Part shown: positions 1-64,000 of the stretch, piece after piece
How the letters are laid out: the number at the start of each line of letters is the position of its first letter
Numbering within the stretch: the stretch's first letter is position 1
Source: Squalus acanthias
Taxonomy: Eukaryota
Length of the DNA stretch: 64,000 nucleotides
Assembly: GCA_030390025.1 (NCBI GenBank)
Contig: JASTWF010000336.1
Location: forward strand, 248,001 to 312,000
Direction of reading: 5' to 3'
Translations under genes and position numbers: made by a program
The notes under the pieces: generated by a model
Databases searched by the model: none
What the model saw: the letters and a program-made list of their open reading frames with translations, nothing else
What the model was told of the DNA's origin: nothing

Positions 1-1
1 C

Positions 2-157
2 CGTAAGGGAGAGTGATTCGAACCACTCACAGGGGTGTCTAGTGTTCCCAGACTGGCTGGAGACCAGGCCTAGACCCGCACTGACATACAGGCTGCACAG
101 AGCCGCGTGAACCTCACAGGCTACGAGACACGCAGGGTCAGGAGAGGATCCCTTACA
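2..157. mobile_element. Short LTR/MITE-like segment abutting Tx1-A copy 1 ORF2
   Basis: Not Tx1-A sequence, except that bases 1-7 (CCGTAAG) could also be read as ORF2. Ends are inverted: (C)GTAAGGGA at 2-10 and TCCCTTACA at 149-157. The left context is cut off by the window edge. Confidence 0.35.
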
Positions 158-2896
158 GGGCTGCTGGCCGACGACGGATCTCTGGTCTCGGATCCGGAGG
201 GGATCAGCGCGGGGACCCGGGCCTATTACGGGGCTCTGTTCTCTCCGGATCCGTCCAGCGAGGATGCGCGCAGAGTTTTGTGGGAGGACCTGCCGAAGGT
301 CGGCCCGGAGGGCGCCGAAGAATTGGACGCTCCGCTAAGTTTGGCGGAGCTGACCGGCGCCCTGCGCCAGCTCTCGAGGGGAAAGTCCCCGGGGCTGGAC
401 GGGCTGACCGTGGAGTTCCACAGGGCGTTCTGGGACGTCTTGGGGGGCGACTACGCGCGGGTCCTGGGGGAAAGTCTGGCGACCGGGGAGATGCCCCTCT
501 CTTGGCGCAGGGCGGTTATCGTCCTGCTGTCCAAGAGGGGTGATCTCCGCCTTTTAAAAAACTGGCGCCCGGTCTCCCTCCTCAGCACGGACTATAAAAT
601 TTTTGCCAGGGCCATGTCTGCCCGCCTCGGCACCGTGCTGGCCCACATGATCCACCCCGACCAGTCCTACACGGTCCCGGGCCGGACAATCCACGACAAC
701 ATCCATCTGGTCCGGGACCTGGTCCACCTTTCCCAGAGGGCTGGTCTGTCGGTCGCCTTCCTTTCCCTGGATCAGGAGAAGGCGTTCGACAGGGTGGATC
801 ACGAGTATCTCTTCGGGACTCTGCGCGCATTCGGGTTCGGGACGCATTTCGTCGCCCGGATCCGACTTCTGTACACCGCCGCGGAGTGTCTCATTAAAGT
901 TAACGGGTCTTTGACGGCGCCCCTTCGCTTCGGGAGGGGGGTGCGTCAGGGATGCCCCATGTCCGGTCAGTTATATGCCGTTTGCGTGGAGCCTTTCCTG
1001 CGCCTCTTGCGGAAGAGGTTGACGGGACTGGCTCTGCAAGGGCCGGGCGTGGAGGTCGTCCTCTCGGCTTACGCCGATGACGTGCTCCTCATGGTCACGG
1101 ATCCCGTCGACCTGCGGAGGATGCGAGAATGCCAGCAGATTTACTCGGACGCATCCTCCGCCAGGATCAACTGGGAGAAATGTTCTGGACTCCTGGTGGG
1201 CCAGTGGCGGGTGGACTCCCTGCCGGAGGAGTTCAGGCCCTTTGCCTGGAGCACAACACACCTCCTCTACTTGGGAGTCTACCTCAGCCCTGCCGAGGAC
1301 ACCTGGCCGGCGAACTGGCAAGAGCTGGAGGCCAAGGTCACCGCTCGCCTAGGACGCTGGACGGGGTTGCTCCGAGTGTTGTCCTACAGGGGTCGAGCGC
1401 TGGTCATAAACCAGCTGGTGGCCGCCATGTTGTGGTACCGGTTGGTCACTTTGATCCCTCCCCCTGCGTTTGTCGCCAAGATACAGAAGATGCTCATCGA
1501 CTTCTTCTGGGACAAAAGGAAGCACTGGGTCTCTGCCGCGGTTCTGTGTCTCCCGCTTAGGGAGGGCGGTCAGGCGCTGGTGTGCCTTCGCACCCAGGCG
1601 GCGACTTTCCGTCTTCAGACGCTGCAGAGGTACCTTTACGTCGAGAATCCTCCCAGATGGTGTGCGCTGGCGACGTATTTCTTCCGCCAGATGCACGGCC
1701 TCAACTACGACACGCAGCTCCTGTTTGTGGAATTGGGCCGCACGCGAGCCTACCTGTGGGAGCTGCCTGTCTTTTACCAGGAACTGCTATGGGTCTGGAA
1801 CCAGGTCGCCTCCAGGCGGAGTTCTCCCCCGTCAGGAGTGGCGGCTCTCCTTCGGGAGCCGCTGTTCAGGAATCCGCACCTCCACGTCCGACGGATCGGC
1901 TGGCTGGCGGAGGGCAGGGCTGTGCCAGGCAAGGTGACCAGAGTCAGGGACCTGCTCGATGGCGGAGGAGCGGGCTGGATGGCGCCAGAGGAGTTGGCGC
2001 GGCGCCTCTCCTGGACAGACGTCTGGCGCGCGGCCAAAGCCATCGAGTTGCTGAAAGTGGCACTGGGCCCGGACTCCACTAGGTGTATCGAGGAGGCTCA
2101 AGCACGTGGGGCGATCCCGTCCGAACTGACCTCCGTTCGGACGGAATTCCTCATCGGCGCACGGCCCCGAAACCCCTCTCGGGAACCGGCGCCTCACAAC
2201 TTGAGCCGTCTCGGGGAAATGCCCTCCGTGCCCTTCAGTTCTGCACGGAGGGGTTTCCTGTACGGGCTGCTCCTGCACACTTTCCACTTTGTCATCTTCG
2301 CCTGCCGTCCGGACACGCCTTGGCGTGCCATCTTGCCGTCCGGCGGAGGCGAAGGTCCCCAATGGAGGGCTCTCTATGCGGGAGTACTCCCCTTTTCTAT
2401 TGGGGACATGGCCTGGAGGGTGTTGCACGGAGCAGTCCCGTGCAATCGGTTTTTAAGTAGGTTCACGGACTCCCAGGCCGCCTGTCTTTTTTGCGGCCTC
2501 GAGGAGTCCGTGTTCCACGTTTATGTGGAATGCGAGAGGTTGCAGCCCCTCTTTGAATATTTGAAGGGGCTGCTCCTCGCTTTTTGGTTGCACTTCAGTC
2601 CCACGCTCCTGATCTACGGTCACCCGGTGCGGAGGGGAGAGAGCAGGTCGGAGGACCTCCTCGTAGGACTGCTCCTGGGCCTGGCCAAAGTGGCCATTAA
2701 CAGGTCCAGGCAGCGGGCGGTCGAGGGGGTCGTTCGGCCCAATTGCCTGCCTCTCTTCCGCGGCTATGTTCGCGCCCGGGTGGCCCTGGAGATGGAGCAT
2801 GCGGTGTCCGCCGGCACACTTGAAGCCTTCCGAGACCGGTGGGCGCCGCAGGGACTGGAGTGCATCGTTTCCCCGGGAAATGTTATTTTAATTTAA
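158..2896 (+). CDS. Tx1-A1 ORF2, partial (RT plus C-terminal Cys domain, no endonuclease)
   Basis: Motifs KSPGLDG, WRPVSLL, LDQEKAFDRV, GVRQGCP, AYADD and CLFC...HVYVEC. Residues encoded before 158 in the ORF track are foreign sequence. Confidence 0.9.
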   Translation, partial: GLLADDGSLVSDPEGISAGTRAYYGALFSPDPSSEDARRVLWEDLPKVGPEGAEELDAPLSLAELTGALRQLSRGKSPGLDGLTVEFHRAFWDVLGGDYARVLGESLATGEMPLSWRRAVIVLLSKRGDLRLLKNWRPVSLLSTDYKIFARAMSARLGTVLAHMIHPDQSYTVPGRTIHDNIHLVRDLVHLSQRAGLSVAFLSLDQEKAFDRVDHEYLFGTLRAFGFGTHFVARIRLLYTAAECLIKVNGSLTAPLRFGRGVRQGCPMSGQLYAVCVEPFLRLLRKRLTGLALQGPGVEVVLSAYADDVLLMVTDPVDLRRMRECQQIYSDASSARINWEKCSGLLVGQWRVDSLPEEFRPFAWSTTHLLYLGVYLSPAEDTWPANWQELEAKVTARLGRWTGLLRVLSYRGRALVINQLVAAMLWYRLVTLIPPPAFVAKIQKMLIDFFWDKRKHWVSAAVLCLPLREGGQALVCLRTQAATFRLQTLQRYLYVENPPRWCALATYFFRQMHGLNYDTQLLFVELGRTRAYLWELPVFYQELLWVWNQVASRRSSPPSGVAALLREPLFRNPHLHVRRIGWLAEGRAVPGKVTRVRDLLDGGGAGWMAPEELARRLSWTDVWRAAKAIELLKVALGPDSTRCIEEAQARGAIPSELTSVRTEFLIGARPRNPSREPAPHNLSRLGEMPSVPFSSARRGFLYGLLLHTFHFVIFACRPDTPWRAILPSGGGEGPQWRALYAGVLPFSIGDMAWRVLHGAVPCNRFLSRFTDSQAACLFCGLEESVFHVYVECERLQPLFEYLKGLLLAFWLHFSPTLLIYGHPVRRGESRSEDLLVGLLLGLAKVAINRSRQRAVEGVVRPNCLPLFRGYVRARVALEMEHAVSAGTLEAFRDRWAPQGLECIVSPGNVILI

Positions 2897-2918
2897 TGCA
2901 CTCCAAGTTGTCCGCTTC

Positions 2919-3330
2919 GCAGAAGGCCCAAGGTGGAAGACCCGGAGGAGAGTGGCCTGGGCGGGAGGCCCAGCACGGAGAACCCCAGGCGGGGGGCCCA
3001 GGGCGGGGCGGCTGGTCGGCAGAGGTGGAGTCAGGAGATGCGGTTGCTTCACCCCGGGTGCTCGTGGGGAATGCCGGTGCGGAGGGTCCGGTGCAGAAGG
3101 CCCAAGGTGGAAGACCCAGAGGAGAGTGGCCTGGGCGGGAGGCCCAGCACGGAGAACCCCAGGCGGGGGGCCCAGGGCGGGGCGGCTGGTCGGCAGAGGT
3201 GGAGTCGGGAGATGCGGTTGATTCACCCCGGCTGCTCGCGGGGAATGCCGGTGCGGAGGGTCCGGTGCAGAAGGCCCAAGGTGGAAGACCCGGAGGAGAG
3301 TGGCCTGGGCGGGAGGCCCAGCACGGAGAA
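2919..3330 (+). repeat. 174-bp G-rich tandem repeat (about 2.4 units) in the Tx1-A 3' UTR
   Basis: GCAGAAGGCCCAAGG starts at 2919, 3093 and 3267. Confidence 0.92.
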
Positions 3331-4634
3331 CAATTGAGTGGATGGTCGGGTGGGTGGTGCCAGTGGGACTGGCGCAGAACAGGTTTCTTGGGTTATTGGA
3401 GTGGATGTTATATGTGGCATTTAGTTGGATTGTGATGGTGCTATGTGTTTGTACACTGTGGTGTTGAAATGGGTTGTTTTATGTGGAGTTAAGTGAGATG
3501 TATTATTTTAATATAAAAAAAAGTGTGGTATTGTTTGGGGGTATTTGTACTGTATTTTGATGGATGAATGTAATGGTTTTACTATGTAATTTGTATTATT
3601 GGTTTGAATAAAAGATTCACCCCGAGTGCGGTCCCAGGCGAGGACAGACGGAGGCAGAGGCTGAGGCTGCGAGGGACTCAGCTCAACTTGGTGCTACGTG
3701 AACGGGTGAGCGCCGTTTGCTGAGAAGAGGAGGGGAAAGGAGAGGTCTCTTTTCTCTGTGCCTAGAAGGAGAAGGAGCCACGAAGGACAGAGTGGAGACC
3801 TTTCCACCTCCACCACGCCTGCAGCTACAGCTACAACCACGACTGCTGCTGAGGTGAGAGAGGAGAGGAGAGGAGAGAGAGGAGACCAGCAACAACAGAG
3901 GGAAGCCTTTCCATCACTGCCTCCCCAACTGGTCTCCATTTCGAGAGAGGGAGAGAGGGGAGAACAAGACCAACATCTGCTTGGAAGGAGGGAGAGCGAG
4001 CCATCGAGAAGGAAAACAACATCGAGAGGTGGGTGTTAAAAAGGGCACTCTCCAAAAGACTTTGTATTTGAGGTGGGGGGAGGAAAGAAGAAGGAGAAGA
4101 CCGGGATAGCAAGGGGAGTGTGTGTGGCTCTTGCTAACAACTCGGCCACACACACCATCAACAAGCACCCCTTGCCTATTGCTTCACATTTTAGAACATT
4201 GTTAAGACCTGGTTGTAGACTGAGCCTGGGCATCTCCAGCTTTATTTTTTCCCAGGTGAAGACATCTTCTCCCCCCACCAGAAGAACATCAACAAAGACT
4301 TGTATTACATCGGAGAGTGCACCCCCCCCCAGGAGGCACCCACCCACCCACTATCCTGAGTGGCGAATAGGCCCGTGCGGCTTTCCTCCTTCCCACCCCC
4401 TCTCTCTCTCTCTCTCTGCCTCTCTCTAACGAGGCACCTCAAACCTTATTTATTACCCAATTGAGCAGAGGGGAGAAGGCCACTCCCAATTCCAATCATA
4501 AAAGGGAGAGGTGTGCCTTCTTTTTCTCAAAACAACCCCCTCTGCTCGGGGGAAAAGACAAAAAAACCCAAGGCCACTTAAACATCACCCGGCCTGTGAC
4601 TTGGGGTGGGTGTAGCCCTTTATACCACCTCAGT

Positions 4635-6723
4635 ATGGCGAGCACATCTTCGCCGGCGGCGGGGCAAGCAAGGTCGTACGCGGGTGTGGCAGCCACGGCC
4701 ACAGCTGGTCCCGCTGCTTCTGCTGCCCCGTCACCTTTCAGGCTATTGACAAAAAAGCTGGGGGTGAAGAGCTACACTCACCCCAACATGACCATAGAGG
4801 CTTGCGTCAAAGCCATGGCTGGGGTAATCGGCCCCTCAGCCATCGTTGCGGCCTCTAAAATGTACGGTAAGGCTGTGTTCTTCCTGCGGTCGGAGCGGGC
4901 GGTGTCCCTGGCCGTCACCGAGGGGCTCACCGTGGGCGGGACCTTCCTGCCGGTGGATCCGCTCGAGGCCACCGAGCAGCGACTCATACTATCGAATGTC
5001 CCGCCCTTTGTTCCGGTTGAGCTCCTCCTCCCCCACCTACGTCAACTGGGGGAGGTGAGGTCGGGGATTAATCCGATCCCGCTCGGCTGCAGGGAGGCCA
5101 GCCTCCGGCACGTCTTCTCCTTCCGGCGCCAGCTGTTTATCCAGCTGGCGCGGGAGGAAGACACGGAAGGCGCATTTAGCATAACACACGAGGGGACCGC
5201 CTACCGCGTCTTCTGGACGTCGGACGGTGTGCGGTGCCACGCCTGTAAGGAGGTGGGGCACATAAGAAAGAACTGCCCCGCCTCCAAGGCCGCCAAAGCA
5301 TCTGAGGCGGCCAAGGCTGGCGCCGCCGCCGCTCCTCCCCCTGTTTCTGTCCGCGCGTCTGCGACACCCGATGCGCGGTCGACGCCGGAGGTCAACGCCG
5401 TCGCGGCCTCCGGCGAAGGGGAGGGGGAGCGTCCGACTGGAAGGAAGGCGCGGAGCAAAAGCAAACACCTTCAGGCGGGTCCCCTTCACATATATGATGA
5501 CTTACCCGAGCTTACGCCCCTACACCTTGCGCGGGTGGCGGCGGAGTTCGAGAATGCGAGGGACCTTGTGCCCGGGCCTGCGCCCGCATCCGCCAAGGCG
5601 GCAAAATCGAGACCTGCGGCCGTGACCGGGCCCGGGACCCCCGAGCAGACCGATCGACAGGGGGGAGCGGAGGTGGAGGCCTCGGTATGCATGGAGGTCT
5701 CCCAACCTTCGTGTCCCTCCTCTTCGAAAAGGAGGCGCGACATCCTGGATGAGGGGGAGGACCGCGAGGAACGGGGTCCCCCCTCGCAAGGGGAGTCGTT
5801 GCCCGCCGCGGGTGCTGCGCCCCCCCCCACCGACACCATCACCGACATCCGGCAGGGGCCGCCTGTCCCCCGGGAGGGCATGACAGATGAGTCTGTCCAG
5901 CCTGTGCCTCCCGGGGATGGGGGAGAGGCCCTGCTCATGGGGGGGGGCCGCGGAACTACCCGCGGTGGGGAGTTACGCTGATCCGTTGTTTCTCGCCAGG
6001 TCGGGCATCCTGGGGACCGGGGCGGGCGAGGCCGATGAGGCAGAGCCCGCCGTGTACGGTCAGGACCACTCCCAGGCACTGCTCGACCTGGTTGAGCAAT
6101 ATAACCAGGGTACCTGGTCCGCTGGGTCGGAGGATGGTGGCGGTGAAGGGGAAGGCCCCCTGACTCCGTCTGCGACGCTGGCGCCGGGGTTGTTGAGGGA
6201 ACTGGCACTAATGTGCTCCCCGGTTTCCCTGTGCACCCCGGTGCCGGGGGCGGAGGGGGGCCCCGAGCCGCCGCCGCTTCCTGACCCGGCGCCTCTGGAG
6301 GAGCCCAGGGAGGACTCCTCTGCTGCCGATCCTGGGGGTGGGATCGGGGCAGAGGTAGGGCTGGCCGATGGCGACCCCCCGGAGGAGGACGGGGACCCGG
6401 CGGAGGACACTGAGGATGATATGGAATCCGTCGCCAGTGAGGCGGCGGATGCCCTCGTGCCCTCCTCCGGGTCCCCCCTCATCCCCGTTGTGGAACTCCG
6501 GGACTTTGTGGCCATGGGCCAGGGTCGCCAGGATATAATCCGGCTGGCCATCGATAAATGGTCGGATCTGGCGCTGCTCGTTTGCTCCGTCCGCGCCGCA
6601 GTCAAAACCATGGGCGCGGACGGGGGCGTGGGCCTGGCCGAGCGGCGTCGGATCCAGAATTTCCTCGCTGGGCTTGGAAGGGAGTGGCGGTCGACTAGCG
6701 GCCGCGCTCCCTCCTCCCGTTAG
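4635..6723 (+). pseudogene. Tx1-A2 ORF1 (Gag-like, CCHC knuckle), +1 frameshift
   Basis: Starts MASTSS and contains CHACKEVGHIRKNC. The G run at 5939-5947 has 9 G versus 8 in the open A3 copy, which may be a homopolymer error. Confidence 0.85.
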
Positions 6724-6754
6724 AGTAAGGTAGAGGTTGCACTATGCTCTTGTC

Positions 6755-9700
6755 ATGAAGATAACCATAGCCAGCCTCAACATCAACGGCAGCAGAGAGG
6801 CACGCCGTAGATTTAATAACTTCTCGTCCCTTCGGGAAGGGAGGCATGCGGTGTGCTTCCTGCAGGAAACTCACACCGTTCCGGGAGACGAGGCCACGTG
6901 GCTCCTGGAGTGGCGAGGAGGGGTCAGCATGAGTCACCTCTCCAACGTTTCCGGTGGGGTGGCTATCTTGCTGGCCCCGCATTTTCAGCCGGAGATCTTG
7001 GGGGTCAAGGAGCATGTGCCGGGCCGCTTGCTCCAGGTCACTGTTCGTCTGGGGGGCGTGCCGCTCCATTTAGTGAACGTGTACGCCCCCCAGCCCGGTG
7101 CGCAGCAAGTGCGCTTCTTCGATGAAGTGTCCGCTCTTCTGGGCACCGTCGACGTCGGCGAGTGCATCATCCTCGGGGGGGATTTTAATTGTACCCTCGA
7201 GGCGAGGGACCGTTCGGGCCCTCCGCGAAGCCTGACGGCGACGGTGAAGTTGAGGGACCTGGTCGGGTCCTTCGACTTGGTGGACGTCTGGCGAAATCTC
7301 CATCCCGACTCCAGCGCCTTCACTTGGGTGGGGTCTGGAGGAGGAAGGTCCAGAATCGACCGCCTTTATATTTCCCGGGCGTACGTCTCCTGCGTTCCGG
7401 CGGCTTCCATGCGGCCGGTGCCGTGCACGGACCACCACCTGGTGTGGGCGGAGCTCGCTCCGCTGCAGGCGCCGGGGGGGTCCGCGTACTGGCATTTTAA
7501 CAACCTGCTGCTGGAGGACGTGCGGTTCCGGGATTCGTTTCGCCGGTTCTGGGCCGACTGGAGAAGGAAGCAGGGGGGCTTCCCCTCCTTGAGGCTATGG
7601 TGGGACGTGGGCAAGGCTCACGTCCGTCTCTTCTGTCAGGAGTACGCGAAGGGGTCGACCAAGAGGCGGGAGGCCCGGGTCGGGCGATTGGAGAAAGAAG
7701 TGCTCGACCTGGAGTCCCGTCTCGGTCAAGTCGTCGAAGACCCGGCCCTGCGGAAGGTGTACGAAGAGAAGAAGGGCGCGCTGAAGGACCTGCAGCTGGT
7801 CGGGTCCCGAGGCGCGTACGTGAGGTCGCGGATCCAGTTCCTGCGGGACCTGGACCGCGGCTCCCCCTTCTTCTACTCGCTGGAAAAAAGACGAGGGGTC
7901 CGTAAGCAGCTCTTGGGGCTGCTGGCCGACGACGGATCTCTGGTCTCGGATCCGGAGGGGATCAGCGCGGGGACCCGGGCCTATTACGGGGCTCTGTTCT
8001 CTCCGGATCCGTCCAGCGAGGATGCGCGCAGAGTTTTGTGGGAGGACCTGCCGAAGGTCGGCCCGGAGGGCGCCGAAGAATTGGACGCTCCGCTAAGTTT
8101 GGCGGAGCTGACCGGCGCCCTGCGCCAGCTCTCGAGGGGAAAGTCCCCGGGGCTGGACGGGCTGACCGTGGAGTTCCACAGGGCGTTCTGGGACGTCTTG
8201 GGGGGCGACTACGCGCGGGTCCTGGGGGAAAGTCTGGCGACCGGGGAGATGCCCCTCTCTTGGCGCAGGGCGGTTATCGTCCTGCTGCCCAAGAGGGGTG
8301 ATCTCCGCCTTTTAAAAAACTGGCGCCCGGTCTCCCTCCTCAGCACGGACTATAAAATTTTTGCCAGGGCCATGTCTGCCCGCCTCGGCACCGTGCTGGC
8401 CCACATGATCCACCCCGACCAGTCCTACACGGTCCCGGGCCGGACAATCCACGACAACATCCATCTGGTCCGGGACCTGGTCCACCTTTCCCAGAGGGCT
8501 GGTCTGTCGGTCGCCTTCCTTTCCCTGGATCAGGAGAAGGCGTTCGACAGGGTGGATCACGAGTATCTCTTCGGGACTCTGCGCGCATTCGGGTTCGGGA
8601 CGCATTTCGTCGCCCGGATCCGACTTCTGTACGCCGCCGCGGAGTGTCTCATTAAAGTTAACGGGTCTTTGACGGCGCCCCTTCGCTTCGGGAGGGGGGT
8701 GCGTCAGGGATGCCCCATGTCCGGTCAGTTATATGCCGTTTGCGTGGAGCCTTTCCTGCGCCTCTTGCGGAAGAGGTTGACGGGACTGGCTCTGCAAGGG
8801 CCGGGCGTGGAGGTCGTCCTCTCGGCTTACGCCGATGACGTGCTCCTCATGGTCACGGATCCCGTCGACCTGCGGAGGATGCGAGAATGCCAGCAGATTT
8901 ACTCGGACGCATCCTCCGCCAGGATCAACTGGGAGAAATGTTCTGGACTCCTGGTGGGCCAGTGGCGGGTGGACTCCCTGCCGGAGGAGTTCAGGCCCTT
9001 TGCCTGGAGCACAACACACCTCCTCTACTTGGGAGTCTACCTCAGCCCTGCCGAGGACACCTGGCCGGCGAACTGGCAAGAGCTGGAGGCCAAGGTCACC
9101 GCTCGCCTAGGACGCTGGACGGGGTTGCTCCGAGTGTTGTCCTACAGGGGTCGAGCGCTGGTCATAAACCAGCTGGTGGCCGCCATGTTGTGGTACCGGT
9201 TGGTCACTTTGATCCCTCCCCCTGCGTTTGTCGCCAAGATACAGAAGATGCTCATCGACTTCTTCTGGGACAAAAGGAAGCACTGGGTCTCTGCCGCGGT
9301 TCTGTGTCTCCCGCTTAGGGAGGGCGGTCAGGCGCTGGTGTGCCTTCGCACCCAGGCGGCGACTTTCCGTCTTCAGACGCTGCAGAGGTACCTTTACGTC
9401 GAGAATCCTCCCAGATGGTGTGCGCTGGCGACGTATTTCTTCCGCCAGATGCACGGCCTCAACTACGACACGCAGCTCCTGTTTGTGGAATTGGGCCGCA
9501 CACGAGCCTACCTGTGGGAGCTGCCTGTCTTTTACCAGGAACTGCTATGGGTCTGGAACCAGGTCGCCTCCAGGCGGAGTTCTCCCCCGTCAGGAGTGGC
9601 GGCTCTCCTTCGGGAGCCGCTGTTCAGGAATCCGCACCTCCACGTCCGACGGATCGGCTGGCTGGCGGAGGGCAGGGCTGTGCCAGGCAAGGTGACCAGA

Positions 9701-10655
9701 GTCAGGGACCTGCTCGATGGCGGAGGAGCGGGCTGGATGGCGCCAGAGGAGTTGGCGCGGCGCCTCTCCTGGACAGACGTCTGGCGCGCGGCCAAAGCCA
9801 TCGAGTTGCTGAAAGTGGCACTGGGCCCGGACTCCACTAGGTGTATCGAGGAGGCTCAAGCACGTGGGGCGATCCCGTCCGAACTGACCTCCGTTCGGAC
9901 GGAATTCCTCATCGGCGCACGGCCCCGAAACCCCTCTCGGGAACCGGCGCCTCACAACTTGAGCCGTCTCGGGGAAAATGCCCTCCGTGCCCTTCAGTTC
10001 TGCACGGAGGGGTTTCCTGTACGGGCTGCTCCTGCACACTTTCCACTTTGTCATCTTCGCCTGCCGTCCGGACACGCCTTGGCGTGCCATCTTGCCGTCC
10101 GGCGGAGGCGAAGGTCCCCAATGGAGGGCTCTCTATGCGGGAGTACTCCCCTTTTCTATTGGGGACATGGCCTGGAGGGTGTTGCACGGAGCAGTCCCGT
10201 GCAATCGGTTTTTAAGTAGGTTCACGGACTCCCAGGCCGCCTGTCTTTTTTGCGGCCTCGAGGAGTCCGTGTTCCACGTTTATGTGGAATGTGAGAGGTT
10301 GCAGCCCCTCTTTGAATATTTGAAGGGGCTGCTCCTCGCTTTTTGGTTGCACTTCAGTCCCACGCTCCTGATCTACGGTCACCCGGTGCGGAGGGGAGAG
10401 AGCAGGTCGGAGGACCTCCTCGTAGGACTGCTCCTGGGCCTGGCCAAAGTGGCCATTAACAGGTCCAGGCAGCGGGCGGTCGAGGGGGTCGTTCGGCCCA
10501 ATTGCCTGCCTCTCTTCCGCGGCTATGTTCGCGCCCGGGTGGCCCTGGAGATGGAGCATGCGGTGTCCGCCGGCACACTTGAAGCCTTCCGAGACCGGTG
10601 GGCGCCGCAGGGACTGGAGTGCATCGTTTCCCCGGGAAATGTTATTTTAATTTAA
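6755..10655 (+). pseudogene. Tx1-A2 ORF2 (APE endonuclease-RT), +1 frameshift near 9975
   Basis: Motifs SLNING, LQETH, GGDFN, SRIDR, TDH and YADD. GGGGAAAATG here versus GGGGAAATG in A1 and A3. Confidence 0.88.
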
Positions 10656-10677
10656 TGCACTCCAAGTTGTCCGCTTC

Positions 10678-11089
10678 GCAGAAGGCCCAAGGTGGAAGAC
10701 CCGGAGGAGAGTGGCCTGGGCGGGAGGCCCAGCACGGAGAACCCCAGGCGGGGGGCCCAGGGCGGGGCGGCTGGTCGGCAGAGGTGGAGTCAGGAGATGC
10801 GGTTGCTTCACCCCGGGTGCTCGTGGGGAATGCCGGTGCGGAGGGTCCGGTGCAGAAGGCCCAAGGTGGAAGACCCAGAGGAGAGTGGCCTGGGCGGGAG
10901 GCCCAGCACGGAGAACCCCAGGCGGGGGGCCCAGGGCGGGGCAGCTGGTCGGCAGAGGTGGAGTCGGGAGATGCGGTTGATTCACCCCGGCTGCTCGCGG
11001 GGAATGCCGGTGCGGAGGGTCCGGTGCAGAAGGCCCAAGGTGGAAGACCCGGAGGAGAGTGGCCTGGGCGGGAGGCCCAGCACGGAGAA
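10678..11089 (+). repeat. 174-bp tandem repeat in the A2 3' UTR
   Basis: Copy of 2919-3330. Confidence 0.9.
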
Positions 11090-11376
11090 CAATTGAGTGG
11101 ATGGTCGGGTGGGCGGTGACAGTGGGACTGGCGCGGAACAGGTTTCTTGGGTTATTGGAGTGGATGTTATATGTGGCATTTAGTTGGATTGTGATGGTGC
11201 TATGTGTTTGTACACTGTGGTGTTGAAATGGGTTGTTTTATGTGGAGTTAAGTGAGATGTATTATTTTAATATAAAAAAAAGTGTGGTATTGTTTGGGGG
11301 TATTTGTACTGTATTTTGATGGATGAATGTAATGGTTTTACTATGTAATTTGTATTATTGGTTTGAATAAAAGATT

Positions 11377-11786
11377 CACACCCCTTGGATGTTCCGGCCT
11401 TCTTCTTTTTCTTCTTTCCTCCCCCCACCTACAAAACAAAGTCTCTGGGAGAGTGCCCCAGAATCACACCCACCTGTAGCTGTTGTTCTTTCCTTCCTCC
11501 CTCCTTCCAAACAGATGATGTTTGTTGTTGATGTTTTCTCCCCTCTCTCCCTCTCCTGAAATGGAGGCCAATTGAGGAGGCAGTGTGGAAAGGCCTCTCC
11601 TCTGTTGTTAATGGCCTTGGCCTTCCTTTCCTTCTCCTTCTCCTTCTCCTGTCCTGTCCTCTCTCTCCAGGCACCTCAGTAGTGGTTGTTGGTTGTTGGT
11701 GGTGGTCTGCTGTCTGGTCTCCTTCTCCTTCTCCTCTTCCTGCTCACAGAGACCACCACTCTGCTGCTGCTGCTGCTGCTCCTCAC
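11377..11786 (-). mobile_element. Distal 5' UTR remnant of a Tx1-B copy (B0) whose body is presumably left of the window
   Basis: Homologous to 18553-18966 and 33508-33911. Starts at the (CA)nCCCC site. Confidence 0.88.
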
Positions 11787-11832
11787 AAGCTTGTGATTTC
11801 AAATAAAGCTGTTGGACTATAACCTGGTGTTG
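11787..11832 (+). repeat. 46-bp Penelope-derived target duplication between B copies
   Basis: AAGCTTGTGATTTCAAATAAAGCTGTTGGACTATAACCTGGTGTTG is identical at 11787, 18967 and 33912, and is homologous to 57705-57750. Confidence 0.9.
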
Positions 11833-11898
11833 CTCTTTTTGGTTTGTCAAATCAAAATTTACTGTAATCAATTAAAACTTTAAATGAAACTTAACAAA

Positions 11899-14800
11899 TC
11901 AAATCAAAATTTGGAAGTCCGGGGTGACGATGCACTCCAGTCCCCGCGGCGCCCACCGGTCGCGGAAAAACTCAAGCGTGCCGGCGGACACCGCGTGCTC
12001 CATCTCCAGGGCCACCCGGGCGCGAACATGGCCGCGGAAGAGAGGCAGGCAATCGGGCCGAACGACCCCCTCGACCGCCCGCTGCCTGGACCAATTAATG
12101 GCTTTCTTGGCCAGGCCCAGGAGCAGTCCTACGAGGAGGTCCTCCGACCTACCCGCTCCCCTCCGCACCGGGTGACCGTAGATCAGGAGCGTGGGGCTGA
12201 AGTGCAACCAGAAATTGAGGAGCAGCCCCTTCAAATAATGAAAGAGGGGCTGCAACCTCTCACACTCAATATAAATGTGATAGACGGACTCCTCCAGGCC
12301 GCAGAAATGACAAGCAGCCTGGGAGTCCGTAAACCTACTTAAAATCCTATTGCACGGGACTGCTCCGTGCAACACCCTCCAGGCCAAGTCCCCAATAGAA
12401 CAAGGGAAGACTCCCGCGTAGAGAGCCTTCCAATGGGGACCTTCGCCTCCGCCGGACGGCAGGATGGTACGCCAAGGCGTGTCCGGACGGCAGACGAAGA
12501 TGGCAAAGTGGAGAGTGTGCAGGAGCAGCCCGTACAGGAAACGCCTCCGTGCGGATTGAAAGGGCACGGAGGGCATTTCTCCGAGAAGGCTCAAGTGGTG
12601 AGGCGGCGGCTCCCGAGGGAGGATTCGGGGCCGGGCGCCGATAAGGAATTCCGTCCGAACGGAGGTCAGTTCGGACGGGATCGCCCCACGTGCTTGAGCC
12701 TCCTCGACACACCTAGTGGAGACGGGGCCCAGTGCCACTTTTAGCGACTCGATGGCTTTGACCGCGAGCCGGACGTTGACCCAAGACATGCGCCTCGCCA
12801 ACTCCTCCGGCGCCATCCAGCCCGCTCCTCCGCCATCGAGCAGGTCCCCGACTCTGGTCACCTTACCGGGCACAGCCCTGCCCTCCGCCAGCCAGCCGAA
12901 CCCGCGGTCGTGGAGGTGCGGATTCCTGAACAGCGGCTCCCGAAGGACGGCCGCCGCTCCTGACGGGGGAGAACTGCGCTCGGAGGCGACGCTGTTCCAA
13001 ACCCATAGCAGTTCCTGGTAGAAGACAGGCAGCTCCCGCAGGCTGGCACGCGTGCCACCCACTCTCACAAACAGGAGCAGCGTGTCGTAATTGAGGCCGT
13101 GCAGCTGGCGGAAGAAATACGTCGCCAGCGCACGCCACCTAGGAGGATTCTCCACGTACAGGTATCTCTGCAGCGTCTGAAGACGGAAAGTCGCCGCCTG
13201 GGTGCGAAGGCACACCAGCGCCTGACCGCCCTCCCTAAGCGGGAGACTCAAAACCGCGGCAGAGACCCAGTGCTTCCTTTTGTCCCAGAAGAAGTCGACG
13301 AGCTTCTTCTGCATCTTGGCGACAAACGCAGGGGGAGGGATCAAAGTGACCAACCGGTACCACAACATGGCGGCCACCAGCTGGTTTATGACCAGCGCTC
13401 GACCCCTGTAGGACAACACTCTGAGCAGTCCTGTCCAGCGCCCTAGGCGAGCGGTGACTTTGGCCTCCAGCTCTTGCCAGTTCGCCGGCCAGGCGTCCTC
13501 GGCCGGGCTGAGGTAGACTCCCAGGTAGAGGAGGTGCGTGGTGCTCCAGGCGAAAGGCCCGAACTCCTCCGGCAGGGAGTCCACCTGCCATGGGCCCACC
13601 AGGAGTCCAGAACATTTCTCCCAGTTGATCTTGGCGGAGGATGCGTCCGAGTAAATCTGCTGGCATTCTCGCATCCTCCGCAAGTCGACGGGATCCGTGA
13701 CCGCGAGGAGCACGTCATCGGCGTAAGCCGAGAGGACCACCTCCACGCCCGGCCCTTGCAGAGCCAGTCCCGTCAACCTCTTCCGCAAGAGGCGCAGGAA
13801 AGGCTCCACGCAAACGGCGTATAACTGACCGGACATGGGGCATCCCTGACGCACCCCCCTCCCGAAGCGAAGGGGCGCCGTCAAAGACCCGTTAACTTTA
13901 ATGAGACACTCCGCGGCGGCGTACAGAAGTCGGATCCGGGCGACGAAATGCGTCCCGAACCCGAATGCGCGCAGAGTCCCGAAAAGATACTCGTGATCCA
14001 CCCTGTCGAACGCCTTCTCCTGATCCAGGGAAAGGAAGGCGACCGACAGACCAGCCCTCTGGGAATGGTGGACCAGGTCCCGGACCAGATGGATGTTATC
14101 GTGGATACTCCGGCCCGGGACCGTGTAGGACTGGTCGGGGTGGATCATGCGGGCCAGCACGGTGCCAAGGCGAGCAGACATAGCCCTGGCGAAAATTTTG
14201 TAGTCCGTGCTGAGGAGGGAGACCGGGCGCCAGTTCTTAAGTAGGCGGAGATCGCCCTTCTTGGGCAGCAGGACGATGACCGCCCTGCGCCAAGAGAGGG
14301 GCATCTCCCCGGTCGCCAGACTTTCCCCCAGGACCCGCGCGTAGTCGTCCCCCAAGACGTCCCAGAACGCCCTGTGGAACTCCACGGTCAGCCCGTCCAG
14401 CCCCGGGGACTTGCCCCTCGAGAGCTGGCGCAGGGCGCCGGTCAGCTCCGCCAGGCTTAGCGGAGCTTCTAAATTCTCGGCGCCCTCCGGGCCGACCTTC
14501 GGCAGGTCCTCCCACAAAACTCTGCGCGCATCCTCGCTGGACGGATCCGAAGAGAACAGAGCCCCGTAATAGGCCCGGGCCTCCGCGCTGATGCCCTCCG
14601 GATCCGAGACCAGAGATCCGTCGTCGGCCAGCAGCCCCAAGAGCTGCTTACGGACCCCCCGTCTTTTTTCCAGCGAGTAGAAGAAGGGGGAGCCGCGGTC
14701 CAGGTCCCGCAGGAACTGGATCCGCGACCTCACGTACGCGCCTCGGGACCCGACCAGCTGCAGGTCCTTCAGCGCGCCCTTCTTCTCTTCGTACACCTTC

Positions 14801-15798
14801 CGCAGGGCCGGGTCCTCGACGACTTGACCGAGACGGGACTCCAGGTCGAGCACTTCTTTCTCCAATCGCCCGACCCGGGCCTCCCGCCTCTTGGTCGACC
14901 CCTTCGCGTACTCCTGACAGAAGACGCGGACGTGAGCCTTGCCCACGTCCCACCATAGCCTCAAGGAGGGGAAGCCTCCCCGCTTCCTTCTCCAGTCGGC
15001 CCAGAACCGGCGAAACGAATCCCGGAACCGCGCGTCCTCCAGCAGCAGGTTGTTAAAATGCCAGTACGCGGACCCCCCCCGCGCGCGCAGCGGAGCGAGC
15101 TCCGCCCACACCAGGTGGTGGTCCGTGCACGGCACCGGCCGCATGGAAGCCGCCGGAACGCAGGAGACGTACGCCCGGGAAATGTAAAGGCGGTCGATTC
15201 TGGACCTTCCTCCTCCAGACCTCACGCTCGTGAAGGCGCTGGAGTCGGGATGGAGATTTCGCCAGACGTCCACCAAGTCGAAGGACCCGACCAGGTCCCG
15301 CAACTTCTCCATCGCCGCTGGGCTTCGCGGGGGACCCGACCGGTCCCGCGCCTCGAGGGTACAATTGAAATCCCCCCCGAGGATGACGCACTCGCCCACG
15401 TCGATGGAGCCCAGAAGAGCGGACACTTCTCCGAAGAAGCGCACTTGCTGCGCACCGGTCCGGGGGGCGTACACGTTCACTAAATGGAGCGGCACGCCTC
15501 CCAGGCGAACAGTGACCTGGAGCAAGCGGCCCGGCACGTGCTCCTTGACCCTCAAGATCTCCGGCTGAAAATGCGGGGCCAGCAAGACAGCCACCCCGCA
15601 GGAATTGTTGGAGAGGTGACTCATGCTGACCCCTCCTTGCCACTCCAGGAGCCACGTGGCCTCGTCTCCCGGAACGGTGTGGGTTTCTTGCAGGAAGCAC
15701 ACCGCATATTTCCCGTCCCGAAGGACCGAGAAGTTATTGAATCTACGGCGCGCCTCCCTGCTGCCGTTGATGTTGAGGCTGGCTATGGTTATCTTCAT
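11899..15798 (-). CDS. Tx1-B1 ORF2, intact (1299 aa APE-RT)
   Basis: Open from MKITIASLNING to the stop, with EN, RT (YADD) and CHFC...HIYIEC motifs. Confidence 0.93.
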   Translation of the reverse strand: MKITIASLNINGSREARRRFNNFSVLRDGKYAVCFLQETHTVPGDEATWLLEWQGGVSMSHLSNNSCGVAVLLAPHFQPEILRVKEHVPGRLLQVTVRLGGVPLHLVNVYAPRTGAQQVRFFGEVSALLGSIDVGECVILGGDFNCTLEARDRSGPPRSPAAMEKLRDLVGSFDLVDVWRNLHPDSSAFTSVRSGGGRSRIDRLYISRAYVSCVPAASMRPVPCTDHHLVWAELAPLRARGGSAYWHFNNLLLEDARFRDSFRRFWADWRRKRGGFPSLRLWWDVGKAHVRVFCQEYAKGSTKRREARVGRLEKEVLDLESRLGQVVEDPALRKVYEEKKGALKDLQLVGSRGAYVRSRIQFLRDLDRGSPFFYSLEKRRGVRKQLLGLLADDGSLVSDPEGISAEARAYYGALFSSDPSSEDARRVLWEDLPKVGPEGAENLEAPLSLAELTGALRQLSRGKSPGLDGLTVEFHRAFWDVLGDDYARVLGESLATGEMPLSWRRAVIVLLPKKGDLRLLKNWRPVSLLSTDYKIFARAMSARLGTVLARMIHPDQSYTVPGRSIHDNIHLVRDLVHHSQRAGLSVAFLSLDQEKAFDRVDHEYLFGTLRAFGFGTHFVARIRLLYAAAECLIKVNGSLTAPLRFGRGVRQGCPMSGQLYAVCVEPFLRLLRKRLTGLALQGPGVEVVLSAYADDVLLAVTDPVDLRRMRECQQIYSDASSAKINWEKCSGLLVGPWQVDSLPEEFGPFAWSTTHLLYLGVYLSPAEDAWPANWQELEAKVTARLGRWTGLLRVLSYRGRALVINQLVAAMLWYRLVTLIPPPAFVAKMQKKLVDFFWDKRKHWVSAAVLSLPLREGGQALVCLRTQAATFRLQTLQRYLYVENPPRWRALATYFFRQLHGLNYDTLLLFVRVGGTRASLRELPVFYQELLWVWNSVASERSSPPSGAAAVLREPLFRNPHLHDRGFGWLAEGRAVPGKVTRVGDLLDGGGAGWMAPEELARRMSWVNVRLAVKAIESLKVALGPVSTRCVEEAQARGAIPSELTSVRTEFLIGARPRILPREPPPHHLSLLGEMPSVPFQSARRRFLYGLLLHTLHFAIFVCRPDTPWRTILPSGGGEGPHWKALYAGVFPCSIGDLAWRVLHGAVPCNRILSRFTDSQAACHFCGLEESVYHIYIECERLQPLFHYLKGLLLNFWLHFSPTLLIYGHPVRRGAGRSEDLLVGLLLGLAKKAINWSRQRAVEGVVRPDCLPLFRGHVRARVALEMEHAVSAGTLEFFRDRWAPRGLECIVTPDFQILI

Positions 15799-15823
15799 CT
15801 CAGAAGCATAGTGCAACCTCTAC

Positions 15824-17981
15824 CTAACGGAGGGGAGGGAGGGCGGTCACTGACGACCGCCACTCCCTCAGCAGCCCAGTGTGGAACGTCTTGAGCTGAC
15901 GCAGCTCGAGCCGGCCAACGTCCTTGTCCGCGCCCATGATTTTAACGGCGGCGCGGACGGACACGACGAGCAGCGTCAGCTCCGACCACTTGTCGAGGGC
16001 CAGCCAGATCTTCTTGTGACGACCCTGGCTCATGGCCATAAAATCCCGGAGTTCCCCTACGGGGATGAGGGGAGAGTCGGTGAAGGGCACGAGGGCGTCC
16101 ATCGCCTCGCTGCCGATGGACTCCAAATCGTCCTCGATGCCCCCCACCGAGTCCCCGTCCTCCTCCGGGAGGTCGTCACCGGCGGCCAACCCGTCCGTCA
16201 CACAGGGTGCAGCGAACGGCTCGGCCGCACCGGCCGGCCCCGCCTCCGTCACGATCCCACCCCCAGGATCGGTGGCAGAGGAGTCCACCCTGGGCTCCTT
16301 CAGGGGCGCCGGGCCGGGAGGCGGCGGCGGCGGTTCGGGGCCCCCCCCCCGCCTCAGGCGCCGGGGCGACCGGAGAAACCGGGGAGAAAATAATCCCAAA
16401 TTCCTCCAGCACGTCCGGCGCCAACAACAGAGACGGAGTCAGGGGGCTTTCCGTCTCCCCGCCACCAACCTCCGACCCAGCGGGCTGGGGATTGCTACAC
16501 TCCTCCACCAGGTCGAGCAGTCCCTGGGAGATATCTGGGTTATAAAAGGCGGGCTCGGCTTCAGCCTCTTTGGCCTCGCCCGCCCCAGTCCCCAGGACGC
16601 CCGACCCGGCGAGGAGCAACGGTTCAGGTTCTACATTTTCTTCCGCGGGTTGTTCCGCGCCCCCCCCCACGGGCAGGGTCTCTTCCCCATCCCCGGGAGG
16701 CACAGGTCGGACAGACTCGGCTGTCTCACCCTCCCGAGGGACAGACGACCCCTGCCGATCGCGCGCGACGATGACGGTGGTGGGGTGGGGCGCAGCACCC
16801 GCGGCGGGCGACTGCCCCCCTTTTGCGGAGGGACCTTCCTCCTCGCAGTCCTCCTGCTGGGGGCGGAGCTTTCTTTTTAACGTATTGGGACCCGGAGAGG
16901 GGGAGGCCTCCATGTCTGCTGGGGCCTCCCTCTCTGCCCCCTTCCGACGACTGGGTTTCTTGGGCCCCTCGGGCCCGAGCCCGGCCGCAGGTCTTGATTC
17001 AGCTGCCTCAGCAGTTGCGGTCACGGTCACGGGCCCGGGCACGAGGACCCCCCCAGTCTCATGCGTCCCGACCAACTCCGCGATATACTCGGGCGTGAGT
17101 TCGGTCAATTCCGATGTTTCCTCCGCGAGGGGATCCGCCCTTAGGTGTTTAGTTTTCCTACGCGCCTTCCTTCCCCCCGGACGCTCTCCCTCCTCCCCGC
17201 CGGAGGCCGTGGTGGTGTTGGCCTCCGATTTCAACCGCGCATCCGTCGCCGTCGACGCGCGGACAGTATCAGGGGGAGGGGGGGCGGCAGCGCCAACCCT
17301 GGCCGCGCCAGGTGTCGTGGCGGCCTTGGAGGCGGGGCAGTTTTTGCGGACGTGCCCCACCTCCTTACAGGCGTAGCACCGCGCGCCGTCCGAGGTCCAG
17401 AAGACGCGGTGGGCGGTCCCCCCGTGGAGCACCGTGAACGCGCCGTCCGCGTCCTCCTCCCGCGCCAGCCGGACGAAAAGCTGGCGCCGGAAGGAGAAGA
17501 CGTGCCGAAGGCTGGCTTCCCGGAAGCCGAGCGGGATGGGTGTGATCCCCGACCTCACCTCCCCCAGTTGACGTAGGTGGGGGAGGAGGAGCTCACCCGG
17601 AACAAAGGGCGGGACGTTGGAAACCACAATCCTTTGCGCGGTGGCCTCAAGGGGGTCCACCGGCAGGAAGGTCCCGCCCACGGTGAGCCCCTTCTCGATG
17701 GCCAGGGACACCGCCCGCTCCGACCCCAGGAAGAACACAGCCTTGCCGTACATTTTAGAGGCGGCGACGATGGCTGAAGGGCCGACAACCCCAGCCATGG
17801 CTTTAACGCACGCCTCTATAGTCATGTTGGGGTGAGTGTAGCTCTTGACCCCATTCTTCCTCGTAAGGAGGGTAAAAGGTGACGGGGTAACAGGAGGACT
17901 CGTGGCTGCGGCCGTGGCCGCGGCTGCCACGCTCGCATACGTCCTCGCTGCCCCCGCCACCGACGAAGATGTACTCGCCAT
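15824..17981 (-). pseudogene. Tx1-B1 ORF1 with a +1 shift at a G10 run (16341-16350)
   Basis: CYACKEVGHVRKNC knuckle. Homology to the A ORF1 C-terminus (GGPEPPP...LDKWS) resumes in another frame after the G10. Confidence 0.82.
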
Positions 17982-18966
17982 AATGGAGGGTTCTTTAAGG
18001 GCTACACTCACCCCAAGTCACAGGCCTGAAGGTGTTAATGGCCTCGGTTTTTTATTTCTGTTTTCCCCTGAGCAGAGGGAGCTCTTAAATTGAAGGCACA
18101 CCTCTCCCTTTAGTTGATTGAATTAGGAGAGGGGCCTTCTCCCCTCTGCTCAATAGGTACTTAATTAAAAGATAATGAGGTGCCTCTTAGAGAGAGAGGC
18201 AGAGAGAGACAAGAGACAAAGAGAGAGAGAGAGGGGGGTGGGAAGGAGGGAAGCCGCAAGGGCAGGGTCGCCACTCAGGATGGTGGGTGGGTGGGTGTTG
18301 GCAGGGGGGTGCACTCTCCGATGTAATAAAAGTCTTTGGTGGTGGTCTTCTGGTGGGGGGAGAAGATGTCTTCATCTGGGATAGCTGGAGATGCCCAGGC
18401 TCAGTCCTGCACCAGGTCTTAACGATGCCCAATTGGATTAAATTAATTGGGGAACTTCACCTAGGCAGCTCCAGCTGTCCCAGGTCAGGCAATGGGAAAG
18501 GGGTGTTTAATATGGTGTGTGCGGCCTAGCTTTTACAAAAGCCACACACACACACACCCCTTGGATGTTCCGGCCTTCTTCTTTTTCTTCTTTCCTCCCC
18601 CCACCTACAAAACAAAGTCTCTGGGAGAGTGCACCAGAATCACACCCACCTGTAGCTGTTGTTTTTTCCTTCCTTCCTCCTTCCAAACAGATGATGGATG
18701 TTTTGTTGTTTTCTCCCCTCTCTCCCTCTCCTAAAATGGAGGCCAATTGAGGAGGCAGTGTGGAAAGGCCTCTCCTCTGGTGTTAATGGCCTTGGCCTTC
18801 CTTTCCTTCTTTTCTTTCTCCTCTCCTGTCCTCTCTCTCCAGGCACCTCAGTAGTTGTGGTTGTAGTGGTTGTTGTTGGTGGTGGCCTGCTGTCTGGTCT
18901 GCTTCTCCTTCTCCTCTTCCTGCTCACAGAGACCACCACTCTGCTGCTGCTGCTGCTGCTCCTCAC

Positions 18967-19012
18967 AAGCTTGTGATTTCAAATAAAGCTGTTGGACTAT
19001 AACCTGGTGTTG
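18967..19012 (+). repeat. 46-bp target duplication between B1 and B2
   Basis: Identical to 11787-11832. Confidence 0.9.
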
Positions 19013-19080
19013 ATCTTTTTGGTTTGACAGAACGCAAATTTACTGTAAATCAATTAAAACTTGAAATGAAACTTAATAAA

Positions 19081-22000
19081 TCAAATTAAAATTTGAAAGT
19101 CCGGGGTGACGATGCACTCCAGTCCCCGCGGCGCCCACCGGTCGCGGAAAAACTCAAGCGTGCCGGCGGACACCGCGTGCTCCATCTCCAGGGCCACCCG
19201 GGCGCGAACATGGCCGCGGAAGAGAGGCAGGCAATCGGGCCGAACGACCCCCTCGACCGCCCGCTGCCTGGACCAATTAATGGCTTTCTTGGCCAGGCCC
19301 AGGAGCAGTCCTACGAGGAGGTCCTCCGACCTACCCTCTCCCCTCCGCACCGGGTGACCGTAGATCAGGAGCGTGGGGCTGAAGTGCAACCAGAAATTGA
19401 GGAGCAGCCCCTTCAAATAATGAAAGAGGGGCTGCAACCTCTCACATTCAACATAAATGTGATAAACGGACTCCTCCAGGCCGCAAAAATGACAAGCAGC
19501 CTGGGAGTCCGTAAACCTACTTAAAATCCTATTGCACGGGACTGCTCCGTGCAACACCCTCCGGGCCAAGTCCCCAATAGAACAAGGGAAGACTCCCGCG
19601 TAGAGAGCCTTCCAATGGGGACCTTCGCCTCCGCCGGACGGCAGGATGGTACGCCAAGGCGTGTCCGGACGGCAGACGAAGATGGCAAAGTGGAGAGTGT
19701 GCAGGAGCAGCCCGTACAGGAAACGCCTCCGTGCGGATTGAAAGGGCACGGAGGGCATTTCTCCGAGAAGGCTCAAGTGGTGAGGCGGCGGCTCCCGAGG
19801 GAGGATTCGGGGCCGGGCGCCGATAAGGAATTCCGTCCGAACGGGGGTCAGTTCGGACGGGATCGCCCCACGTGCTTGAGCCTCCTCGACACACCTAGTG
19901 GAGACGGGGCCCAGTGCCACTTTTAGCGACTCGATGGCTTTGACCGCGAGCCGGACGTTGACCCAAGACATGCGCCTCGCCAACTCCTCCGGCGCCATCC
20001 AGCCCGCTCCTCCGCCATCGAGCAGGTCCCCGACTCTGGTCACCTTACCGGGCACAGCCCTGCCCTCCGCCAGCCAGCCGAACCCGCGGTCGTGGAGGTG
20101 CGGATTCCTGAACAGCGGCTCCCGAAGGACGGCCGCCGCTCCTGACGGGGGAGAACTGCGCTCGGAGGCGACGCTGTTCCAAACCCATAGCAGTTCCTGG
20201 TAGAAGACAGGCAGCTCCCGCAGGCTGGCACGCGTGCCACCCACTCTCACAAACAGGAGCTGCGTGTCGTAATTGAGGCCGTGCAGCTGGCGGAAGAAAT
20301 ACGTCGCCAGCGCACGCCACCTAGGAGGATTCTCCACGTACAGGTATCTCTGCAGCGTCTGAAGACGGAAAGTCGCCGCCTGGGTGCGAAGGCACACCAG
20401 CGCCTGACCGCCCTCCCTAAGCGGGAGACTCAAAACTGCGGCAGAGACCCAGTGCTTCCTTTTGTCCCAGAAGAAGTCGACGAGCTTCTTCTGCATCTTG
20501 GCGACAAACGCAGGGGGAGGGATCAAAGTGACCAACCGGTACCACAACATGGCGGCCACCAGCTGGTTTATGACCAGCGCTCGACCCCTGTAGGACAACA
20601 CTCGGAGCAGTCCTGTCCAGCGCCCTAGGCGAGCGGTGACTTTGGCCTCCAGCTCTTGCCAGTTCGCCGGCCAGGCGTCCTCGGCCGGGCTGAGGTAGAC
20701 TCCCAGGTAGAGGAGGTGCGTGGTGCTCCAGGCGAAAGGCCCGAACTCCTCCGGCAGGGAGTCCACCTGCCATGGGCCCACCAGGAGTCCAGAACATTTC
20801 TCCCAGTTGATCTTGGCGGAGGATGCGTCCGAGTAAATCTGCTGGCATTCTCGCATCCTCCGCAAGTCGACGGGATCCGTGACAGCGAGGAGCACGTCAT
20901 CGGCGTAAGCCGAGAGGACCACCTCCACGCCCGGCCCTTGCAGAGCCAGTCCCGTCAACCTCTTCCGCAAGAGGCGCAGGAAAGGCTCCACGCAAACGGC
21001 GTATAACTGACCGGACATGGGGCATCCCTGACGCACCCCCCTCCCGAAGCGAAGGGGCGCCGTCAAAGACCCGTTAACTTTAATCAGACACTCCGCGGCG
21101 GCGTACAGAAGTCGGATCCGGGCGACGAAATGCGTCCCGAACCCGAATGCGCGCAGAGTCCCGAAAAGATACTCGTGATCCACCCTGTCGAACGCCTTCT
21201 CCTGATCCAGGGAAAGGAAGGCGACCGACAGACCAGCCCTCTGGGAATGGTGGACCAGGTCCCGGACCAGATGGATGTTATCGTGGATACTCCGGCCCGG
21301 GACCGTGTAGGACTGGTCGGGGTGGATCATGCGGGCCAGCACGGTGCCAAGGCGAGCAGACATAGCCCTGGCGAAAATTTTGTAGTCCGTGCTGAGGAGG
21401 GAGACCGGGCGCCAGTTCTTAAGTAGGCGGAGATCGCCCTTCTTGGGCAGCAGGACGATGACCGCCCTGCGCCAAGAGAGGGGCATCTCCCCGGTCGCCA
21501 GACTTTCCCCCAGGACCCGCGCGTAGTCGTCCCCCAAGACGTCCCAGAACGCCCTGTGGAACTCCACGGTCAGCCCGTCCAGCCCCGGGGACTTGCCCCT
21601 CGAGAGCTGGCGCAGGGCGCCGGTCAGCTCCGCCAGGCTTAGCGGAGCTTCTAAATTCTCGGCGCCCTCCGGGCCGACCTTCGGCAGGTCCTCCCACAAA
21701 ACTCTGCGCGCATCCTCGCTGGACGGATCCGAAGAGAACAGAGCCCCGTAATAGGCCCGGGCCTCCGCGCTGATGCCCTCCGGATCCGAGACCAGAGATC
21801 CGTCGTCGGCCAGCAGCCCCAAGAGCTGCTTACGGACCCCCCGTCTTTTTTCCAGCGAGTAGAAGAAGGGGGAGCCGCGGTCCAGGTCCCGCAGGAACTG
21901 GATCCGCGACCTCACGTACGCGCCTCGGGACCCGACCAGCTGCAGGTCCTTCAGCGCGCCCTTCTTCTCTTCGTACACCTTCCGCAGGGCCGGGTCCTCG

Positions 22001-22980
22001 ACGACTTGACCGAGACGGGACTCCAGGTCGAGCACTTCTTTCTCCAATCGCCCGACCCGGGCCTCCCGCCTCTTGGTCGACCCCTTCGCGTACTCCTGAC
22101 AGAAGACGCGGACGTGAGCCTTGCCCACGTCCCACCATAGCCTCAAGGAGGGGAAGCCTCCCCGCTTCCTTCTCCAGTCGGCCCAGAACCGGCGAAACGA
22201 ATCCCGGAACCGCGCGTCCTCCAGCAGCAGGTTGTTAAAATGCCAGTACGCGGACCCCCCCCGCGCGCGCAGCGGAGCGAGCTCCGCCCACACCAGGTGG
22301 TGGTCCGTGCACGGCACCGGCCGCATGGAAGCCGCCGGAACGCAGGAGACGTACGCCCGGGAAATGTAAAGGCGGTCGATTCTGGACCTTCCTCCTCCAG
22401 ACCTCACGCTCGTGAAGGCGCTGGAGTCGGGATGGAGATTTCGCCAGACGTCCACCAAGTCGAAGGACCCGACCAGGTCCCGCAACTTCTCCATCGCCGC
22501 CGGGCTTCGCGGGGGACCCGACCGGTCCCGCGCCTCGAGGGTACAATTGAAATCCCCCCCGAGGATGACGCACTCGCCCACGTCGATGGAGCCCAGAAGA
22601 GCGGACACTTCTCCGAAGAAGCGCACTTGCTGCGCACCGGTCCGGGGGGCGTACACGTTCACTAAATGGAGCGGCACGCCTCCCAGGCGAACAGTGACCT
22701 GGAGCAAGCGGCCCGGCACGTGCTCCTTGACCCTCAAGATCTCCGGCTGAAAATGCGGGGCCAGCAAGACAGCCACCCCGCAGGAATTGTTGGAGAGGTG
22801 ACTCATGCTGACCCCTCCTTGCCACTCCAGGAGCCACGTGGCCTCGTCTCCCGGAACGGTGTGGGTTTCTTGCAGGAAGCACACCGCATATTTCCCGTCC
22901 CGAAGGACCGAGAAGTTATTGAATCTACGGCGCGCCTCCCTGCTGCCGTTGATGTTGAGGCTGGCTATGGTTATCTTCAT
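19081..22980 (-). CDS. Tx1-B2 ORF2, intact (1299 aa)
   Basis: Open reading frame with few differences from B1 ORF2. Confidence 0.93.
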   Translation of the reverse strand: MKITIASLNINGSREARRRFNNFSVLRDGKYAVCFLQETHTVPGDEATWLLEWQGGVSMSHLSNNSCGVAVLLAPHFQPEILRVKEHVPGRLLQVTVRLGGVPLHLVNVYAPRTGAQQVRFFGEVSALLGSIDVGECVILGGDFNCTLEARDRSGPPRSPAAMEKLRDLVGSFDLVDVWRNLHPDSSAFTSVRSGGGRSRIDRLYISRAYVSCVPAASMRPVPCTDHHLVWAELAPLRARGGSAYWHFNNLLLEDARFRDSFRRFWADWRRKRGGFPSLRLWWDVGKAHVRVFCQEYAKGSTKRREARVGRLEKEVLDLESRLGQVVEDPALRKVYEEKKGALKDLQLVGSRGAYVRSRIQFLRDLDRGSPFFYSLEKRRGVRKQLLGLLADDGSLVSDPEGISAEARAYYGALFSSDPSSEDARRVLWEDLPKVGPEGAENLEAPLSLAELTGALRQLSRGKSPGLDGLTVEFHRAFWDVLGDDYARVLGESLATGEMPLSWRRAVIVLLPKKGDLRLLKNWRPVSLLSTDYKIFARAMSARLGTVLARMIHPDQSYTVPGRSIHDNIHLVRDLVHHSQRAGLSVAFLSLDQEKAFDRVDHEYLFGTLRAFGFGTHFVARIRLLYAAAECLIKVNGSLTAPLRFGRGVRQGCPMSGQLYAVCVEPFLRLLRKRLTGLALQGPGVEVVLSAYADDVLLAVTDPVDLRRMRECQQIYSDASSAKINWEKCSGLLVGPWQVDSLPEEFGPFAWSTTHLLYLGVYLSPAEDAWPANWQELEAKVTARLGRWTGLLRVLSYRGRALVINQLVAAMLWYRLVTLIPPPAFVAKMQKKLVDFFWDKRKHWVSAAVLSLPLREGGQALVCLRTQAATFRLQTLQRYLYVENPPRWRALATYFFRQLHGLNYDTQLLFVRVGGTRASLRELPVFYQELLWVWNSVASERSSPPSGAAAVLREPLFRNPHLHDRGFGWLAEGRAVPGKVTRVGDLLDGGGAGWMAPEELARRMSWVNVRLAVKAIESLKVALGPVSTRCVEEAQARGAIPSELTPVRTEFLIGARPRILPREPPPHHLSLLGEMPSVPFQSARRRFLYGLLLHTLHFAIFVCRPDTPWRTILPSGGGEGPHWKALYAGVFPCSIGDLARRVLHGAVPCNRILSRFTDSQAACHFCGLEESVYHIYVECERLQPLFHYLKGLLLNFWLHFSPTLLIYGHPVRRGEGRSEDLLVGLLLGLAKKAINWSRQRAVEGVVRPDCLPLFRGHVRARVALEMEHAVSAGTLEFFRDRWAPRGLECIVTPDFQILI

Positions 22981-23005
22981 CTCAGAAGCATAGTGCAACC
23001 TCTAC

Positions 23006-25162
23006 CTAACGGAGGGGAGGGAGGGCGGTCACTGACGACCGCCACTCCCTCAGCAGCCCAGTGTGGAAACTCTTGAGCCGACGCAGCTCGAGCCGGCCAA
23101 CGTCCTTGTCCGCGCCCATGATTTTAACGGCGGCGCGGACGGACACGACGAGCAGCGCCAGCTCCGACCACTTGTCGAGGGCCAGCCGGATCTTCTTGTG
23201 ACGACCCTGGCTCACGGCCATAAAATCCCGAGTTCCCCTACGGGGATGAGGGGAGAGTCGGTGAAGGGCACGAGGGCGTCCATCGCCTCGTTGCCGATGG
23301 ACTCCAAATCGTCCTCGATGCCCCCCACCGAGTCCCCGTCCTCCTCCGGGAGGTCGTCACCGGCGGCCGACCCGTCCGTCGCACAGGGTGCAGCGAACGG
23401 CTCGGCCGCACCGGCCGGCCCCGCCTCTGTCACGATCCCACCCCCAGGATCGGTGGCAGAGGAGTCCACCCTGGGCTCCTTCAGGGGCGCCGGGCCGGGA
23501 GGCGGCGGCGGCGGTTCGGGGCCCCCCCCCCGCCTCAGGCGCCGGGGCGACCGGAGAAACCGGGGAGCAAATAATCCCAAATTCCTCCAGCACGTCCGGC
23601 GCCAACAACAGAGACGGAGTCAGGGGGCTTTCCGTCTCCCCGCCACCAACCTCCGACCCAGCGGGCTGGGGATTGTTAAAGTCCTCCACCAGGTCGAGCA
23701 GTCCCTGGGAGATATCTGGATTGTAAAAGGCGGGCTCGGCTTCAGCCTCTTTGGCCTCGCCCGCCCCAGTCCCCAGGACGCCCGACCCGGCGAGGAGCAA
23801 CGGTTCAGGTTCTACATTTCCCTCCGCGGGTTGTTCCGCGCCCCCCCCCACGGGCAGGGTCTCTTCCCCATCCCCGGGAGGCACAGGTCGGACAGACTCG
23901 GCTGTCTCACCCTCCCGAGGGACAGACGACCCCTGCCGATCGCGCGCGACGATGACGGTGGTGGGGTGGGGCGCAGCACCCGCGGCGGGCGACTGCCCCC
24001 CTTTTGCGGAGGGACCTTCCTCCTCGCAGTCCTCCTGCTGGGGGCGGAGCTTTCTTTTTAACAAGTTGGGGCCCGGAGAGGGGGAGGCCTCCATGTCTGC
24101 TGGGGCCTCCCTCTCTGCCCCCTTCCGACGACTGGGTTTCTTGGGCCCCTCGGGCCCGAGCCCGGCCGCAGGTCTTGATTTAGCCGCCTCGGCGGTTGCG
24201 GTCACGGTCACGGGCCCGGGCACGAGGACCCCCCCAGTCTCATGCGTCCCGACCAACTCCGCGATATACTCGGGCGTGAGTTCGGTCAATTCCGATGTTT
24301 CCTCCGCGAGGGGATCCGCCCTTAGGTGTTTAGTTTTCCTACGCGCCTTCCTTCCCCCCGGACGCTCTCCCTCCTCCCCGCCGGAGGCCGTGGTGGTGTT
24401 GGCCTCCGATTTCGACCGCGCATCCGTCGCCGTCGACGCGCGGACAGTATCAGGGGGAGGGGGGGCGGCGGCGCCAACCCCGGCCGCGCCAGGTGTCGTG
24501 GCGGCCTTGGAGGCGGGGCAGTTTTTGCGGACGTGCCCCACCTCCTTACAGGCGTAGCACCGCACGCCGTCCGAGGTCCAGAAGACGCGGTGGGCGGTCC
24601 CCCCGTGGAGCACCGTGAACGCGCCGTCCGCGTCCTCCTCTCGCGCCAGCCGGACGAAAAGCTGGCGCCGGAAGGAGAAGACGTGCCGAAGGCTGGCTTC
24701 CCGAAAGCCGAGCGGGATGGGTGTGATCCCCGACCTCACCTCCCCCAGTTGACGTAGGTGGGGGAGGAGGAGCTCACCCGGAACAAAGGGCGGGACGTTG
24801 GAAACCACAATCCTTTGCGCGGTGGCCTCAAGGGGGTCCACCGGCAGGAAGGTCCCGCCCACGGTGAGCCCCTTCTCGATGGCCAGGGACACCGCCCGCT
24901 CCGACCCCAGGAAGAACACAGCCTTGCCGTACATTTTAGAGGCGGCGACGATGGCTGAAGGGCCGACAACCCCAGCCATGGCTTTTACACACGCCTCTAT
25001 AGTCATGTTGGGGTGAGTGTAGCTCTTGACCCCATTCTTCCTCGTAAGGAGGGTAAAAGGTGACGGGGTAACAGGAGGACTCGTGGCTGCGGCCGTGGCC
25101 GCGGCTGCCACGCTCGCGTACGTCCTCGCTGCCCCCGCCACCGGCGAAGATGTGGTCGCCAT
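23006..25162 (-). pseudogene. Tx1-B2 ORF1, frameshifted
   Basis: Same G10 run (23522-23531), plus a 1-bp deletion near 23230 relative to B1. Confidence 0.8.
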
Positions 25163-26757
25163 AATGGAGGGTTCTTTAAGGGCTACACTCACCCCAAGTC
25201 ACAGGCCTGAAGGTGTTAATGGCCTTGGTTTTTTTTGTTTTAGTTTTCCCCTGAGCAGAGGGAGCTCTTAAATTGAAGGCACACCTCTCCCTTTAGTTGA
25301 TTGAATTGGGAGAGGGGCCTTCTCCCCTCTGCTCAATGGGTACTTAATTAAAAATAGATGAGGTGCCTCTTAGAGAGAGAGGCAGAGAGAGACAAGAGAC
25401 AAAGAGAGAGAGAGAGGGGGTGGAAGGAGGGAAGCCGCAAGGGCAGGGTCGCCACTCAGGATGGTGGGTGGGTGGGTGTTGGCAGGGGGGTGCACTCTCC
25501 GATGTAATACAAGTCTTTGGTGGTGGTCTTCTGGTGGGGGGAGAAGATGTCTTCACCTGGGATAGCTGGAGATGCCCAGGCTCAGTCCTGCACCAGGTCT
25601 TAACGATGCCCAATAATATTAAGTTAATTGGGGACTTCACCTAGGCAGCTCCAGCTGTCCCAGGTCAGGCAATAGAAAGGGGGTGTTTAATATGGTGTGT
25701 GCGGCCTAGCTTTTACAAAAGCCACACACACACACCCCGAGTGCGGTCCCAGGCGAGGACAGACGGAGGCAGAGGCTGAGGCTGCGAGGGACTCAGCTCA
25801 ACTTGGTGCTGCGTGAACGGGTGAGCGCCGTTTGCTGAGAAGAGGAGGGGAAAGGAGAGGTCTCTTTTCTCTGTGCCTAGAAGGAGAAGGAGCCACGAAG
25901 GACAGAGTGGAGACCTTTCCACCTCCACCACGCCTGCAGCTACAGCTACAACCACGACTGCTGCTGAGGTGAGAGAGGAGAGGAGAGGAGAGGAGAGAGA
26001 GGAGACCAGCAACAACAGAGGGAAGCCTTTCCATCACTGCCTCCCCAACTGGTCTCCATTTCGAGAGAGGGAGAGAGGGGAGAACAAGACCAACATCTGC
26101 TTGGAAGGAGGGAGAGCGAGCCATCGAGAAGGAAAACAACATCGAGAGGTGGGTGTTAAAAAGGGCACTCTCCAAAAGACTTTGTATTTGAGGTGGGGGG
26201 AGGAAAGAAGAAGGAGAAGACCGGGATAGCAAGGGGAGTGTGTGTGGCTCTTGCTAACAACTCGGCCACACACACCATCAACAAGCACCCCTTGCCTATT
26301 GCTTCACATTTTAGAACATTGTTAAGACCTGGTTGTAGACTGAGCCTGGGCATCTCCAGCTTTATTTTTTCCCAGGTGAAGACATCTTCTCCCCCCACCA
26401 GAAGAACATCAACAAAGACTTTATTTATCATCGAAGAGTGCCCCCCCCCCCAGGAGGCACCCACCCACCCACTATCCTGAGTGGCGAATAGGCCCGTGCG
26501 GCTTTCCTCCTTCCCACCCCCTCTCTCTCTCTCTCTCTCTGCCTCTCTCTAACGAGGCACCTCAAACCTTATTTATTACCCAATTGAGCAGAGGGGAGAA
26601 GGCCACTCCCAATTCCAATCATAAAAGGGAGAGGTGTGCCTTCTTTTTCTCAAAACAACTCCCTCTGCTCGGGGGAAAAGACAAAAAAACCCAAGGCCAC
26701 TTAAACATCACCCGGCCTGTGACTTGGGGTGGGTGTAGCCCTTTATACCACCTCAGT

Positions 26758-28845
26758 ATGGCGAGCACATCTTCGCCGGCGGCGGGGCAAGCAAGGTCGT
26801 ACGCGGGTGTGGCAGCCACGGCCACAGCTGGTCCCGCTGCTTCTGCTGCCCCGTCACCTTTCAGGCTATTGACAAAAAAGCTGGGGGTGAAGAGCTACAC
26901 TCACCCCAACATGACCATAGAGGCTTGCGTCAAAGCCATGGCTGGGGTAGTCGGCCCCTCAGCCATCGTTGCGGCCTCTAAAATGTACGGTAAGGCTGTG
27001 TTCTTCCTGCGGTCGGAGCGGGCGGTGTCCCTGGCCGTCACCGAGGGGCTCACCGTGGGCGGGACCTTCCTGCCGGTGGATCCGCTCGAGGCCACCGAGC
27101 AGCGACTCATACTATCGAATGTCCCGCCCTTTGTTCCGGTTGAGCTCCTCCTCCCCCACCTACGTCAACTGGGGGAGGTGAGGTCGGGGATTAATCCGAT
27201 CCCGCTCGGCTGCAGGGAGGCCAGCCTCCGGCACGTCTTCTCCTTCCGGCGCCAGCTGTTTATCCAGCTGGCGCGGGAGGAAGACACGGAAGGCGCATTT
27301 AGCATAACACACGAGGGGACCGCCTACCGCGTCTTCTGGACGTCGGACGGTGTGCGGTGCCACGCCTGTAAGGAGGTGGGGCACATAAGAAAGAACTGCC
27401 CCGCCTCCAAGGCCGCCAAAGCATCTGAGGCGGCCAAGGCTGGCGCCGCCGCCGCTCCTCCCCCTGTTTCTGTCCGCGCGTCTGCGACACCCGATGCGCG
27501 GTCGACGCCGGAGGTCAACGCCGTCGCGGCCTCCGGCGAAGGGGAGGGGGAGCGTCCGACTGGAAGGAAGGCGCGGAGGAAAAGCAAACACCTTCAGGCG
27601 GGTCCCCTTCACATATATGATGACTTACCCGAGCTTACGCCCCTACACCTTGCGCGGGTGGCGGCGGAGTTCGAGAATGCGAGGGACCTTGTGCCCGGGC
27701 CTGCGGCCGCATCCGCCAAGGCGGCAAAATCGAGACCTGCGGCCGTGACCGGGCCCGGGACCCCCGAGCAGACCGATCGACAGGGGGGAGCGGAGGTGGA
27801 GGCCTCGGTATGCATGGAGGTCTCCCAACCTTCGTGTCCCTCCTCTTCGAAAAGGAGGCGCGACATCCTGGATGAGGGGGAGGACCGCGAGGAACGGGGT
27901 CCCCCCTCGCAAGGGGAGTCGTTGCCCGCCGCGGGTGCTGCGCCCCCCCCCACCGACACCATCACCGACATCCGGCAGGGGCCGCCTGTCCCCCGGGAGG
28001 GCATGACAGATGAGTCTGTCCAGCCTGTGCCTCCCGGGGATGGGGGAGAGGCCCTGCTCATGGGGGGGGCCGCGGAACTACCCGCGGTGGGGAGTTACGC
28101 TGATCCGTTGTTTCTCGCCAGGTCGGGCATCCTGGGGACCGGGGCGGGCGAGGCCGATGAGGCAGAGCCCGCCGTGTACGGTCAGGACCACTCCCAGGCA
28201 CTGCTCGACCTGGTTGAGCAATATAACCAGGGTACCTGGTCCGCTGGGTCGGAGGATGGTGGCGGTGAAGGGGAAGGCCCCCTGACTCCGTCTGCGACGC
28301 TGGCGCCGGGGTTGTTGAGGGAACTGGCACTAATGTGCTCCCCGGTTTCCCTGTGCACCCCGGTGCCGGGGGCGGAGGGGGGCCCCGAGCCGCCGCCGCT
28401 TCCTGACCCGGCGCCTCTGGAGGAGCCCAGGGAGGACTCCTCTGCTGCCGATCCTGGGGGTGGGATCGGGGCAGAGGTAGGGCTGGCCGATGGCGACCCC
28501 CCGGAGGAGGACGGGGACCCGGCGGAGGACACTGAGGATGATATGGAATCCGTCGCCAGTGAGGCGGCGGATGCCCTCGTGCCCTCCTCCGGGTCCCCCC
28601 TCATCCCCGTTGTGGAACTCCGGGACTTTGTGGCCATGGGCCAGGGTCGCCAGGATATAATCCGGCTGGCCATCGATAAATGGTCGGATCTGGCGCTGCT
28701 CGTTTGCTCCGTCCGCGCCGCAGTCAAAACCATGGGCGCGGACGGGGGCGTGGGCCTGGCCGAGCGGCGTCGGATCCAGAATTTCCTCGCTGGGCTTGGA
28801 AGGGAGTGGCGGTCGACTAGCGGCCGCGCTCCCTCCTCCCGTTAG
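26758..28845 (+). CDS. Tx1-A3 ORF1, intact (695 aa from the ATG)
   Basis: Conserved N-terminal domain, CCHC knuckle and long Pro/Ala/Glu-rich tail. Confidence 0.88.
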   Translation: MASTSSPAAGQARSYAGVAATATAGPAASAAPSPFRLLTKKLGVKSYTHPNMTIEACVKAMAGVVGPSAIVAASKMYGKAVFFLRSERAVSLAVTEGLTVGGTFLPVDPLEATEQRLILSNVPPFVPVELLLPHLRQLGEVRSGINPIPLGCREASLRHVFSFRRQLFIQLAREEDTEGAFSITHEGTAYRVFWTSDGVRCHACKEVGHIRKNCPASKAAKASEAAKAGAAAAPPPVSVRASATPDARSTPEVNAVAASGEGEGERPTGRKARRKSKHLQAGPLHIYDDLPELTPLHLARVAAEFENARDLVPGPAAASAKAAKSRPAAVTGPGTPEQTDRQGGAEVEASVCMEVSQPSCPSSSKRRRDILDEGEDREERGPPSQGESLPAAGAAPPPTDTITDIRQGPPVPREGMTDESVQPVPPGDGGEALLMGGAAELPAVGSYADPLFLARSGILGTGAGEADEAEPAVYGQDHSQALLDLVEQYNQGTWSAGSEDGGGEGEGPLTPSATLAPGLLRELALMCSPVSLCTPVPGAEGGPEPPPLPDPAPLEEPREDSSAADPGGGIGAEVGLADGDPPEEDGDPAEDTEDDMESVASEAADALVPSSGSPLIPVVELRDFVAMGQGRQDIIRLAIDKWSDLALLVCSVRAAVKTMGADGGVGLAERRRIQNFLAGLGREWRSTSGRAPSSR

Positions 28846-28876
28846 AGTAAGGTAGAGGTTGCACTATGCTCTTGTC

Positions 28877-31800
28877 ATGAAGATAACCATAGCCAGCCTC
28901 AACATCAACGGCAGCAGAGAGGCACGCCGTAGATTTAATAACTTCTCGTCCCTTCGGGAAGGGAGGCATGCGGTGTGCTTCCTGCAGGAAACTCACACCG
29001 TTCCGGGAGACGAGGCCACGTGGCTCCTGGAGTGGCGAGGAAGGGTCAGCATGAGTCACCTCTCCAACGTTTCCGGTGGGGTGGCTATCTTGCTGGCCCC
29101 GCATTTTCAGCCGGAGATCTTGGGGGTCAAGGAGCATGTGCCGGGCCGCTTGCTCCAGGTCACTGTTCGTCTGGGGGGCGTGCCGCTCCATTTAGTGAAC
29201 GTGTACGCCCCCCAGCCCGGTGCGCAGCAAGTGCGCTTCTTCGATGAAGTGTCCGCTCTTCTGGGCACCGTCGACGTCGGCGAGTGCATCATCCTCGGGG
29301 GGGATTTTAATTGTACCCTCGAGGCGAGGGACCGTTCGGGCCCTCCGCGAAGCCTGACGGCGACGGTGAAGTTGAGGGACCTGGTCGGGTCCTTCGACTT
29401 GGTGGACGTCTGGCGAAATCTCCATCCCGACTCCAGCGCCTTCACTTGGGTGGGGTCTGGAGGAGGAAGGTCCAGAATCGACCGCCTTTATATTTCCCGG
29501 GCGTACGTCTCCTGCGTTCCGGCGGCTTCCATGCGGCCGGTGCCGTGCACGGACCACCACCTGGTGTGGGCGGAGCTCGCTCTGTTGCAGGCGCCGGGGG
29601 GGTCCGCGTACTGGCATTTTAACAACCTGCTGCTGGAGGACGTGCGGTTCCGGGATTCGTTTCGCTGGTTCTGGGCCGACTGGAGAAGGAAGCAGGGGGG
29701 CTTCCCCTCCTTGAGGCTATGGTGGGACGTGGGCAAGGCTCACGTCCGTCTCTTCTGTCAGGAGTACGCGAAGGGGTCGACCAAGAGGCGGGAGGCCCGG
29801 GTCGGGCGATTGGAGAAAGAAGTGCTCGACCTGGAGTCCCGTCTCGGTCAAGTCGTCGAAGACCCGGCCCTGCGGAAGGTGTACGAAGAGAAGAAGGGCG
29901 CGCTGAAGGACCTGCAGCTGGTCGGGTCCCGAGGCGCGTACGTGAGGTCGCGGATCCAGTTCCTGCGGGACCTGGACCGCGGCTCCCCCTTCTTCTACTC
30001 GCTGGAAAAAAGACGAGGGGTCCGTAAGCAGCTCTTGGGGCTGCTGGCCGACGACGGATCTCTGGTCTCGGATCCGGAGGGGATCAGCGCGGGGACCCGG
30101 GCCTATTACGGGGCTCTGTTCTCTCCGGATCCGTCCAGCGAGGATGCGCGCAGAGTTTTGTGGGAGGACCTGCCGAAGGTCGGCCCGGAGGGCGCCGAAG
30201 AATTGGACGCTCCGCTAAGTTTGGCGGAGCTGACCGGCGCCCTGCGCCAGCTCTCGAGGGGAAAGTCCCCGGGGCTGGACGGGCTGACCGTGGAGTTCCA
30301 CAGGGCGTTCTGGGACGTCTTGGGGGGCGACTACGCGCGGGTCCTGGGGGAAAGTCTGGCGACCGGGGAGATGCCCCTCTCTTGGCGCAGGGCGGTTATC
30401 GTCCTGCTGCCCAAGAGGGGTGATCTCCGCCTTTTAAAAAACTGGCGCCCGGTCTCCCTCCTCAGCACGGACTATAAAATTTTTGCCAGGGCCATGTCTG
30501 CCCGCCTCGGCACCGTGCTGGCCCACATGATCCACCCCGACCAGTCCTACACGGTCCCGGGCCGGACAATCCACGACAACATCCATCTGGTCCGGGACCT
30601 GGTCCACCTTTCCCAGAGGACTGGTCTGTCGGTCGCCTTCCTTTCCCTGGATCAGGAGAAGGCGTTCGACAGGGTGGATCACGAGTATCTCTTCGGGACT
30701 CTGCGCGCATTCGGGTTCGGGACGCATTTCGTCGCCCGGATCCGACTTCTGTACGCCGCCGCGGAGTGTCTGATTAAAGTTAACGGGTCTTTGACGGCGC
30801 CCCTTCGCTTCGGGAGGGGGGTGCGTCAGGGATGCCCCATGTCCGGTCAGTTATATGCCGTTTGCGTGGAGCCTTTCCTGCGCCTCTTGCGGAAGAGGTT
30901 GACGGGACTGGCTCTGCAAGGGCCGGGCGTGGAGGTCGTCCTCTCGGCTTACGCCGATGACGTGCTCCTCATGGTCACGGATCCCGTCGACCTGCGGAGG
31001 ATGCGAGAATGCCAGCAGATTTACTCGGACGCATCCTCCGCCAGGATCAACTGGGAGAAATGTTCTGGACTCCTGGTGGGCCAGTGGCGGGTGGACTCCC
31101 TGCCGGAGGAGTTCAGGCCCTTCGCCTGGAGCACAACACACCTCCTCTACTTGGGAGTCTACCTCGGCCCTGCCGAGGACACCTGGCCGGCGAACTGGCA
31201 AGAGCTGGAGGCCAAGGTCACCGCTCGCCTAGGACGCTGGACGGGGTTGCTCCGAGTGTTGTCCTACAGGGGTTGAGCGCTGGTCATAAACCAGCTGGTG
31301 GCCGCCATGTTGTGGTACCGGTTGGTCACTTTGATCCCTCCCCCTGCGTTTGTCGCCAAGATACAGAAGATGCTCATCGACTTCTTCTGGGACAAAAGGA
31401 AGCACTGGGTCTCTGCCGCGGTTCTGTGTCTCCCGCTTAGGGAGGGCGGTCAGGCGCTGGTGTGCCTTCGCACCCAGGCGGCGACTTTCCGTCTTCAGAC
31501 GCTGCAGAGGTACCTTTACGTCGAGAATCCTCCCAGATGGTGTGCGCTGGCGACGTATTTCTTCGGCCAGATGCACGGCCTCAACTACGACACGCAGCTC
31601 CTGTTTGTGGAATTGGGCCACACGCGAGCCTACCTGTGGGAGCTGCCTGTCTTTTACCAGGAACTGCTATGGGTCTGGAACCAGGTCGCCTCCAGGCGGA
31701 GTTCTCCCCCGTCAGGAGTGGCGGCTCTCCTTCGGGAGCCGCTGTTCAGGAATCCGCACCTCCACGTCCGACGGATCGGCTGGCTGGCGGAGGGCAGGGC

Positions 31801-32776
31801 TGTGCCAGGCAAGGTGACCAGAGTCAGGGACCTGCTCGATGGCGGAGGAGCGGGCTGGATGGCGCCAGAGGAGTTGGCGCGGCGCCTCTCCTGGGCAGAC
31901 GTCTGGCGCGCGGCCAAAGCCATCAAGTTGCTGAAAGTGGCACTGGGCCCGGACTCCACTAGGTGTATCGAGGAGGCTCAAGCACGTGGGGCGATCCCGT
32001 CCGAACTGACCTCCGTTCGGACGGAATTCCTCATCGGCGCACGGCCCCGAAACCCCTCTCGGGAACCGGCGCCTCACAACTTGAGCCGTCTCGGGGAAAT
32101 GCCCTCCGTGCCCTTCAGTTCTGCACGGAGGGGTTTCCTGTACGGGCTGCTCCTGCACACTTTCCACTTTGTCATCTTCGCCTGCCGTCCGGACACGCCT
32201 TGGCGTGCCATCTTGCCGTCCGGCGGAGGCGAAGGTCCCCAATGGAGGGCTCTCTATGCGGGAGTACTCCCCTTTTCTATTGGGGACATGGCCTGGAGGG
32301 TGCTGCACGGAGCAGTCCCGTGCAATCGGTTTTTAAGTAGGTTCACGGACTCCCAGGCCGCCTGTCTTTTTTGCGGCCTCGAGGAGTCCGTGTTCCACGT
32401 TTATGTGGAATGTGAGAGGTTGCAGCCCCTCTTTGAATATTTGAAGGGGCTGCTCCTCGCTTTTTGGTTGCACTTCAGTCCCACGCTCCTGATCTACGGT
32501 CACCCGGTGCGGAGGGGAGAGAGCAAGTCGGAGGACCTCCTCGTAGGACTGCTCCTGGGCCTGGCCAAAGTGGCCATTAACAGGTCCAGGCAGCGGGCGG
32601 TCGAGGGGGTCGTTCGGCCCAATTGCCTGCCTCTCTTCCGCGGCTATGTTCGCGCCCGGGTGGCCCTGGAGATGGAGCATGCGGTGTCCGCCGGCACACT
32701 TGAAGCCTACCGAGACCGGTGGGCGCCGCAGGGACTGGAGTGCATCGTTTCCCCGGGAAATGTTATTTTAATTTAA
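28877..32776 (+). pseudogene. Tx1-A3 ORF2 with a premature stop
   Basis: CGA changed to TGA at 31274-31276; the frame is otherwise continuous. Confidence 0.9.
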
Positions 32777-32798
32777 TGCACTCCAAGTTGTCCGCTTC

Positions 32799-33210
32799 GC
32801 AGAAGGCCCAAGGTGGAAGACCCGGAGGAGAGTGGCCTGGGCGGGAGGCCCAGCACGGAGAACCCCAGGCGGGGGGCCCAGGGCGGAGCGGCTGGTCGGC
32901 AGAGGTGGAGTCAGGAGATGCGGTTGCTTCACCCCGGGTGCTCGTGGGGAATGCCGGTGCGGAGGGTCCGGTGCAGAAGGCCCAAGGTGGAAGACCCAGA
33001 GGAGAGTGGCCTGGGCGGGAGGCCCAGCACGGAGAACCCCAGGCGGGGGGCCCAGGGCGGGGCGGCTGGTCGGCAGAGGTGGAGTCGGGAGATGCGGTTG
33101 ATTCACCCCGGCTGCTCGCGGGGAATGCCGGTGCGGAGGGTCCGGTGCAGAAGGCCCAAGGTGGAAGACCCGGAGGAGAGTGGCCTGGGCGGGAGGCCCA
33201 GCACGGAGAA
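32799..33210 (+). repeat. 174-bp tandem repeat in the A3 3' UTR
   Basis: Copy of 2919-3330. Confidence 0.9.
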
Positions 33211-33911
33211 CAATTGAGTGGATGGTCGGGTGGGTGGTGCCAGTGGGACTGGCGCGGAACAGGTTTCTTGGGTTATTGGAGTGGATGTTATATGTGGCAT
33301 TTAGTTGGATTGTGATGGTGCTATGTGTTTGTACACTGTGGTGTTGAAATGAGTTGTTTTATGTGGAGTTAAGTGAGATGTATTATTTTAATATAAAAAA
33401 AAGTGTGGTATTGTTTGGGGGTATTTGTACTGTATTTTGATGGATGAATGTAATGGTTTTACTATGTAATTTGTATTATTGGTTTGAATAAAAGATTCAC
33501 ACACACACACACCCCTTGGATGTTCCGGCCTTCTTCTTTTTCTTCTTTCCTCCCCCCACCTACAAAACAAAGTCTCTGGGAGAGTGCCCCAGAATCACAC
33601 CCACCTGTAGCTGTTGTTCTTTCCTTCCTCCCTCCTTCCAAACAGATGATGTTTGTTGTTGATGTTTTCTCCCCTCTCTCCCTCTCCTGAAATGGAGGCC
33701 AATTGAGGAGGCAGTGTGGAAAGGCCTCTCCTCTGTTGTTAATGGCCTTGGCCTTCCTTTCCTTCTCCTTCTCCTTCTCCTGTCCTGTCCTCTCTCTCCA
33801 GGCACCTCAGTAGTGGTTGTTGGTTGGTGGTGGTCTGCTGTCTGGTCTCCTTCTCCTTTTCCTGCTCACAGAGACCACCACTCTGCTGCTGCTGCTGCTG
33901 CTGCTCCTCAC

Positions 33912-34009
33912 AAGCTTGTGATTTCAAATAAAGCTGTTGGACTATAACCTGGTGTTGTGCGACTTCTCACTTTTGTCCACCCCAGTCCAACACCGGCATC
34001 TCCACATCA
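33912..34009 (+). mobile_element. 3' end of the host Penelope-like terminal repeat (pLTR)
   Basis: The 46-bp unit continues TGCGACTTCTCACTTTTGTCCACCCCAGTCCAACACCGGCATCTCCACATCA, matching the reverse complement of 55288-55385 at the Penelope terminus. Confidence 0.88.
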
Positions 34010-34654
34010 TGTAATAAAACACACAGAGAATGGGATGTCCGGGCCGGGCCTCACTCTAACCGGGGCCGGGGGGTGTTCGGCTCCAGTCTCAGTTCATGGT
34101 CATTTTCAGTTCACAGGTTCAGGATGAGAGTCTCTCTGAGACGGTGACACTGGCGGAGATACCACGCGTCACAACTCAAACCCCAACACATGAGATTCTG
34201 TAAATCACCTGGAATAAGGTGACTGTAAACTGCTGAACCCGTCTGTGAGGGCAGTGTGGGGAGATGGAATAAGGGCAGTGATTGATATGGAAGGAGACGG
34301 GTTGACTTGTGATAGAAGGGACAGTATATCGGCGGGAATATTACTGATTGTTAATTGTAACAGGACCTTACTTAAAAGATTCTGGTCTCAGGAAACGCTC
34401 GAATATGAAGTCCGAGTCTGTAAGGCTTTGTGCGGAGCGCTGGGTTTCGATTCTATTGTCGATAAACGGTTTGAAATTGGCGGTTGGAGAAAGCTGGAGG
34501 TGCAGCTGGAAGATCAGAGGCCGCTGTCTGCTCTGTCTGTCACTCTTGAAACTGTCTCCTCCCCTCCCGCTCTCTCTGTTTAATCTCTCACTCTGTCTCC
34601 TCCCCTCCCCGCCTCTCTCACTCTGCGCTTTCTCAGTCAGGTCGGAGTCGGCTG

Positions 34655-34661
34655 TATATAA
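34655..34661 (+). promoter_or_regulatory. H4 TATA box
   Basis: TATATAA about 60 bp upstream of the ATG. Confidence 0.7.
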
Positions 34662-34708
34662 CAGCAGCCAGAAGCAGTTCGTTTCACATTCAGCAGAAGT
34701 TTGAGTGA

Positions 34709-35029
<321 letters not shown>

Positions 35030-35060
35030 ACAACTCTCCTTCCACCAAACACAACACAAA

Positions 35061-35076
35061 GGCTCTTTTAAGAGCC
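35061..35076 (+). terminator. Histone 3' stem-loop
   Basis: GGCTCTTTTAAGAGCC followed by ACCCA and a purine-rich downstream element (AGAGAGAG). Confidence 0.93.
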
Positions 35077-35942
35077 ACCCACCGCCTCACAGAGAGAGCA
35101 GTGACCTGAGAACGGGAGCTGGGGTAGATTGTGCTCAAAAATAGATTGTGGTCAGAAATATTAGTAACGGATTTGCGCTGTGTTCTGAATTTTGGAATCT
35201 GAATTTCGCTTTCTGTTGCACCAGATTTATTGAGAGTTTTTCCCCAGACGGCAGATGCCCCCTCTCGGTGAAAAGCCACATCACATCACATTTGTTCATT
35301 GTGTTATTCTATAATAATTATCTGGCTGGTAGGGCAAGAGCCGTTGAATGGGTCACTGAAAAGAGTACAACTGGTGAATTATTTCCCGCCAGACGGTGAT
35401 ATTCGGCACTGATACTGACAGGGTTTGTGAAATTGAACAATTTCAGCTCAGTTATTCGGGGATCTGAAGTTACCGCAGTTTTTGAACCCGCTCTCACCCG
35501 AGTTTACTTCTGATTGGCGGTCCGCGTCACAATCCCATTTCTTAACCAATCGCAGAGCCGCAGATTAGAAATTAAGCACATCATTGGTTGAAATTGTCGA
35601 CCTCGCAAAATGTTTGAATTTTTTTGTATTTGAAAAAGCCCGCCAATTCCAGTGCCGGAAAGAAGCGAATTAATCGAAAGTCCAATTTCCAGGGAAGGAT
35701 TTTAAAATCTCGGGCCTTTCGTTCTGTTATTCTCGGTTCACCGTCACACATTCCTGGCGCTGTTCCACGAACAGGTTTAATTTGTCAGCCTCTTATCTGT
35801 ACACAGGCTGCAATAAGTCTCCACTCAGCAATCTAAAATGTGCCGAGTGTCAGATTGCTCACTGCAGTTACCGAATGACAGATTATTGGCCAAGCCCTTC
35901 TCACAGGCTCCACGGGGACAGAGAGAAGCGACTGATTTCTGA

Positions 35943-36251
<309 letters not shown>

Positions 36252-36998
36252 ACCAAATCAGCACAGGAAAGAGCTGCGATCGGCGCAAGGCAAACTGATT
36301 TGTACACACCGTCCCAGTCTTGTTACTTCAACTGAGCATTTAACGTGGGAGGCAGTAATTTCTTACGGTGCGGGTTTGATCTCGGTTTAAATGTGAGTGA
36401 TCTACCTAGTGGACTGACTGCACTTGAATAATGTGGGTGGGAAACTATAAGTGGGAGCTCTGGTAGCTAATTGCTCCCACTCCACATACCGTGACAGAGA
36501 ATGAGGTGGCCGAGGTCTGAATCTCGTTGCGGGGACAGGTGGGAACTTCAGTTAATATTTGGAATATTTTAAATTAACCAGAGCTGTAATTCTGGTTCCA
36601 TTCTGTCTACAAATTAAAAGACATGATTATATGGATCAATGATTTCAGGATGTATATGCTCTCCCCTGTGGAATTATTGCCCCAATAACAAACGGTGAGC
36701 CATCAACAACTCCTTCCCTTTGTACTCGGTTCTGATCAGTTCATATTCGGCTCCCCAACAACGTGTTGAATGACGGCCGCTTTCACGTTAAGACTCCGTT
36801 TGTTTTGTTTTTCTCTGAATGCGGTAACGCTCTGTATTAAATCACTGATCTGAATATCCGTTAACAGCAAACCTGCTGTAATGTTTGTGTGATCAGGAAA
36901 CTCCCATCTTAATCGCAGATTTAACATTAAATTAGATCAGGGATAACTATGATCCATAGAACAGAACAGTAACCAGCCCTTTCACAGATAAAGTGGAT

Positions 36999-37014
36999 GG
37001 CTCTGAAAAGAGCC
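36999..37014 (-). terminator. Histone stem-loop of the H2A pseudogene
   Basis: GGCTCTTTTCAGAGCC on the minus strand. Confidence 0.88.
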
Positions 37015-37044
37015 TTTGGATTATTAGATTGAATCTTGTCCGCT

Positions 37045-37434
37045 TTACTTGCTCTTGGAGCTGGCAGTGCTGCTTTTCTTGGGCAGTAACACGGCCTGGA
37101 TATTAGGCAGCACCCCGCCCTGAGCGATGGTCACCTTTCCCAGCAGCTTGTTGAGCTCCTCGTCGTTGCGGATGGCCAGCTGCAGGTGTCTGGGGATGAT
37201 GCGGGTCTTCTTGTTGTCGCGGGCCGCGTTGCCGGCCAGCTCCAGGATTTCAGCGGTCAGATACTCGAGCACAGCAGCCATGTAGACCGGGGCTCCGGCA
37301 CCCACACGCTCAGCATAGCTGCCCTTTCGCAGGAGCCTGTGAACACGGCCCACAGGGAACGGTAGCCCGGCCCGGGATGAGCGGGACTTGGCCTTAGCAC
37401 GAGATTTACCACCGGTTTTTCCTCTCCCAGATAT
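37045..37434 (-). pseudogene. H2A: Histone H2A with lost start codon (ATG to ATA)
   Basis: GAA-ATA-TCT-GGG versus GAA-ATG-TCT-GGA in the paralog. Also LQF to LPF and GNY to GSY; the TATA box is degraded. Confidence 0.88.
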
Positions 37435-37779
37435 TTCCGCAACCAACCAAGTTATAGAATGAAAATCATCTGCCCTTCTCATACCTTCTGGAGGAATGCC
37501 GATAGCGAACTTGTGATTGGTCGCTCTCTGGTGCATTTCATTGGTGTTTTCCGTTGACCAATCACAGCCTGCTTTTCCAGCCAATGGAAAAGAGGGCGGA
37601 AATAACTGTCCTCAACAGTCAGAACGCCAACGATTTTTGAATTTCTAAAAGCCCGCCAATATTTTCCTAAACGAGCGAATGAATTCGGAACATTTTTTAA
37701 TCCTTTTGTATTACTCCAGCGCTCCCTTGCAAATTCCAGGCTGTAACAATCAGGATTAATTTCGGGTTCAATTTCAAAC

Positions 37780-40438
37780 AGTCATCCTCCGGGCTGCAGA
37801 AGAATTTGGAGTGGGAGGGGGGAGGATCCAGTTGTCGTAGTCCGCGTAGGTACCAACGACATAGGTAGGACAAAGAAAGGTTCTGCAGAGAGAGTTTGAG
37901 CAGCTAGGGACTAAATTAAAAAGCAGAACCACAAAGGTCATAATCTGTGGATTATTACCGGAGCCACGAGCAAATTGGCATAGGGTCAATAGGATCAGGG
38001 AGATGAATGCGTGGCTCAAAGATTGGTGTTGGAGAATTGAGTTTCGATTCGTGGGGCACTGGCACCAGTACTGGGGAAAGAGACAGCTGTTCCGTTGGGA
38101 TGCATGACACCTCAACCATGCTGGGACCTGAGTTCTAGCGAATCGAATAACTAGGGAGGTAGACAGAGCTTTAAACTAAATAAGGGGGTGGGGGGTCCCG
38201 GTGGAGAGAAATCTCGAATGCTAAAGTGAAAAGACAAGGATGCAGTGCAGGAAAGTGATGGGGTAAGGCTAACCAAATTGTGTCAGGAAGGGACAGAGCG
38301 TACTAACAAAGGAGTGCACTAACAAATAGGGTCCGGGTAAGAGAAAATGGTCATAAGACAAATAGGGCCATAGTGCAAAAAAATGTTAAGATATCTAAAA
38401 ATGTTAAAAAGGCAAATCTAAAGGCAGTGTATCTGAATGCACGAAGCATTTGTAATAAGGTAGATGAATTAACAGCACAAATAGATGTAAATGGATACGC
38501 TATAATTGCAATTACGGAGACATGGCTGCAGGGTGACCAAGGCTGGGAGCTGAATATCCAAGGATATTCGATATTTAGGAAGGACAGGCGAAAAGGAAAA
38601 GGAGGTGGAGTGGCCTTGTGAGTAAAGGATGAAATCAGAGCAATAGTGAGAAAGGATATTGGATCAGAAAATCAAGATGTAGAATCAGTCTAGGTGGGGC
38701 TAAGAAGCACCAAGGGGCAGAAAACATTGGTGGGAGTTGGCTATAGGTCTCCAAACAGTAGTGGTAATGTAGATGATGGCATCAAACAGGAAATTAGAGA
38801 CGCATGTAACAAGGGTACTACAGTAATCATGGGTGACTTTAATCTGCATATAGACTGGCCAAACCAAATTAGCAATAATACTGTGGAGGATGAATTCCTG
38901 GAGTGTGTACGAGATGTTTTCTTAGACCAGTATGTTGAGGAGCCAACTAAGGAACAGGTTATCCTAGATTGGGTATTGTGCAATGAGAAGGTGTTAATTA
39001 ATAATCTTGTTCTGTGGGATCCTTCAGGGAAGAGTGACCATAACATGATAGAATTCTTCATTAAAATGGAAATTGAAGAAGTCTAATCCGAAACTAGGGT
39101 CCTAAATCTAAACAAAGGAAACTACGATGGTATGAGGAGTGAGTTGGCTATGATAGATTGGGGAGCTTCATTAAAAGTGAAATCGTGTTTGACAAACCTA
39201 CTGGAGTTTTTTGAGGATGCAACTGGTAGAATAGATAAGGGAGAACCAGTGGATGCTGTGTATTTGGATTTTCAGAAGGTCTTTGAAAAAGTTCCACATA
39301 AGAGGTTAGTGTGCAAAATTTAAGCATTTGGAATTGGGGGTAATATACTGGCATGAATGGAAAATTGGTTAACAGACATAAACAGAGAGTAGGAATAAAT
39401 GGGTATTTTTTGGGTTGTCAGGCGGTGACTAGTGAGGTACCGCAGGGATCAGTGCTTGGGTCCCAGCTATTCATCATATATATCAATGATTTGGATGAGG
39501 GAACCAAATGTAATATTTCCAAGTTTGCCAATGACACGCAACTAGGTGGGATTGTGAGTTGTGAGGAGGATGCAAAGAGGCTTCAAGGCGATTTTGACAA
39601 GTTGAGTGAGTGGGCATATACATGGCAGATGCAGTATAACGTGGATAAATGTGAAGTTATCCACTTTGGTTGGAAAAACAGAAAGGTAGAGTATTACTTA
39701 AATGGTGATAGATTGGGAAATGCTGATGTACAGAGGGATCTGGGTGTCCTGTACACCAGTCACTGAAAGCAAACATGCAGGTGCAGCAAGCAGTTAGGAA
39801 GGCAAATGGTATGTTGGCCTTCATTGTAAGAGGATTTGAGTACAGGAGCAAGGATGTCTTACTACAGTTGGTGAGACCACACCTGGAGTATGTGTGCAGT
39901 TTTGGTCTCCTTACCTAAGAAAGGATATACTTGCCAAAGAGGGAGTGCAGCGAAGGTTCACCAGACTCATTCCTGGGATGGCAGGACTGTCATATGAGGA
40001 GAGATTGGGTCGACTAGGCCTGTATTCACTCGAGTTTAGAAGAATGAGAGGAGATCTCATTGAAACGTATAAAATTCAGACAGGGCTAGACAGACTGGAT
40101 GCAGGGAGGATGTTTCCCCTGGCTGGGGGGTCCAGAACAAGGGGTCACAGTCTCAGGATATGGGGTAGGACATTTAGGACAGATGAGGAGAGATTTCTTC
40201 ACTCAGAGGGTGGTGAACCTGTGGAATTCTCTACCACAGAAGGCTGTGGAGGCCAAGTCACTGAATATATTTAAGAAGGAGATAGATAGATTTCTAGACA
40301 CAAAAGGCATCAAGGGGTATGGGGAGAGAGTGGGAATATGGTATTGAGATAGAGGATCAGCCATGATCATATTGAATGGCGGAGTAGGCTCGAAGGGCAG
40401 AATGGCCTACTCCTGCTCCTATTTTTCTATGTTTCTAT
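37780..40438 (+). mobile_element. CR1 LINE, degraded, with an internal deletion
   Basis: Esterase-like VGTNDIG (about 37845), EN motifs YLNARSI, TETWL, MGDFN and SDHN, a jump to RT KSCLTNL near 39180, and a TTTCTATG tail. It interrupts sequence that is contiguous at 47050-47075. Confidence 0.9.
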
Positions 40439-40994
40439 GTAACAGGCGGTAATCGATCCCCATTGATTCTGTAACGGGACACATTCCAGCTCAATATTTG
40501 TAAAAGTGAGGTTTCACAGATTATCGATCGATCCTTTGCACAGGCGCTGCTGCGGGAGTGTAGTCAGAACTGGGAGTCCTTCTGAGAAAAGAGAAGAGGG
40601 ACAGAGTGTTCAAACTGCCCCGGTTCTGGTCTCTGTAAGAAGTCCCATTCTGGGTAGTTACAATGCAGGAGAACGACCAATAACAAAAGAGACCCTCACC
40701 TGTCCTTCTGCCCTGATGCTGCCTTTATCAGACCGTTTGATTTAACACGTTTCTTATTTTTAACTGCTGCTTTAAATACAGTAATTATTTTAGTATTACA
40801 TTCCTCTGGAGTATCCACAGCACTGTTTGTGACCTGAACTCTGCTCTTCTCCCTTTTTTGTGTATCTAACTACCATTTTTACTACTGTTTCTGACTGAGA
40901 TTTATTAGGTTAAAGTCCTTTTTCATTCTATGGGAGATGATGAACGTTTTTTGTCAATTGTAATTTAGAAATGGCAGAGGCAATTATTTTGTTA

Positions 40995-41422
40995 TACAAT
41001 CCTGCTGCCGGACATCTCAAAGCGCTTTACAGCCAATTAAGTATTATTTTTTTGAGTGGAGTTACTGTTGTAATGTGGGAGATGCGGCAGCCAATTTGCG
41101 CACAGCAAGCTCCCACAAACAGCAATGTGATAATGACCAGATCATCTGTTTTTGTTATATTGGTTGATGGATAAATATTGGCCAGGACACCGGGGATAAC
41201 TCCCCTGCTCTTCTTCGGAATAGTGCCATGGGATCTTTTACGTCCACCTGAGAGAGCAGATGGGGTCTCGGTCTGAAAGACAGCACCTCCGACAGTGCAG
41301 CACTCCCTCAGCACAGCTCTGGAGTGTCAGCCTCGCTTTATGTATTACGGTCCCTGGAGTGGGACTTGAACCCACAACCTTCTGACTCAGAGGCGAGTGA
41401 GCCACAGCCGACACAGGCACCA
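40995..41422 (-). mobile_element. tRNA-headed DeuSINE (SacSINE1-like)
   Basis: B-box-like GGTTCAAGTCC in the head and a Deu-type core (GAGGGAGTGCTGCACTGTCGGAGG...AAAAGATCCCATGGCACTATT). Recognised from memory, not by alignment. Confidence 0.72.
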
Positions 41423-41466
41423 TAAATCAGTTCTGACCAGTGAGGGGTATATAAAAGTACCTCGGT

Positions 41467-41538
41467 TGCGATGGCCGGGAATCGAACCCGGGTCAACTGC
41501 TTGGAAGGCAGCTATGCTCACCACTATACCACCATTGC
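41467..41538 (-). tRNA. tRNA-Gly(TCC)
   Basis: GCAATGGTGGTATAGTGGTGAGCATAGCTGCCTTCCAAGCAGTTGACCCGGGTTCGATTCCCGGCCATCGCA, 72 nt, with one A:C acceptor-stem mismatch and a TTTT run just downstream. Confidence 0.9.
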
Positions 41539-41841
41539 TCAGATGTTAATGTTTTTATATTTACAGACTAACTACTTGTTTCGGATCCTAAGCAGGACAA
41601 ATAAGATACTCAGCAATCATTTTAATCAGTACGTAAGCACTATACGGAGGCACCTTACCTCCAATTAAAAATGGCCACTGTGAATAGTTAACTTGCTTCG
41701 ACTGAACCTTCACCCCATTTAATATTTTAAAGCTGTTTATAGTTTAAAAACAGTTATACACAAAAAATAGTTGAAAATCAGGTTCATGGGAGGAGCAAAT
41801 GGATGATGATTGTGTTTTGTAAATTTTGGAGAAATGGCATT

Positions 41842-43253
41842 TAGAACATAAGAATATAAGAAATAGGAGCAGGAGTGGATCATTTGGCCCTTCGAGCCTG
41901 CTCTGTCATTCAATAAGATCAAGGCTGATTTTCTACCTCATCTCCACTTTCCTGAACTATCCCCATATCCCTTGATTCCCTTAATATTCAAACATCTATC
42001 AATCTTTGTCTTCAAGATACTCATGACAGAGCCTCCACAGCCCTCTTGGGTAGAGAATTCCAAAGATTCACCACCCTCTGAGTGAAGAAATTTCTTCTCA
42101 TCTCAATCCTAAATGGCCGACCCCTTATTCTGAGACTGTGACCCCTGGTTCTGGACTGCACAGCCAGGGGAAGTATCCTCCCTGCATCTACCCTGTCAAG
42201 CCCTGTAAGAATGTTATACATTTCAATGAGATCAGCCCTCATTCTTCTAAACTATAGAGAATATAGGCCTAGTCTACTAAATGTTTCTCCCAATCCCAGG
42301 AATCAGTCTGGTGAACCTTCGTTGCACTCCATCTATGGCAAGTATATCCTTCCTTAGGTAAGGAGACCAAAACTGTAAACAATACTCCAGTTTCTGTCTC
42401 ACCAGGGCCCTATATAATTGCAGTAAGACATCTTTACTCTTATACTAATAAAGGCCAACATCCCATTTGCTTTGCTAATTGCTTGATGTACCTGCATGTT
42501 AACTTTCAGTGATTCGTGTACAAGAACACCCAGGTCCCTCTGAGCACCAACATTTCCCAATCTCTCACCATTTAAAAAATACTCTGATTTTCTATTTTTC
42601 GTACCAAAGTGGATAACTTCACATTTCTCCACGCTATATTCCATTTGCCACGTTCTTGCCCGTTCACTTAACCTGTCTATATCCCCTTGAAGCCTCCTTG
42701 CATCCTCCTCACAACTTACATTCCCACCCAGATTTGTATCATCAGCAAACTTGGATATATTACGTTTGGTCCCCTCATCCAAATCATTGATGTAGATTGT
42801 GAATAGCTGAGGCCCAAGCACTGATCCTTGCAGTACCCCACTAGTTACAGCCTGCCAACCCGAAAATGACCAGTTTATTCCTACTCTGTTTTTTGTCTGT
42901 TAACCAATCCTCAATCCATGCTAATATGTTACCTCCAATTCCATGAGCCCTAACTTTGTTTAATAACCTCTTGTGTCACACCTTATCGAATGGCTTCAGA
43001 AACTCCAAATACACCACATCCACTGGTTCCCCCTTATCTATTCTGCTGTTACAAACTCAAAATCTCTAACAGATTTGTCAAACACGATTTCCCTTTCATA
43101 AATCCGTGTTGACTCTGACCAATGCTATTATTATTTTCTAAGTGCCCTGTTACCACGTCCTTAATTATAGATTCTAAAATGTTCCATACCACTGATGTCA
43201 AGCTAACTGGTCTGTAGTTCACCGTCTTCTCTCTCCCTCCTTTCTTAAACAAT
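41842..43253 (-). mobile_element. CR1 LINE, 5'-truncated and degraded
   Basis: NYRPVSLTS, QHGF, FADDT and a (TTCTTATG)-type tail. Confidence 0.9.
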
Positions 43254-43322
43254 ACTGGAAAATTTACTGGAAGGCACTAAACTCCGATAGTGTGACCTAA
43301 ACTGTATTAACATGAGCTTGGT

Positions 43323-43395
43323 TGCGAAGCCACGAATCGAACCCGAATCAAGTCGCTCCGAAGGGCAGCTGTGTTCTCCACTGTACCACCATCGC
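43323..43395 (-). pseudogene. Degenerate tRNA-Gly copy
   Basis: Aligns end to end with 41467-41538 with many substitutions. Confidence 0.72.
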
Positions 43396-43628
43396 TCTAA
43401 TTTTAAAATGAAAGCCTCTGTATTTACAGATCACACGCCATGGGTCTTTGGAGCGTCAGTCAGGCCGAGTAAAACACTTTGCAATTTGAACGTAAACAAG
43501 GTGTTCAGGTTATTTCTCTCCAATTTAAAATAGTTGCTGATGAATGGTTATCTTGTTGCACTACTGGCTGGCGGCCAGGAGATGGCACCAAAGTCCAATA
43601 GTTTGGAGTGCGCGGATTGTGTCCACAC

Positions 43629-43770
43629 ATTCAGACCGCAGTGAGTCTGGAGCTGCCCGGGGAGCTGGCCAAGCACGCCGTGTCGGAAGGGACAATGCCG
43701 GTGGCCATTGCAAATAAATTTCACAACGCACTGAAAAAGCATAAAACAAAGCAACGGCTCTTTTGAGAGG
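43629..43770 (+). pseudogene. H2B: Histone H2B 3' fragment
   Basis: Encodes [18 protein letters not shown], followed by a degenerate stem-loop GGCTCTTTTGAGAGG. Confidence 0.75.
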
Positions 43771-43849
43771 AAAGCACAGCATTAATTTAATCGAATTATT
43801 CATTCCGACCATCGTCCTTTTAATAGAATCACAAAACGATTCAGTATTT

Positions 43850-44237
43850 CAGGGGTCCGAGGGGAGACTTGATTGAGGTGTATATGATGGGCCTAGATAG
43901 AGTGGATAGGAAGGACCCATTTCCCTTAGCAGAGAGGTCAATAACCAGGGGGCGGAGATTTAAAGTAATTGCCGGAAGGATGAGAAGAGAGTTGAGAAGA
44001 AATTTTTAAACCCAATGGGTGGTTGGGGGTCTGGAACTCACTGCCTGAAAGGCTGGTAGAGGCAGAAACCCTCATCGCATTCAAAAAAGTACTTGGATAT
44101 GCGGTTGAAGTGCCATAAACTGCAAGGCTACGGAAAAAGTGTTTGAAACTGTGATGAGGCTGGATAGATATTTTTTGGCTGACAGACACGATGGGCCGAA
44201 TGACCTCCTTCTGTGCCGTAAATTTCTACGAGTCTAT
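43850..44237 (+). mobile_element. CR1 3' fragment
   Basis: RGDLIE-type C-terminus and CR1-like 3' UTR. Confidence 0.75.
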
Positions 44238-44397
44238 GAATAAAGGCCATTCAGCCCATCGTACCTATGGTGATTTAAAACACCTCCACACTAAGATATA
44301 AATCTTGGGAGTAAAATTTAGATTTACATCGAATACAATGTAAATCAACTGTCTGTCCTCGTTCCCAGGTCACTGCTCTCTCTGTGAGGCGGTGGGT

Positions 44398-44413
44398 GGC
44401 ACTTAAAAGAGCC
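44398..44413 (-). terminator. Histone stem-loop with a stem mismatch
   Basis: GGCTCTTTTAAGTGCC gives a U:U pair in the stem. Confidence 0.85.
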
Positions 44414-44447
44414 TTTGTGTTGTGTTTGGTAGGAAGAGTCGAGTTGT

Positions 44448-44768
<321 letters not shown>

Positions 44769-45132
44769 TCACTCAAATCGTCGCTAAATGAGAATCTCTC
44801 GCCTTGCAGCTTTATTTATACAGCCTGAGCGGACCTGGCTGAGAAAGGCAGACTGTGCGTGAGGCGGACGGGAGGGAATTTGAATGAGAGACAGAGCAGA
44901 GAGCGGGAAGGGAGGAGACAGATCCAGAGTGAAAGAGAGAAAGGGCTCTGAGCTTCCAGCAACCTCTCCAAGTTGAAGTTACAATCCTCTTTAAAATTTT
45001 CACCAAACTTCACACCAATTCAGATAAATCCTGATAATCAAGGATTGATATGCAGGGATTTCTAGAAAAGCAATAGCCGGACAATATAATTAACATTCAT
45101 TAAATGTGTCCCGCTGCACTTCAAATCTATTA

Positions 45133-45490
45133 TGGAATCATAGACTGGTGACAGCGCAGTAGGAGGCCATTCGGCCCGTCGAGCCCATGCCGGCTCTCTG
45201 CGAGATCACTTAAGCTAGTCCCACTCCCCCGCCCTTTCTCCGCAGCCCTGCAATTATTTTCCTTCAGGTTCTTATCCAATCCCGCTTTGAAAGTTACGAT
45301 TGAGTCTGCCTCCACCTCGCTGGCAGGCAGTACATTCCAGATCCTAACCACTCGCTGTGTAAAACAGTTTTTCCTCATGTCGCCTTTGGATCTTCTGCCA
45401 ATCGCCTTAAATCTGTGTCCTCTGGTTCTCGACCCTTCCGCCAATGGGAACAGTTTCTCTCTATTACACTCTGTCTGGACCCCTCATGAT
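45133..45490 (-). mobile_element. CR1 3' fragment
   Basis: SRTRGH..FTQRVV..WN motif. Confidence 0.78.
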
Positions 45491-46244
45491 GTTAAACATT
45501 AAACACAATAATTACCATAGCATAATCAACCGCAACCCCTACAGAACCATTCAAGGACACTTTTCGTTCCCTGAATCCAGCTGACAAGAGGCGCCCAATA
45601 GTTCAATGAACTTACACCGGCGTTGAAGGCATCAGATGCCTTTCCCGGGTCTCAAATCTCCCCCAGTCTAACCCGGAGTGCGGCGTGGCGGCAGAGCCTG
45701 TGGAAATCGGACAATAAACAGACAACTTTTGGTCCGGGAAAATGCGCCAAATGCCGATCTGAGCAGCACTCGACCGGGGACTAGTCCTACAATGGATGTA
45801 ACTGGAACTGGGGTCCAATGTGGGACTGGATCGATTCAGGGACCGGATGGCCGGTGACAGTTCCAGTGTGGGTTCAATGAATTTAACTGGGATCAGTGTG
45901 GGACTGAATAGATTCGGGGATGGGATTGTGTTTGCAACAGTTACACAGAATATTGTGGTTATTTAATTATTTTCCGCCATCCTGTAGTTCACTTAGTTTG
46001 ATCAGTAATGTGGTCGGACCAATTGGTGCTGGGATTCTGCCAATGCTGAATAGATTGGTGTCGCTTTACCTGCTCTTCCTGTACAGACTGGAACTTGTTT
46101 ATAACCGGCACACTGAGGGCCATTTCAGATCAGGAAACTCACCTTTATCAGCAGGGATCTAATATATTTAATCAGATGAGATAATTGTGATCAATGGATC
46201 ATTTTCTTATGACAGTGAACAGCCCTTTCTCAGATAAAGTGGGT

Positions 46245-46260
46245 GGCTCTGAAAAGAGCC
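46245..46260 (-). terminator. Histone stem-loop of H2A
   Basis: GGCTCTTTTCAGAGCC followed by ACCCA. Confidence 0.92.
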
Positions 46261-46290
46261 TTTGGGTTATTAGATTGAATCTTGTCCGCT

Positions 46291-46869
<579 letters not shown>

Positions 46870-47463
46870 TCAGTCAGACCGCCAACGAATTTTTAATTTC
46901 AGAAAGCCCGCCAATATTTTCCTAAACGAGCGAATTAAGCTAATAAATTCACCATTAGCCAAAGAATTCCGAACATTTTTTTAATTCCTTTGTCTTATTC
47001 CATCTCTCCCTTGCTAATTCAAGGCTGTTACAATCAGGATTAATTTCGGGTTCAATTTCAAACTGTAACAGGCGGGAATCGATCCCCATTGATTCTGTAA
47101 CAGGACACATTCCAGCTCAATCTCTGTAAAAGTGAGGTTTCACAAATTATCGATCGATCCTTTGCACAGGCGCTGCTGCGGGAGTGAAACCAGAACTGGG
47201 AGTCCTTCTGAGAAGAAAGAGGGACAGAGTGTTCAAACTGTCCCCGTTCTTGTCTCTGTAAGAAGTCCCATTCTGGGTTGTTACACCGCAGGTGGTCTCG
47301 GGTTAATAAACGGATTGACTCTCAACAGGCATTAAAAAAAATTGATAAGGTCTTGAACTACTGGAGCTTCAAACCTTCTCAAACACACTTGTCAAAAAAA
47401 CTGACAGTACATCGATTCCAAACGGAGATGCATTTGTGTCGCACTCTCAAAGAGGTTGTGGGT

Positions 47464-47479
47464 GGCTCTTAAAAGAGCC
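47464..47479 (-). terminator. Histone stem-loop of H2B
   Basis: GGCTCTTTTAAGAGCC. Confidence 0.92.
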
Positions 47480-47519
47480 GTTGTGTTTTGGGTATGTTGG
47501 TTGAGGACAGCGTAGAGTT

Positions 47520-49395
<1,876 letters not shown>

Positions 49396-49471
49396 TCTCA
49401 AGCTCGATTTGAGACACAAAATGACGCGAACCCGTCCGTTCTCGGCTTAAATCGGCTGCCCCCACAGCCCT

Positions 49472-49479
49472 ATGCTAAT
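49472..49479 (-). promoter_or_regulatory. H2B octamer-like element (ATTAGCAT) with upstream CCAAT boxes
   Basis: One mismatch to ATTTGCAT, at the position expected for a vertebrate H2B promoter. Confidence 0.6.
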
Positions 49480-52400
49480 GAGGGATTGGTGAAGGCAATG
49501 ATATTGATTGGCTGGTTAGGAGTGATGTCAAATTTCCATTTTTCTGCATCTCTCTGAATGGCTTCATTATGTATCCAATCAGACTTAGTGTTTGCCACCA
49601 GCGCGCCCTCTGTAGTCAGAAAAGTCATTCCAAGAGCAGAGAGAGCATCATCTCCCCATTTCCCAGACCATTATCCAGGGTCCCAAGTACTCCTTGCGGA
49701 CGAGACAGCAATTTAGATGTACTTCCTCCAACCAGTGCACTATCTTCACACCTTGCGGTGTGGTCTCCGTCAAACTCTGGTACCGTGTGTCAAGTGTTGG
49801 GATTCATTCTGAATCTGTCATTCTCTGGTAGTGTACGTGTGTGTGAAATTAATTCGGTGTCAGTCTCTCACTGGGACGTGCGAGTCTGAGATTCATTCTG
49901 TATCTGTCAGTCTCTGGTACTATATGTTAGTGTCTGATTAGTTCTGAATCTGTCTGTCTCTGGTACTGTATTTCAGCGACAGATTCCGCATGAATCTGCT
50001 ACTCACTCGGTTTATGAATGTGGGATTCATACTGTATCTATCAGTCTCTGGTACTTGATAGTTTGAGATTCATTCCATCTCTGCTAGTGAGTGTGGGTCT
50101 GAATCTATCTGTAATTCAATTGAACTGCATGTAATTGTGTACTCATTCTGTATGTCAGGGACTCTGATACTCTGTCAGTGTGAGAATAATTCTCTGTCTG
50201 TCAGTCTATGTTCTGTAGGTGTATGTTAGAGCAATTATATATCTGTCAATCTCTGGTGCTGTATGTGAGAGTGAGATTCATTCTGTACCAATCAGTCTTT
50301 AATGTGGGGTTAATTTTGTCTCTTTCATTTTCTGGTACTGTATACGAGTGTGTATTAATTCTGTGTCTGTCACCCTCTGATACTCTGTCATTCTCTCTCT
50401 CTGCCAATCTGTGATACTGTGTGTGAGATTGAGATTTATTCTATATCTGTCAGTTCCTGGTATGGCATGTGAGTTTGGGATTTATTCTGTACCTGTCAGT
50501 CTCTGATACTTTATGTGAGAGTTAGTTTAATTCTGTCTCTGTCACTATCTGGTACTGTATGTGAGTGTGAGATTCATTCTGTGTATCTGTCAGTCTCTGA
50601 TACCGTATGTGAGCGTGAGATTTATTCTGTATCTGTCAGTCTCTGATAATCTGTGTCAGTGTGGGATTGATTCTGTACTAGTCAGTGTCTGATACTGTAT
50701 GTGACAGTGAGGTACATTCTGTATCTGTCAGTCTCTGGTATTATGTTTGAGATTGAGATTCATTCTGTATCAGTCAGTCTTTAATACTCTGTATCAGAGT
50801 GGAATTCATTTTGTGTCTCTCATTTTCTGGTACTGTATGTGAGTGTGGGATTTATTCTATGTCTGTCAGGCCCTGTCACTAAGTTAGTGTGAGATTCATT
50901 CTCTGTCTGTCAGTCTATGATTCTGTATGTGAGATTTAGATTAATTCAGTATCTGTCATTCTCTGGTGTTGTATGTAAGTGCGGGGTTCATTCTGCATCT
51001 GTCAGTCTCTGATATTGTATGTGAGAATGAGATGTATTCTATATCAGTCAGTTTCTGGCATGGCATGAGAATTTGGGAATCATTCTATATCTGTCAGTCT
51101 CTGATATCTTATGTGAGAGATAGATTAATTCTGGCTCTGTTAATCTCTGGTACTGTATGTGAGAGTTATATCCAATCTTTATTTCTCAGACTTTGATACT
51201 CTTCGTCAGCGTGTGATTTATTCTGTACCTGTCAGCCTATGATACTCTATGTGAGAGTTAGTTTAATTCAGTCTCTGTCACTATCTGGTACTGTATATGA
51301 GTGTGGGATTCATTCTGTACCTGTCTGTCTCTGATACATTGTATTAGTGTGAGATTCATTCTCTCTCTGTCAGTCTCTGGTACACTATGTGAGAGTTAGA
51401 TCCAATCTTTATCTCTCAGACTTTGATACTCTTTGTCAGTGTGTGGTTAATTCTGGATTTGTCGGTCTCTGGTACTGTATGTGACAATGAGGTGCGTTCA
51501 TGTGAGAGTTAGATTAATTCAGTATCTATCAGTCCCTGGTGTTGTATGTAAGTGTGGGATTCATTCTGTATCTGTCAGTCTCTGATACTGTATGTGAGAG
51601 ATAGATTAATTCTGGGTCTGTCAGTCTCTGATACTGTATGTGAGATAGATTAATTCTGGGTCTGTCAGTCTCTGATAATGTATGTGAGAGATAGATTAAT
51701 TCTGGGTCTGTTAGTCTCTGATAATGTATGTGAGAGATAGATTAATTCTGGGTCTGTGATCAGGTCTGTCAGTCTCTGATAATGTATGTGAGAGATAGAT
51801 TAATTCTGGGTCTGTTAGTCTCTGATAATGTATGTGAGAGATAGATTAATTCTGGGTCTGTCAGTCTCTGATACTGTATGTGAGAAATAGATTAATTCTG
51901 TATCTGTCAGTCTCTGGTGCTCTATGTGAGATTTAGATTAATGCTGTACCTCTCAGTCTCCGGTACTGTGTGCGAGAGTGAGAATCATTCTGTATGTCTG
52001 TCTCTGATACTCTTGTCATTGTGTGATTGATTCTTTATTTGAGAGTGTCTAGTACTTTACATTCTCTGTCAGTCTCTGGATTATGTGTGAGAGTGAGATT
52101 CATTCTGTACCAGTCAGTCTTTAATTATCAGTGCCAGTGTGGAATTCATTGTGTGTCTATCATTTTCTGGTACTGTATGGGAGTGTGGGATTCATTCTGT
52201 GTCTGTCACCCTCTGATACTCTGTGTCAGTGTGTGATTCAATCTGTACCTGTTAGTCTCAGGTACATGAATGTGGGTTTTACCCTGTACCTGTCAGTCTC
52301 TGATGAGAGTGTGGGTTTTACTCTGTGACTGTCAGTTTCTGATATGTGAATTTTGGGTTTTATTCTGCATCTTTCAATTTCTGTTCTGTGAGAGTGGATT

Positions 52401-53540
52401 TTATTCTGTATCTGTCAGTTTGTGGTTTGTGAATGTGGGTTTTAGTCTGTGTCTGTCTGTCTATCATATTGAATGCATTTTTTATTCTCTATCTATCAGT
52501 GTCTGACATGTGAGTGTGGGTTTTATGCTATAACTGGCTGTTTGTGATATGTGATTGTGAGTTTTACTGTGCATCAATCAGTCTCTGGTTTGTGAATGTG
52601 GGTTCTATTCTGTACCCATCGGTCTTTGGTATGCTAGCATTGGTTTTACTCAGTACCAGTCAGTTTCTGATACATGAGTGTGTGTTTTCCTTTCTACCTG
52701 TCAATTTCTGCTATGGAAGAGAGGGTTTACTCTGAATCTAAGTTCTGGTACATGAGTGTGGATTTTAGTCTTTATCTGTCAGTCTCTGCTATGTGAGTGT
52801 CTTTTTCACTATCTTCTGTTTCTGGTATGCAAAGGTGGATTTTATTATGTACCTGTCAGCTTCTGGTATGTGAGTGTGGGTTTCTTCTGTATCAGTCAGT
52901 CATTGGTGAGTGAGTGTGAGTTTATTCTGTATCTGTCAGTCTCTGATATCTGAGTGAGCGTTTTTCTTTGTACCTGTCAGTGTCTGGTTTGTGAGGATGG
53001 GCTTTATTCTGCACCTTTTGGTTTCTTGTATGTGCGAGTGGGTTGTATTATGTTAGTTACTGTTATATGTGTGAGGATTGGAATCAGTACCTGCTAGTTT
53101 CTGGGATGTGAGTGTGAATGTTACTCTGCATCTGTTAGTCTCTGATGTGTGAGGGTGGGTTTTACTATGTATCTGTCATACTCTGGGATGTGAGTGTTTG
53201 TTTTACTCTGTATCTGTCATACTCTGGGATGTGAGTGTTTGTTTTACTCTGTATCTGTCATACTCTGGGATGTGTGTGCGGGTTTTACACTATCTGTCAT
53301 ACTCTGGGATGTGAGTTTTAGATTTTACACTATCTGTCATACTCTGGATGTGAGTGTGTGTTTTACTCTCTATCTGTCATACTCTTTGATGTGAATGTGG
53401 GTTTTACTCTGTATCTGCTATACTCTGGGATGTGAATGTGGGTTTTACTCTATATCTGCTATACTCTGGAATATGTGTGTGGGTTTTACTCTGTATCTGT
53501 TAGTCTTTTGTGTGCAAGGGTGGGTTTTACTCTGTATCTC

Positions 53541-54361
53541 AGTCATAGATTTATACAGCACAGAAAGAGGCCCTTCGGCGCATCGTGTCCGCACCGGCCA
53601 TCAAGCCCTGTCTATTCTAATCCCATTTTCCAGCACTTGGTCCGTAGCCTTGTATGCTATGGCGTTTCAAGTGCTCATCTAAATGCTTCTTGAATGTTGT
53701 GAGGGTCCTGCCTCTACCACCCTTTCAGGCAGTGAGTTCCAGATTCCAACCACCCTCTGGGTGAAAAAGTTTTTCCTCAAATCCCCTCTAAACCTCCTGC
53801 CCCTTACCTTGAAACTATGCCCCCTTGTTATTGACCCCTCTACTAAGGAGAAAAGTTCCTTTCTATCTACCCTATCTATGCCCCTCATAATTTTGTACAC
53901 CTCAAATCAGGTCCCCCCTCAGCCTTCTCTGCTCTAAGGAAAACAACCCCAGCCTACCCAGTCTCTCTTCATAGCTGAAGCGCTCCAGCCCAGGTAACAT
54001 CCTGGTGAATCTCCTCTGCACCCTTTCCAATGCAATCACATCCTTCCTATAGTGTGGCGACCAGAACTGTACACAGTATTCCAGCTGTGGCCTAACTAGC
54101 ATTTCGTACAGCTCCATCATAACCTCCCTGCTCTTATATTCTATGCCTCGGCTAATGAAGGCAAGTATTCCATATGCCTTCTTAACCAGCTTATCTACAA
54201 GTCCTGCTGCCTTCAGGGATCTATGTACATGCACACCAAGGTCCCTCTGATCCTCTGTCCTTCCTAGGGTCCTACCATTCATTGGTTATTCCCTTGCCTT
54301 CTTAGTCCTCCCAAAATGCATCACCTCACACTTTTCAGGGTTAAATTCCATTTGCCACTGT
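53541..54361 (-). mobile_element. CR1-type LINE 3' fragment inside the satellite
   Basis: RPQLEYCVQFW, RGDLI and FFTQRVV motifs. Confidence 0.85.
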
Positions 54362-54886
54362 TCTGTTAGTCTTTGGTGTGCGAGGGTGGGTTTTAATCTT
54401 TACCTGTCAGTTTCTGGTATGGAAGAGTGGGTGGTCATTCTGTACCTGACAGACCCTGGTGTGTGACTGTGGCTTTATTCTGTATCTGTGATGCTCGAGG
54501 GGCCGTACGGCCTACTCCTCCTTCTAATTCTTATGTCTCTGGGATGTGAGTGTGGGTTTCTGTCTTTAGTTCTCAGTTTCTGCCACGTGTGTGTGTGTTT
54601 TACTCTGTACCTGTCTGTCTCTGGGATGTGAGTGTGGGTTTTTCTTTGTACCAGTCAGTGTCTGGTATGTGAGTGTGGGCTTTATTTTGTACCTGTTGGT
54701 TTCTGGTATGTGTGAGTGGATTGTATGATGTATCTGTCAGTTTCTGTTATATGATTGAGGATTTTACTCTGTCCCTGACAGTCTCTGGTATGTGAGTGTG
54801 GGTTTTCCTCTGTCCCTATTCAGAGGGATTTGAGTGTCCTTTTACATGAATTACAGAAAGTTAACATGCAGGTACAACAATCAATT

Positions 54887-55052
54887 AGAACATAAGAACA
54901 TAAGAAATAAGAGCAGGAGTCGGCCACTTAGCCCTTTGAGCCTGCTCCGCCATTCAATAAGATCATGGCTGATCTTCTACCTCATCTCCACTTTCCTGAA
55001 CTATCCCCATATCCCTTGATTGCCTTATTTTCAAAAGTCTATCGATCTCTGT
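54887..55052 (-). mobile_element. CR1 3' end fragment
   Basis: (AACATAAG)n tail and 3' UTR like 41842-42010. Confidence 0.78.
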
Positions 55053-55375
55053 ACATTGTATGTGAGAGATAGATTAATTCTGGATCTGTCAGTCTCTGAT
55101 ACTGTATGTGACAGTTAGATTAATTCTGTAAATGACAATCTCTGATACTGTATGTGGGAGTGAGGTTAATTCTATATCTGTCAGTCTCTGGAGCTCTATG
55201 TGAGATTTAGATTAATGCTGTGTCTCTCAGTCTCTGGTACTGTGTGTGAGAGTGAGAATCATTCTGTATGTCTGTCTCTAATACTCTTGATGCGGAGATG
55301 CCGGCGTTGGACTGGGGTGGACAAAAATGAGAAGTCGCACAACACCAGGTTATAGTCCAACAGATTTATTTAAAA

Positions 55376-55417
55376 TTACAAGCTTTCGGAGCTATCGATC
55401 GCCCCTTCTTCAGGTAA
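55376..55417 (-). ncRNA. Minimal hammerhead ribozyme motif (left pLTR)
   Basis: Reverse complement of the motif at 57673-57714. Confidence 0.75.
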
Positions 55418-55659
55418 AGTTACTGTGAGTGAATCTACAAAAATTCACAGAATATAAACACAGAGAAAATGCAGAGATACAATCTTTCCTTACATCAAAG
55501 ACACACTAAGAGCACAGCCAAGACAATGAGATGTGTCCCAGGGGGTCCAACGTGTCAAAACCTGCTGTCTGCATATCCTCTCCATTTGTGTTTGTTTTTT
55601 GTGTTTGTTTTTTGTGTTTGTTTTTTTAAAAAACTGGAAAGACAGACAACGATGTCAAG

Positions 55660-57259
55660 TCACGTTCTGTAGTGTGACATGAACCCGATATCCCTATTGA
55701 GGCCGTCCTCATGAGTGCGGAACTTGGCTATCAGTTTCTGCTCGATGATTTTGCGTTGTCGTGCATCTCGAAGGCTGCCTTGGAGAACGCTAACCCGCAG
55801 ATCCGAGGCTGAATGCCCTTGACTGCTGAAGTGTTCCCCGACGGGGAGGCAACCATCCTGCCTGGCGATTGTTGCGCGGTGTCCGTTCATACGTTCTCTC
55901 AGTGTCTGCATGGTCTCGCCGATGTACCATGCTCTGGGGCATCCTTTACTGCAACGTATCAGGTAGACAACGTTGGCCGAGTCACATGTATATGTACCAT
56001 GTACCTGGTGGGTAGTGTCCTCACGTGTGATGACGGTATCTGTGTTCATGATCTGGCATGTCTTGCAGAGGTTGCCGTGGCAGGGTTGTGTGGTGTCGTG
56101 GTCGCTGTTCTCCTGACAGCTGGGTAATTTGCTGCCAACGATGGTACTTTTGAGGTTAGGCGGCTGCTTGAAGGCGAGTAGTGGAGGCGTGGGGATGGCC
56201 TTAGCAAGGTGTTCGTCGTCATCGATGACATGTTGAAGGCTGCGAAGAACATGGCGTAGTTTCTCCGCTCCGGGGAAGTACTGGACGACGTAGGGTACTC
56301 TGTTGGTTGTGTCCCGTGTTCGTCTTCTGAGGAGGTCTATGCGGTTTTTCGCTGTGGCCCGTCGGAACTGTCGATCGACGAGTCGAGCGTCATATCCCGT
56401 TCTTACGAGGGCGTCTTTCAGTGTCCTTAGGTGTCCATCGCGTTCCTCCTCGTCTGAGCAGATCCTGTGTATTCGCAGGGCTTGTCCATAGGGGATGGCT
56501 TCTTTAACGTGGTTAGGGTGGAAGCTGGAGAAGTGGAGCATCGTGAGGTTGTCCGTGGGCTTGCGGTAGAGTGAAGTGCTGAGGCGTCCGTCTTTGATGG
56601 AGATTTCTGTGTCCAAGAATGAAACCGATTCTGAGGAGTAGTCCATGGTGAGTTTGATGGTGGGATGGAACCTGTTGATGCTATCGTGTAGTCCTTTCAG
56701 TGATCCTTCGCCGTGGGTCCAAAGGAAGAAGATGTCCTCGATGTATCTGGTGTACAGCGTTGGTTGGCGGTCCTGTGCAGCGAAGAAGTTTTGCTCGAAC
56801 TTGTGCATGAAGATGTTGGCGTATTGGGGTGCGAATTTGGTCCCCATGGCTGTTCCGTGTGTTTGGGTAAAAAACTGGTTGTCGAAGGTGAAGACATTGT
56901 GGTCAAGGATGAAGCGGATGAGTTGTAGGATGGCGTCTGGAGATTGGCTGTTGTTGGTGTTGAGTACTGAGGCTGTCGCAGCGATGCCGTCATCGTGGGG
57001 GATATTGGTGTAGAGTGCTGATACGTCCATCATGGCGAGGAGTGTTCCTGGTTCAACTGGTCCATGGGTGCTGAGTTTCTGCAAGAAGTCTGTAGTGTCG
57101 CGACAGAAGCTGGGGGTTCCCTGTACGATGGGTTTCAGGATGCCCTCGACGTACCCAGAGAGGTTCTCACACAGGGTTCCGTTGCCTGATACGATAGGGC
57201 GTCCGGGTGTGTTGGCTTTGTGTATCTTTGGGAGGCAGTAAAAGTCTCCTACGCGGAAC
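55660..57259 (-). pseudogene. Penelope RT plus GIY-YIG endonuclease, partial
   Basis: LPKIHK, DVSALYT, GTAMG, RYIEDI (YIDD changed to YIED) and VVYLIRC...YIGET. Confidence 0.9.
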
Positions 57260-57672
57260 AAGTCGGGGAACACTTCAGCAGTCAAGGGCATTCAGCCTCG
57301 GATTTGCGGGTTAGCGTTCTCCAAGGCGGCCTTCGAGATACACGACAACGCAAAATCATCGAGCAGAAACTGATAGCCAAGTTCCGCACTCATGAGGACG
57401 GCCTCAATAGGGATATCGGGTTCATGTCACGCTACAGAACGTGACTTGACATCGTTGTCTGTCTTTCCACTTTTAAAAAAAACAAACACAAAAAACAAAC
57501 ACAAATGGAGAGGATATGCAGACAGCAGGTTTTGACACATTGGACCCCCTGGGACACATCTCATTGTCTTGGCTGTGCTCTTAGTGTGTCTTTGATGTAA
57601 GGAAAGATTGTATCTCTGCATTTTCTCTGTGTTTATATTCTGTGAATTTTTGTAGATTCACTCACAGTAACT

Positions 57673-57714
57673 TTACCTGAAGAAGGGGCGATCGATAGCT
57701 CCGAAAGCTTGTAA
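57673..57714 (+). ncRNA. Minimal type I hammerhead ribozyme motif (right pLTR)
   Basis: UUAC-CUGAAGA-A-GGGGC(gaucgaua)GCUCC-GAAA-GC-UU-GUAA. Stem I is UUAC/GUAA and stem III is the palindrome AGCU. Confidence 0.78.
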
Positions 57715-59452
57715 TTTTAAATAAATCTGTTGGGCTATAACCTGGTGTTGTGCGACTTCTCATTCTAATACTCTTGTCATTGTGTGATTGATTCTGTATT
57801 TGTCAGTTTCTGGTACTTTATGTGACAGTGAGGTACATTCTCTGTCAGTCTCTGGATTATGTGTGAGAGTGAGATTCATTCTGTACCAGTCAGTCTCTAA
57901 TAATCTGTGACAGTGTGGGATTCATTGTGTCTATCATTTCCTGTTACTGTATGTGAGTTTGGGATTCATTCTGTGTCTGTCACCCTCTGCTACTCTGTGT
58001 CAGTGTGTGATTCAACCTGTATCTGTCAGTCTCTGGTACGTGAATGTGGGTTTTACCCTGTACTATCAGTTTCAGATATGTGAATTATGGGTTTTACTCT
58101 ACCAGTCAGTCTCTGATATGTGAGTGTGTGTTTTATTCTGCATCTTTCAATTTCTCTTCTGTGAGAATGGGTTTTATTCTGTATCTGTCAGCCTTTGGTT
58201 TGTGATTGTGGGTTTTAGTCTGTGTCTGTCTGTCTATGGTATTTGAATGCATTTTTTATTCTCTATCTATCAGTGTCTGACATGTGAGTGTGGGTTTTAT
58301 GCTATAACTGGCTGTTTGTGATATGTGATTGTGAGTTTTACTGTGCATCAATCAGTCTCTGGTTTGTGAATGTGGGTTCTATTCTGTACCCATCGGTCTC
58401 TGGTATGCTATTACTGGTTTTACTCTGTACCAGTTAGTTTCTGATACATGAGTGTGGCTTTTCCTTTCTACCTGTCAATTTCTGCTGTGGAAGAAAGGGT
58501 TACGCTGAATCTGTAAGTTTCTGGTGCGGGAGTGTGGGTTTTAGTCTTTATCTGTAAGTCTCTGCTATGTGAGTGTCTTTTTCACTATCTTCTGTTTCTG
58601 GAATGCAAAGGTGGGTTTTACTATGTACCTGTCAGCTTCTGGTATGTGAGTGTGGGATTCTTCTGGATCAGTCAGTCACAGATGAGTGAGAGTGAGTTTA
58701 TTCTGTATCTGTCAGTCTCTGGTATCCGAGTGTGTGTTTTTCTTTGTACCTGTCAGTGTCTGGTTTGTGAGGATGGGCTTTATTCTGCACCTTTTGGTTT
58801 CTTGTATGTGCGAGTGGTTTGTATTATGTACCTTTTAGTTACTGTTATATGTGTGAGGATTGGAATCAGTACCTGCTAGTTTCTGGGATATGAGTGTCAG
58901 TTTTACACTGTATATGCTATACTCTGGGATGTTTGTGTGGGTTTTAACCTGTAAATGTCATAATCTGGGATGTGTGTGGGTGTTTGACTCTGTATATGTC
59001 ATACTCTGGGATGTGAGTGTGTGTTTTACTCTGTATCTGTCATACTCTGGGATGTGAGTGTGTGTTTTACTCTGTATCTGTCATATTCAGGGATGTGTGT
59101 GTGGGTTTTACTCTGTATCTGTCATATTCTGGGATGTGTGTGTAGGTTTTACTCTATATCTGTCATACTCTGGGATGTGAGTGTGGGTTTTTGTCTGTAA
59201 TTGTCAGTTTCTGCCATGTGTGTGTGTGTTTTATTCTGTATCTGTCTGTCTCTGGGATGTGAGTGTGGGCTTTTCTTTGTACCAGTCAGTGTCTGGTATG
59301 TTAGTATGTGCTTTATTTTGTTCCTGTGGTTTCTGGTATGTGTGAGTGGGTTGCATTATGTATCTGCCAGTATCTGTTGTATGATTGAGGATTTTACTCT
59401 GTCCCTGACAGTCTCTGGTATGTGAGTGTGGGTTTCCGTCTGTCCCTATTCA

Positions 59453-60170
59453 GAGGGATTTGAGTGTCCTTTTACAAGAATCGCAGGAAGTTAACATGCA
59501 GGTACAACAATCGATTGGGAAGGTAAATGGTACATTAGCCTTTATGGCAAAGGGGTTGCTGTAAACAAATAAGTTAGTGTTGCTGGAATTACATAGGCCT
59601 TTGGTTATACCATAACTTGAGTACTTTGTACATTTTGTTCTCCTTATATAAGGAAGGTTATACTAGGTTTAGAAGGTGCAACAAATGTTCACCAGATTGA
59701 TTCCTGGGATGAGAGGGCTGTCCTATGAGGAGAGATTGAGCATAATGTGCCTATATTCTCTGGAGTTTAGAAGAATGAGAGGTGATCTCATTGAAACATT
59801 TCAAATTCTTATTAGTTTGACAGAGGTAGATGCTGCGAGGCTGTTTCCCCTGGCAGGAAAGTCTAGAACTAGGGGTCATCGTCTCACGATAAGGCATCGG
59901 CCAATTAGGATTGAGATGATGAGAAATGTATTCACTCAGTGGGTTGTGAATCTTTGGAATTCTCTACCCCAGAGGGCTGTGGAAGCTCAGTCGATGAGTG
60001 TATTCAAGACTGAGATCGATAGAATTTTGGGCACTAAGGGAATCAAGGGATATCGGGAGAGGGTGGGATATTGGAGTTGTGGTTGAAGTTCAGCCATGAT
60101 CTTAGTGAATGGCGGAGCAGCTTGAGGGGCTGTGTGACCTATTCCTGCTCCTATTTCTTATTTTCTTATA
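59453..60170 (+). mobile_element. CR1 3' fragment, old
   Basis: RMRGDLIE and FTQWVVNLWN motifs plus 3' UTR. Its 5' end is also present at 54823-54886. Confidence 0.83.
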
Positions 60171-61327
60171 GCTGACAGTTTCAAGGATGTGAATGTGAGT
60201 TTCACTCTGTATCTGACAGTCTCTGGTATGTGAGTGTGAGTTTCACTCTGTATCTGACAGTCTCTGGTATGTGAGTGTGAGTTTCCCTCTGTATCTGACA
60301 GTCTCTGGTATGTGAGTGTGGATTTAATTCTGTATCTGTCAGTCTCTGGAATGTGAATTCTGTATCTGTCAGTCTCTGGTATGTGAGTGTGAGTTTCACT
60401 CTGTATCTGTCAGTCTCTGGTATGTGAGTGTGAGTTTCACTCTGTATCTGACAGTCTCTGGTATGTGAGTGTGAGTTTCACTCTGTATCTGACAGTCTCT
60501 GGTATGTGAGTGTGAGTTTCACTCTATCTGACAGTCTCTGGTATGTGAGTGTGAGCTTTATGCTGTAACTGTTAATTTTTTTTGTAAGAGTAAGTGTTTT
60601 ATTCAGTACCTGACAGTTTCTGGGAGGGGAGTGTGGAATTTAGTCTGCATCTGTAAGTCACTTGTTTGTGAGTAATGGCATTAATCTGTATCTGTATCAT
60701 TCAGAATCTGGAATGTGAGTGCGGGCTTTACTCTGTACCTGTCAGTCTCTGGGATTTGAATCTGTATCTGTCAGATTCTGGTGTGCAAGTGTGGATTTCA
60801 CTCTGTAACTTTCTGTCTCTTGTATGTGAGTGTGGTACTATCTCTGTAAATGTCAGTTCCTAGTACGTGAGTGGGGTTTTATGCTGTACCTGTCAGTTTC
60901 TGTTATATGAGGAAAGGTTTTAATCAGTCGCTGCCTGTTTCTGGTAGGCGAGTGTGGATTTCAGTCTCTATCTGCCAGTCTATGCTTGTGGGTGTGGGTT
61001 TCACCCTGTACCTGTCACTCTCTGGGATGTGAGTGCGAGTTTCACTCTGTATCTGTCAGTCTCTTTTAAGTGAGTGTTGATTTTATCTATAGCTGTCAAC
61101 CTGGTATGTTAGTGTGGGTTTTACTCTAGCTATCGGTCACTCGGATGTGTGTGTGGATTTTACTCTAACTCAGTTTCTAGTATATGGATGTGGAGTTTTG
61201 TCTGTACCTGTCAGTTTCTGGTGTGTGTGTGGATTTTACTTTGTACCTGTCTGTCTCTGCTTTGTGAGTGTGGGATTGTTTCTGTATCTGTTGGACTGGT
61301 AATGTCGGTGAGTGTGAGATTCATTAT

Positions 61328-63642
61328 GTAATTTACAGTCGCTTGTACTGCACTATTCTTGCTCTGTGTGATTGTTGGATTCCATTCCTTCTCCACCTTG
61401 TGTAGCCAATGCTAGTTTGAGATTACCTGCGACTGTCTCAGGAGGAGATTTGGTTCATTCCATTATCTCTGATTCTCTGGTCTTGTCTGTTAGTTGTTGG
61501 GTTTGACAGTCTGTGTACAGCCAGCAGTGCGGATTCACACCGTATCAGTGTCTATCTGTTTGTGTGTGTGAGTAAGGGAGTGAAAATTGATCTGCCTGCC
61601 AGTGCGAGATGTTTGGGCTTTGAAACAACATCTTATTCTACTGCTGCAAGTGACTGTGGGATTCATAATGTAACTCTGCGAATTCGGATCACTGTGGGAC
61701 TGAGTGCTTCTGCTGCCTGTTATAATAGGATTGAGGCCAGTTCTGTGTCTCTGCACTCTGTGAGTGATAATGTACTTACTGTGTGTGAGAAGGAGCTGCC
61801 TGCACTGTTCCTTGTGACTGGGTGTAGGGAAGATCACTTTTATTCTGGCTCGTTGAAGTATTTTGCGATGAGAATAATAAGAGAACAATATTAGTTATAA
61901 GATATGGACAGGTGCTGGGAGAATATAAAAATAAAGTTATAATTTACGTGTTTGTTTATAATAAAGTACAGTATCTGGAGAGAGGAAACCGTGATACAAA
62001 CAGTGTTATTGTCTGAACTCACTGCAGTACAGCGGCACTCAGATTCTCCACACCAGGTGTGTAGGACGGTTCTATAGTAAGTTATCAGCATCCAGACACA
62101 TCCCAAACCCAGCACTGGACCATGAATGGGACCACCCGATTGGCACAGTCTAGATTTATATCTCCCATTCCCATGGGGCTACCTGTGAAATTCTGAATTG
62201 CTTCCTGGAATAATTCCATAGGTAGCTGGGCTGTACAACAATTATTTTCAATCTACTGAAACCGAGTTGAGGGCCTGTGTAGTTAACAGAAAGTCACAGA
62301 GCCCGGATCCTGACTTATCTGAGGGAGCGACAATGTATCTCTCGATCACCAGGAACTCGGTTCTGGAGAACTCAACACACCGAAACAAAATAACCCATTT
62401 TTGAAATGTGTTCTTTCACATTTCTCACCTGGTGCCTGCAATAGATGCACTTTGTGAAACTCCTCACATCCTCACTGTCAGGCTGTGTTTCCACTGTTCC
62501 CTGTCCAAGAACAACAGACACAGTGAGATTGGAATTGAATCAGGAACATTCACTACTGATTTGGGGGAAGAAATCAGCAATGATTTGAAAGAGCGAGGTG
62601 CTTTACTTTCTATGATACCTTACACTGTCCACACACAGCCCGAGAATGGCCACTCCCTTCCCCCACTCACTCCATGTTCTGGAACTAGTTCCTTCTCCAC
62701 TCTCCCTCTTAAAATCTGCCCCGATGGCCATTGAACTTACCCCGACTGAATTGTGTAATTTACAGTCTCTCGTAATGTACTATTCTTGCTCTGTGTGACT
62801 GTTGGATGCCATTCTTTCTCCACCTTGTGCAGGGGAATGCTATTTTGAGATTATCTGAGACTGAATCAGGAGGAGGTTTAGTTCAGTCCATTACCTCCGA
62901 TTCTCTGGTCTTGTCTGTTAGTTGTTGGGTTTGACAGTCTGTGTACAGCCAGCAGTGTGGATTCACACCTTATCAGTGTCTATCTGTTCGTGAGTGTGTG
63001 TGAGGGAGTGAAAATAGATCTGTCTGTCATTGCGATATGATTGGACTTTGAAACAACATCTTATTCTACTGCTGCAAGTGACTGTGGGATTCATAATGTT
63101 ACTCTGGGAATTCAGATCACTGTGGGACTGACTGCTTCTGCTGCCTGTGATAATAGGATTGAGGCCAGTTCTGTGTCTCTCTGCTGTGTGAGTGATAATG
63201 TACTTACTGTGTGTGAGATGGAGCTGCCTGCACTGTTCCTTGTGTTCCAGGTGGAGGAAAGATCACATTTATTCTGGCTCATTGAAGTATTTTGCTAGGG
63301 ACTAATAAGAGAACAATATTAGTTATAAGATGTGGACAGGTGTCGGTAGAATATAAAAATAAAGTTATAATGAATGTGTCTGTTTATAATAAAGTAAAGT
63401 ATCTGGAGAGAGGAAACCGAGATACAAACAGTGTCATTGTCTGACCGCACTACAGTACAGCAGCACTCAGATTCTCCACACCAGGTGTGTAGGACGGTTC
63501 TATGGTAAGTTATCAGCATCCAGACACAACCCAACCCCAGCACTGGACCATGAATGGGACCACCCGATTGGCACTGTCCAGGTTTACATCTCCCATTCCC
63601 ATGGGACTACCTGTAAAATTCTGCATCGCTTCCTGGAATATA
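61328..63642 (+). repeat. Diverged direct duplication of about 885 bp (61328-62213 and 62754-63642)
   Basis: Collinear from TGTAATTTACAGTC to CTTCCTGGAATA. Confidence 0.85.
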
Positions 63643-64000
63643 ACATAGAAACATAGAAGATAGGAACAGGAGTAGGCCATTCGGCCCCTCGAGCCTGTTC
63701 TGCCATTTAATGAGATCATGGCTGATCATCCAAATTCAGTACCCTGTCCCTGCTTTCTCCCCATATCCCTTGATCCCTTTAGCCTTAAGAAATGTATCTA
63801 ACTCCTTCTTGAATATATTTAATGAATTGGCCTCAACTGCCTTCTGTGGGAGAGAATTCCACAGGTTCACCACTCTCTGGGTGAAGAAATTCCCCCTCAT
63901 CTCAGTCCTGAATGGCTTACCCCTTATCCTTAGACTGTGACCCCTGGTTCTGTACTCCCCCGCCATCGGCAACATCCTTCCTGCATCTAGTCTGTCTGGT
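63643..64000 (-). mobile_element. CR1 3' end
   Basis: Tail AACATAGAAACATAG and FFTQRVVNLWNSLP. Confidence 0.85.

Follow-up and report, generated by a model that had tools for sequence, protein, structure and literature searches.

Tx1-clade elements that target other transposons have already been described (Kojima 2015, PMC4494074). In Xenopus, Tx1L inserts in Tx1D, a DNA transposon (Christensen et al. 2000, cited in PMC4494074), and in crocodilians the families Tx1-Mar, Tx1-9_AMi, Tx1-8_Crp and Tx1-4_AMi prefer sites in Mariner, Harbinger or LTR retrotransposons (Kojima 2015, PMC4494074). Microsatellite-specific Tx1 families are also on record, Kibi for (TC)n and Koshi for (TTC)n (Kojima and Fujiwara 2004, cited in PMC4494074).

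Here, we describe a locus of Squalus acanthias at which two Tx1-clade families, A and B, are associated with each other and with the 3′ tail of a Penelope-like element (PLE). B resembles Tx1L in that both are Tx1-clade LINEs that encode an AP-type endonuclease and insert at one site inside another transposon. Unlike Tx1L, whose host is a DNA transposon, B has the PLE tail, part of a retroelement, as its host, A is hosted by the 5′UTR of its sister LINE, and the 5′ leader of B is a copy of its target. Tandem insertions that sandwich a duplicated target are common to A/B and the crocodilian families, whose list in PMC4494074 holds neither PLE-class nor same-LINE-clade targets. In our literature search, neither a PLE tail nor the 5′UTR of a sister LINE came up as a target. 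The class of transposon-targeting Tx1 elements was already in print (PMC4494074). The novelty lies in the targets alone, which extend the list known for Tx1 by two classes, the tail of a PLE and the 5′UTR of a sister LINE.

Anatomy of the composite block

The window, the whole stretch of 64,000 nucleotides that was analyzed, contains one continuous block at positions 158–34011 (33.9 kb), delimited by self-comparison and direct reading. Its ends agree within 2 bp with the span first annotated, 158–34009. The block comprises three A copies on the plus strand (5′-truncated A0, A1 and A2), three B copies on the minus strand (the fragment B0, B1 and B2) and a 54-bp PLE tail, in the order PLE tail, B2 with A2, B1, B0 with A1, then A0.

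A0 (158–3617; 3,460 bp) corresponds to A1 positions 7916–11376, and its left flank (1–157 plus 800 bp upstream on the contig) bears no relation to A, B or PLE. At its 3′ end, CA+CCCC (3618–3623, plus strand) leads into the A1 head (GAGTGCGG...), with no B sequence. A1 is full-length (3624–11376), with an ORF1 split into 4461–5981 and 5887–6723 and an ORF2 (6737–10219) that stops early, at 1160 aa versus 1305 in B. Its 3′ junction, (CA)2CCCC (11377–11384, plus strand), is followed by B0 (11385–11832), the first ~448 bp of B, made up of a 46-nt leader (11787–11832) and the 5′UTR as far as the A site. The remainder of B0 is missing, as is the upstream part of the PLE, and A0 abuts unrelated DNA.

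B1 is full-length (11833–19012; 7,180 bp including the leader), and both its ORF2 (11899–15816, 1305 aa) and its ORF1 (16176–18011, 611 aa) are open. Its A site is empty, with (CA)7CCCC at 18543–18560, and its leader 46-mer lies at 18967–19012. The 3′ part of B2 (19013–25738), with open ORF2 (19081–22998) and ORF1 (23357–25192), ends in the left copy of the A site, (CA)6CCCC at 25723–25738. There, within the B2 5′UTR and antisense to it, sits full-length A2 (25739–33497), whose ORF1 (26584–28845) is open and whose ORF2 is in two pieces (28859–31276 and 31298–32776). The 3′ junction of A2, (CA)7CCCC (33498–33515, plus strand), is the right copy of the A site, and the 5′ part of B2 (33516–33957) supplies the start of the 5′UTR and the 46-nt leader (33912–33957). 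The PLE tail (33958–34011, PLE sense on the plus strand) is a 54-bp 3′ tail, after which the PLE stops and an unrelated flank begins.

All three A 3′ ends are thus directly followed by (CA)nCCCC. The claim that all three lie at such a site of the B 5′UTR applies to A1 and A2, where the next bases (TTGGATG...) are antisense B 5′UTR, and fails for A0, where the A1 head comes next.

A and B are sister families

ORF2 is nearly unchanged between A and B (93% amino acid identity), ORF1 is 62% identical, and the 5′UTR, ORF1 and 3′UTR of A are all distinct from their B counterparts. The A 3′UTR terminates in ...AATAAAAGATT(CA)n. In Pfam searches, both ORF2 products matched Exo_endo_phos (residues 12–233) and RVT_1 (518–767), ORF1 matched zf-CCHC, and zf-RVT in B ORF2 reached 23.7 bits, under its 27.5 cut-off. 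B ORF2 aligns with the Xenopus 'Transposon TX1 uncharacterized 149 kDa protein' at 50% identity and 99% coverage (1387 bits), which agrees with the original assignment of A and B as Tx1-clade sisters. In our best explanation, which we consider probable as a whole, A and B are a pair of young sister lineages within the Tx1 clade of non-LTR retrotransposons.

B inserts at one site in the PLE tail

The exact-end censuses of both families used exact end words and therefore cover young copies only. Genome-wide, 48 of 51 such B 3′ ends run into PLE-tail sequence CAACACCAGG, the PLE tail continuing with at most one mismatch in 41 of the 51; the other three have no match to CAACACCAGG. The 46-mer opens 18 of 20 fetched B 3′ flanks, beyond which lie PLE proper (8), another B (9) or an inverted target (1), and the remaining two flanks have CAACAC alone in common. 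In another five B 3′ ends, the 46-mer follows in every case. On the 5′ side, more than 20 loci show PLE tail and then unique flanks that differ from locus to locus. B is antisense in the PLE, which is abundant, ~51–54 bp from the PLE end, with its insertion point between ...GAGAAGTCGCA and CAACACCAGGTTATAG..., and its last bases (GAGCAACAC) overlap the CAACAC of the target. The specificity of B for this one PLE-tail site is high and strongly supported.

B copies often bring their own leader

The three 46-mers of the window are identical. The 24-mer at the start of the 46-mer occurs five times in the window against 0 expected, the remaining two occurrences being inside a PLE fragment at 55.3–57.8 kb with an RT/GIY-YIG-type ORF. 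Further PLE tail adjoins only the copy at 33912–33957; the other two sit between B copies. Full-length B copies start with a leader of 18–53 nt, 46 nt in the window, whose sequence is that of the target immediately downstream of where B inserts. In three of five left/right pairs, the left 46-mer has B-lineage variants and is 3–6 positions off the local target, with all differences falling after position 24. A C-variant is found in left copies at 19 of 23 loci versus right copies at 3 of 12 (Fisher p = 0.002). Two left/right pairs are identical or nearly so, which is compatible with true duplication too. The first-pass annotation had all three B 5′ ends abut the same 46 bp of the PLE. The sequence is indeed the same, but it is often B-borne, not copied from the local target as resident PLE, and hence only in part a target-site duplication.

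The 5′ joining of R1- and R2-type elements is reportedly aided by target homology or co-transcription (Eickbush; Fujimoto 2004, cited in PMC4494074). Similarly, B RNA apparently begins with target-identical sequence, which could guide precise 5′ joining. Unlike in R1/R2, the B leader copies target downstream of the insertion point, and the result is a direct repeat.

Arrays and independent insertions

B copies are spaced ~7.17–7.20 kb apart at many loci, up to six in a row. Arrays of more than 30 kb, as had been predicted, are represented by the 33.9-kb block, and similar arrays are common genome-wide. A serious possibility, although one we rate as short of probable, is that unequal crossing-over or segmental duplication multiplied a few primary insertions and accounts for most of the growth of the block and similar arrays, in place of repeated targeted insertion into the rebuilt site. 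The unit at 3618–11832 matches that at 25733–33957 at 99.2%, and the B0 and B2 leaders differ at 0 of 436 aligned bases, compared with 0.41% in the A bodies (A1 versus A2, 32/7,750). Genome-wide, 48 of 52 A–A junctions are identical in form (CA+CCCC), many being located on small contigs, and arrays of identical short units are known for both families in this genome. Within the window, the A1/B0 and A2/B2 junctions may be a single event that was later duplicated.

However, B1 and B2 are 1.2% apart and differ in 3′UTR subtype (GACAAACC...GAG versus GTCAAACC...GAT), the (CA)n count is unlike at each junction (1, 2 and 7), and outer flanks vary between loci. Genome-wide, the A parts are far younger than their host B leaders: in pairwise comparison of 15 loci, A parts are 99.60% alike, while the adjacent B leaders are 93.48% alike, with a minimum of 87.69%. 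Because of this divergence, the (CA)n variation, the younger A and the differing flanks, primary targeted insertion is needed in any case. The A insertions are independent events, younger than the host B copies. Since A recurs in the B 5′UTR site at many loci with differing outer flanks, one event followed by duplication, which had been named as the outcome that would undo the targeting chain, is insufficient genome-wide and may apply to the A1/B0 and A2/B2 pair of the window.

A prefers a site in the B 5′UTR

The favored single genomic site of A is (CA)nCCCC, ~410–460 bp into the B 5′UTR and antisense to B. In the exact-end census, 32 of 233 A 3′ ends lie at this site, with (CA)1–7 (median 2), and 52 abut an A-type head. 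Top-scoring samples exaggerate the specificity of A: 15 of the best 30 A 3′ ends run into the B 5′UTR site and nine into an A-type head, and at 12 of 20 sampled A 5′ ends the sequence just before A is the remaining half of the B 5′UTR, ending in (CA)5–10CCCC. Flanks were classified for the 193 of 265 matches that were listed, 183 being kept after ten probable chance matches were set aside. Among these 183 listed A ends, ~86 (47%) have diverse flanks, mostly short C-rich sites starting CC or CCC, 28 belong to arrays of short A fragments, and the B site accounts for only 26. A is also found in CA-rich satellites and A-like 5′UTR sites. At least 40 A sites in B 5′UTRs are empty, and exact (CA)5CCCC+TTRGATG sites number 794.

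Insertion of A into the B 5′UTR is therefore a strong preference, not strict specificity. The proposed chain is upheld for B into the PLE tail and has to be relaxed for A. Kojima 2015 (PMC4494074) regards a family as target-specific if one flank type exceeds 20%. B is clearly above this value (48/51). For A, the B site alone falls short (14%, 32/233), and 20% is passed only through tandem junctions (A-type heads, 22%, 52/233; pooled, 84/233).

The diverse ends, together with A in satellites and A-like 5′UTR sites, could mean that A has no true affinity for B, that CA-CCC(C) microhomology with the RNA tail suffices and that the B 5′UTR is a frequent carrier of the motif. The motif itself is not enriched, with 9,276 genome occurrences of (CA)5CCCC, not above the reversed control (13,469). 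We consider this explanation quite unlikely, as B-type sites make up 794 of the 9,276 exact (CA)5CCCC sites (8.6%) and yet hold 27 of 50 sampled junctions (binomial p = 2e-16) and 32 of all 233 exact A ends (p = 0.005). The excess is much greater still against the millions of CACCCC hexamers.

Simple repeats are targets in other families as well; Mino, of the R1 clade, is specific for (AC)n. A resembles Kibi, Koshi and Mino in the logic of simple-repeat pairing, having a (CA)n tail and landing in (CA)n-containing sites. Unlike them, it requires CCCC after the repeat and favors one embedded copy, and ordinary CA microsatellites are not its main location.

That an A-in-B composite spreads as a unit, through B RNA with a nested A or through dispersed segmental duplication, would fit one junction type at 32 places; it is highly improbable given A parts 99.6% alike against B leaders at 93.5%, down to 87.7%, (CA)n that ranges from 1 to 7 and a site that is empty in many B copies. 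Equally improbable is that repeats were collapsed or mis-joined during assembly: at 530 kb the contig is small, it is rich in repeats, and one attempt found no junction-bridging reads or contigs, with heterogeneous loose ends at 34010/34011 in four runs, but the junctions recur on at least 25 contigs, chromosome-scale ones included, with locus-specific flanks and repeat counts.

Proposed mechanism

Probably, A and B are young Tx1 sisters that use target-primed reverse transcription at preferred sequences inside other mobile elements. ORF1 has a CCHC knuckle, and ORF2 joins an AP-type endonuclease and a reverse transcriptase to a putative zinc-binding tail. For B, we infer that base-pairing is possible between the nicked PLE-sense strand (...CCTGGTGTTG-3′) and the B RNA 3′ end, as the last B bases overlap the target CAACAC. 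Since the leader copies the downstream target, each insertion would restore the target on both sides, and the restored target could then give rise, by repeated insertion, to head-to-tail B arrays with a ~7.18-kb period. A would insert at CA-CCC(C) sequences and duplicate CCCC plus a few CA units, rebuilding its site and generating A–A tandems. Through such rebuilt targets, single insertions would grow into arrays tens of kilobases long, a process relevant to the assembly and annotation of large repeat-rich genomes.

A more tentative proposal, somewhat unlikely when all its parts are taken jointly, is that A is a hyperparasite derived from a B-like ancestor. A would have kept ORF2 with little change and acquired a new 3′UTR whose (CA)n tail moved it from the PLE tail to a similar-looking nick site within the 5′UTR of its sister (...GGTGTTG versus ...GGTGTGTG), and B would have captured a piece of PLE as a homing leader. 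The A site in B would then have the presumed B promoter on one side and ORF1 on the other. On this view, Tx1 targets would be set by pairing of the RNA 3′ tail, not by the endonuclease, and sister LINE lineages would compete through mutual disruption.

Site-specific LINEs attract study both as natural 'safe-harbour' integrators and as models on which programmable insertion tools can be built. With 93% identical ORF2 and differing targets and 3′ tails, the A/B pair offers a natural experiment on target choice, asking whether the enzyme, RNA-tail pairing or a target-derived leader decides in AP-endonuclease LINEs.

The Penelope-like element

Two 5′-truncated PLE fragments lie inverted at 55289–57790 (55326–55842 versus 57764–57262), with an ORF on the minus strand (P0001, 57291 to 55660) and unoccupied B targets at 55340–55385 (plus) and 57705–57750 (minus). 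The ORF scored 27.2 bits for RVT_1, below the 29.6 cut-off, and gave no GIY-YIG match in local Pfam. Its relatives are ~960 aa long with RVT_1, and PF01541 (GIY-YIG) is present in 32 of the 120 relatives listed. By eye, the ORF C-terminus has VVYLIRC...YIGET, which we take to be a GIY-YIG-type endonuclease motif. The target had been called a PLE terminal repeat (pLTR), which is too loose: it is the PLE 3′ tail, and the window has no direct pLTR arrangement and no pseudo-LTR from partial tandem PLE copies, as the fragments are inverted and the 54-bp tail alone adjoins B2. A hammerhead ribozyme search returned no Rfam match at E ≤ 1 (10 loci) or E ≤ 10 (window positions 55280–55480). By eye, the PLE tail has a CTGA(C/A)GA...GAAA core beside the palindromic AAGCTT. 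At least 40 empty PLE tails, at 99–100% identity, are dispersed over the chromosomes.

Structure of the nested block

The nested chain proposed in the first-pass annotation, with family A inserted in family B and B inserted in the tail of a Penelope-like element (PLE), is real and well supported, its B step being highly specific and its A step preferential. Self-comparison and direct reading of the junctions show that positions 158–34011 form one nested block made of two 7–8 kb elements, with a G+C content of ~56–67% compared to 38–50% in the remaining window. Family A is present on the + strand as A0 (158–3617), which is 5′-truncated, A1 (3624–11376) and A2 (25739–33497). Family B is present on the − strand as B0 (11385–11832), only the first ~448 bp of the element, a complete B1 (11833–19012) and B2, whose two parts (19013–25738 and 33516–33957) enclose A2. 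A 54-bp PLE 3′ tail (33958–34011) lies at the right. The PLE and B lie in opposite orientations, as do B and A.

All three A 3′ ends in the window read ...AATAAAAGATT(CA)nCCCC, with n = 1, 2 and 7. Downstream of A1 and A2 lies the B 5′ UTR in antisense, while beyond the A0 site the head of A1 begins. The A site, a (CA)nCCCC stretch antisense to B in the B 5′ UTR, is unbroken in B1 (18543–18560), and a left copy of it (25723–25738) precedes the head of A2. The target-like 46-mers before the three B bodies are identical. The junctions had thus been read correctly from the sequence alone, coordinates included.

DNA left of position 158 (window 1–157 and 800 bp upstream, G000:C2628:247201–248000, locus L116) has no relation to A, B or the PLE, and the remainder of B0 is missing, indicating that the block is cut off at the left by deletion or rearrangement. 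The upstream part of the PLE is also absent from the block. No Logan contig listed for four runs bridges any junction with at least 31 letters on both sides, so the array order is that given by the assembly. Contigs of these runs pile up to very high depth over the 46-mer and the PLE tail, and past 34010/34011 their continuations are heterogeneous. Elsewhere on the window's contig, one A-in-B locus occurs twice, in opposite orientation and with the same outer flank (G000:C2628:119207 and 511511; L010, L011), reflecting either a large inverted duplication or a duplicate made in assembly.

Identity of the three elements

ORF2 of both A and B contains an AP-type endonuclease and a reverse transcriptase, and ORF1 a CCHC knuckle; zf-RVT was matched in B alone, weakly and under that model's cut-off. 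B ORF2 shares 50% identity over 99% of its length with the Xenopus laevis Tx1 149-kDa protein, supporting the Tx1 assignment. Judged by sequence comparison, A and B are sister elements. Identity is 93% between their ORF2 products (1,080 aa compared, ~22 of the differences falling within residues 1–240) and 62% between their ORF1 products; at the DNA level the 5′ regions are ~78% identical and the 3′ UTRs unrelated. Both ORFs are open in B1 and B2, and one or more ORFs are interrupted in every A copy of the window.

The third element is classed as a PLE through the relatives of P0001, an ORF (57291->55660) adjoining two unoccupied B targets. These relatives are ~960 aa long with RVT_1, and 32 of the 120 listed also carry GIY-YIG. 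Membership is assigned in this way because P0001 itself falls slightly under the Pfam RVT_1 cut-off and a search of the PLE tails against Rfam returned no hammerhead, only false matches resembling miRNA hairpins that are attributable to palindromic PLE dimers. Such tail dimers were seen at other loci (L067, L069, L109).

B is highly specific for the PLE tail

The shark's own 3.7-Gb genome was searched with the B sequence alone. Among 20 B 3′ flanks fetched from 49 matches, 18 start with the 46-mer CAACACCAGGTTATAGTCCAACAG.TTTATTTGAAATCACAAGCTT, which leads into PLE proper (8), the next B (9) or an inverted target (1); the remaining two match it in CAACAC only. The 46-mer was also present at five of five further B 3′ ends, selected because their 5′ sides were known. 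In an unbiased census, the exact end of young B copies occurs at 51 places, 48 of them followed by CAACACCAGG; 41 of the 51 run on as PLE tail (16–17 nt, at most one mismatch), and 3 do not match. At the 5′ end of B, unique flank, PLE tail, leader and B follow one another in that order at more than 20 loci, whose outer flanks are mutually unrelated. Empty PLE tails are plentiful and young, the best 40 matches being 99–100% identical and scattered across chromosomes. Together, the 3′ flank sample, the exact-end census, the 5′ flanks and the free targets establish that B is highly site-specific and that its home is the PLE tail; tabulation of the flanks hence bears out the predicted B-into-PLE step.

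Carriage of PLE sequence by B into non-PLE sites through 5′ transduction was considered on the basis of ~7 loci with merely 12–17 bp of PLE at the left, and was rejected at the two loci tested (L102 and L104), where the B 3′ flanks are PLE proper.

Origin of the 46 bp

Left and right copies of the 46-mer were compared around single young B insertions. In three pairs (L107/L073, L115/L069 and L110/L078), the left copy carries B-lineage variants (CTTTATTTGAAATCAC or CTTGATTTG) and differs from the local PLE at 3–6 positions, all past position 24. In two others (L112/L071 and L114/L067), left and right copies agree (0–1 difference). The first-pass annotation had taken the 46 bp to be resident Penelope terminal repeat (pLTR), which is not the picture these pairs give. 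From the same comparison, a plain target-site duplication was rejected as the whole explanation.

B subfamilies have fixed, distinct 5′ junctions (46|GTGAGG, 46|GTGGTG, 46+TCGGAGCTGCTGAC... and 18|TCAGCAGCC), and just 18 bp separate the units in an array of 5′-truncated B. A C-variant occurs in left copies at 19 of 23 loci and in right copies at 3 of 12 (p = 0.002), although the test is weakened by the differing ages of the B cohorts from which the two samples come. We infer that a PLE-derived leader opens the B RNA. This putative leader may aid 5′ joining, and the true duplication at B insertions would be short, at most ~18–24 bp. The array of truncated units (G000:C8:141706280–141710909, L101) consists of tandem ~332-bp units, each with 314 bp of B 3′ end and 18 bp of target (CAACACCAGGTTATAGTC), and resembles a satellite that arose from a 5′-truncated B insertion.

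A prefers the B 5′ UTR

The best-scoring A 3′ ends adjoin the B 5′ UTR site in 15 of 30 cases and an A-type head in 9, and the other half of the B 5′ UTR precedes 12 of 20 A 5′ ends among the best-scoring matches. The high specificity suggested by these two samples is tempered by a census of the exact 19-mer A end, which gave 233 places, with the B site at 32 and an A-type head at 52; identical CA+CCCC form was seen at 48 of these 52 A-head junctions. Genome-wide, B-type sites make up 794 of 9,276 exact (CA)5CCCC sites. The B site is clearly over-used by A.

The 15-mer A end occurs at 265 places; flanks were classed at 193 of these, 10 of which are probably chance matches. The 183 listed ends that remain comprise 26 at the B 5′ UTR site, 29 at an A-type head, 28 in arrays of short A fragments, 14 at other CA-C-rich sites of A- or B-like 5′ UTRs, and ~86 (47%) with diverse flanks, mostly starting with CC or CCC. 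Over-use of the B site thus upholds the predicted A-into-B targeting, while the diverse flanks make it a strong preference with many off-site copies rather than a strict rule.

The last 1,200 bp of A at 15 A-in-B loci are 99.60% alike pairwise (minimum 99.13%), while the adjacent 400 bp of B leader at the same loci are 93.48% alike (minimum 87.69%). The A insertions are recent events, independent of one another. Right junctions have 1 to 7 CA units (median 2), and the left copy retains 5–10. This asymmetry fits either priming within the repeat or a duplication that takes in CCCC and a few CA units. The best 40 B-site matches are all uninterrupted, in a ranking that favours full matches and hence gives no occupancy rate.

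In A's own 5′ UTR, the antisense equivalent of the B site (window 4110–4130) reads (CA)n-T-CCCC, with one interrupting base; A insertions were found in A-like copies with an intact site (L092; C3:41998332). The arrays of short A 3′-end fragments (G000:C4:43928402–43935394 and several places on C3806) are joined by CACCCC+AATCGG... at a spacing of ~140–670 bp; with ~28 of the A ends listed, they raise the apparent copy number. Some A 3′ ends (e.g. G000:C3:163562787, C8:126539894, C8:128284721, C2:76040906 and C1780:176375) continue with a few of the usual downstream bases (CCCCGA.. or CCCCTTGG) before a poly(A) run sets in; a poly(A)-dependent LINE may have retro-copied these from read-through A transcripts. 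A head variant, GAGTGCGGCCCCAGGCCCCATTATTAAAACACTCAACATTATCC..., departs from the A 5′ UTR after ~30 bp (past the A 3′ end in L043, L058 and L060, and on many small contigs) and may represent a third related or non-autonomous family sharing the A head.

Array growth

A and B insertions would each rebuild their own target on both sides, from which head-to-tail arrays are expected. In many loci B copies recur at a spacing of ~7.17–7.20 kb, in runs of up to six, and A–A junctions lie ~7.8–8.0 kb apart directly upstream on the window's contig, where an A array occupies contig positions ~203–235 kb. Unequal crossing-over surely also contributes. No difference separates the B0 and B2 leaders in 436 aligned bases, against 32 differences in 7,750 between A1 and A2, and the A1/B0 and A2/B2 pair may have arisen by duplication. 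Divergence between B1 and B2 is 1.2%, and their 3′ UTR subtypes are different.

Comparison with known Tx1 targets

Transposon-targeting Tx1 elements are already known from families described in Kojima 2015 (PMC4494074), among them families preferring Mariner, Harbinger and LTR retrotransposons, and Tx1L, which sits in piggyBac-type Tx1D. The same source includes Kibi and Koshi as microsatellite-specific Tx1, and tandem Tx1 insertions that sandwich a duplicated target. A search confined to full-text literature found no Tx1 targeting a PLE or the 5′ UTR of another LINE, and no three-level targeting chain. The best use of A and B is as a natural comparison of what determines target choice in AP-endonuclease LINEs.

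Other features of the window

Two 5′-truncated PLE fragments (55326–55842 and 57262–57764) are joined head-to-head as a 95.9% inverted repeat. A 428-aa ORF on the − strand (47958–49244) matches RVT_1 clearly (E = 1e-25) and marks another retroelement. Tandem-repeat tracts, long, diverged and strongly skewed in AT and GC, lie at ~49.8–53.5 kb, 57.8–59.4 kb and 60.2–61.2 kb, and the three are interrelated at 72–88%.

What the first reader, a model, noticed from the sequence alone, without database searches (positions are those of the whole stretch)
4105..4130. Possible self-immunity: A's own copy of the target site is broken
Seen: the A 5' UTR is homologous to B here but reads CAAGGGG-A-GTGTGTGTGGCT (also at 26225-26250), versus CAAGGGG-(TG)7-GCT in B. 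The target strand is therefore (CA)4CTCCCC rather than (CA)7CCCC, and neither A copy with a visible 5' UTR is interrupted there. Inference: A avoids inserting into itself while still attacking B.
Basis: partly seen in the sequence, partly recalled or inferred. Interest (0 to 1): 0.75.

Follow-up and report, generated by a model that had tools for sequence, protein, structure and literature searches.

The report
LINE with a variable self-target site
A jumping gene that lands at one spot in its sister element carries a one-letter mismatch at the matching spot in its own copies here, which likely makes them poor targets; but copies in two other samples keep that spot intact, so this is likely a recent repeat-slippage variant and not a family-wide self-immunity.

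Summary
Observation confirmed: both A copies read GGGG-AG-(TG)4-GCT (4110-4129, 26230-26249); sister family B reads GGGG-(TG)7-GCT. A and B are Tx1-clade LINEs (ORF2 about 91% identical), probably of a cartilaginous fish. A sits antisense in B's 5' UTR, here and in another sample. The change that likely matters is the single base A4117, two bases from the inferred nick, not the shorter CA run. Avoidance is not shown: 0 of 2 versus 2 of 3 gives P=0.3, the copies are not independent, and only 41 of 856 18-column windows of the two UTRs are identical anyway. Two other samples hold A with GGGG-(TG)4-AG-(TG)4-GCT, a perfect predicted target, so the window form is likely a young 8-bp deletion in an unpaired linker of a conserved RNA hairpin. 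A also inserts directly against itself (3618-3623), so there is no cis target immunity. Best reading: slippage variant with incidental protection (0.5). A selected resistance allele stays open (0.3), and the two alleles make it testable. Genome-wide counts could not be run. The scan noted A-in-B targeting before on this window, and sister-LINE targeting in other genomes.

The parts
4110..4129 (+). A2's own homologue of the target site: GGGG, A4117, G, (TG)4, GCT; target strand (CA)4CTCCCC
26230..26249 (+). A3's homologue of the target site, identical to A2's
4103..4182 (+). Predicted RNA hairpin of the A 5' UTR: lower stem 4105-4116 with 4168-4180, upper stem 4118-4129 with 4144-4155; A4117 is the single unpaired base between them
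   Evidence: -38.2 kcal/mol, z -4.98, 0 of 200 shuffles; B homologue z -4.22, 1 of 200
18543..18560 (+). Intact target in B-II, (CA)7CCCC followed by TTGGATG (antisense strand of B's 5' UTR)
158..3617 (+). A1, 3' part of an A copy; its 5' part is not in view (1-157 is unrelated sequence)
3618..3623 (+). A1/A2 head-to-tail junction, CACCCC between A1's 3' end and A2's 5' end
3624..11376 (+). A2, full-length Tx1-clade LINE; ORF1 from 4635 (ends early at 5981), ORF2 6755-10219 (frame leaves the B/A3 frame near its end)
11377..11384 (+). A2 3' junction, (CA)2CCCC then B sequence
11385..11832 (-). B-III, 5' half of the UTR only, including the 46-bp target-like head
11860..19012 (-). B-II, full-length uninterrupted B copy; ORF2 11899-15819 open (1306 aa stop to stop)
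19030..25722 (-). B-I, part downstream of the A3 insertion; ORF2 19081-23001 open
25723..25738 (+). A3 5' junction, (CA)6CCCC; still a perfect match to the inferred 10-bp nick footprint
25739..33497 (+). A3, full-length A copy; ORF2 has one in-frame stop ending at 31276
33498..33515 (+). A3 3' junction, (CA)7CCCC then B sequence
33516..33957 (-). B-I, 5' half of the UTR, adjoining a Penelope-like host repeat (33912-34009 matches 55288-55385)
   Evidence: Penelope label recalled from the hammerhead-like motif and from earlier finding e1-8036631, not tested here

Best explanation
The two A copies here differ from B's landing site by one base next to the inferred cut, likely because a recent slippage deletion removed a (TG)4 block from an interrupted microsatellite; this likely makes these copies poor targets as a side effect, while other A copies keep a predicted perfect target. 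Mechanism, step by step. Shown: A's 5' junction is fixed at CCCC|GAGTG and its 3' junction carries 1, 2 or 7 CA units. Inferred: A's endonuclease nicks the G-rich strand about two bases past GGGG (GGGTG^TGTGT), giving a core duplication CACCCC, with extra CA from nick register or template slippage. Shown: the window's A reads GGGAG^TGTGT there, one mismatch. Inferred: this lowers nicking and mis-pairs the primer end. Shown: contigs of two other samples read GGGG(TG)4AG(TG)4GCT. Inferred: that form is ancestral (B has T after GGGG; one 8-bp deletion converts it into the window form; no simple tandem duplication does the reverse). Predicted: the deleted bases lay in the unpaired linker between two conserved stems, so the change was free to drift.
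For: Variant with CA-CCCC intact: X11 record 21 (A-type UTR 3890-4137, 1 other letter, 8 letters put in behind 4115, depth 10.2) and X10 record 13 with its 16-letter loose end before 4116 (depth 8.41). In X10 all 6 of 6 laid contigs are listed, both A-in-B junctions are present at similar depth (6.36, 8.22) and no window-form contig is. A difference at the site is expected: 41 of 856 identical 18-column windows. No power in the window: P=0.30; the two interrupted B heads differ by 1 substitution in 447 but by 16 from the intact B, and A2/A3 differ by 32 in 7751, so both A-in-B cases may descend from one event (P=0.45 for <=1 change at the A2/A3 divergence). A4117 is unpaired in a hairpin kept in both families. 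The exact 10-mer occurs 3 times in 64 kb, all in B-derived site DNA; none of 44 one-mismatch positions adjoins a further A end.
Against: The deletion removes exactly the bases at the inferred nick and looks young and derived, which is also what a selected resistance allele would look like. In X11 the CACCCC-led A 5' end has depth 3.35 against 10.2 for the UTR contig, and other A-like 5' variants are present, so the intact form there may belong to a subfamily that does not target B, and a minority window-type path may have been dropped by the assembler. In X10 the site contig and the junction contig are separate records, so linkage is inferred from depth only. X3 (organism A) shows no 8-letter insertion at 4115 (0 of summed depth 1151), compatible with the window form prevailing there. 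The nick position is inferred from junctions alone.
Confidence: 0.5

Rival explanations
1. Selected self-resistance allele. After A began to target the (CA)nCCCC hairpin arm that it shared with B, master copies with an intact site were knocked out by their own progeny; a deletion at the nick (by slippage, or as a repair scar of A's own cut) made one lineage resistant, and it is now spreading.
For: The change is derived, lies two bases from the inferred nick inside a roughly 10-bp footprint, and uses the one position that spares both hairpin stems. Both window copies have it. The hazard is real: 2 of 3 B copies here are hit, and X10's dominant A junctions are in B. X3 shows no intact-form insertion.
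Against: No A-in-A insertion at an intact allele was seen, so the cost that selection would need is not shown (the skims could not show a minority). X10's dominant A form appears both B-inserted and intact at its own site. Microsatellite indels are common in these UTRs (4 indels between two otherwise near-identical B heads).
Confidence: 0.28
2. All A copies are protected by something other than this base: targeting would depend on B-specific context, such as pairing of read-through RNA with B's downstream TTGGATG, or on B's chromatin or transcription. The flagged change is then irrelevant.
For: A differs from B from the fourth base after CCCC (TTGC versus TTGG) and upstream of the CA run. The intact-allele contigs in X10 and X11 are uninterrupted as far as they reach. 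An earlier unreviewed note (e1-8036632) proposes RNA-carried target letters.
Against: The A1/A2 junction has GAGTG after CCCC, which on the simpler order of events (A1 into A2's left junction, which keeps a perfect footprint as at 25728) shows that TTGG is not needed. A and B endonucleases differ in the specificity loop (FTWVGS versus FTSVRS). The order A1/A2 is unresolved because A1's 5' flank is not in view.
Confidence: 0.14
3. The site is not functionally broken; A inserts into A here too, and two closely related copies simply missed it.
For: With a per-copy hit rate of 0.12 to 0.5, the chance of 0 of 2 is 0.77 to 0.25. Isolated site-specific APE endonucleases are loose in vitro (PMC1919474 passages). 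A copies inside B are younger than their hosts and have had less exposure.
Against: None of 44 one-mismatch positions in the window, 20 of them in host DNA, adjoins a further A end. No A-in-A junction among the 6 of 6 X10 contigs. Two-base changes within 5 bp of the nick cut R1Bm nicking sharply.
Confidence: 0.08

Closest known systems
Tx1L of Xenopus laevis (UniRef YTX2 entry, P0032), inserting into the transposon Tx1D
   Same: Two-ORF LINE with APE endonuclease and RT; 49% identity over the first 500 aa of B's ORF2; sequence-specific insertion into another mobile element (PMC4494074 passages).
   Different: Target there is an unrelated DNA transposon, so the element has no homologue of its own target. 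Here the target is a sister LINE's 5' UTR, of which A has its own copy. The specificity loop is three residues shorter.
Crocodilian Tx1-Mar, Tx1-9_AMi, Tx1-8_Crp, Tx1-4_AMi; Kibi and Koshi (PMC4494074 passages)
   Same: Tx1 families aimed at transposons or microsatellites; tandem insertions that sandwich one target duplication are described for SINEU-3, like A1/A2.
   Different: None of the passages read describes a target inside a sister Tx1 family, or variation in the element's own copy of the target.
Zebrafish Mutsu and 5S rRNA variants (PMC5340908 passages)
   Same: Sequence differences at a LINE's target are proposed to block insertion.
   Different: The protected sequence is a host gene, not the element itself; protection is proposed there, not measured.
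Target immunity of Tn3, Tn7 and Mu; cut-resistant alleles of homing endonucleases and gene drives (recalled, from no call)
   Same: An element escapes its own insertion machinery. The resistant-allele case is what the window allele would work like.
   Different: Target immunity is protein-mediated, acts in cis over distance and ignores target sequence; A inserts flush against another A. Homing elements destroy their site by sitting in it; A carries a separate copy of the site.

Membership tests
Tx1 clade LINE | ORF1 with CCHC knuckle, ORF2 with N-terminal APE endonuclease and RT | tested here: met
   Exo_endo_phos and RVT_1 above cut-off in A and B ORF2; zf-CCHC 20.9 bits in B (cut-off 20.8), 19.7 in A2, no hit in A3 ORF1; L1-EN matches
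Tx1 clade LINE | RT phylogeny groups with Tx1L | not tested
   no tree built; best named full-length relative is Xenopus Tx1 149 kDa at 49% versus 26-39% for most fish and unnamed hits (query residues 1-500 of B ORF2)
Target-specific Tx1 family (criterion: over 20% of flanks of one type, PMC4494074) | Recurrent insertion at one site with target duplication | tested here: met
   small sample: 3 of 3 A 3' ends are followed by (CA)nCCCC, 2 of 3 then by B; 2 of 2 5' ends are preceded by CACCCC; both junctions in X10. Window cases may share one origin
Transposon target immunity (Tn3/Tn7/Mu type, recalled) | DNA near an existing copy is protected in cis whatever its sequence | tested here: not met
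   A1 abuts A2 with only CACCCC between; caveat: a tandem could also arise by recombination
Self-resistance by a mutated recognition site (homing-endonuclease or drive type, recalled) | The element's own site lacks the recognition sequence throughout the family | tested here: not met
   X10 and X11 contigs keep (CA)4CCCC; met only for the two window copies
Self-resistance by a mutated recognition site | The altered site is not cut by the element's nuclease | not testable with these tools
   needs a nicking assay; inferred only
Self-resistance by a mutated recognition site | Intact alleles are hit, altered alleles are not, after correcting for age | tested here: inconclusive
   no genome held; deep runs break at junctions and low-depth runs drop minorities

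The most novel reading that the evidence does not exclude
A LINE that parasitises its sister family is caught evolving resistance to itself: an intact, self-vulnerable allele and a deletion allele at the nick site coexist in the family, the deletion possibly a scar of the element's own cut, placed at the one position that spares a conserved 5' UTR hairpin, and spreading in the B-targeting subfamily.
Probability: 0.28. Interest if true: 0.65.

Novelty: new variant of a known kind. Interest (0 to 1): 0.36.

Why it matters
An element that targets a sequence it also carries must either tolerate self-destruction or lose the site. If the window allele is selected, this would be a natural counterpart, among LINEs, of resistance alleles against homing endonucleases, and would show conflict between element families shaping a non-coding sequence. 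Two natural alleles at about 99% identical background make both the biochemical footprint of a Tx1 endonuclease and the selection claim directly testable. If it is drift, the finding is a footnote to the A-in-B targeting already noted for this window.

Tried and rejected
Genome-wide count: no genome is held for this window. Lay of 25300-34050 on X1, X3, X11, X16: tables were cut (15 of 98 joints, 24 of 1540 loose ends shown), nothing usable at the A site. Lay of 3540-4200: in the deep runs X1 and X3 the known A-in-B junctions were not among the loose ends shown (23 of 54 rows shown over all runs) and contigs end at A's 3' end, so their lack of A-in-A rows is not used; the 2 joints listed do not involve the site. 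Searches for relatives with flanks found nothing: metagenome contigs, genome contigs (43), viral contigs (44), earlier notes by sequence or relatives (28, 30) and by self-immunity words (29). Rfam: no family in the elements, only a tRNA and 4 histone stem-loops further right. Rejected: CA-run length as the break (short 3' junctions of 1-2 CA place the nick next to CCCC, so 4 versus 7 units lies outside a 10-bp footprint; inferred); CACCCC alone as the target (14 copies in A2, all uninterrupted); treating the two A-in-B insertions as independent; a B/A chimera as the source of the intact allele (A-type letters on both sides). The three-way A alignment was faulty for A1 and was redone. Christensen et al. 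2000 on Tx1L endonuclease was not held.

Full report
Setting. Window 158-33957 is an array of two sister LINE families. Each has an ORF1 with a weak CCHC knuckle and an ORF2 with an APE endonuclease and reverse transcriptase. A3 and B-II ORF2 are identical at 1188 of 1307 columns, 219 of 245 over the endonuclease part. The best named full-length relative is the Xenopus Tx1 149-kDa protein at 49%; a Heterodontus fragment is 75% identical, so the host is probably a cartilaginous fish (inference). Read on the minus strand the array runs: host repeat, B-I head, A3 (antisense), B-I remainder, B-II whole, B-III head, A2, A1. A1 starts at 158; bases 1-157 are unrelated, so its 5' flank is not in view.

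Observation. It is exact. A2 (4110-4129) and A3 (26230-26249) read CAAGGGG, A, G, (TG)4, GCT; B-II reads CAAGGGG (TG)7 GCT, and the UTRs align across the site. Neither A is interrupted; 2 of 3 B copies are. This contrast has no statistical weight: Fisher one-sided P=0.30. Nor are the cases independent. The two interrupted B heads differ by 1 substitution in 447 but by 16 from the intact B, and A2 and A3 differ by 32 in 7751; one A-in-B event later copied as a block fits (P=0.45 for at most one change at the A2/A3 divergence), though the 3' junctions differ in CA number and a B subfamily bias is possible. A difference between A and B somewhere in the site is also expected: only 41 of 856 18-column and 147 of 864 10-column windows of the UTR alignment are identical.

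What A recognises. The 5' junction is CCCC|GAGTG in 2 of 2 window copies; the 3' junction has 1, 2 or 7 CA units before CCCC. Sample X10 gives both A-in-B junctions as contigs, the 3' one with a single CA. I infer a nick on the G-rich strand about two bases past GGGG. Site-specific APE endonucleases need about 10 bp around the nick, and two-base changes within 5 bp sharply reduced R1Bm nicking; the same paper cites about 10 bp for Tx1L (PMC1919474, passages; the Tx1L paper itself was not held). Taking 5 bases each side, the exact 10-mer occurs 3 times in the window, all in B-derived site DNA (18550, 25728, 33505). There are 44 one-mismatch positions, 20 in host DNA, and they include A's own site in register; A's ends occur only at the known junctions. 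So the relevant change is the single base A4117, not 4 versus 7 CA units. The left junction of an A insertion keeps the full 10-mer, which explains the A1/A2 tandem as a re-insertion in front of A2 and implies that the bases after CCCC are dispensable; the opposite order cannot be excluded. A and B endonucleases differ in the beta-hairpin loop that affects target choice in L1 (A FTWVGS, B FTSVRS; PMC1950540 passages), which fits their different targets but was not tested.

Is the break a family trait? 23 runs were listed, 19 holding half the words or more, under six coded organism labels; I laid five of them. In X11 (organism B) an A-type UTR contig spans 3890-4137 with one other letter and eight letters put in behind 4115, depth 10.2. 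In X10 a contig matches 4116-4184 with one other letter and a 16-letter 5' end that gives the same reading, depth 8.41. Both read GGGG(TG)4AG(TG)4GCT (for X10, if its one unlisted difference were at 4117 the tract would be pure TG; either way CA-CCCC is whole). This form matches the 10-mer perfectly. In X10 all 6 of 6 laid contigs are listed, the A-in-B junction contigs have depths 6.36 and 8.22, and no window-type or A-in-A contig appears. Since B has T after GGGG and one 8-bp deletion turns this form into the window form, the window allele is likely derived, and young, as X11's A pieces differ from the window by 0 to 11 letters per 300-560. Limits, which cut against my reading: contigs drop minority paths; depth is not copy number; neither contig has 31 letters on both sides of the site; in X10 site and junction lie on different records; in X11 the CACCCC-led 5' end has depth only 3.35 and other A-like heads exist, so the intact allele there may mark a subfamily with another target; X3 shows the insertion in 0 of a summed depth of 1151. 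The deep runs X1 and X3 did not show the known A-in-B junctions among the rows displayed, so their silence on A-in-A is not evidence.

Structural context. The site is the 5' arm of a predicted hairpin in both families (A z=-4.98, 0 of 200 shuffles; B z=-4.22, 1 of 200). In A, GGGG belongs to a lower stem and (TG)4 to an upper stem; A4117 is the one unpaired base between them, opposite a 12-base bulge. The extra bases of the other allele would lie in that linker (by eye, not folded). The linker is thus free to vary, which suits drift, but it is also the only cheap place to break the target, which suits selection.

Verdict on mechanism. Most likely (0.5) a slippage deletion in an interrupted microsatellite that incidentally spoils the target in this A lineage. 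Next (0.28) a selected resistance allele, perhaps a repair scar of A's own nick. Then (0.14) protection of all A by B-specific context or RNA pairing, and (0.08) no protection at all. Taken together, that the window allele is a poorer substrate is about three in four; that it is an evolved immunity is under one in three.

Comparison with what is known. Tx1 families aimed at other transposons or microsatellites, and tandem insertions sharing a duplication, are described (PMC4494074, passages). Target-site variation as a shield is proposed for zebrafish 5S genes against Mutsu (PMC5340908, passages). Target immunity of bacterial transposons and resistant alleles of homing endonucleases are recalled, not read; the first fails its defining test here, the second is what the window allele would work like, but it is not fixed in the family. 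Seven literature searches (listings and abstract starts only) returned no paper on a LINE with an altered copy of its own target; the library lacks most subscription journals and Repbase. Earlier unreviewed notes of this scan describe A-in-B on this window (e1-8036632), B in Penelope ends (e1-8036631, e1-8587290) and antisense sister-LINE targeting in other genomes (e1-7633578, e1-9960891); none was found on self-immunity.

Score. The sequence difference is real and sits in a telling place, but avoidance is unproven and the family is polymorphic. Interest 0.36; new variant of a known kind.

Noticed in passing
window 1-157: Unrelated sequence ending in TTACA abuts A1 inside ORF2 at 158; looks like the end of an LTR inserted into A1 (guess from the terminal CA), or a deletion junction.
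   Followed up: no
window 3048, 3222, 10807, 10981, 32928, 33102: A's 3' UTR holds a 174-bp tandem repeat whose units contain TTCACCCCG; one unit shares 11 bases with the A1/A2 junction (GATTCACCCCG). Possibly a relic of an older target or junction.
   Followed up: partly
window 3558-3617 (X1 and X3): The last 60 bases of A are shared with another, far deeper element with a different upstream sequence; a SINE or family using A's 3' tail is possible.
   Followed up: no
window 4092 (X1): Three contigs diverge here into a different sequence at the homologous site, suggesting a third related family with yet another version of the target.
   Followed up: no
window 3674-3696 and 3711, 3724 (X3 and X11): A second A-like 5' variant is common; one X11 contig joins the A head at 3711 to sequence like A's 3' UTR repeat, perhaps an internally deleted derivative.
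   Followed up: no
window 33498 (X3 and X11): Loose ends before B's (CA)nCCCC differ from both A's 3' end and B's own flank; other elements may use the same site, but the consensus is of mixed contigs.
   Followed up: no
window 32583-32756 and 33507-33750 (X16 record 23): A head-to-tail junction of a B-like element in organism D, so B-type tandems are not confined to this genome.
   Followed up: no
window 11787-11832, 18967-19012, 33912-33957: Each B head carries the same 46-bp stretch that matches the host repeat at 55288-55385; B copies form a three-unit tandem.
   Followed up: partly
window 16176-18017 and 23357-25198: Both B ORF1 frames end about 80 codons earlier than A3's ORF1, after an apparent frame change shared by the two copies.
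   Followed up: no
window 36231-47484: Four histone 3' UTR stem-loops and one tRNA-like sequence (41467-41538) lie right of the array; 49763-61347 is a degenerate satellite.
   Followed up: no

Follow-up and report, generated by a model that had tools for sequence, protein, structure and literature searches.

Copies of two LINE families, A and B, nested in a 64,000-nucleotide stretch of the Squalus acanthias genome (the window), together with their relatives across the genome, point to a target that is set mostly outside the β-hairpin of the ORF2 endonuclease (EN) and probably by pairing of the RNA 3′ end with the nicked DNA, a reading to which we give a probability of about 45%. The original prediction had taken this hairpin as the target switch, and that claim is largely contradicted: the same hairpin is found with several targets, and the same target is found with both hairpins. 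Tx1 families with specific targets, some of them inside other transposons, have been described before (excerpts of PMC4494074). What is new here is a family-by-residue table in which the hairpin does not act as the switch, together with a pair of copies one EN residue apart that makes the question testable.

The nest occupies bases 158-33957 of the window and consists of five LINE copies of the two families, arranged as follows (a slash marks the junction of an element with its flank):
158..3617, plus strand: A1, a 5′-truncated family A copy without EN; 3′ end GATT/CACCCC
3623..11376, plus strand: A2, a full-length family A copy whose head is a copy of the target
11377..11832, minus strand: family B 5′ leader, severed by the A2 insertion at the leader's (CA)nCCCC site
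11833..19012, minus strand: B1, a full-length family B copy with open ORF2 (15798-11899), its head starting with a target copy
19013..25738, minus strand: B2, a family B copy in tandem with B1, with open ORF2 (22980-19081); 3′ end GAT/CAACACCAGG
25739..33497, plus strand: A3, a full-length family A copy, antisense in the B2 leader, with a 16-bp duplication, (CA)6CCCC
33498..33957, minus strand: 5′ leader of B2, parted from the B2 body by A3
33958..34030, plus strand: host repeat 5′ of B2, the target of B, reading GAGAAGTCGCA^CAACACC on the minus strand

A third B copy holds A2 and A1 in its leader, and B1 and B2 stand head to tail on the minus strand within the host repeat, which may be Penelope-like. 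Investigation of Rfam showed no match in seven flank loci, this repeat included. In A2, ORF1 (from 4635) and ORF2 (6755-10655) are both frameshifted, ORF2 in the A-run at 9975-9978, and the 3′-UTR contains a 174-bp repeat. In A3, ORF1 (26758-28845) is open and ORF2 (28877-32776) is broken by an in-frame stop at 31274-31276. ORF1 of B1 (from 17981) is frameshifted. ORF2 is open in both B1 and B2 (1299 aa), with private changes relative to 42/42 other B copies at L907 and S1046 in B1 and at R1140 in B2. At window 1-157, unrelated sequence abuts the 5′-truncated A1.

Pfam domains in ORF2 are PF03372 (APE EN), PF00078 (RT) and, weakly and below the cut-off, PF13966; a C-terminal zinc knuckle is also present, and ORF1 has a CCHC motif. 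ORF2 is 50% identical to Xenopus Tx1L (UniRef YTX2, P0018; 1299 residues) and the EN is 27-29% identical to that of L1, placing ORF2 closer to Tx1L than to L1. The mean ORF2 divergence within A and B is 0.3-0.7%. A and B are young Tx1-type LINE families from one radiation. The signs of TPRT were found, namely precise 3′ ends, 5′ truncation and target duplication. ORF1 of A stops at about 418 codons in many copies (11/15 at 415-418; L061-L080) and ORF2 is open in 11/15; the common ORF1 frameshift may be inherited or may be a homopolymer error of the assembly.

The 3′ junctions were sampled in the best 30 copies per family with queries that stopped before the flank. The results showed that A and B land at different, reproducible sites (30/30 each), as had been predicted. 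The B junction is GAT/CAACACCAGGTTA in 30/30 of these copies and in 29/30 of a second, position-ordered sample, confirming the CAACACC expected for B. For A, where CACAC had been expected, the junction is GATT/CAC in 30/30 copies (three being the window's own), and the motif is only CAC followed by A or C. The exact 18-mer of the B target has 103,499 copies in the genome, about 1% of all CAACA words; against the approximately 1% expected for a 5-mer, the 29/30 copies on target represent a preference about 100-fold beyond it, and B therefore reads well beyond 5 bases. The 30 A sites comprise 13 B leaders, 8 zinc-finger 5′ regions or A heads, and 9 sites elsewhere; compared with that of B, the target of A is weaker, consisting of a short motif plus hot spots.

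Full-length copies begin with a copy of their own target, which accounts for the tandem arrays. Short 5′-truncated B copies were also seen stacked in tandem at one site, with 13-17-base duplications between them (L033, L034, L048, L049 and L342). Outside transposons, A recurrently enters a site in the 5′ region of C2H2 zinc-finger genes (4/5 loci have C2H2 motifs no more than 1.5 kb away), and the A head is a copy of this site (L002, L008, L012, L022, L025, L066 and L070). The A leader itself has the site that A uses in the B leader (window 4096-4140 compared with 18536-18575), except that a T separates (CA)n from CCCC. This is possibly a partial self-avoidance, although A still inserts a few bases from the interrupted site in its own leader (L062 and L067).

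The four EN clusters in which A and B had been said to differ are real and fixed:
6941..6967, plus strand: SNVSGGVAI (V65, at the position of L1 K70; G67; I71)
7082..7096, plus strand: YAPQP (Q113, at the position of L1 N118; P114)
7226..7249, plus strand: RSLTATVK (160-164)
7319..7360, plus strand, A2: family A hairpin FTWVGSGGGRSRID, residues 189-202 (W191, G193), from the translation
29441..29482, plus strand, A3: family A hairpin FTWVGSGGGRSRID
15193..15234, minus strand, B1: family B hairpin FTSVRSGGGRSRID (S191, R193), from the translation
22375..22416, minus strand, B2: family B hairpin FTSVRSGGGRSRID

W191/G193 were found in 15/15 full-length A copies and S191/R193 in 40/42 B-site copies. 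A sequencing error as the origin of W191S was discarded, as TGG>AGC is a fixed two-base codon change. By contrast, the description of A and B as a minimal, near-isogenic pair fails, since 23/240 EN residues and 106 ORF2 residues differ and the four clusters hold 11/23 of the fixed EN differences. The fixed differences amount to 9.6% in the EN, 3-4% in the linker and RT, 10.3% (30/290) in the thumb/wrist and 14.3% (34/237) in the C-terminus. The A/B dN/dS values were 0.42, 0.41 and 0.43 for the EN, thumb/wrist and C-terminus, respectively, and positive selection on the EN was rejected because its dN/dS is not above that of the C-terminal half. A and B are near-identical in parts of the linker and RT (ORF2 codons 290-390 and 600-690); the synonymous divergence there is 0.055, compared to 0.18 in the C-terminus, which suggests sequence exchange between the families.

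The EN differences cluster beyond chance (18/23 with a neighbour within 3 residues, p=0.004). In the alignment with L1-EN, residue 65 corresponds to K70, 71 to I76, 113 to N118, 167 to N169, 191 to F193 and 193 to S195, so that three of the four clusters are at DNA-facing positions (65, 113 and, in the hairpin stem, 191/193). In L1-EN, K70, N118 and P197/H198 of the loop tip touch the DNA, and the contact is almost only via the backbone (excerpts of PMC8565326). The loop tip SGGG of the hairpin is identical across all families, A and B included. A structure model of the EN showed strands at 191-193 and 197-199, and its top Foldseek matches were L1-EN structures (TM 0.86-0.89).

Sister families were located by a search with an intermediate EN, and the genome was found to contain at least five (A, B, C, D and E). 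C has a B-like EN and joins TAAG in 25/30 sampled ends (18 dispersed) and CAG in 5/30. D has an A-like EN and a TACAAG site in 13/13 full-length copies, and E joins TACAC in 26/30 sampled ends. Target duplications, typically of 12-15 bases, were seen in 25/30 sampled copies of E, 17/25 of C, 24/30 with CAG and 6/30 of B, the copies without a visible duplication being mostly too long for the 5′ end to be seen. A total of 95 full-length copies were typed at residues 191/193; L072, L075, L137, L148, L151, L169 and truncated copies were left out, and the near-identical pairs L145/L150, L146/L159 and L133/L135 put the independent counts of C and C2 below those of their rows:
A: 15 WVG-type
B site: 40 S/R, 2 W/G
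C: 13 W/G, 1 C/G, 4 S/R
C2: 2 W/G
D: 11 W/G, 2 W/R
E: 4 S/R, 1 G/R

The WVG hairpin occurs with CAC, TACAAG, TAAG and CAG sites, and the SVR hairpin with CAACACC, TACAC and TAAG sites. The hairpin is insufficient to specify the site, a robust result based on whole families. It is probably not necessary for the site either, judging from C and from two B-site copies with WVG (L131 and L132) at two different target copies; these are two events only, the ORF2 of both is now broken, and they could have been moved in trans. Hairpin codons 190-193 behave like a 4-base patch swapped between lineages, with neighbouring sites keeping the family state; recombinant copies are few.

Two further candidates were rejected. 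R113Q was dismissed as a switch as the 3/42 B-site copies with Q113 remain at the site of B, and L075, which might have passed for a family A member whose EN is hybrid, proved to be of D type with a 3′ piece from A and was excluded from the counts. Full-length C copies have a shared leader start and mostly no upstream duplication (L134, L140, L144, L145, L167, L169, L356, L357 and L360), and many of them may be passive cargo of a downstream LINE and not independent target choices, in which case the hairpin patch may postdate their insertion. With a query taken from a WVG copy, 6/9 dispersed C copies were nearer to a WVG copy and 3/9 to an SVR copy, by margins of 2-7 bases, too narrow for a firm assignment. 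A search for further full-length E copies gave B copies instead.

To follow the target label along the element, trees were built from 45 subsampled copies with six labels; the C-terminal tree (codons 771-1260) left out three D copies that carry deletions and drew on a subsample of A, B and D. The results showed 5 label changes (the minimum) in the C-terminal tree, 7 in the EN tree and 6 in the EN tree without the hairpin codons. The AU test was not decisive: C as one clade was not rejected on the EN tree (p=0.06) and was rejected on the C-terminal tree (p=1e-5, paraphyly). Judged by these trees, the target follows the 3′ half of the element, within which the C-terminus and the RNA end are linked and cannot be parted by a tree. 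The genomic data point, short of proof, to the opposing outcome named in the original prediction, with specificity lying in the 3′ end or the C-terminal region.

Within C, the motif shifts with the last bases of the element, from ..AAAAGAG/TAAG to ..AAAAGAAG/CAG. The sub-lineage ending in AAAAGAAG joins CAG in 29/30 sampled copies (of 35 in the genome; L288 was left out of this comparison), and codons 1158-1297, compared to a depth of at least 5 copies, contain no amino-acid change that tells TAAG from CAG copies. The match in the flank fades with distance: TAAG is followed by A in 12/18 and then by A in 11/18. The base just before the A tracks the lineage (T 14/17, C 22/24 and T 25/25). In a B variant ending in GAGG (152 copies), the junction has G where 8/9 traced targets had C; as the two differ, the base would come from the element and the B nick would lie at C^A, a pyrimidine-purine step like that of L1. 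The WVG hairpin was rejected as the cause of this variant, since 16/16 further full-length copies have SVR. The single full-length copy of the CAG sub-lineage (L167) has S199T, seen in no other C copy; it was discarded as a CAG marker because, with 17/18 genome matches fetched, 16 were copies of F, an older family, and one was a D copy.

The junctions have neither poly(A) nor a repeat tail. In A, AATAAA lies 5 bases before the junction; cleavage normally falls shortly downstream of AATAAA, and would therefore fall inside the flank. In the mechanism that we favour, the EN would nick the bottom strand loosely, at or beside a pyrimidine-A step of the top strand, akin to the T^A cut of L1, and the transcript would run beyond the end of the element into its own flank, so that the RNA ends in target sequence. 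Reverse transcription would start only where the nicked strand pairs with this RNA end, and such primer pairing would have to cover 3-5 bases in A, C and E and no fewer than 9-10 in B. If a copy landed at a new word and became a source, it would pass that word on with the inherited flank, retargeting the lineage without any change of enzyme, and the target copy at the head would rebuild the site and yield tandem arrays. One observation speaks against reading by the RNA end: if B nicks after the base that tracks the lineage, simple primer pairing cannot read that base. Trans-mobilisation or template switching can explain the single chimeras.

The chief alternative, which we hold to be unlikely but deserving of weight, is that the whole EN sets the target through a few joint residues (65/67, 71, 113, 167 and 191/193) and that discordant copies are chimeras, cargo or trans-moved. 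Excerpts of PMC1950540 report that isolated Tx1L-EN is site-specific alone, its nicks in vitro being confined almost entirely to its own site, and an EN swap retargets SART1 (as cited in excerpts of PMC7265360). The clustering of the EN differences (p=0.004), the place of residues 65 and 113 at L1 DNA-contact positions, the lineage-tracking base before the A and the possible cargo status of C copies also fit this explanation. Residue 167 supports it as well. The majority ENs of B and C differ at four residues, and R167Q divides the two almost perfectly (42/42 versus 18/18 copies), the exceptions L169/L358 and L360 being single copies that are possibly chimeric. However, residue 167 lies on a helix without reported DNA contact, and the explanation requires that one helix residue or a buried V/I change turn a 13-base target into one of 4-5 bases. 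In addition, EN dN/dS is not raised, Q113 copies stay at the site of B, and A and E have nearly one word in common (Y-ACAC/Y-AC) yet differ at about 20 EN positions.

If the 3′ half of ORF2 were decisive as protein, its wrist and C-terminal zinc-finger regions would determine the site by reading the target DNA or unzipping it. That A/B divergence is highest there, that eight B residues (G747, E940, F957, V1026, V1031, H1122, K1124 and F1295) differ from both C and E, that the target follows the C-terminal tree and that in L1 the CTD both melts the target DNA and binds it (excerpts of PMC7617806) are all consistent with such a role. We nevertheless regard it as improbable, because the TAAG and CAG sub-lineages lack a diagnostic change in the last 140 codons, the L1 contacts described in the same excerpts are to the backbone with base edges exposed, and the linkage of the C-terminus with the RNA end deprives the tree of discriminating power. 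Least credible by far is a hairpin change W191S/G193R that switches between CAC and CAACACC, the form originally proposed. The change is fixed between A (15/15) and most B copies (40/42) and falls in the hairpin which, in L1-EN, reaches into the minor groove (excerpts of PMC8565326). However, each hairpin occurs with three or more targets, both occur at the sites of B and of C, the loop tip is invariant, and a published loop graft failed to transfer specificity: a Tx1L loop on L1-EN altered nicking and the Tx1L site was not transferred (Repanas 2007; excerpts of PMC1950540).

The idea of a natural test bed for retargeting survives with a pair other than A/B. L278 (B site) and L347 (C site) both have an open ORF2 of 1299 aa and differ in the EN only by R167Q, with 23 residues different elsewhere. 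L278 and the E copy L345 differ in the EN by V71I (L1 I76) and one private change, V71I being present in 4/5 E copies. In APE-type LINEs, whole-EN swaps can change the target, loop grafts do not, and extra factors have been postulated. Young copies with open ORF2, natural hairpin swaps and the one-EN-residue pair make the EN, the C-terminus and the RNA end separable. Should the RNA end prove decisive, gene insertion programmed by RNA would have a candidate in a vertebrate LINE whose target spans 13 bases; otherwise, the causal residues are already down to about two dozen.

Pairing by the RNA end has precedents. RNA-DNA complementarity has been proposed as a possible extra targeting factor (excerpts of PMC1950540). 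In L1 (the snap-velcro model), SART1Bm and R1Bm, pairing of the 3′ RNA with the nicked strand shapes the start of reverse transcription: for L1 primer pairing the last 4 bases matter, and up to the last 4-10 (excerpts of PMC3649969), while SART1Bm relies on AGG pairing and R1Bm needs target sequence downstream (excerpts of PMC7265360). In those systems pairing refines a site set by the EN, whereas here it is proposed as the main heritable selector among sister families. It is possible, as a more tentative extension of RNA-end pairing, that this vertebrate LINE radiation retargets by inheriting its own 3′ flank, the read-through RNA end serving as a short built-in guide. If so, sisters with essentially identical ENs would switch between a 13-base site and several words of 4-5 bases, and insertion would be reprogrammable by the last bases of the RNA alone.

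Tx1L of Xenopus laevis, the type element of the Tx1 clade, resembles A and B in its APE endonuclease, RT and C-terminal zinc knuckle, and in inserting at a fixed site in another transposon (excerpts of PMC4494074). Unlike Tx1L, the present families have other targets, and a hairpin three residues shorter with a Gly-rich tip and Ser or Trp in place of the Tx1L Tyr, and a single genome harbours at least five sisters that are active or were so recently. In Xenopus, the related Tx1 elements Tx1L and Tx2L differ in target and form a natural pair whose ENs have been compared; the families described here seem much more closely related to one another. The related families Keno, Kibi, Koshi and crocodilian Tx1-Mar choose multicopy genes, microsatellites and transposons (excerpts of PMC4494074), whereas the targets here (the end of a retroelement, the 5′ regions of zinc-finger genes, leaders of LINEs and short words dispersed in the genome) differ between families with ENs one or two residues apart. 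The L1-EN hairpin grafts LTx and LR1 (PDB 2v0r and 2v0s; excerpts of PMC1950540) concern the same loop, amount to the loop swap suggested in the original prediction and are the best structural match of the EN model; they were engineered across distant families, in contrast to the natural swap, 4 bases wide, in an almost identical scaffold seen here. A literature search, outside Repbase and subscription journals, found no paper that deals with these families or with a change of target between sisters this close.

The older family F combines the SVR hairpin with T199 (L1 S202 position) and has a distinct 3′ end (L367-L382). In F, 11/14 visible ends run into TCAAAATCCAGCC-like sequence; F was kept out of the evidence, as its end and its target had not been told apart.

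To the right of the nest, the window holds a histone cluster with an H4 gene (starting MTGRGK), an H3 fragment, two H2A genes and a second, inverted H4 block:
34718-35029, about 36080-36190, 37045-37611, 44360-44960 and 46291-46869: histone cluster, right of the nest

Beyond it, a long degenerate tandem repeat of 41/46 bp extends over 49900-61300, with RT fragments at 47958-49259 and 55660-57291.

Follow-up and report, generated by a model that had tools for sequence, protein, structure and literature searches.

Family A, a young family of Tx1-clade LINEs (divergence, 0.6-1.0%), has two main targets, the 5' UTR of its sister family B and an element upstream of zinc-finger genes. Judging from the sequences, we consider it reasonably probable that the choice between them is steered by target letters at both ends of the A RNA, by a flank pairing like that of R1. 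Letters of the landing site that travel with the A RNA, rather than an altered endonuclease, are the likely source of the change of target.

Two Tx1 families in the window

By sequence, A and B are Tx1-clade non-LTR retrotransposons: both have two ORFs, with an N-terminal APE endonuclease and an RT in ORF2, and the nearest named protein for ORF2 of both, as judged by similarity rather than by a clade-wide tree, is Tx1L of Xenopus. Identity to Tx1L ORF2 is 50% over 100% of the length for B and 52% over 1036 aa for A2, the sister copy of A3. Hallmarks of TPRT, namely, target duplications and 5' truncation, are present in A.

In the window (the whole 64,000-nucleotide stretch that was analyzed), A3 (25739..33497, plus strand), a full-length member of the short-head subfamily of A, lies antisense within the 5' UTR of B2 and, as proposed in a first-pass annotation, sets the body of B2 (19013..25722, minus strand; proximal UTR and open ORF1 and ORF2) apart from some 400 bp of its distal 5' UTR (33516..33911, minus strand). 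A3 starts with a 16-nt short head (25739..25754, plus strand), the eroded remainder of the element upstream of zinc-finger genes that older A copies target, and continues with a UTR hairpin homologous to that of B (26223..26302, plus strand; z, -4.3), an open ORF1 of 695 aa (26758..28845, plus strand) with 63% identity to B ORF1, and an ORF2 encoding APE endonuclease and RT (28877..32776, plus strand), the frame of which is interrupted by a stop at 31274-31276. The 3' UTR holds 2.4 tandem copies of a 174-bp unit (32799..33211, plus strand), and the terminal 12 nt, with an AATAAA signal (33486..33497, plus strand), recur alone as micro-insertions elsewhere. In other copies, A has inserted into both arms of the A-type hairpin; self-immunity of A, through the arm that is broken in A2 and A3, was rejected.

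The junctions described earlier were all found again, with (CA)6CCCC at the 5' side of A3 (25723..25738, plus strand), (CA)7CCCC at the 3' side (33498..33515, plus strand), and an empty (CA)7CCCC site at 18543-18560 in B1, an uninterrupted B copy with open ORFs (11833..18966, minus strand). This empty site is the 5' arm, a TG run plus GGGG, of the B1 UTR hairpin (18498..18562, minus strand; z, -4.0; 0/200 shuffles). Both visible A 5' ends directly follow CCCC. While the flanking repeats are thus present, they are not the plain target duplication as which they had been read, because A itself also carries the 5'-side CCCC: B supplies the CA run, and the CCCC is common to B and to A's captured head.

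A2 (3624..11376, plus strand), a full-length short-head copy with both ORFs frameshifted, is the final member of an eight-copy tandem in B0, so that the A-A junction between A1 and A2 (3618-3623) joins the final pair of this stack, all of it in a single B site. Only the 3' part of A1 (158..3617, plus strand) lies in the window; its 5' part is upstream, past a 9.3-kb LTR element. A2 is followed by (CA)2CCCC (11377-11384), the B0 distal UTR (minus strand), and a 46-nt P spacer, together 11377..11832. The previously listed 3' junctions with 1, 2, and 7 CA units (A1/A2, A2/B0, and A3) hold. P, the target of B itself (33912..34009), comprises a 46-nt piece (33912-33957), which recurs between B copies, plus the sequence that continues it. 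P is a putative Penelope-like element, a type with an RT and a C-terminal GIY-YIG endonuclease; an ORF beside a P copy (55660-57291) has a weak RT match and no GIY-YIG match in Pfam, and a candidate GIY-YIG-like motif is visible by eye. An Rfam scan of L106, L145, and L289 gave no match at the gathering level.

Genome-wide distribution of A insertions

The genome holds 233-301 A ends in total, and 78 + 18 + 20 regions were typed; two of these were assigned by eye (L182 to arm 2, L200 to an ordinary site), which leaves the B-site counts unaffected. At B-type 5' UTR (CA)nCCCC sites, 34 were filled by A 3' ends and 859 were empty (3.8% filled), and reversed-pattern controls gave 0. In a like-for-like count, 6/893 at B sites against 11 ends for 152,415 run ends in ordinary CA runs, enrichment was approximately 90-fold, so that the comparison suggested in the first-pass annotation came out strongly in favor of B-type UTRs over generic (CA)n. 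Its view of the B UTR as the target of A holds only in part, since a further 66 A-type ends were found in the zinc-finger-gene upstream element, present in about 910 copies and followed within ≤1.5 kb by C2H2 motifs in 20 of 30 cases. Other A ends lie at ordinary CAC sites or in the UTR hairpins of other Tx1 elements, both arms of which are hit. Nearly every A insertion starts at CAC, and the antisense orientation emphasized earlier, although true of A3 in B2, merely follows the strand that reads CAC. A, with 35/39 short copies at ordinary sites, is thus neither a strictly sequence-specific LINE of the Tx1L type, with nearly all copies in one target, nor a microsatellite-specific Tx1 of the Kibi/Koshi type. 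With this occupancy, the inactivation of B by A that had been suggested, through separation from a putative promoter in the distal 400 bp, would be at most marginal.

A captured head and probable flank letters at the ends of A

The head of A is a captured and stepwise-eroded piece of the zinc-finger element, starting CACACCCC. For young short-head copies, the usual place is the (CA)nCCCC arm in the B hairpin, and older, longer-head copies lie upstream of zinc-finger genes: at B 3' targets, 25/26 heads were short and 1 was longer, and at zinc-finger 3' targets, 15/17 were longer, both short ones being inversion products. At nonnative sites too, the head is present, complete with the deletions and substitutions peculiar to it. 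A target-derived 5' sequence that gives a precise 5' junction, a feature of R1-type elements, is therefore found in A. The short head matches the zinc-finger site better than it matches B, and the head alone therefore predicts the wrong target. L183, in which a B endonuclease is combined with an A 3' end, was considered as proof that the target tracks the 3' UTR and was rejected; its context fits an inversion.

At the other end, 6-11 nt of donor flank follow the end of A in poly(A) orphans and lead directly into poly(A), with one B-like flank and three of the zinc-finger or tandem type. These orphans, found in 7 places only, one of them ambiguous, were probably moved by another enzyme; they suggest that the A RNA extends 6-11 nt into the donor flank. 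Off-target sites starting with CACA made up 15/23 of those of the B-linked 3' variant and 2/14 of those of the zinc-finger-linked variant (P = 0.006; without two satellite neighbors, 13/21 for the B-linked variant and P = 0.007), but the B-site and zinc-finger-site groups are essentially one lineage contrast, and these P values do not establish cause. Tandem donors have a zinc-finger-like tail, yet there are zero short-head copies with a zinc-finger 5' flank. Also at odds with steering by the flank, three zinc-finger-site copies are nested among B-site copies in a tree with a root of our choosing.

Alternative explanations

It is possible, if doubtful, that protein and chromatin set the target instead: the endonuclease would nick CAC wherever promoter DNA is accessible and prone to hairpins, the short-head lineage would have been redirected from zinc-finger promoters to Tx1 UTRs by changes in ORF1, and the RNA flank would only tidy the junctions. 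Insertions in both arms of a conserved inverted repeat fit this account, as do the almost fixed ORF1 differences between the two site groups (I at position 268 in 14/14 versus 2/22; R at position 494 in 10/10 versus 1/14). Between A and B, moreover, the hairpin loop of the endonuclease differs (W191S, G193R); in the relevant part of PMC1950540, this loop, grafted in work on the LTx structure, is interpreted as a target determinant. Against it, both site groups share an endonuclease: that of A2 recurs unchanged in 5/15 zinc-finger-site and 7/23 B-site copies, and no endonuclease residue distinguishes zinc-finger-site from B-site A copies. The account also leaves unexplained that off-target sites track the subfamily tail, that 66/66 zinc-finger junctions use a single CA unit register where three are available, and that orphans consist of flank plus poly(A).

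Selection acting after insertion is an improbable source of the pattern. If full-length A inserted at many CAC sites and long copies outside repeats were purged while short fragments persisted, long copies would be concentrated in repeats and short ones at ordinary sites, as is indeed observed. Ordinary (CA)n runs should on average be as safe as B, yet hold 3 long A copies only, all within one CA-rich satellite region; the match between head and target is likewise left unexplained.

Slightly less probable still is that A-in-B units, one or a handful at the start, multiplied through retrotransposition of B or through duplication or gene conversion among B copies. Nearly all on-target copies are long, one exact duplicate pair exists (L247/L248), no substitution separates the distal UTRs of B0 and B2 within the window, and divergence of A correlates weakly with that of upstream B (with L247 or L248 left out, r = 0.20 and P = 0.049; in a windowed test for cotransfer of this flank, r = 0.24 and P = 0.03 only if L247 is kept). 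A Mantel r of 0.47 was driven by the duplicate pair and set aside. Against this account, several 5' head types occur among the hosts, and the correlation with downstream B is low (r = 0.10, P = 0.13), although B copies are mosaic and this test is weak. As had been supposed, the insertions appear to have been separate events: near-identical A copies, in pairs with 0-3 differences per 65 informative columns, sit in different B haplotypes that differ at 4-14 of 24 downstream columns, with differing CA counts.

The least probable account is the one in the first-pass annotation, in which the first nick varies within the CA run, the second cut is fixed after CCCC, and A acts as a suppressor of B; CCCC followed by the head at most full-length junctions and the disruption of a conserved UTR hairpin by A agree with it, and the low occupancy of B-type sites and the junctions described below do not. 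A variable first-strand junction in the CA run stands, with 1-8 CA units over 34 sites, 27/34 within 3 units of CCCC (40% expected under uniform use; P = 3e-6), a bias that speaks for flank pairing. The fixed second cut is not supported: at a B site, a 12-nt insert without a head duplicates 14 bp, ending 8 nt beyond CCCC, and headless copies elsewhere duplicate 12-19 bp; L178 and L197 have CCCC at the A 5' end though it is absent from the downstream flank; and B-site 5' junctions with 0-6 C occur. Among truncated off-target copies, 23/34 have duplications of 12-24 bp and 11/34 have none, and 12-mer micro-inserts have duplications of 14-17 bp, two having 26-28. Since A acquired its head from the zinc-finger element, the CCCC of the 5' junction would come from head pairing and not from a fixed second cut.

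Comparison with known site-specific LINEs

Tx1L of Xenopus laevis (YTX2_XENLA) inserts in the transposon Tx1D and is described in sections of PMC1950540 as having a highly specific endonuclease. A resembles it in having an APE endonuclease and RT and a mobile element as target, and differs in its 3- to 6-nt core, two main targets, many off-target fragments, and a target that is the UTR of a sister LINE. According to sections of Kojima 2015 (PMC4494074), the crocodilian Tx1-Mar, Tx1-9_AMi, and Tx1-8_Crp, and Kibi and Koshi, favor microsatellites or positions within Mariner, Harbinger, or LTR elements, show tandem insertions and flank-derived 5' extensions, and have their targeting reinforced by cotranscription with the target. 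A shares with them element targets, tandems, and a flank-derived 5' extension; those sections describe no Tx1 family inserting into the UTR of another, no CA-run target, and no target change within a family. None of the article texts covered by our literature search describes a LINE that targets the UTR of a sister LINE.

In R1 of Drosophila, the RNA includes downstream target sequence, for which pairing with the nicked strand is considered possible, as stated in portions of Stage and Eickbush 2009 (PMC2718515). In R1-type elements (R1; R1Bm/SART1Bm), 5' junctions owe their precision to upstream target sequence on the RNA, and 14-bp duplications, tandem arrays, and off-target inserts at sites with 4-9 bp of target likeness occur (parts of PMC2718515 and PMC7265360). 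A is like R1, as presented there, in its target-derived head, 14-bp duplication, and tandems, and downstream flank on its RNA, hinted at by the orphans and the off-target bias, would be a further likeness; unlike R1, with one canonical target (28S), A keeps two target classes with one endonuclease, the newer being a sister retrotransposon. Target change in site-specific LINEs is usually ascribed to a change of endonuclease. In A, a young family, the former target class and the newer one are both present, with the same endonuclease, open-frame copies in each, and a putative record of RNA ends, so that the contributions of RNA flank, 5' head, and ORF1 could be told apart. If it is true that the RNA flank steers the choice, A would be a natural example of a vertebrate LINE of the APE type retargeted under RNA guidance, relevant to gene-insertion tools.

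Proposed mechanism

With steering by letters at both ends of the A RNA, a first nick would be made at CAC and a second about 14-15 nt onward. The RNA tail would pair with the nicked strand, such that a B donor favors B-like sites and a zinc-finger donor its own, and the cDNA end would pair with target CA/CCCC, the overhang being trimmed and the junction appearing fixed. Events without matching ends would abort as fragments of 12-600 nt; in agreement with the proposal, the B site holds 13/25 copies of >7 kb and 1/39 shorter ones. More tentatively, target choice may be inherited via donor position: some 10 flank letters on the RNA would serve as the guide, and one insertion into a sister UTR may have given rise to a lineage that renews itself at the new target with its endonuclease unchanged, creating a three-tier chain of Penelope-like element, B, and A. 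This could offer Tx1 elements a route to retargeting and, via nested inverted copies, to domain swaps. Recombination would rearrange such copies into chimeras; chimeric rearrangements of some inverted pairs, A/B as well as A/A, are seen in the assembly.

A targets B-type 5' UTRs genome-wide

Insertion of A into the 5' UTR of its sister LINE family, B, is real, well supported genome-wide, and richer than the first-pass annotation described. Across the 3.7-Gb genome, we found 233 exact A-type 3' ends by 20-mer and 301 by 15-mer (control, 47). The B-type site, (CA)nCCCC, is the 5' arm of a hairpin common to A and B (z, -4.0 and -4.3) and was filled by A ends in 34 cases versus 859 empty ones (3.8%); among the first 30 empty sites, 23 represented B flanked by its own target repeat, P, and 7 a sister family sharing this UTR, with a different flanking target (L127 to L131, L133, and L154). 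At least four CA units followed 18 of the A ends: 6 of these lay at B sites and 1 in another Tx1 UTR, 3 belonged to long copies within a single CA-rich satellite region, and the other 8 were 12-nt fragments in ordinary CA runs. With 152,415 (AC)6 run ends in the genome, the A-end rate was 6/893 at B sites versus 11/152,415 at ordinary CA runs, a roughly 90-fold enrichment (approximate, since run thresholds differ between the two); an even spread over CA microsatellites was not seen.

The insertion events also appear separate, as earlier suggested: in a set of 23 filled copies, pairs of A with 0 to 3 differences had unlike CA counts and resided in unlike hosts, differing at 4 to 14 of 24 informative downstream columns, and one pair was a duplicate. 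Mantel tests of A against host B, at low power, were null downstream and borderline upstream. Sense A insertions also occurred in A-type UTRs, at the second arm of the hairpin (L162, L182, L208, L213/L214, L246, and L250), with the 5' junction resolved inside homologous sequence, so that A takes over the host's leader.

Possible consequences for B

Because A disrupts the B hairpin and separates the distal UTR from the ORFs, loss of the transcript of an interrupted B copy is plausible. A-in-B composites gave no sign of spreading, but 96% of B-type sites are empty; a clearer consequence than B inactivation is the 7-kb inverted repeat created by antisense A. Apparent inversions in which A lies antisense within B or within another A (L183 with L304 and L305; L235 with L256; L288) give domain chimeras, which may be real or assembly errors. 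L183 joins the B endonuclease to an A 3' end; A/A rearrangements are found at L235 and L288, in an order that fits inversion.

The constant 5' junction

The proposal that the second cut is fixed did not hold. Truncated A copies at ordinary sites start at CAC (21 of 23, plus variants, in the larger class), nearly all with C, A, and C as their first three positions, and 23 of 34 have duplications of 12 to 24 bp (22 of these, 12 to 19 bp). At L237, a B site, a 12-nt insert without A's first nucleotides (its head) is flanked by a 14-bp duplication that runs 8 nt beyond CCCC; at L178 and L197, CCCC precedes the head of full-length A although the downstream flank lacks CCCC. At L244, the host's T-interrupted CA run is not faithfully reproduced on the 5' side. 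The constant junction is thus most readily understood as the cDNA end pairing with the target, after which the overhang would be trimmed, as proposed for R1 (PMC2718515).

A second target and the choice between targets

The head of A is not its own; it matches a 910-copy element, the other main A target, whose empty form reads CACACACCCC before the same letters and which has C2H2 motifs downstream at 20 of 30 loci. Heads form an erosion series (~60 to 38 to 16 nt). All 66 A-type ends in this zinc-finger element carry one CA unit; 11 of the first 30 belong to a related family, D, which has the zinc-finger target and the last 60 nt in common with A but a different 3' UTR (e.g., L159, L163, L166, L167, L190, L231, and L232). 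A third Tx1 3' end occurs there at L101 and L303.

The comparison of A copies drew on 20 of the 66 zinc-finger ends, every one of the 34 B sites, and 78 regions taken from the first 100 ends in the list; two close pairs were merged, and a satellite accounting for 21 rows was represented by one. (In this satellite-like array, L169, C4:43928423-43935396, the same 10- to 12-nt spacer follows each of 21 short A 3' ends.) Heads at B 3' targets were short (16 nt) in 25 copies and longer in 1, versus 15 longer and 2 short, both inversion products, at zinc-finger targets. When the tree was rooted on the most divergent copy with a long head, zinc-finger copies came out basal and B-site copies nested, except for three zinc-finger copies inside the B group; median divergence was 1.0% versus 0.56%.

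A search for A ends followed by poly(A) yielded 13 rows at 9 places, 7 of which had A or D ends with 6 to 13 flank letters between the last base and the A's (1 B-like, 3 zinc-finger/tandem-like, 2 unassigned, and 1 ambiguous). This fits cleavage 13 to 17 nt past AATAAA, in line with established poly(A) geometry. An RNA tail carrying such letters could pair with the primer at the nicked target, which would account for the single-unit register of the zinc-finger junctions, the bias toward 1 to 3 CA units at B junctions (27 of 34 versus 40% expected), and the subfamily-specific off-target signature (CACA starts in 15 of 23 copies of one A subfamily versus 2 of 14 of the other). Long A copies favor matched sites, the B site holding 13 of 25 long copies versus 1 of 39 short ones; mismatched events would end as fragments, down to bare 12-nt inserts. 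That A's target is inherited through the donor's flank is offered tentatively, as a somewhat doubtful reading. The contrast between B and zinc-finger sites is a single lineage contrast (association, not cause), and the short head remains a better match to the zinc-finger site than to B, which counts against head-steered choice of B. Protein-based choice through ORF1 stays alive as a rival, given near-fixed ORF1 differences between the two groups; no endonuclease residues separated them in the sampled copies.

Flank pairing at both ends has been described for R1 and R1Bm/SART1 (PMC2718515, PMC7265360), and the endonucleases of A and B differ in the hairpin loop, a recognized target determinant (PMC1950540). 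Tx1 families with a preference for other transposons or for microsatellites have been described, as have tandem insertion and flank-derived 5' extensions (PMC4494074). Searches of the open-access literature, Repbase aside, brought up neither a Tx1 family targeting a sister LINE's UTR nor a target switch with the endonuclease unchanged.

Bare 12-nt inserts with 14- to 17-bp duplications made up 12 of the first 30 listed 15-mer matches. Such micro-insertions (L237, L324 to L326, L329, L331, L334 to L336, L339, L341, L343 to L346, L348, and L351 to L355) comprise the last 12 nt of A/D, including the poly(A) signal; duplications measured 14 to 17 bp and, twice, 26 to 28 bp, and one locus held three in tandem. 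Inserts of 13 to 19 nt were hardly seen though within reach of the search, a scarcity suggesting that reverse transcription of A/D may stall at about 12 nt.

Locus and element anatomy

In the window (bases 248001 to 312000 of contig C2628), every coordinate and CA count given in the first-pass annotation proved correct. Including 60 kb upstream, the order is P, B0 body, eight tandem A copies, B0 distal UTR, a 46-nt P spacer, intact B1, a spacer, B2 body, A3, B2 distal UTR, and remaining P. A and B are Tx1-clade LINEs with APE endonuclease and RT domains; their ORF2s are 88% alike, and identity to Xenopus Tx1L ORF2 is 52% for A and 50% for B. Frames are open in B1 and B2 but broken in A2 and A3; elsewhere, both frames are open in 13 of 56 full-length A rows (one locus counted twice). 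A 46-nt copy of P, the B target, sits at the 5' end of B (11787 to 11832, 18967 to 19012, and 33912 to 34009); B copies are stacked head to tail, some heads with an added inverted target piece.

A1 is interrupted by a 9,272-bp LTR element (C2628:238886-248157, window 1 to 157 and upstream) with identical 1,622-bp LTRs, a 4-bp duplication, and four frames of 370 to 620 aa, for which a Pfam search gave no match. Long, diverged 41/46-bp satellite arrays span 49763 to 61294. A Penelope-like element (55288 to 57762; RT frame 55660 to 57291, minus strand, weak match; GIY-YIG-like C terminus) carries a P repeat at the 3' end and, on its 5' side, a piece of P in inverted orientation.

What the first reader, a model, noticed from the sequence alone, without database searches (positions are those of the whole stretch)
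33912..34009. Tx1-B targets the Penelope pLTR at the hammerhead, with an unusually long 46-bp duplication
Seen: an identical 46-mer sits at 11787, 18967 and 33912, and only the last continues into further pLTR sequence. A related empty target is visible at 57705-57763. The duplication starts at GA|AAGCTT, inside the catalytic GAAA, and B 3' ends join CAACACCAGG. Inference: the nicks are 46 bp apart and each insertion regenerates the target, which allows tandem stacking. A ribozyme-adjacent sequence would be a conserved multicopy target.
Basis: partly seen in the sequence, partly recalled or inferred. Interest (0 to 1): 0.85.

Follow-up and report, generated by a model that had tools for sequence, protein, structure and literature searches.

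The report
Tx1-type LINE targeting Penelope element tails
A young Tx1-type jumping gene inserts at one fixed spot in the tail of Penelope-like elements, just past their small hammerhead ribozyme, and the 46-base "duplication" beside it is mostly a copy of the target that the jumping gene carries at its own front end.

Summary
An identical 46-mer sits at 11787, 18967 and 33912, and only the last runs on into a Penelope-like element (PLE) tail. Unoccupied targets lie at 57705 (+) and 55340 (-).

"B" is a Tx1-clade LINE on the minus strand. Its ORF2 has APE and RT domains and is 50% identical to Xenopus Tx1 ORF2.

Across the genome, B 3' ends abut ...CCTGGTGTTG of PLE-derived sequence in 37 of the 40 best matches. 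That point is 40 bp 3' of the predicted cleavage site of a minimal hammerhead. Tandem B arrays are common.

The inference that the nicks lie 46 bp apart is not supported:
- In 13 insertions examined at both ends, the local 46-mer and the one beside B's 5' end were identical in only 2. Two pairs differed at 3 positions and two at 5-6, and the B-side copy always had a form seen beside other B copies.
- Two pairs had a different, heritable 5' terminus that shares only 11 nt with the target.
- Four independent 5'-truncated copies carry only 11-18 nt of the 46-mer.

The 46-mer is therefore a target-derived 5' leader inherited with B. It re-creates the target, which allows stacking.

This is a new member of a known kind. 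Tx1 elements that target other transposons, R1 tandem arrays and R2 RNAs that carry target tags are all already described.

The parts
33912..33957 (-). 46-nt leader at the 5' end of B2, identical to the antisense of the PLE target. On the + strand it reads as PLE positions A14 of GAAA through ...GGTGTTG.
   Evidence: shown to be inherited with B
33958..34009 (+). PLE 3' tail (tgcgacttctca...catca), the local target sequence on the upstream side of B's insertion point
   Evidence: The same tail follows 24 of 40 sampled B 5' junctions. Contig loose ends at 34010/34011 mark a repeat boundary.
33498..33911 (-). B2 5' UTR terminal segment, separated from the rest of B2 by the A2 insertion
25739..33497 (+). 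A2, a related Tx1-type element (about 92% nucleotide identity to B across the ORF2 region), inserted in the (AC)n tract of B2's 5' UTR and flanked by about (AC)6 on both sides
19013..25738 (-). B2 body. ORF2 19081-23001 and ORF1 23357-25198 are both open.
18967..19012 (-). 46-nt leader of B1, abutting the 3' end of B2
11833..18966 (-). B1, full length at 7134 bp. ORF2 11899-15819 (1306 aa; APE, RT, zf-RVT). ORF1 16176-18017 (613 aa; zf-CCHC).
11787..11832 (-). 46-nt leader of B0, abutting the 3' end of B1
11377..11786 (-). B0 5' UTR terminal segment. The rest of B0 lies at window coordinates -51,963 to -45,232, beyond a ~57-kb array of A copies.
1..11376 (+). Last two copies of the tandem A array that splits B0: A0 3' part up to about 3617, and A1 at 3624-11376
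57673..57764 (+). Unoccupied target: minimal hammerhead (57673-57714, predicted cleavage after 57710), 46-mer variant 57705-57750, and a short 14-nt tail
55288..55417 (-). Second unoccupied target on the other arm of an inverted PLE pair: hammerhead, 46-mer 55385-55340, and 52-nt tail down to 55288
55660..57291 (-). PLE ORF (543 aa) with a weak RT match and a YIGET-type GIY-YIG C-terminus

Best explanation
B is a young Tx1-clade non-LTR retrotransposon, probably still active. It is specific for one site in the 3' terminal repeat of a Penelope-like element.

Shown: B's 3' end is always joined right after ...CCTGGTGTTG on the PLE sense strand. That point is 40 bp 3' of the predicted cleavage site of the PLE's minimal hammerhead and 14-52 bp from the PLE 3' end. 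B lies antisense to the PLE.

Inferred from standard target-primed reverse transcription: B's APE endonuclease nicks the PLE sense strand between GTGTTG and TGCGAC and primes cDNA synthesis there.

Shown: the 46-mer next to B's 5' end is largely inherited with B. It is a 46-58-nt leader that copies the target sequence lying downstream of the insertion point, not a fresh duplication of the local target.

Inferred: the second nick is variable, 11-34 bp away. The end of the full-length cDNA, complementary to the leader, anneals to the target overhang. This gives precise 5' junctions and mosaic copies, local near GTGTTG and B-derived near AAGCTT.

Inferred: each full-length insertion places a new leader against the intact PLE tail, so the recognition site is rebuilt. 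Further copies can then add at that end, giving arrays such as B0-B1-B2 here. Unequal crossing-over also amplifies some arrays elsewhere in the genome.
For: Family. ORF2 matches RVT_1 at 8.4e-38 and Exo_endo_phos at 1.6e-11; ORF1 matches zf-CCHC. The best named relative is Xenopus Tx1 149-kDa protein, 50% identity over 99% of the query.

Site specificity. I took the 40 best matches to a 158-nt B 3' end query that contains no 46-mer (plus loci already read):
- 13 are preceded by a PLE left half plus a full 46-mer.
- 11 are preceded by a B 5' end plus the 46-mer.
- 12 are preceded by a 5'-truncated B plus 11-18 nt of the 46-mer. These are two arrays of 5 and two singles; 4 of the C17 copies are inferred from spacing, not read.
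- 1 is preceded by an inverted PLE arm plus 15 nt.
- 3 are preceded by non-PLE flanks that still end in (G)TGTTG.

5' side. Of 40 sampled B 5' end plus 46-mer junctions, 24 are followed by the PLE tail, 16 by the next B 3' end and 0 by anything else.

Leader rather than duplication. In 13 insertions with both junctions read: 0 differences in 2; 1 difference in 4; 3 differences in 2; 5-6 differences in 2; one rearranged copy (34 nt of target plus a leader lacking 11 nt); and 2 with an alternative terminus sharing only ACCTGGTGTTG. All substitutions fall at positions 9-22, on the B side, except one at position 46.

The PLE subfamily forms GTAAT.../GTAAAA... occur in 11 of 26 46-mers next to PLE left halves and in 0 of 35 next to B 5' ends (Fisher p = 1.8e-5; the copies are not all independent).

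The alternative terminus recurs at three loci, L046, L094 and L095.

B 3' regions are over 99% identical among copies, so post-insertion mutation cannot explain haplotype swaps of 3-6 positions.

Independent insertions in the window. B0, B1 and B2 have three different 3'-terminal variants, and each is seen elsewhere in the genome.

Precedents in the literature. R2 RNAs carry target tags that anneal at the 5' junction, and earwig R2 carries a heritable 22-bp copy of downstream 28S with substitutions (PMC3774820, passages read). R1 tandem arrays are built by insertion into the duplication at an element's 5' end (PMC2718515, passages read).
Against: - Six of 13 pairs differ at 0 or 1 position, which a true duplication would also give.
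- Some arrays share rare variants in the target-proximal part across consecutive 46-mers (L017/L018, L024/L025). This fits either a real short duplication or array duplication.
- No B transcript 5' end was mapped. The RNA-like runs available are contigs only and skip the repeat.
- No full-length B carrying the leader was found at a non-PLE site, so "travels with B" rests on mismatches between PLE subfamilies.
- The 5' ends of the three off-target copies were not found at the expected distance.
- The restricted paired test is weak: 0 of 11 against 4 of 13, p = 0.10.
- The annealing step and the endonuclease's recognition sequence are inferred, not shown.
- The left end of this locus's own array is atypical: a diverged 38-mer next to an inverted arm.
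Confidence: 0.75

Rival explanations
1. B's endonuclease makes two fixed nicks 46 bp apart, at GA|AAGCTT and GTGTTG|TGCGAC. The 46-mer is then a true target-site duplication made afresh at each insertion.
For: Three identical 46-mers in the window. Two of 13 pairs are identical and 4 differ at one position. Consecutive 46-mers within some arrays share rare variants. One rearranged junction (L051) implies an overhang of at least 34 nt, so long staggers can occur.
Against: Four pairs differ at 3-6 positions, with the B-side copy matching forms that recur beside B at other loci. The PLE subfamily forms appear in 0 of 35 B-side copies against 11 of 26 PLE-side copies. Four independent 5'-truncated copies carry only 11, about 13, 15 and 18 nt. 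An alternative 5' terminus sharing only 11 nt is found at three loci. The B/46-mer boundary itself differs between B lineages...ctcac|AAGCTT against ...cagcagctccga|AAGCTT, so 46 against 52-58 nt.
Confidence: 0.1
2. The B0-B1-B2 array arose mainly by unequal crossing-over or tandem duplication of a [46-mer + B] unit, not by repeated insertion. Stacking would then say nothing about target regeneration.
For: The period is regular, about 7.18 kb, at 98.5% identity. Elsewhere there are clear duplication products: an array of ~331-bp units, each with the same truncation point plus 18 nt, on C8, and a higher-order repeat on C17.
Against: B0, B1 and B2 carry three distinct 3'-terminal variants, and each is shared with copies at unrelated loci. 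Only B0 and B2 contain A insertions. Other arrays also mix 3' variants: L048, L052 and L053 differ from their left neighbours.
Confidence: 0.1
3. B is not specific for the PLE as such. It recognises a short motif, ...CAACAC on its sense strand, and PLE tails dominate only because they are extremely abundant.
For: Three of 40 best 3' junctions lie in non-PLE sequence ending GAGTGTTG, GAGTGTTG and CCTGTTG. The related element A joins its 3' end to (AC)n. PLE tail depth in read contigs is enormous.
Against: 37 of 40 junctions are at the same nucleotide of PLE-derived sequence. A 6-nt motif would occur hundreds of thousands of times in 3.7 Gb outside PLEs. Re-insertion occurred next to copies that retain only 11-18 nt of target plus the tail, which implies that recognition includes the tail side.
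Confidence: 0.05

Closest known systems
Tx1L of Xenopus laevis and other target-specific Tx1-clade LINEs (Keno, Kibi, Koshi, Tx1-Mar and others)
   Same: The ORF architecture is the same. ORF2 is 50% identical to Tx1 ORF2 over its whole length. Insertion into a fixed site of another multicopy element is typical of the clade: Tx1L goes into the piggyBac-type Tx1D; crocodilian Tx1 families go into Mariner, Harbinger and LTR elements; others go into microsatellites and snRNA genes. Tandem insertions sandwiching a duplication and target-derived heads are reported (PMC4494074, passages read; PMC1950540, passages read).
   Different: The target here is a Penelope-like retroelement tail. None of my searches found a paper describing that (Repbase itself could not be searched). 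The target-derived leader is long, 46-58 nt. I recall a 23-bp duplication for Tx1L, but I could not check it because the two original papers are not held.
R2 elements whose RNA keeps 28S sequence, especially earwig R2
   Same: Target sequence at the RNA 5' end is proposed to anneal through the cDNA to the target and give uniform 5' junctions. Junction variants become part of the template and are propagated. [quoted passage not shown]
   Different: R2 has a restriction-like endonuclease and an HDV-like ribozyme that sets the RNA 5' end. B is APE-type and lies antisense to the nearby hammerhead, so that ribozyme cannot process B RNA. How B's RNA 5' end is set is unknown.
R1 tandem arrays in Drosophila rDNA
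   Same: An APE-type site-specific LINE whose copies are separated by the duplicated target sequence (14 bp). The arrays are explained by insertion of new copies into the duplication at the 5' end of a resident copy (PMC2718515).
   Different: In ancestral-type R1 the 14 bp is a true duplication, present also at 5'-truncated copies. Here the truncated copies have 11-18 nt and the full 46 nt is present only on full-length copies.
Minimal hammerhead ribozymes of PLE terminal repeats (Cervera and de la Pena 2014)
   Same: CUGANGA, one bulged nucleotide, a 5-bp helix II with G10.1-C11.1, GAAA, palindromic 15.2-16.2 (GC), U16.1, H17, and a short helix I. The motifs occur in PLE repeats, often as pairs on opposite strands 100-700 bp apart (PMC4209133, passages read; motif table).
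   Different: No Rfam hammerhead model matches, even at E up to 10. Self-cleavage is untested.

Membership tests
Tx1 clade of APE-type non-LTR retrotransposons | ORF2 with an N-terminal APE endonuclease followed by a reverse transcriptase | tested here: met
   Exo_endo_phos at residues 13-234 (1.6e-11) and RVT_1 at 519-768 (8.4e-38). zf-RVT at 7.6e-5 is below the Pfam cut-off.
Tx1 clade of APE-type non-LTR retrotransposons | Closest relatives are Tx1-clade ORF2 proteins | tested here: met
   The best named hit is Xenopus laevis Transposon TX1 149 kDa protein, 50% identity over 99% of the query. No RT phylogeny with other clades was built.
Tx1 clade of APE-type non-LTR retrotransposons | ORF1 with a zinc knuckle | tested here: met
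   zf-CCHC 3.7e-4, 20.9 bits against a cut-off of 20.8
Site-specific LINE | 3' junctions at one nucleotide position of a defined target in independent copies | tested here: met
   37 of the 40 best 3'-end matches abut ...GTGTTG of PLE-derived sequence (4 of these inferred, not read); 3 of 40 are off-target.
Site-specific LINE | Element-encoded endonuclease nicks the target at the insertion point | not testable with these tools
   Needs an in vitro nicking assay.
True 46-bp target-site duplication | Both flanking copies derive from the local target and are identical at insertion, whatever the element's length | tested here: not met
   Of 13 pairs, 7 differ by 3 or more positions or in structure. 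5'-truncated copies carry 11-18 nt.
Penelope-like element (the target) | A single ORF with RT and a C-terminal GIY-YIG endonuclease | tested here: inconclusive
   RVT_1 at 3.7e-6, below the cut-off, and no Pfam GIY-YIG match. A ...VVYLIRC...WYIGET... motif is visible in the translation. The nearest Atlas clusters carry RVT_1 plus GIY-YIG on 21-28% of members, score 0.97. The copy in the window is 5'-truncated.
Penelope-like element (the target) | Terminal repeats (direct or inverted) carrying a hammerhead motif | tested here: met
   An inverted repeat, 55326-55842 against 57764-57262, at 96% identity, with the motif in both arms.
Minimal type-I hammerhead ribozyme | Conserved core CUGANGA...GAAA, helix II with G10.1-C11.1, palindromic 15.2/16.2, H17, helix I | tested here: met
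   27 instances, 19 distinct. Helix II is 5 bp or more in 15 of the 19, and helix I is 4 bp in 14 of the 19. There is one compensatory change in helix I (tCac/gtGa against tTac/gtAa) between subfamilies.
Minimal type-I hammerhead ribozyme | Match to a curated hammerhead covariance model | tested here: not met
   No Rfam hammerhead hit at gathering threshold over the window, or at E up to 10 over 55200-57900. Helix III is absent as a monomer, and the published descriptor allows for that.
Minimal type-I hammerhead ribozyme | Self-cleavage | not testable with these tools
   Needs an in vitro transcription and cleavage assay with dimeric constructs.

The most novel reading that the evidence does not exclude
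B lineages have captured 46-58 nt of antisense PLE sequence, including the 3' third of the hammerhead, as a heritable 5' leader. That leader would serve as a homology arm for second-strand priming and would also rebuild B's own recognition site. B would then be a self-stacking parasite of a ribozyme-bearing retroelement. It would sit in the middle of a three-tier nest: A inserts into the (AC)n tract of B's 5' UTR, B inserts into the PLE tail, and the PLE sits in a histone gene cluster. A uses the same trick on a smaller scale, since its 5' end begins ACCCC like its target.
Probability: 0.55. Interest if true: 0.5.

Novelty: new member of a known kind. Interest (0 to 1): 0.35.

Why it matters
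It adds a Penelope-like retroelement to the list of targets used by Tx1-clade LINEs. It also gives a clean natural data set for an open question in LINE biology: how the 5' end is joined.

Hundreds to thousands of near-identical copies sit in a target that exists as several sequence subfamilies. At each junction this lets one tell which bases came from the element's RNA and which from the local DNA.

It is also a caution for annotation. A long perfect "duplication" beside a site-specific LINE can be part of the element. The mechanism itself has close precedents in R1 and R2, so this is of interest to specialists and not a surprise.

Tried and rejected
- **Rfam:** no hammerhead hit over the window at gathering threshold or over 55200-57900 at E up to 10. 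The motif was then checked by pattern.
- **Large genome fetches:** I went on with small pieces, as the tool's message allowed.
- **5' ends of the three off-target B copies:** not found at the expected 7.17 kb. One place holds another B in the opposite orientation and two hold unrelated sequence. Whether the leader travels to non-PLE sites stays open.
- **RNA evidence:** no RNA holder is listed. The four runs laid are contigs of guessed type that skip 33751-33915, so they say nothing about B's transcript start or expression.
- **Original Tx1 papers:** the two papers (PMC85248, PMC362770) are not held, so the 23-bp duplication I recall for Tx1L is unverified.
- **Earlier notes of this scan:** none for this place.
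- **Hammerhead processing of B RNA:** considered and dropped, because B is antisense to the motif.
- **B as a Penelope-like element with its own repeats:** considered and dropped, because B encodes APE plus RT, not GIY-YIG.

Full report
**1. The observation**

The 46-mer is exact at 11787, 18967 and 33912. A 3-mismatch copy lies on the minus strand at 55340. None was expected by chance in 100 shuffles. A 4-mismatch copy lies at 57705.

Left of each of the three exact copies is the same sequence...ctgctgctgctcctcac. Right of the first two is ctcttttt.../atcttttt.... Right of the third is tgcgacttctcac...catca. That last stretch matches the end of the repeat at 55339-55288.

**2. Layout of the region**

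Self-comparison and ORF scans show two related elements.

B lies on the minus strand:
- B1 is 11833-18966 (7134 bp), with ORF2 of 1306 aa and ORF1 of 613 aa, both open.
- B2 is 19013-25738 plus 33498-33911. It is split by A2 (25739-33497, + strand), which sits in the (AC)n tract of B's 5' UTR.
- Only the last 410 bp of B0's 5' UTR is in the window (11377-11786).

I fetched 130 kb upstream of the window. This showed that B0 is split by a ~57-kb tandem array of A copies. B0's body lies at window coordinates -51,906 to -45,232.

In B's own orientation the array reads: PLE tail, 46-mer, B2, 46-mer, B1, 46-mer, B0.

**3. What B and the target are**

B ORF2 has APE and RT domains and ORF1 has a CCHC knuckle. 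The best named relative is the Xenopus Tx1 149-kDa protein, at 50% identity over 99% of the query. The label "Tx1" is therefore justified.

The target belongs to an element whose 543-aa ORF (55660-57291, minus strand) has a weak RT match and a visible ...WYIGET... GIY-YIG-type C-terminus. Its nearest Atlas clusters combine RVT_1 and GIY-YIG. Its ends form a 96% inverted repeat.

In that repeat, and in 27 instances (19 distinct) collected from other loci, the sequence fits the published minimal hammerhead of PLE repeats. It has CUGANGA, one bulged base, a helix II (5 bp or more in 15 of the 19 distinct forms), GAAA, a palindromic GC, U16.1, H17 and a helix I (4 bp in 14 of the 19). One compensatory change in helix I separates subfamilies (descriptor in PMC4209133, passages read).

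Rfam's models do not detect it, and activity is untested.

With this numbering the 46-mer begins at A14. Predicted cleavage is after its sixth base. B's 3' junction is 40 bp further 3'.

**4. Site specificity across the genome**

The assembly is 3.7 Gb. A 204-nt query (46-mer plus B 3' end) gave 40 scored matches at 98-100% identity out of 2028 first-look candidates. Many were spaced about 7.18 kb apart.

In the 30 loci returned, the 46-mer that abuts B's 3' end is preceded by a B 5' end in 19 and by a PLE left half with the hammerhead in 11.

A query of the B 3' end alone, which is unbiased for the flank, gave 40 full-length matches. Combined:
- 13 have a PLE left half plus a full 46-mer.
- 11 have a B 5' end plus the 46-mer.
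- 12 have a 5'-truncated B plus a partial 46-mer. These are one array of ~331-bp units on C8 (five hits), one higher-order repeat on C17 (five hits, one read and four inferred), and two singles.
- 1 has an inverted PLE arm plus 15 nt.
- 3 have non-PLE flanks ending GAGTGTTG, GAGTGTTG and CCTGTTG.

On the 5' side, 40 sampled junctions of B 5' end plus 46-mer are followed by the PLE tail in 24, by the next B 3' end in 16, and by nothing else. B therefore targets one nucleotide position of the PLE tail, with roughly 1 in 13 of the sampled copies off-target.

**5. Is the 46-mer a duplication made by nicks 46 bp apart?**

For 13 insertions whose 3' junction lies in a PLE left half, I read the junction about 7.17 kb away (tabulated). 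Comparing the local 46-mer with the one beside B's 5' end gave:
- identical in 2;
- one difference in 4;
- three differences in 2 (L030/L044, L020/L047);
- five or six differences in 2 (L065/L093, L064/L092);
- one rearranged copy (L051), made of 34 nt of target followed by a leader lacking its first 11 nt;
- two (L046, L094) where B ends in a different sequence that shares only ACCTGGTGTTG with the target. The same alternative terminus occurs at a third locus (L095).

Every substitution but one lies at positions 9-22, on the side next to B.

Where the local PLE belongs to the GTAAT... or GTAAAA... subfamilies, the B-side copy still has the form that recurs beside B elsewhere. Those subfamily forms occur in 11 of 26 PLE-side copies and in 0 of 35 B-side copies (p = 1.8e-5). 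The copies are not all independent. The restricted paired comparison, 0 of 11 against 4 of 13, gives only p = 0.10.

B 3' regions are over 99% identical among copies, so later mutation does not explain these swaps.

Four independent 5'-truncated copies are followed by only 11, about 13, 15 and 18 nt of the 46-mer.

The boundary between B-unique sequence and the repeat also differs among B lineages. It is ...ctcac|AAGCTT in the window and ...cagcagctccga|AAGCTT elsewhere, which extends the match to the PLE to 52-58 nt.

Together these results show that most of the 46-mer is inherited with full-length B. The real stagger is short and variable.

**6. Mechanism**

Shown:
- the fixed 3' junction;
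- the heritable leader;
- short duplications at truncated copies;
- arrays whose members differ in their 3'-terminal variants. B0, B1 and B2 each match variants found at unrelated loci.

Inferred:
- The first nick is on the PLE sense strand at GTGTTG|TGCGAC and primes cDNA synthesis.
- The second nick is 11-34 bp away.
- The end of the full-length cDNA, complementary to the leader, anneals to the overhang. This gives a precise junction and mosaic copies.
- Each insertion leaves leader plus intact tail, which is the recognition site, so arrays grow at the tail side.

The last point is supported by re-insertion next to truncated copies that kept only 11-18 nt of target on one side but the tail on the other.

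Unequal crossing-over also amplifies arrays, as on C8 and C17.

The leader probably began as a long duplication or as read-through flanking sequence captured into the template. This has been proposed for R2 (PMC3774820).

**7. This locus's own left end**

B0's 3' end is preceded by a 38-nt partial 46-mer with four mismatches. That partial copy abuts an inverted PLE arm. A similar structure, an inverted arm plus 15 nt, occurs at L062.

Head-to-head PLE fragments are common. In several, one arm is occupied by B and the other is empty (L003, L012, L016, L020, L029, L030). This agrees with the published note of paired motifs on opposite strands.

The diverged left copy next to three identical leader copies is itself what the leader model predicts.

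**8. Comparison with what is known**

Tx1-clade elements are known to target other transposons, microsatellites and small RNA genes. They are also known to form tandem insertions around a duplication and to carry target-derived heads (PMC4494074; PMC1950540).

R1 forms tandem arrays by inserting into the duplication at an element's 5' end (PMC2718515). R2 RNAs carry target tags that guide the 5' junction, and earwig R2 carries a heritable 22-bp copy of downstream target (PMC3774820).

Three full-text searches found no paper describing a Tx1 element that targets a Penelope-like element. Repbase could not be searched.

**9. Verdict**

This is a new member of a known kind, and a useful natural data set on LINE 5' joining. 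Interest 0.35.

Noticed in passing
window 1-11376 and 25739-33497; upstream to window coordinate -45,213 (L031-L035): Element A is a Tx1-type relative of B (about 92% nucleotide identity across the ORF2 region and about 78% across the ORF1 region). It inserts in the (AC)n tract of B's 5' UTR and forms a tandem array of about eight copies (~57 kb) inside B0. A-A junctions are GATTC-(AC)1-3-CCCGAG. A's 5' end begins ACCCC like the sequence that follows the (AC)n in its target, which is a small-scale version of B's target-like leader.
   Followed up: partly
G000:C8:141706425-141710760 (L054-L058): A satellite-like array of ~331-bp units. Each unit is the last ~313 bp of B plus 18 nt of the 46-mer, all with the same truncation point. 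It looks like tandem amplification of one 5'-truncated insertion.
   Followed up: partly
G000:C17:51123109-51164122 (L059): A higher-order repeat in which a ~249-bp 5'-truncated B plus 11 nt of target is paired with a longer B copy. It recurs five times at 7.7-16.8 kb spacing. Only one unit was read.
   Followed up: partly
L046, L094, L095: A B lineage with an alternative 5' terminus (...ggctgctgaggctat[c/a]ACCTGGTGTTG) in place of the 46-mer, found at three unrelated loci.
   Followed up: partly
G000:C8:78181500-78181690 (L110): Two B copies face each other 5' end to 5' end across two 13-nt PLE tails in tail-to-tail orientation, separated by about 27 nt of other sequence. The origin of this arrangement is not explained.
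   Followed up: no
window 34500-47500: A histone gene cluster with four histone 3' stem-loops (36231, 36974, 46220, 47440) and a tRNA gene at 41467-41538. A histone H1-like coding stretch and a stem-loop also lie just left of B0, about window -52,600 to -52,210. The whole B/A array is therefore embedded in a histone repeat.
   Followed up: no
window -127,749 to -123,530 (L043): Another Tx1-like copy in + orientation with a different 3' end (...aaattaaaagag) joined to unrelated sequence. It may be a third family with another target.
   Followed up: no
window 47958-49259 (-), 49800-53550 and 57760-61200: A further RT ORF (RVT_1 9.6e-27) and long arrays of degenerate tandem repeats flank the PLE copies.
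   Followed up: no
window 33958-34009 and 57751-57764; L012, L016, L020, L076, L086, L109, L114: PLE copies end either about 13-14 nt or 52 nt after the 46-mer, so there are two classes of PLE 3' end. B is found in both.
   Followed up: partly
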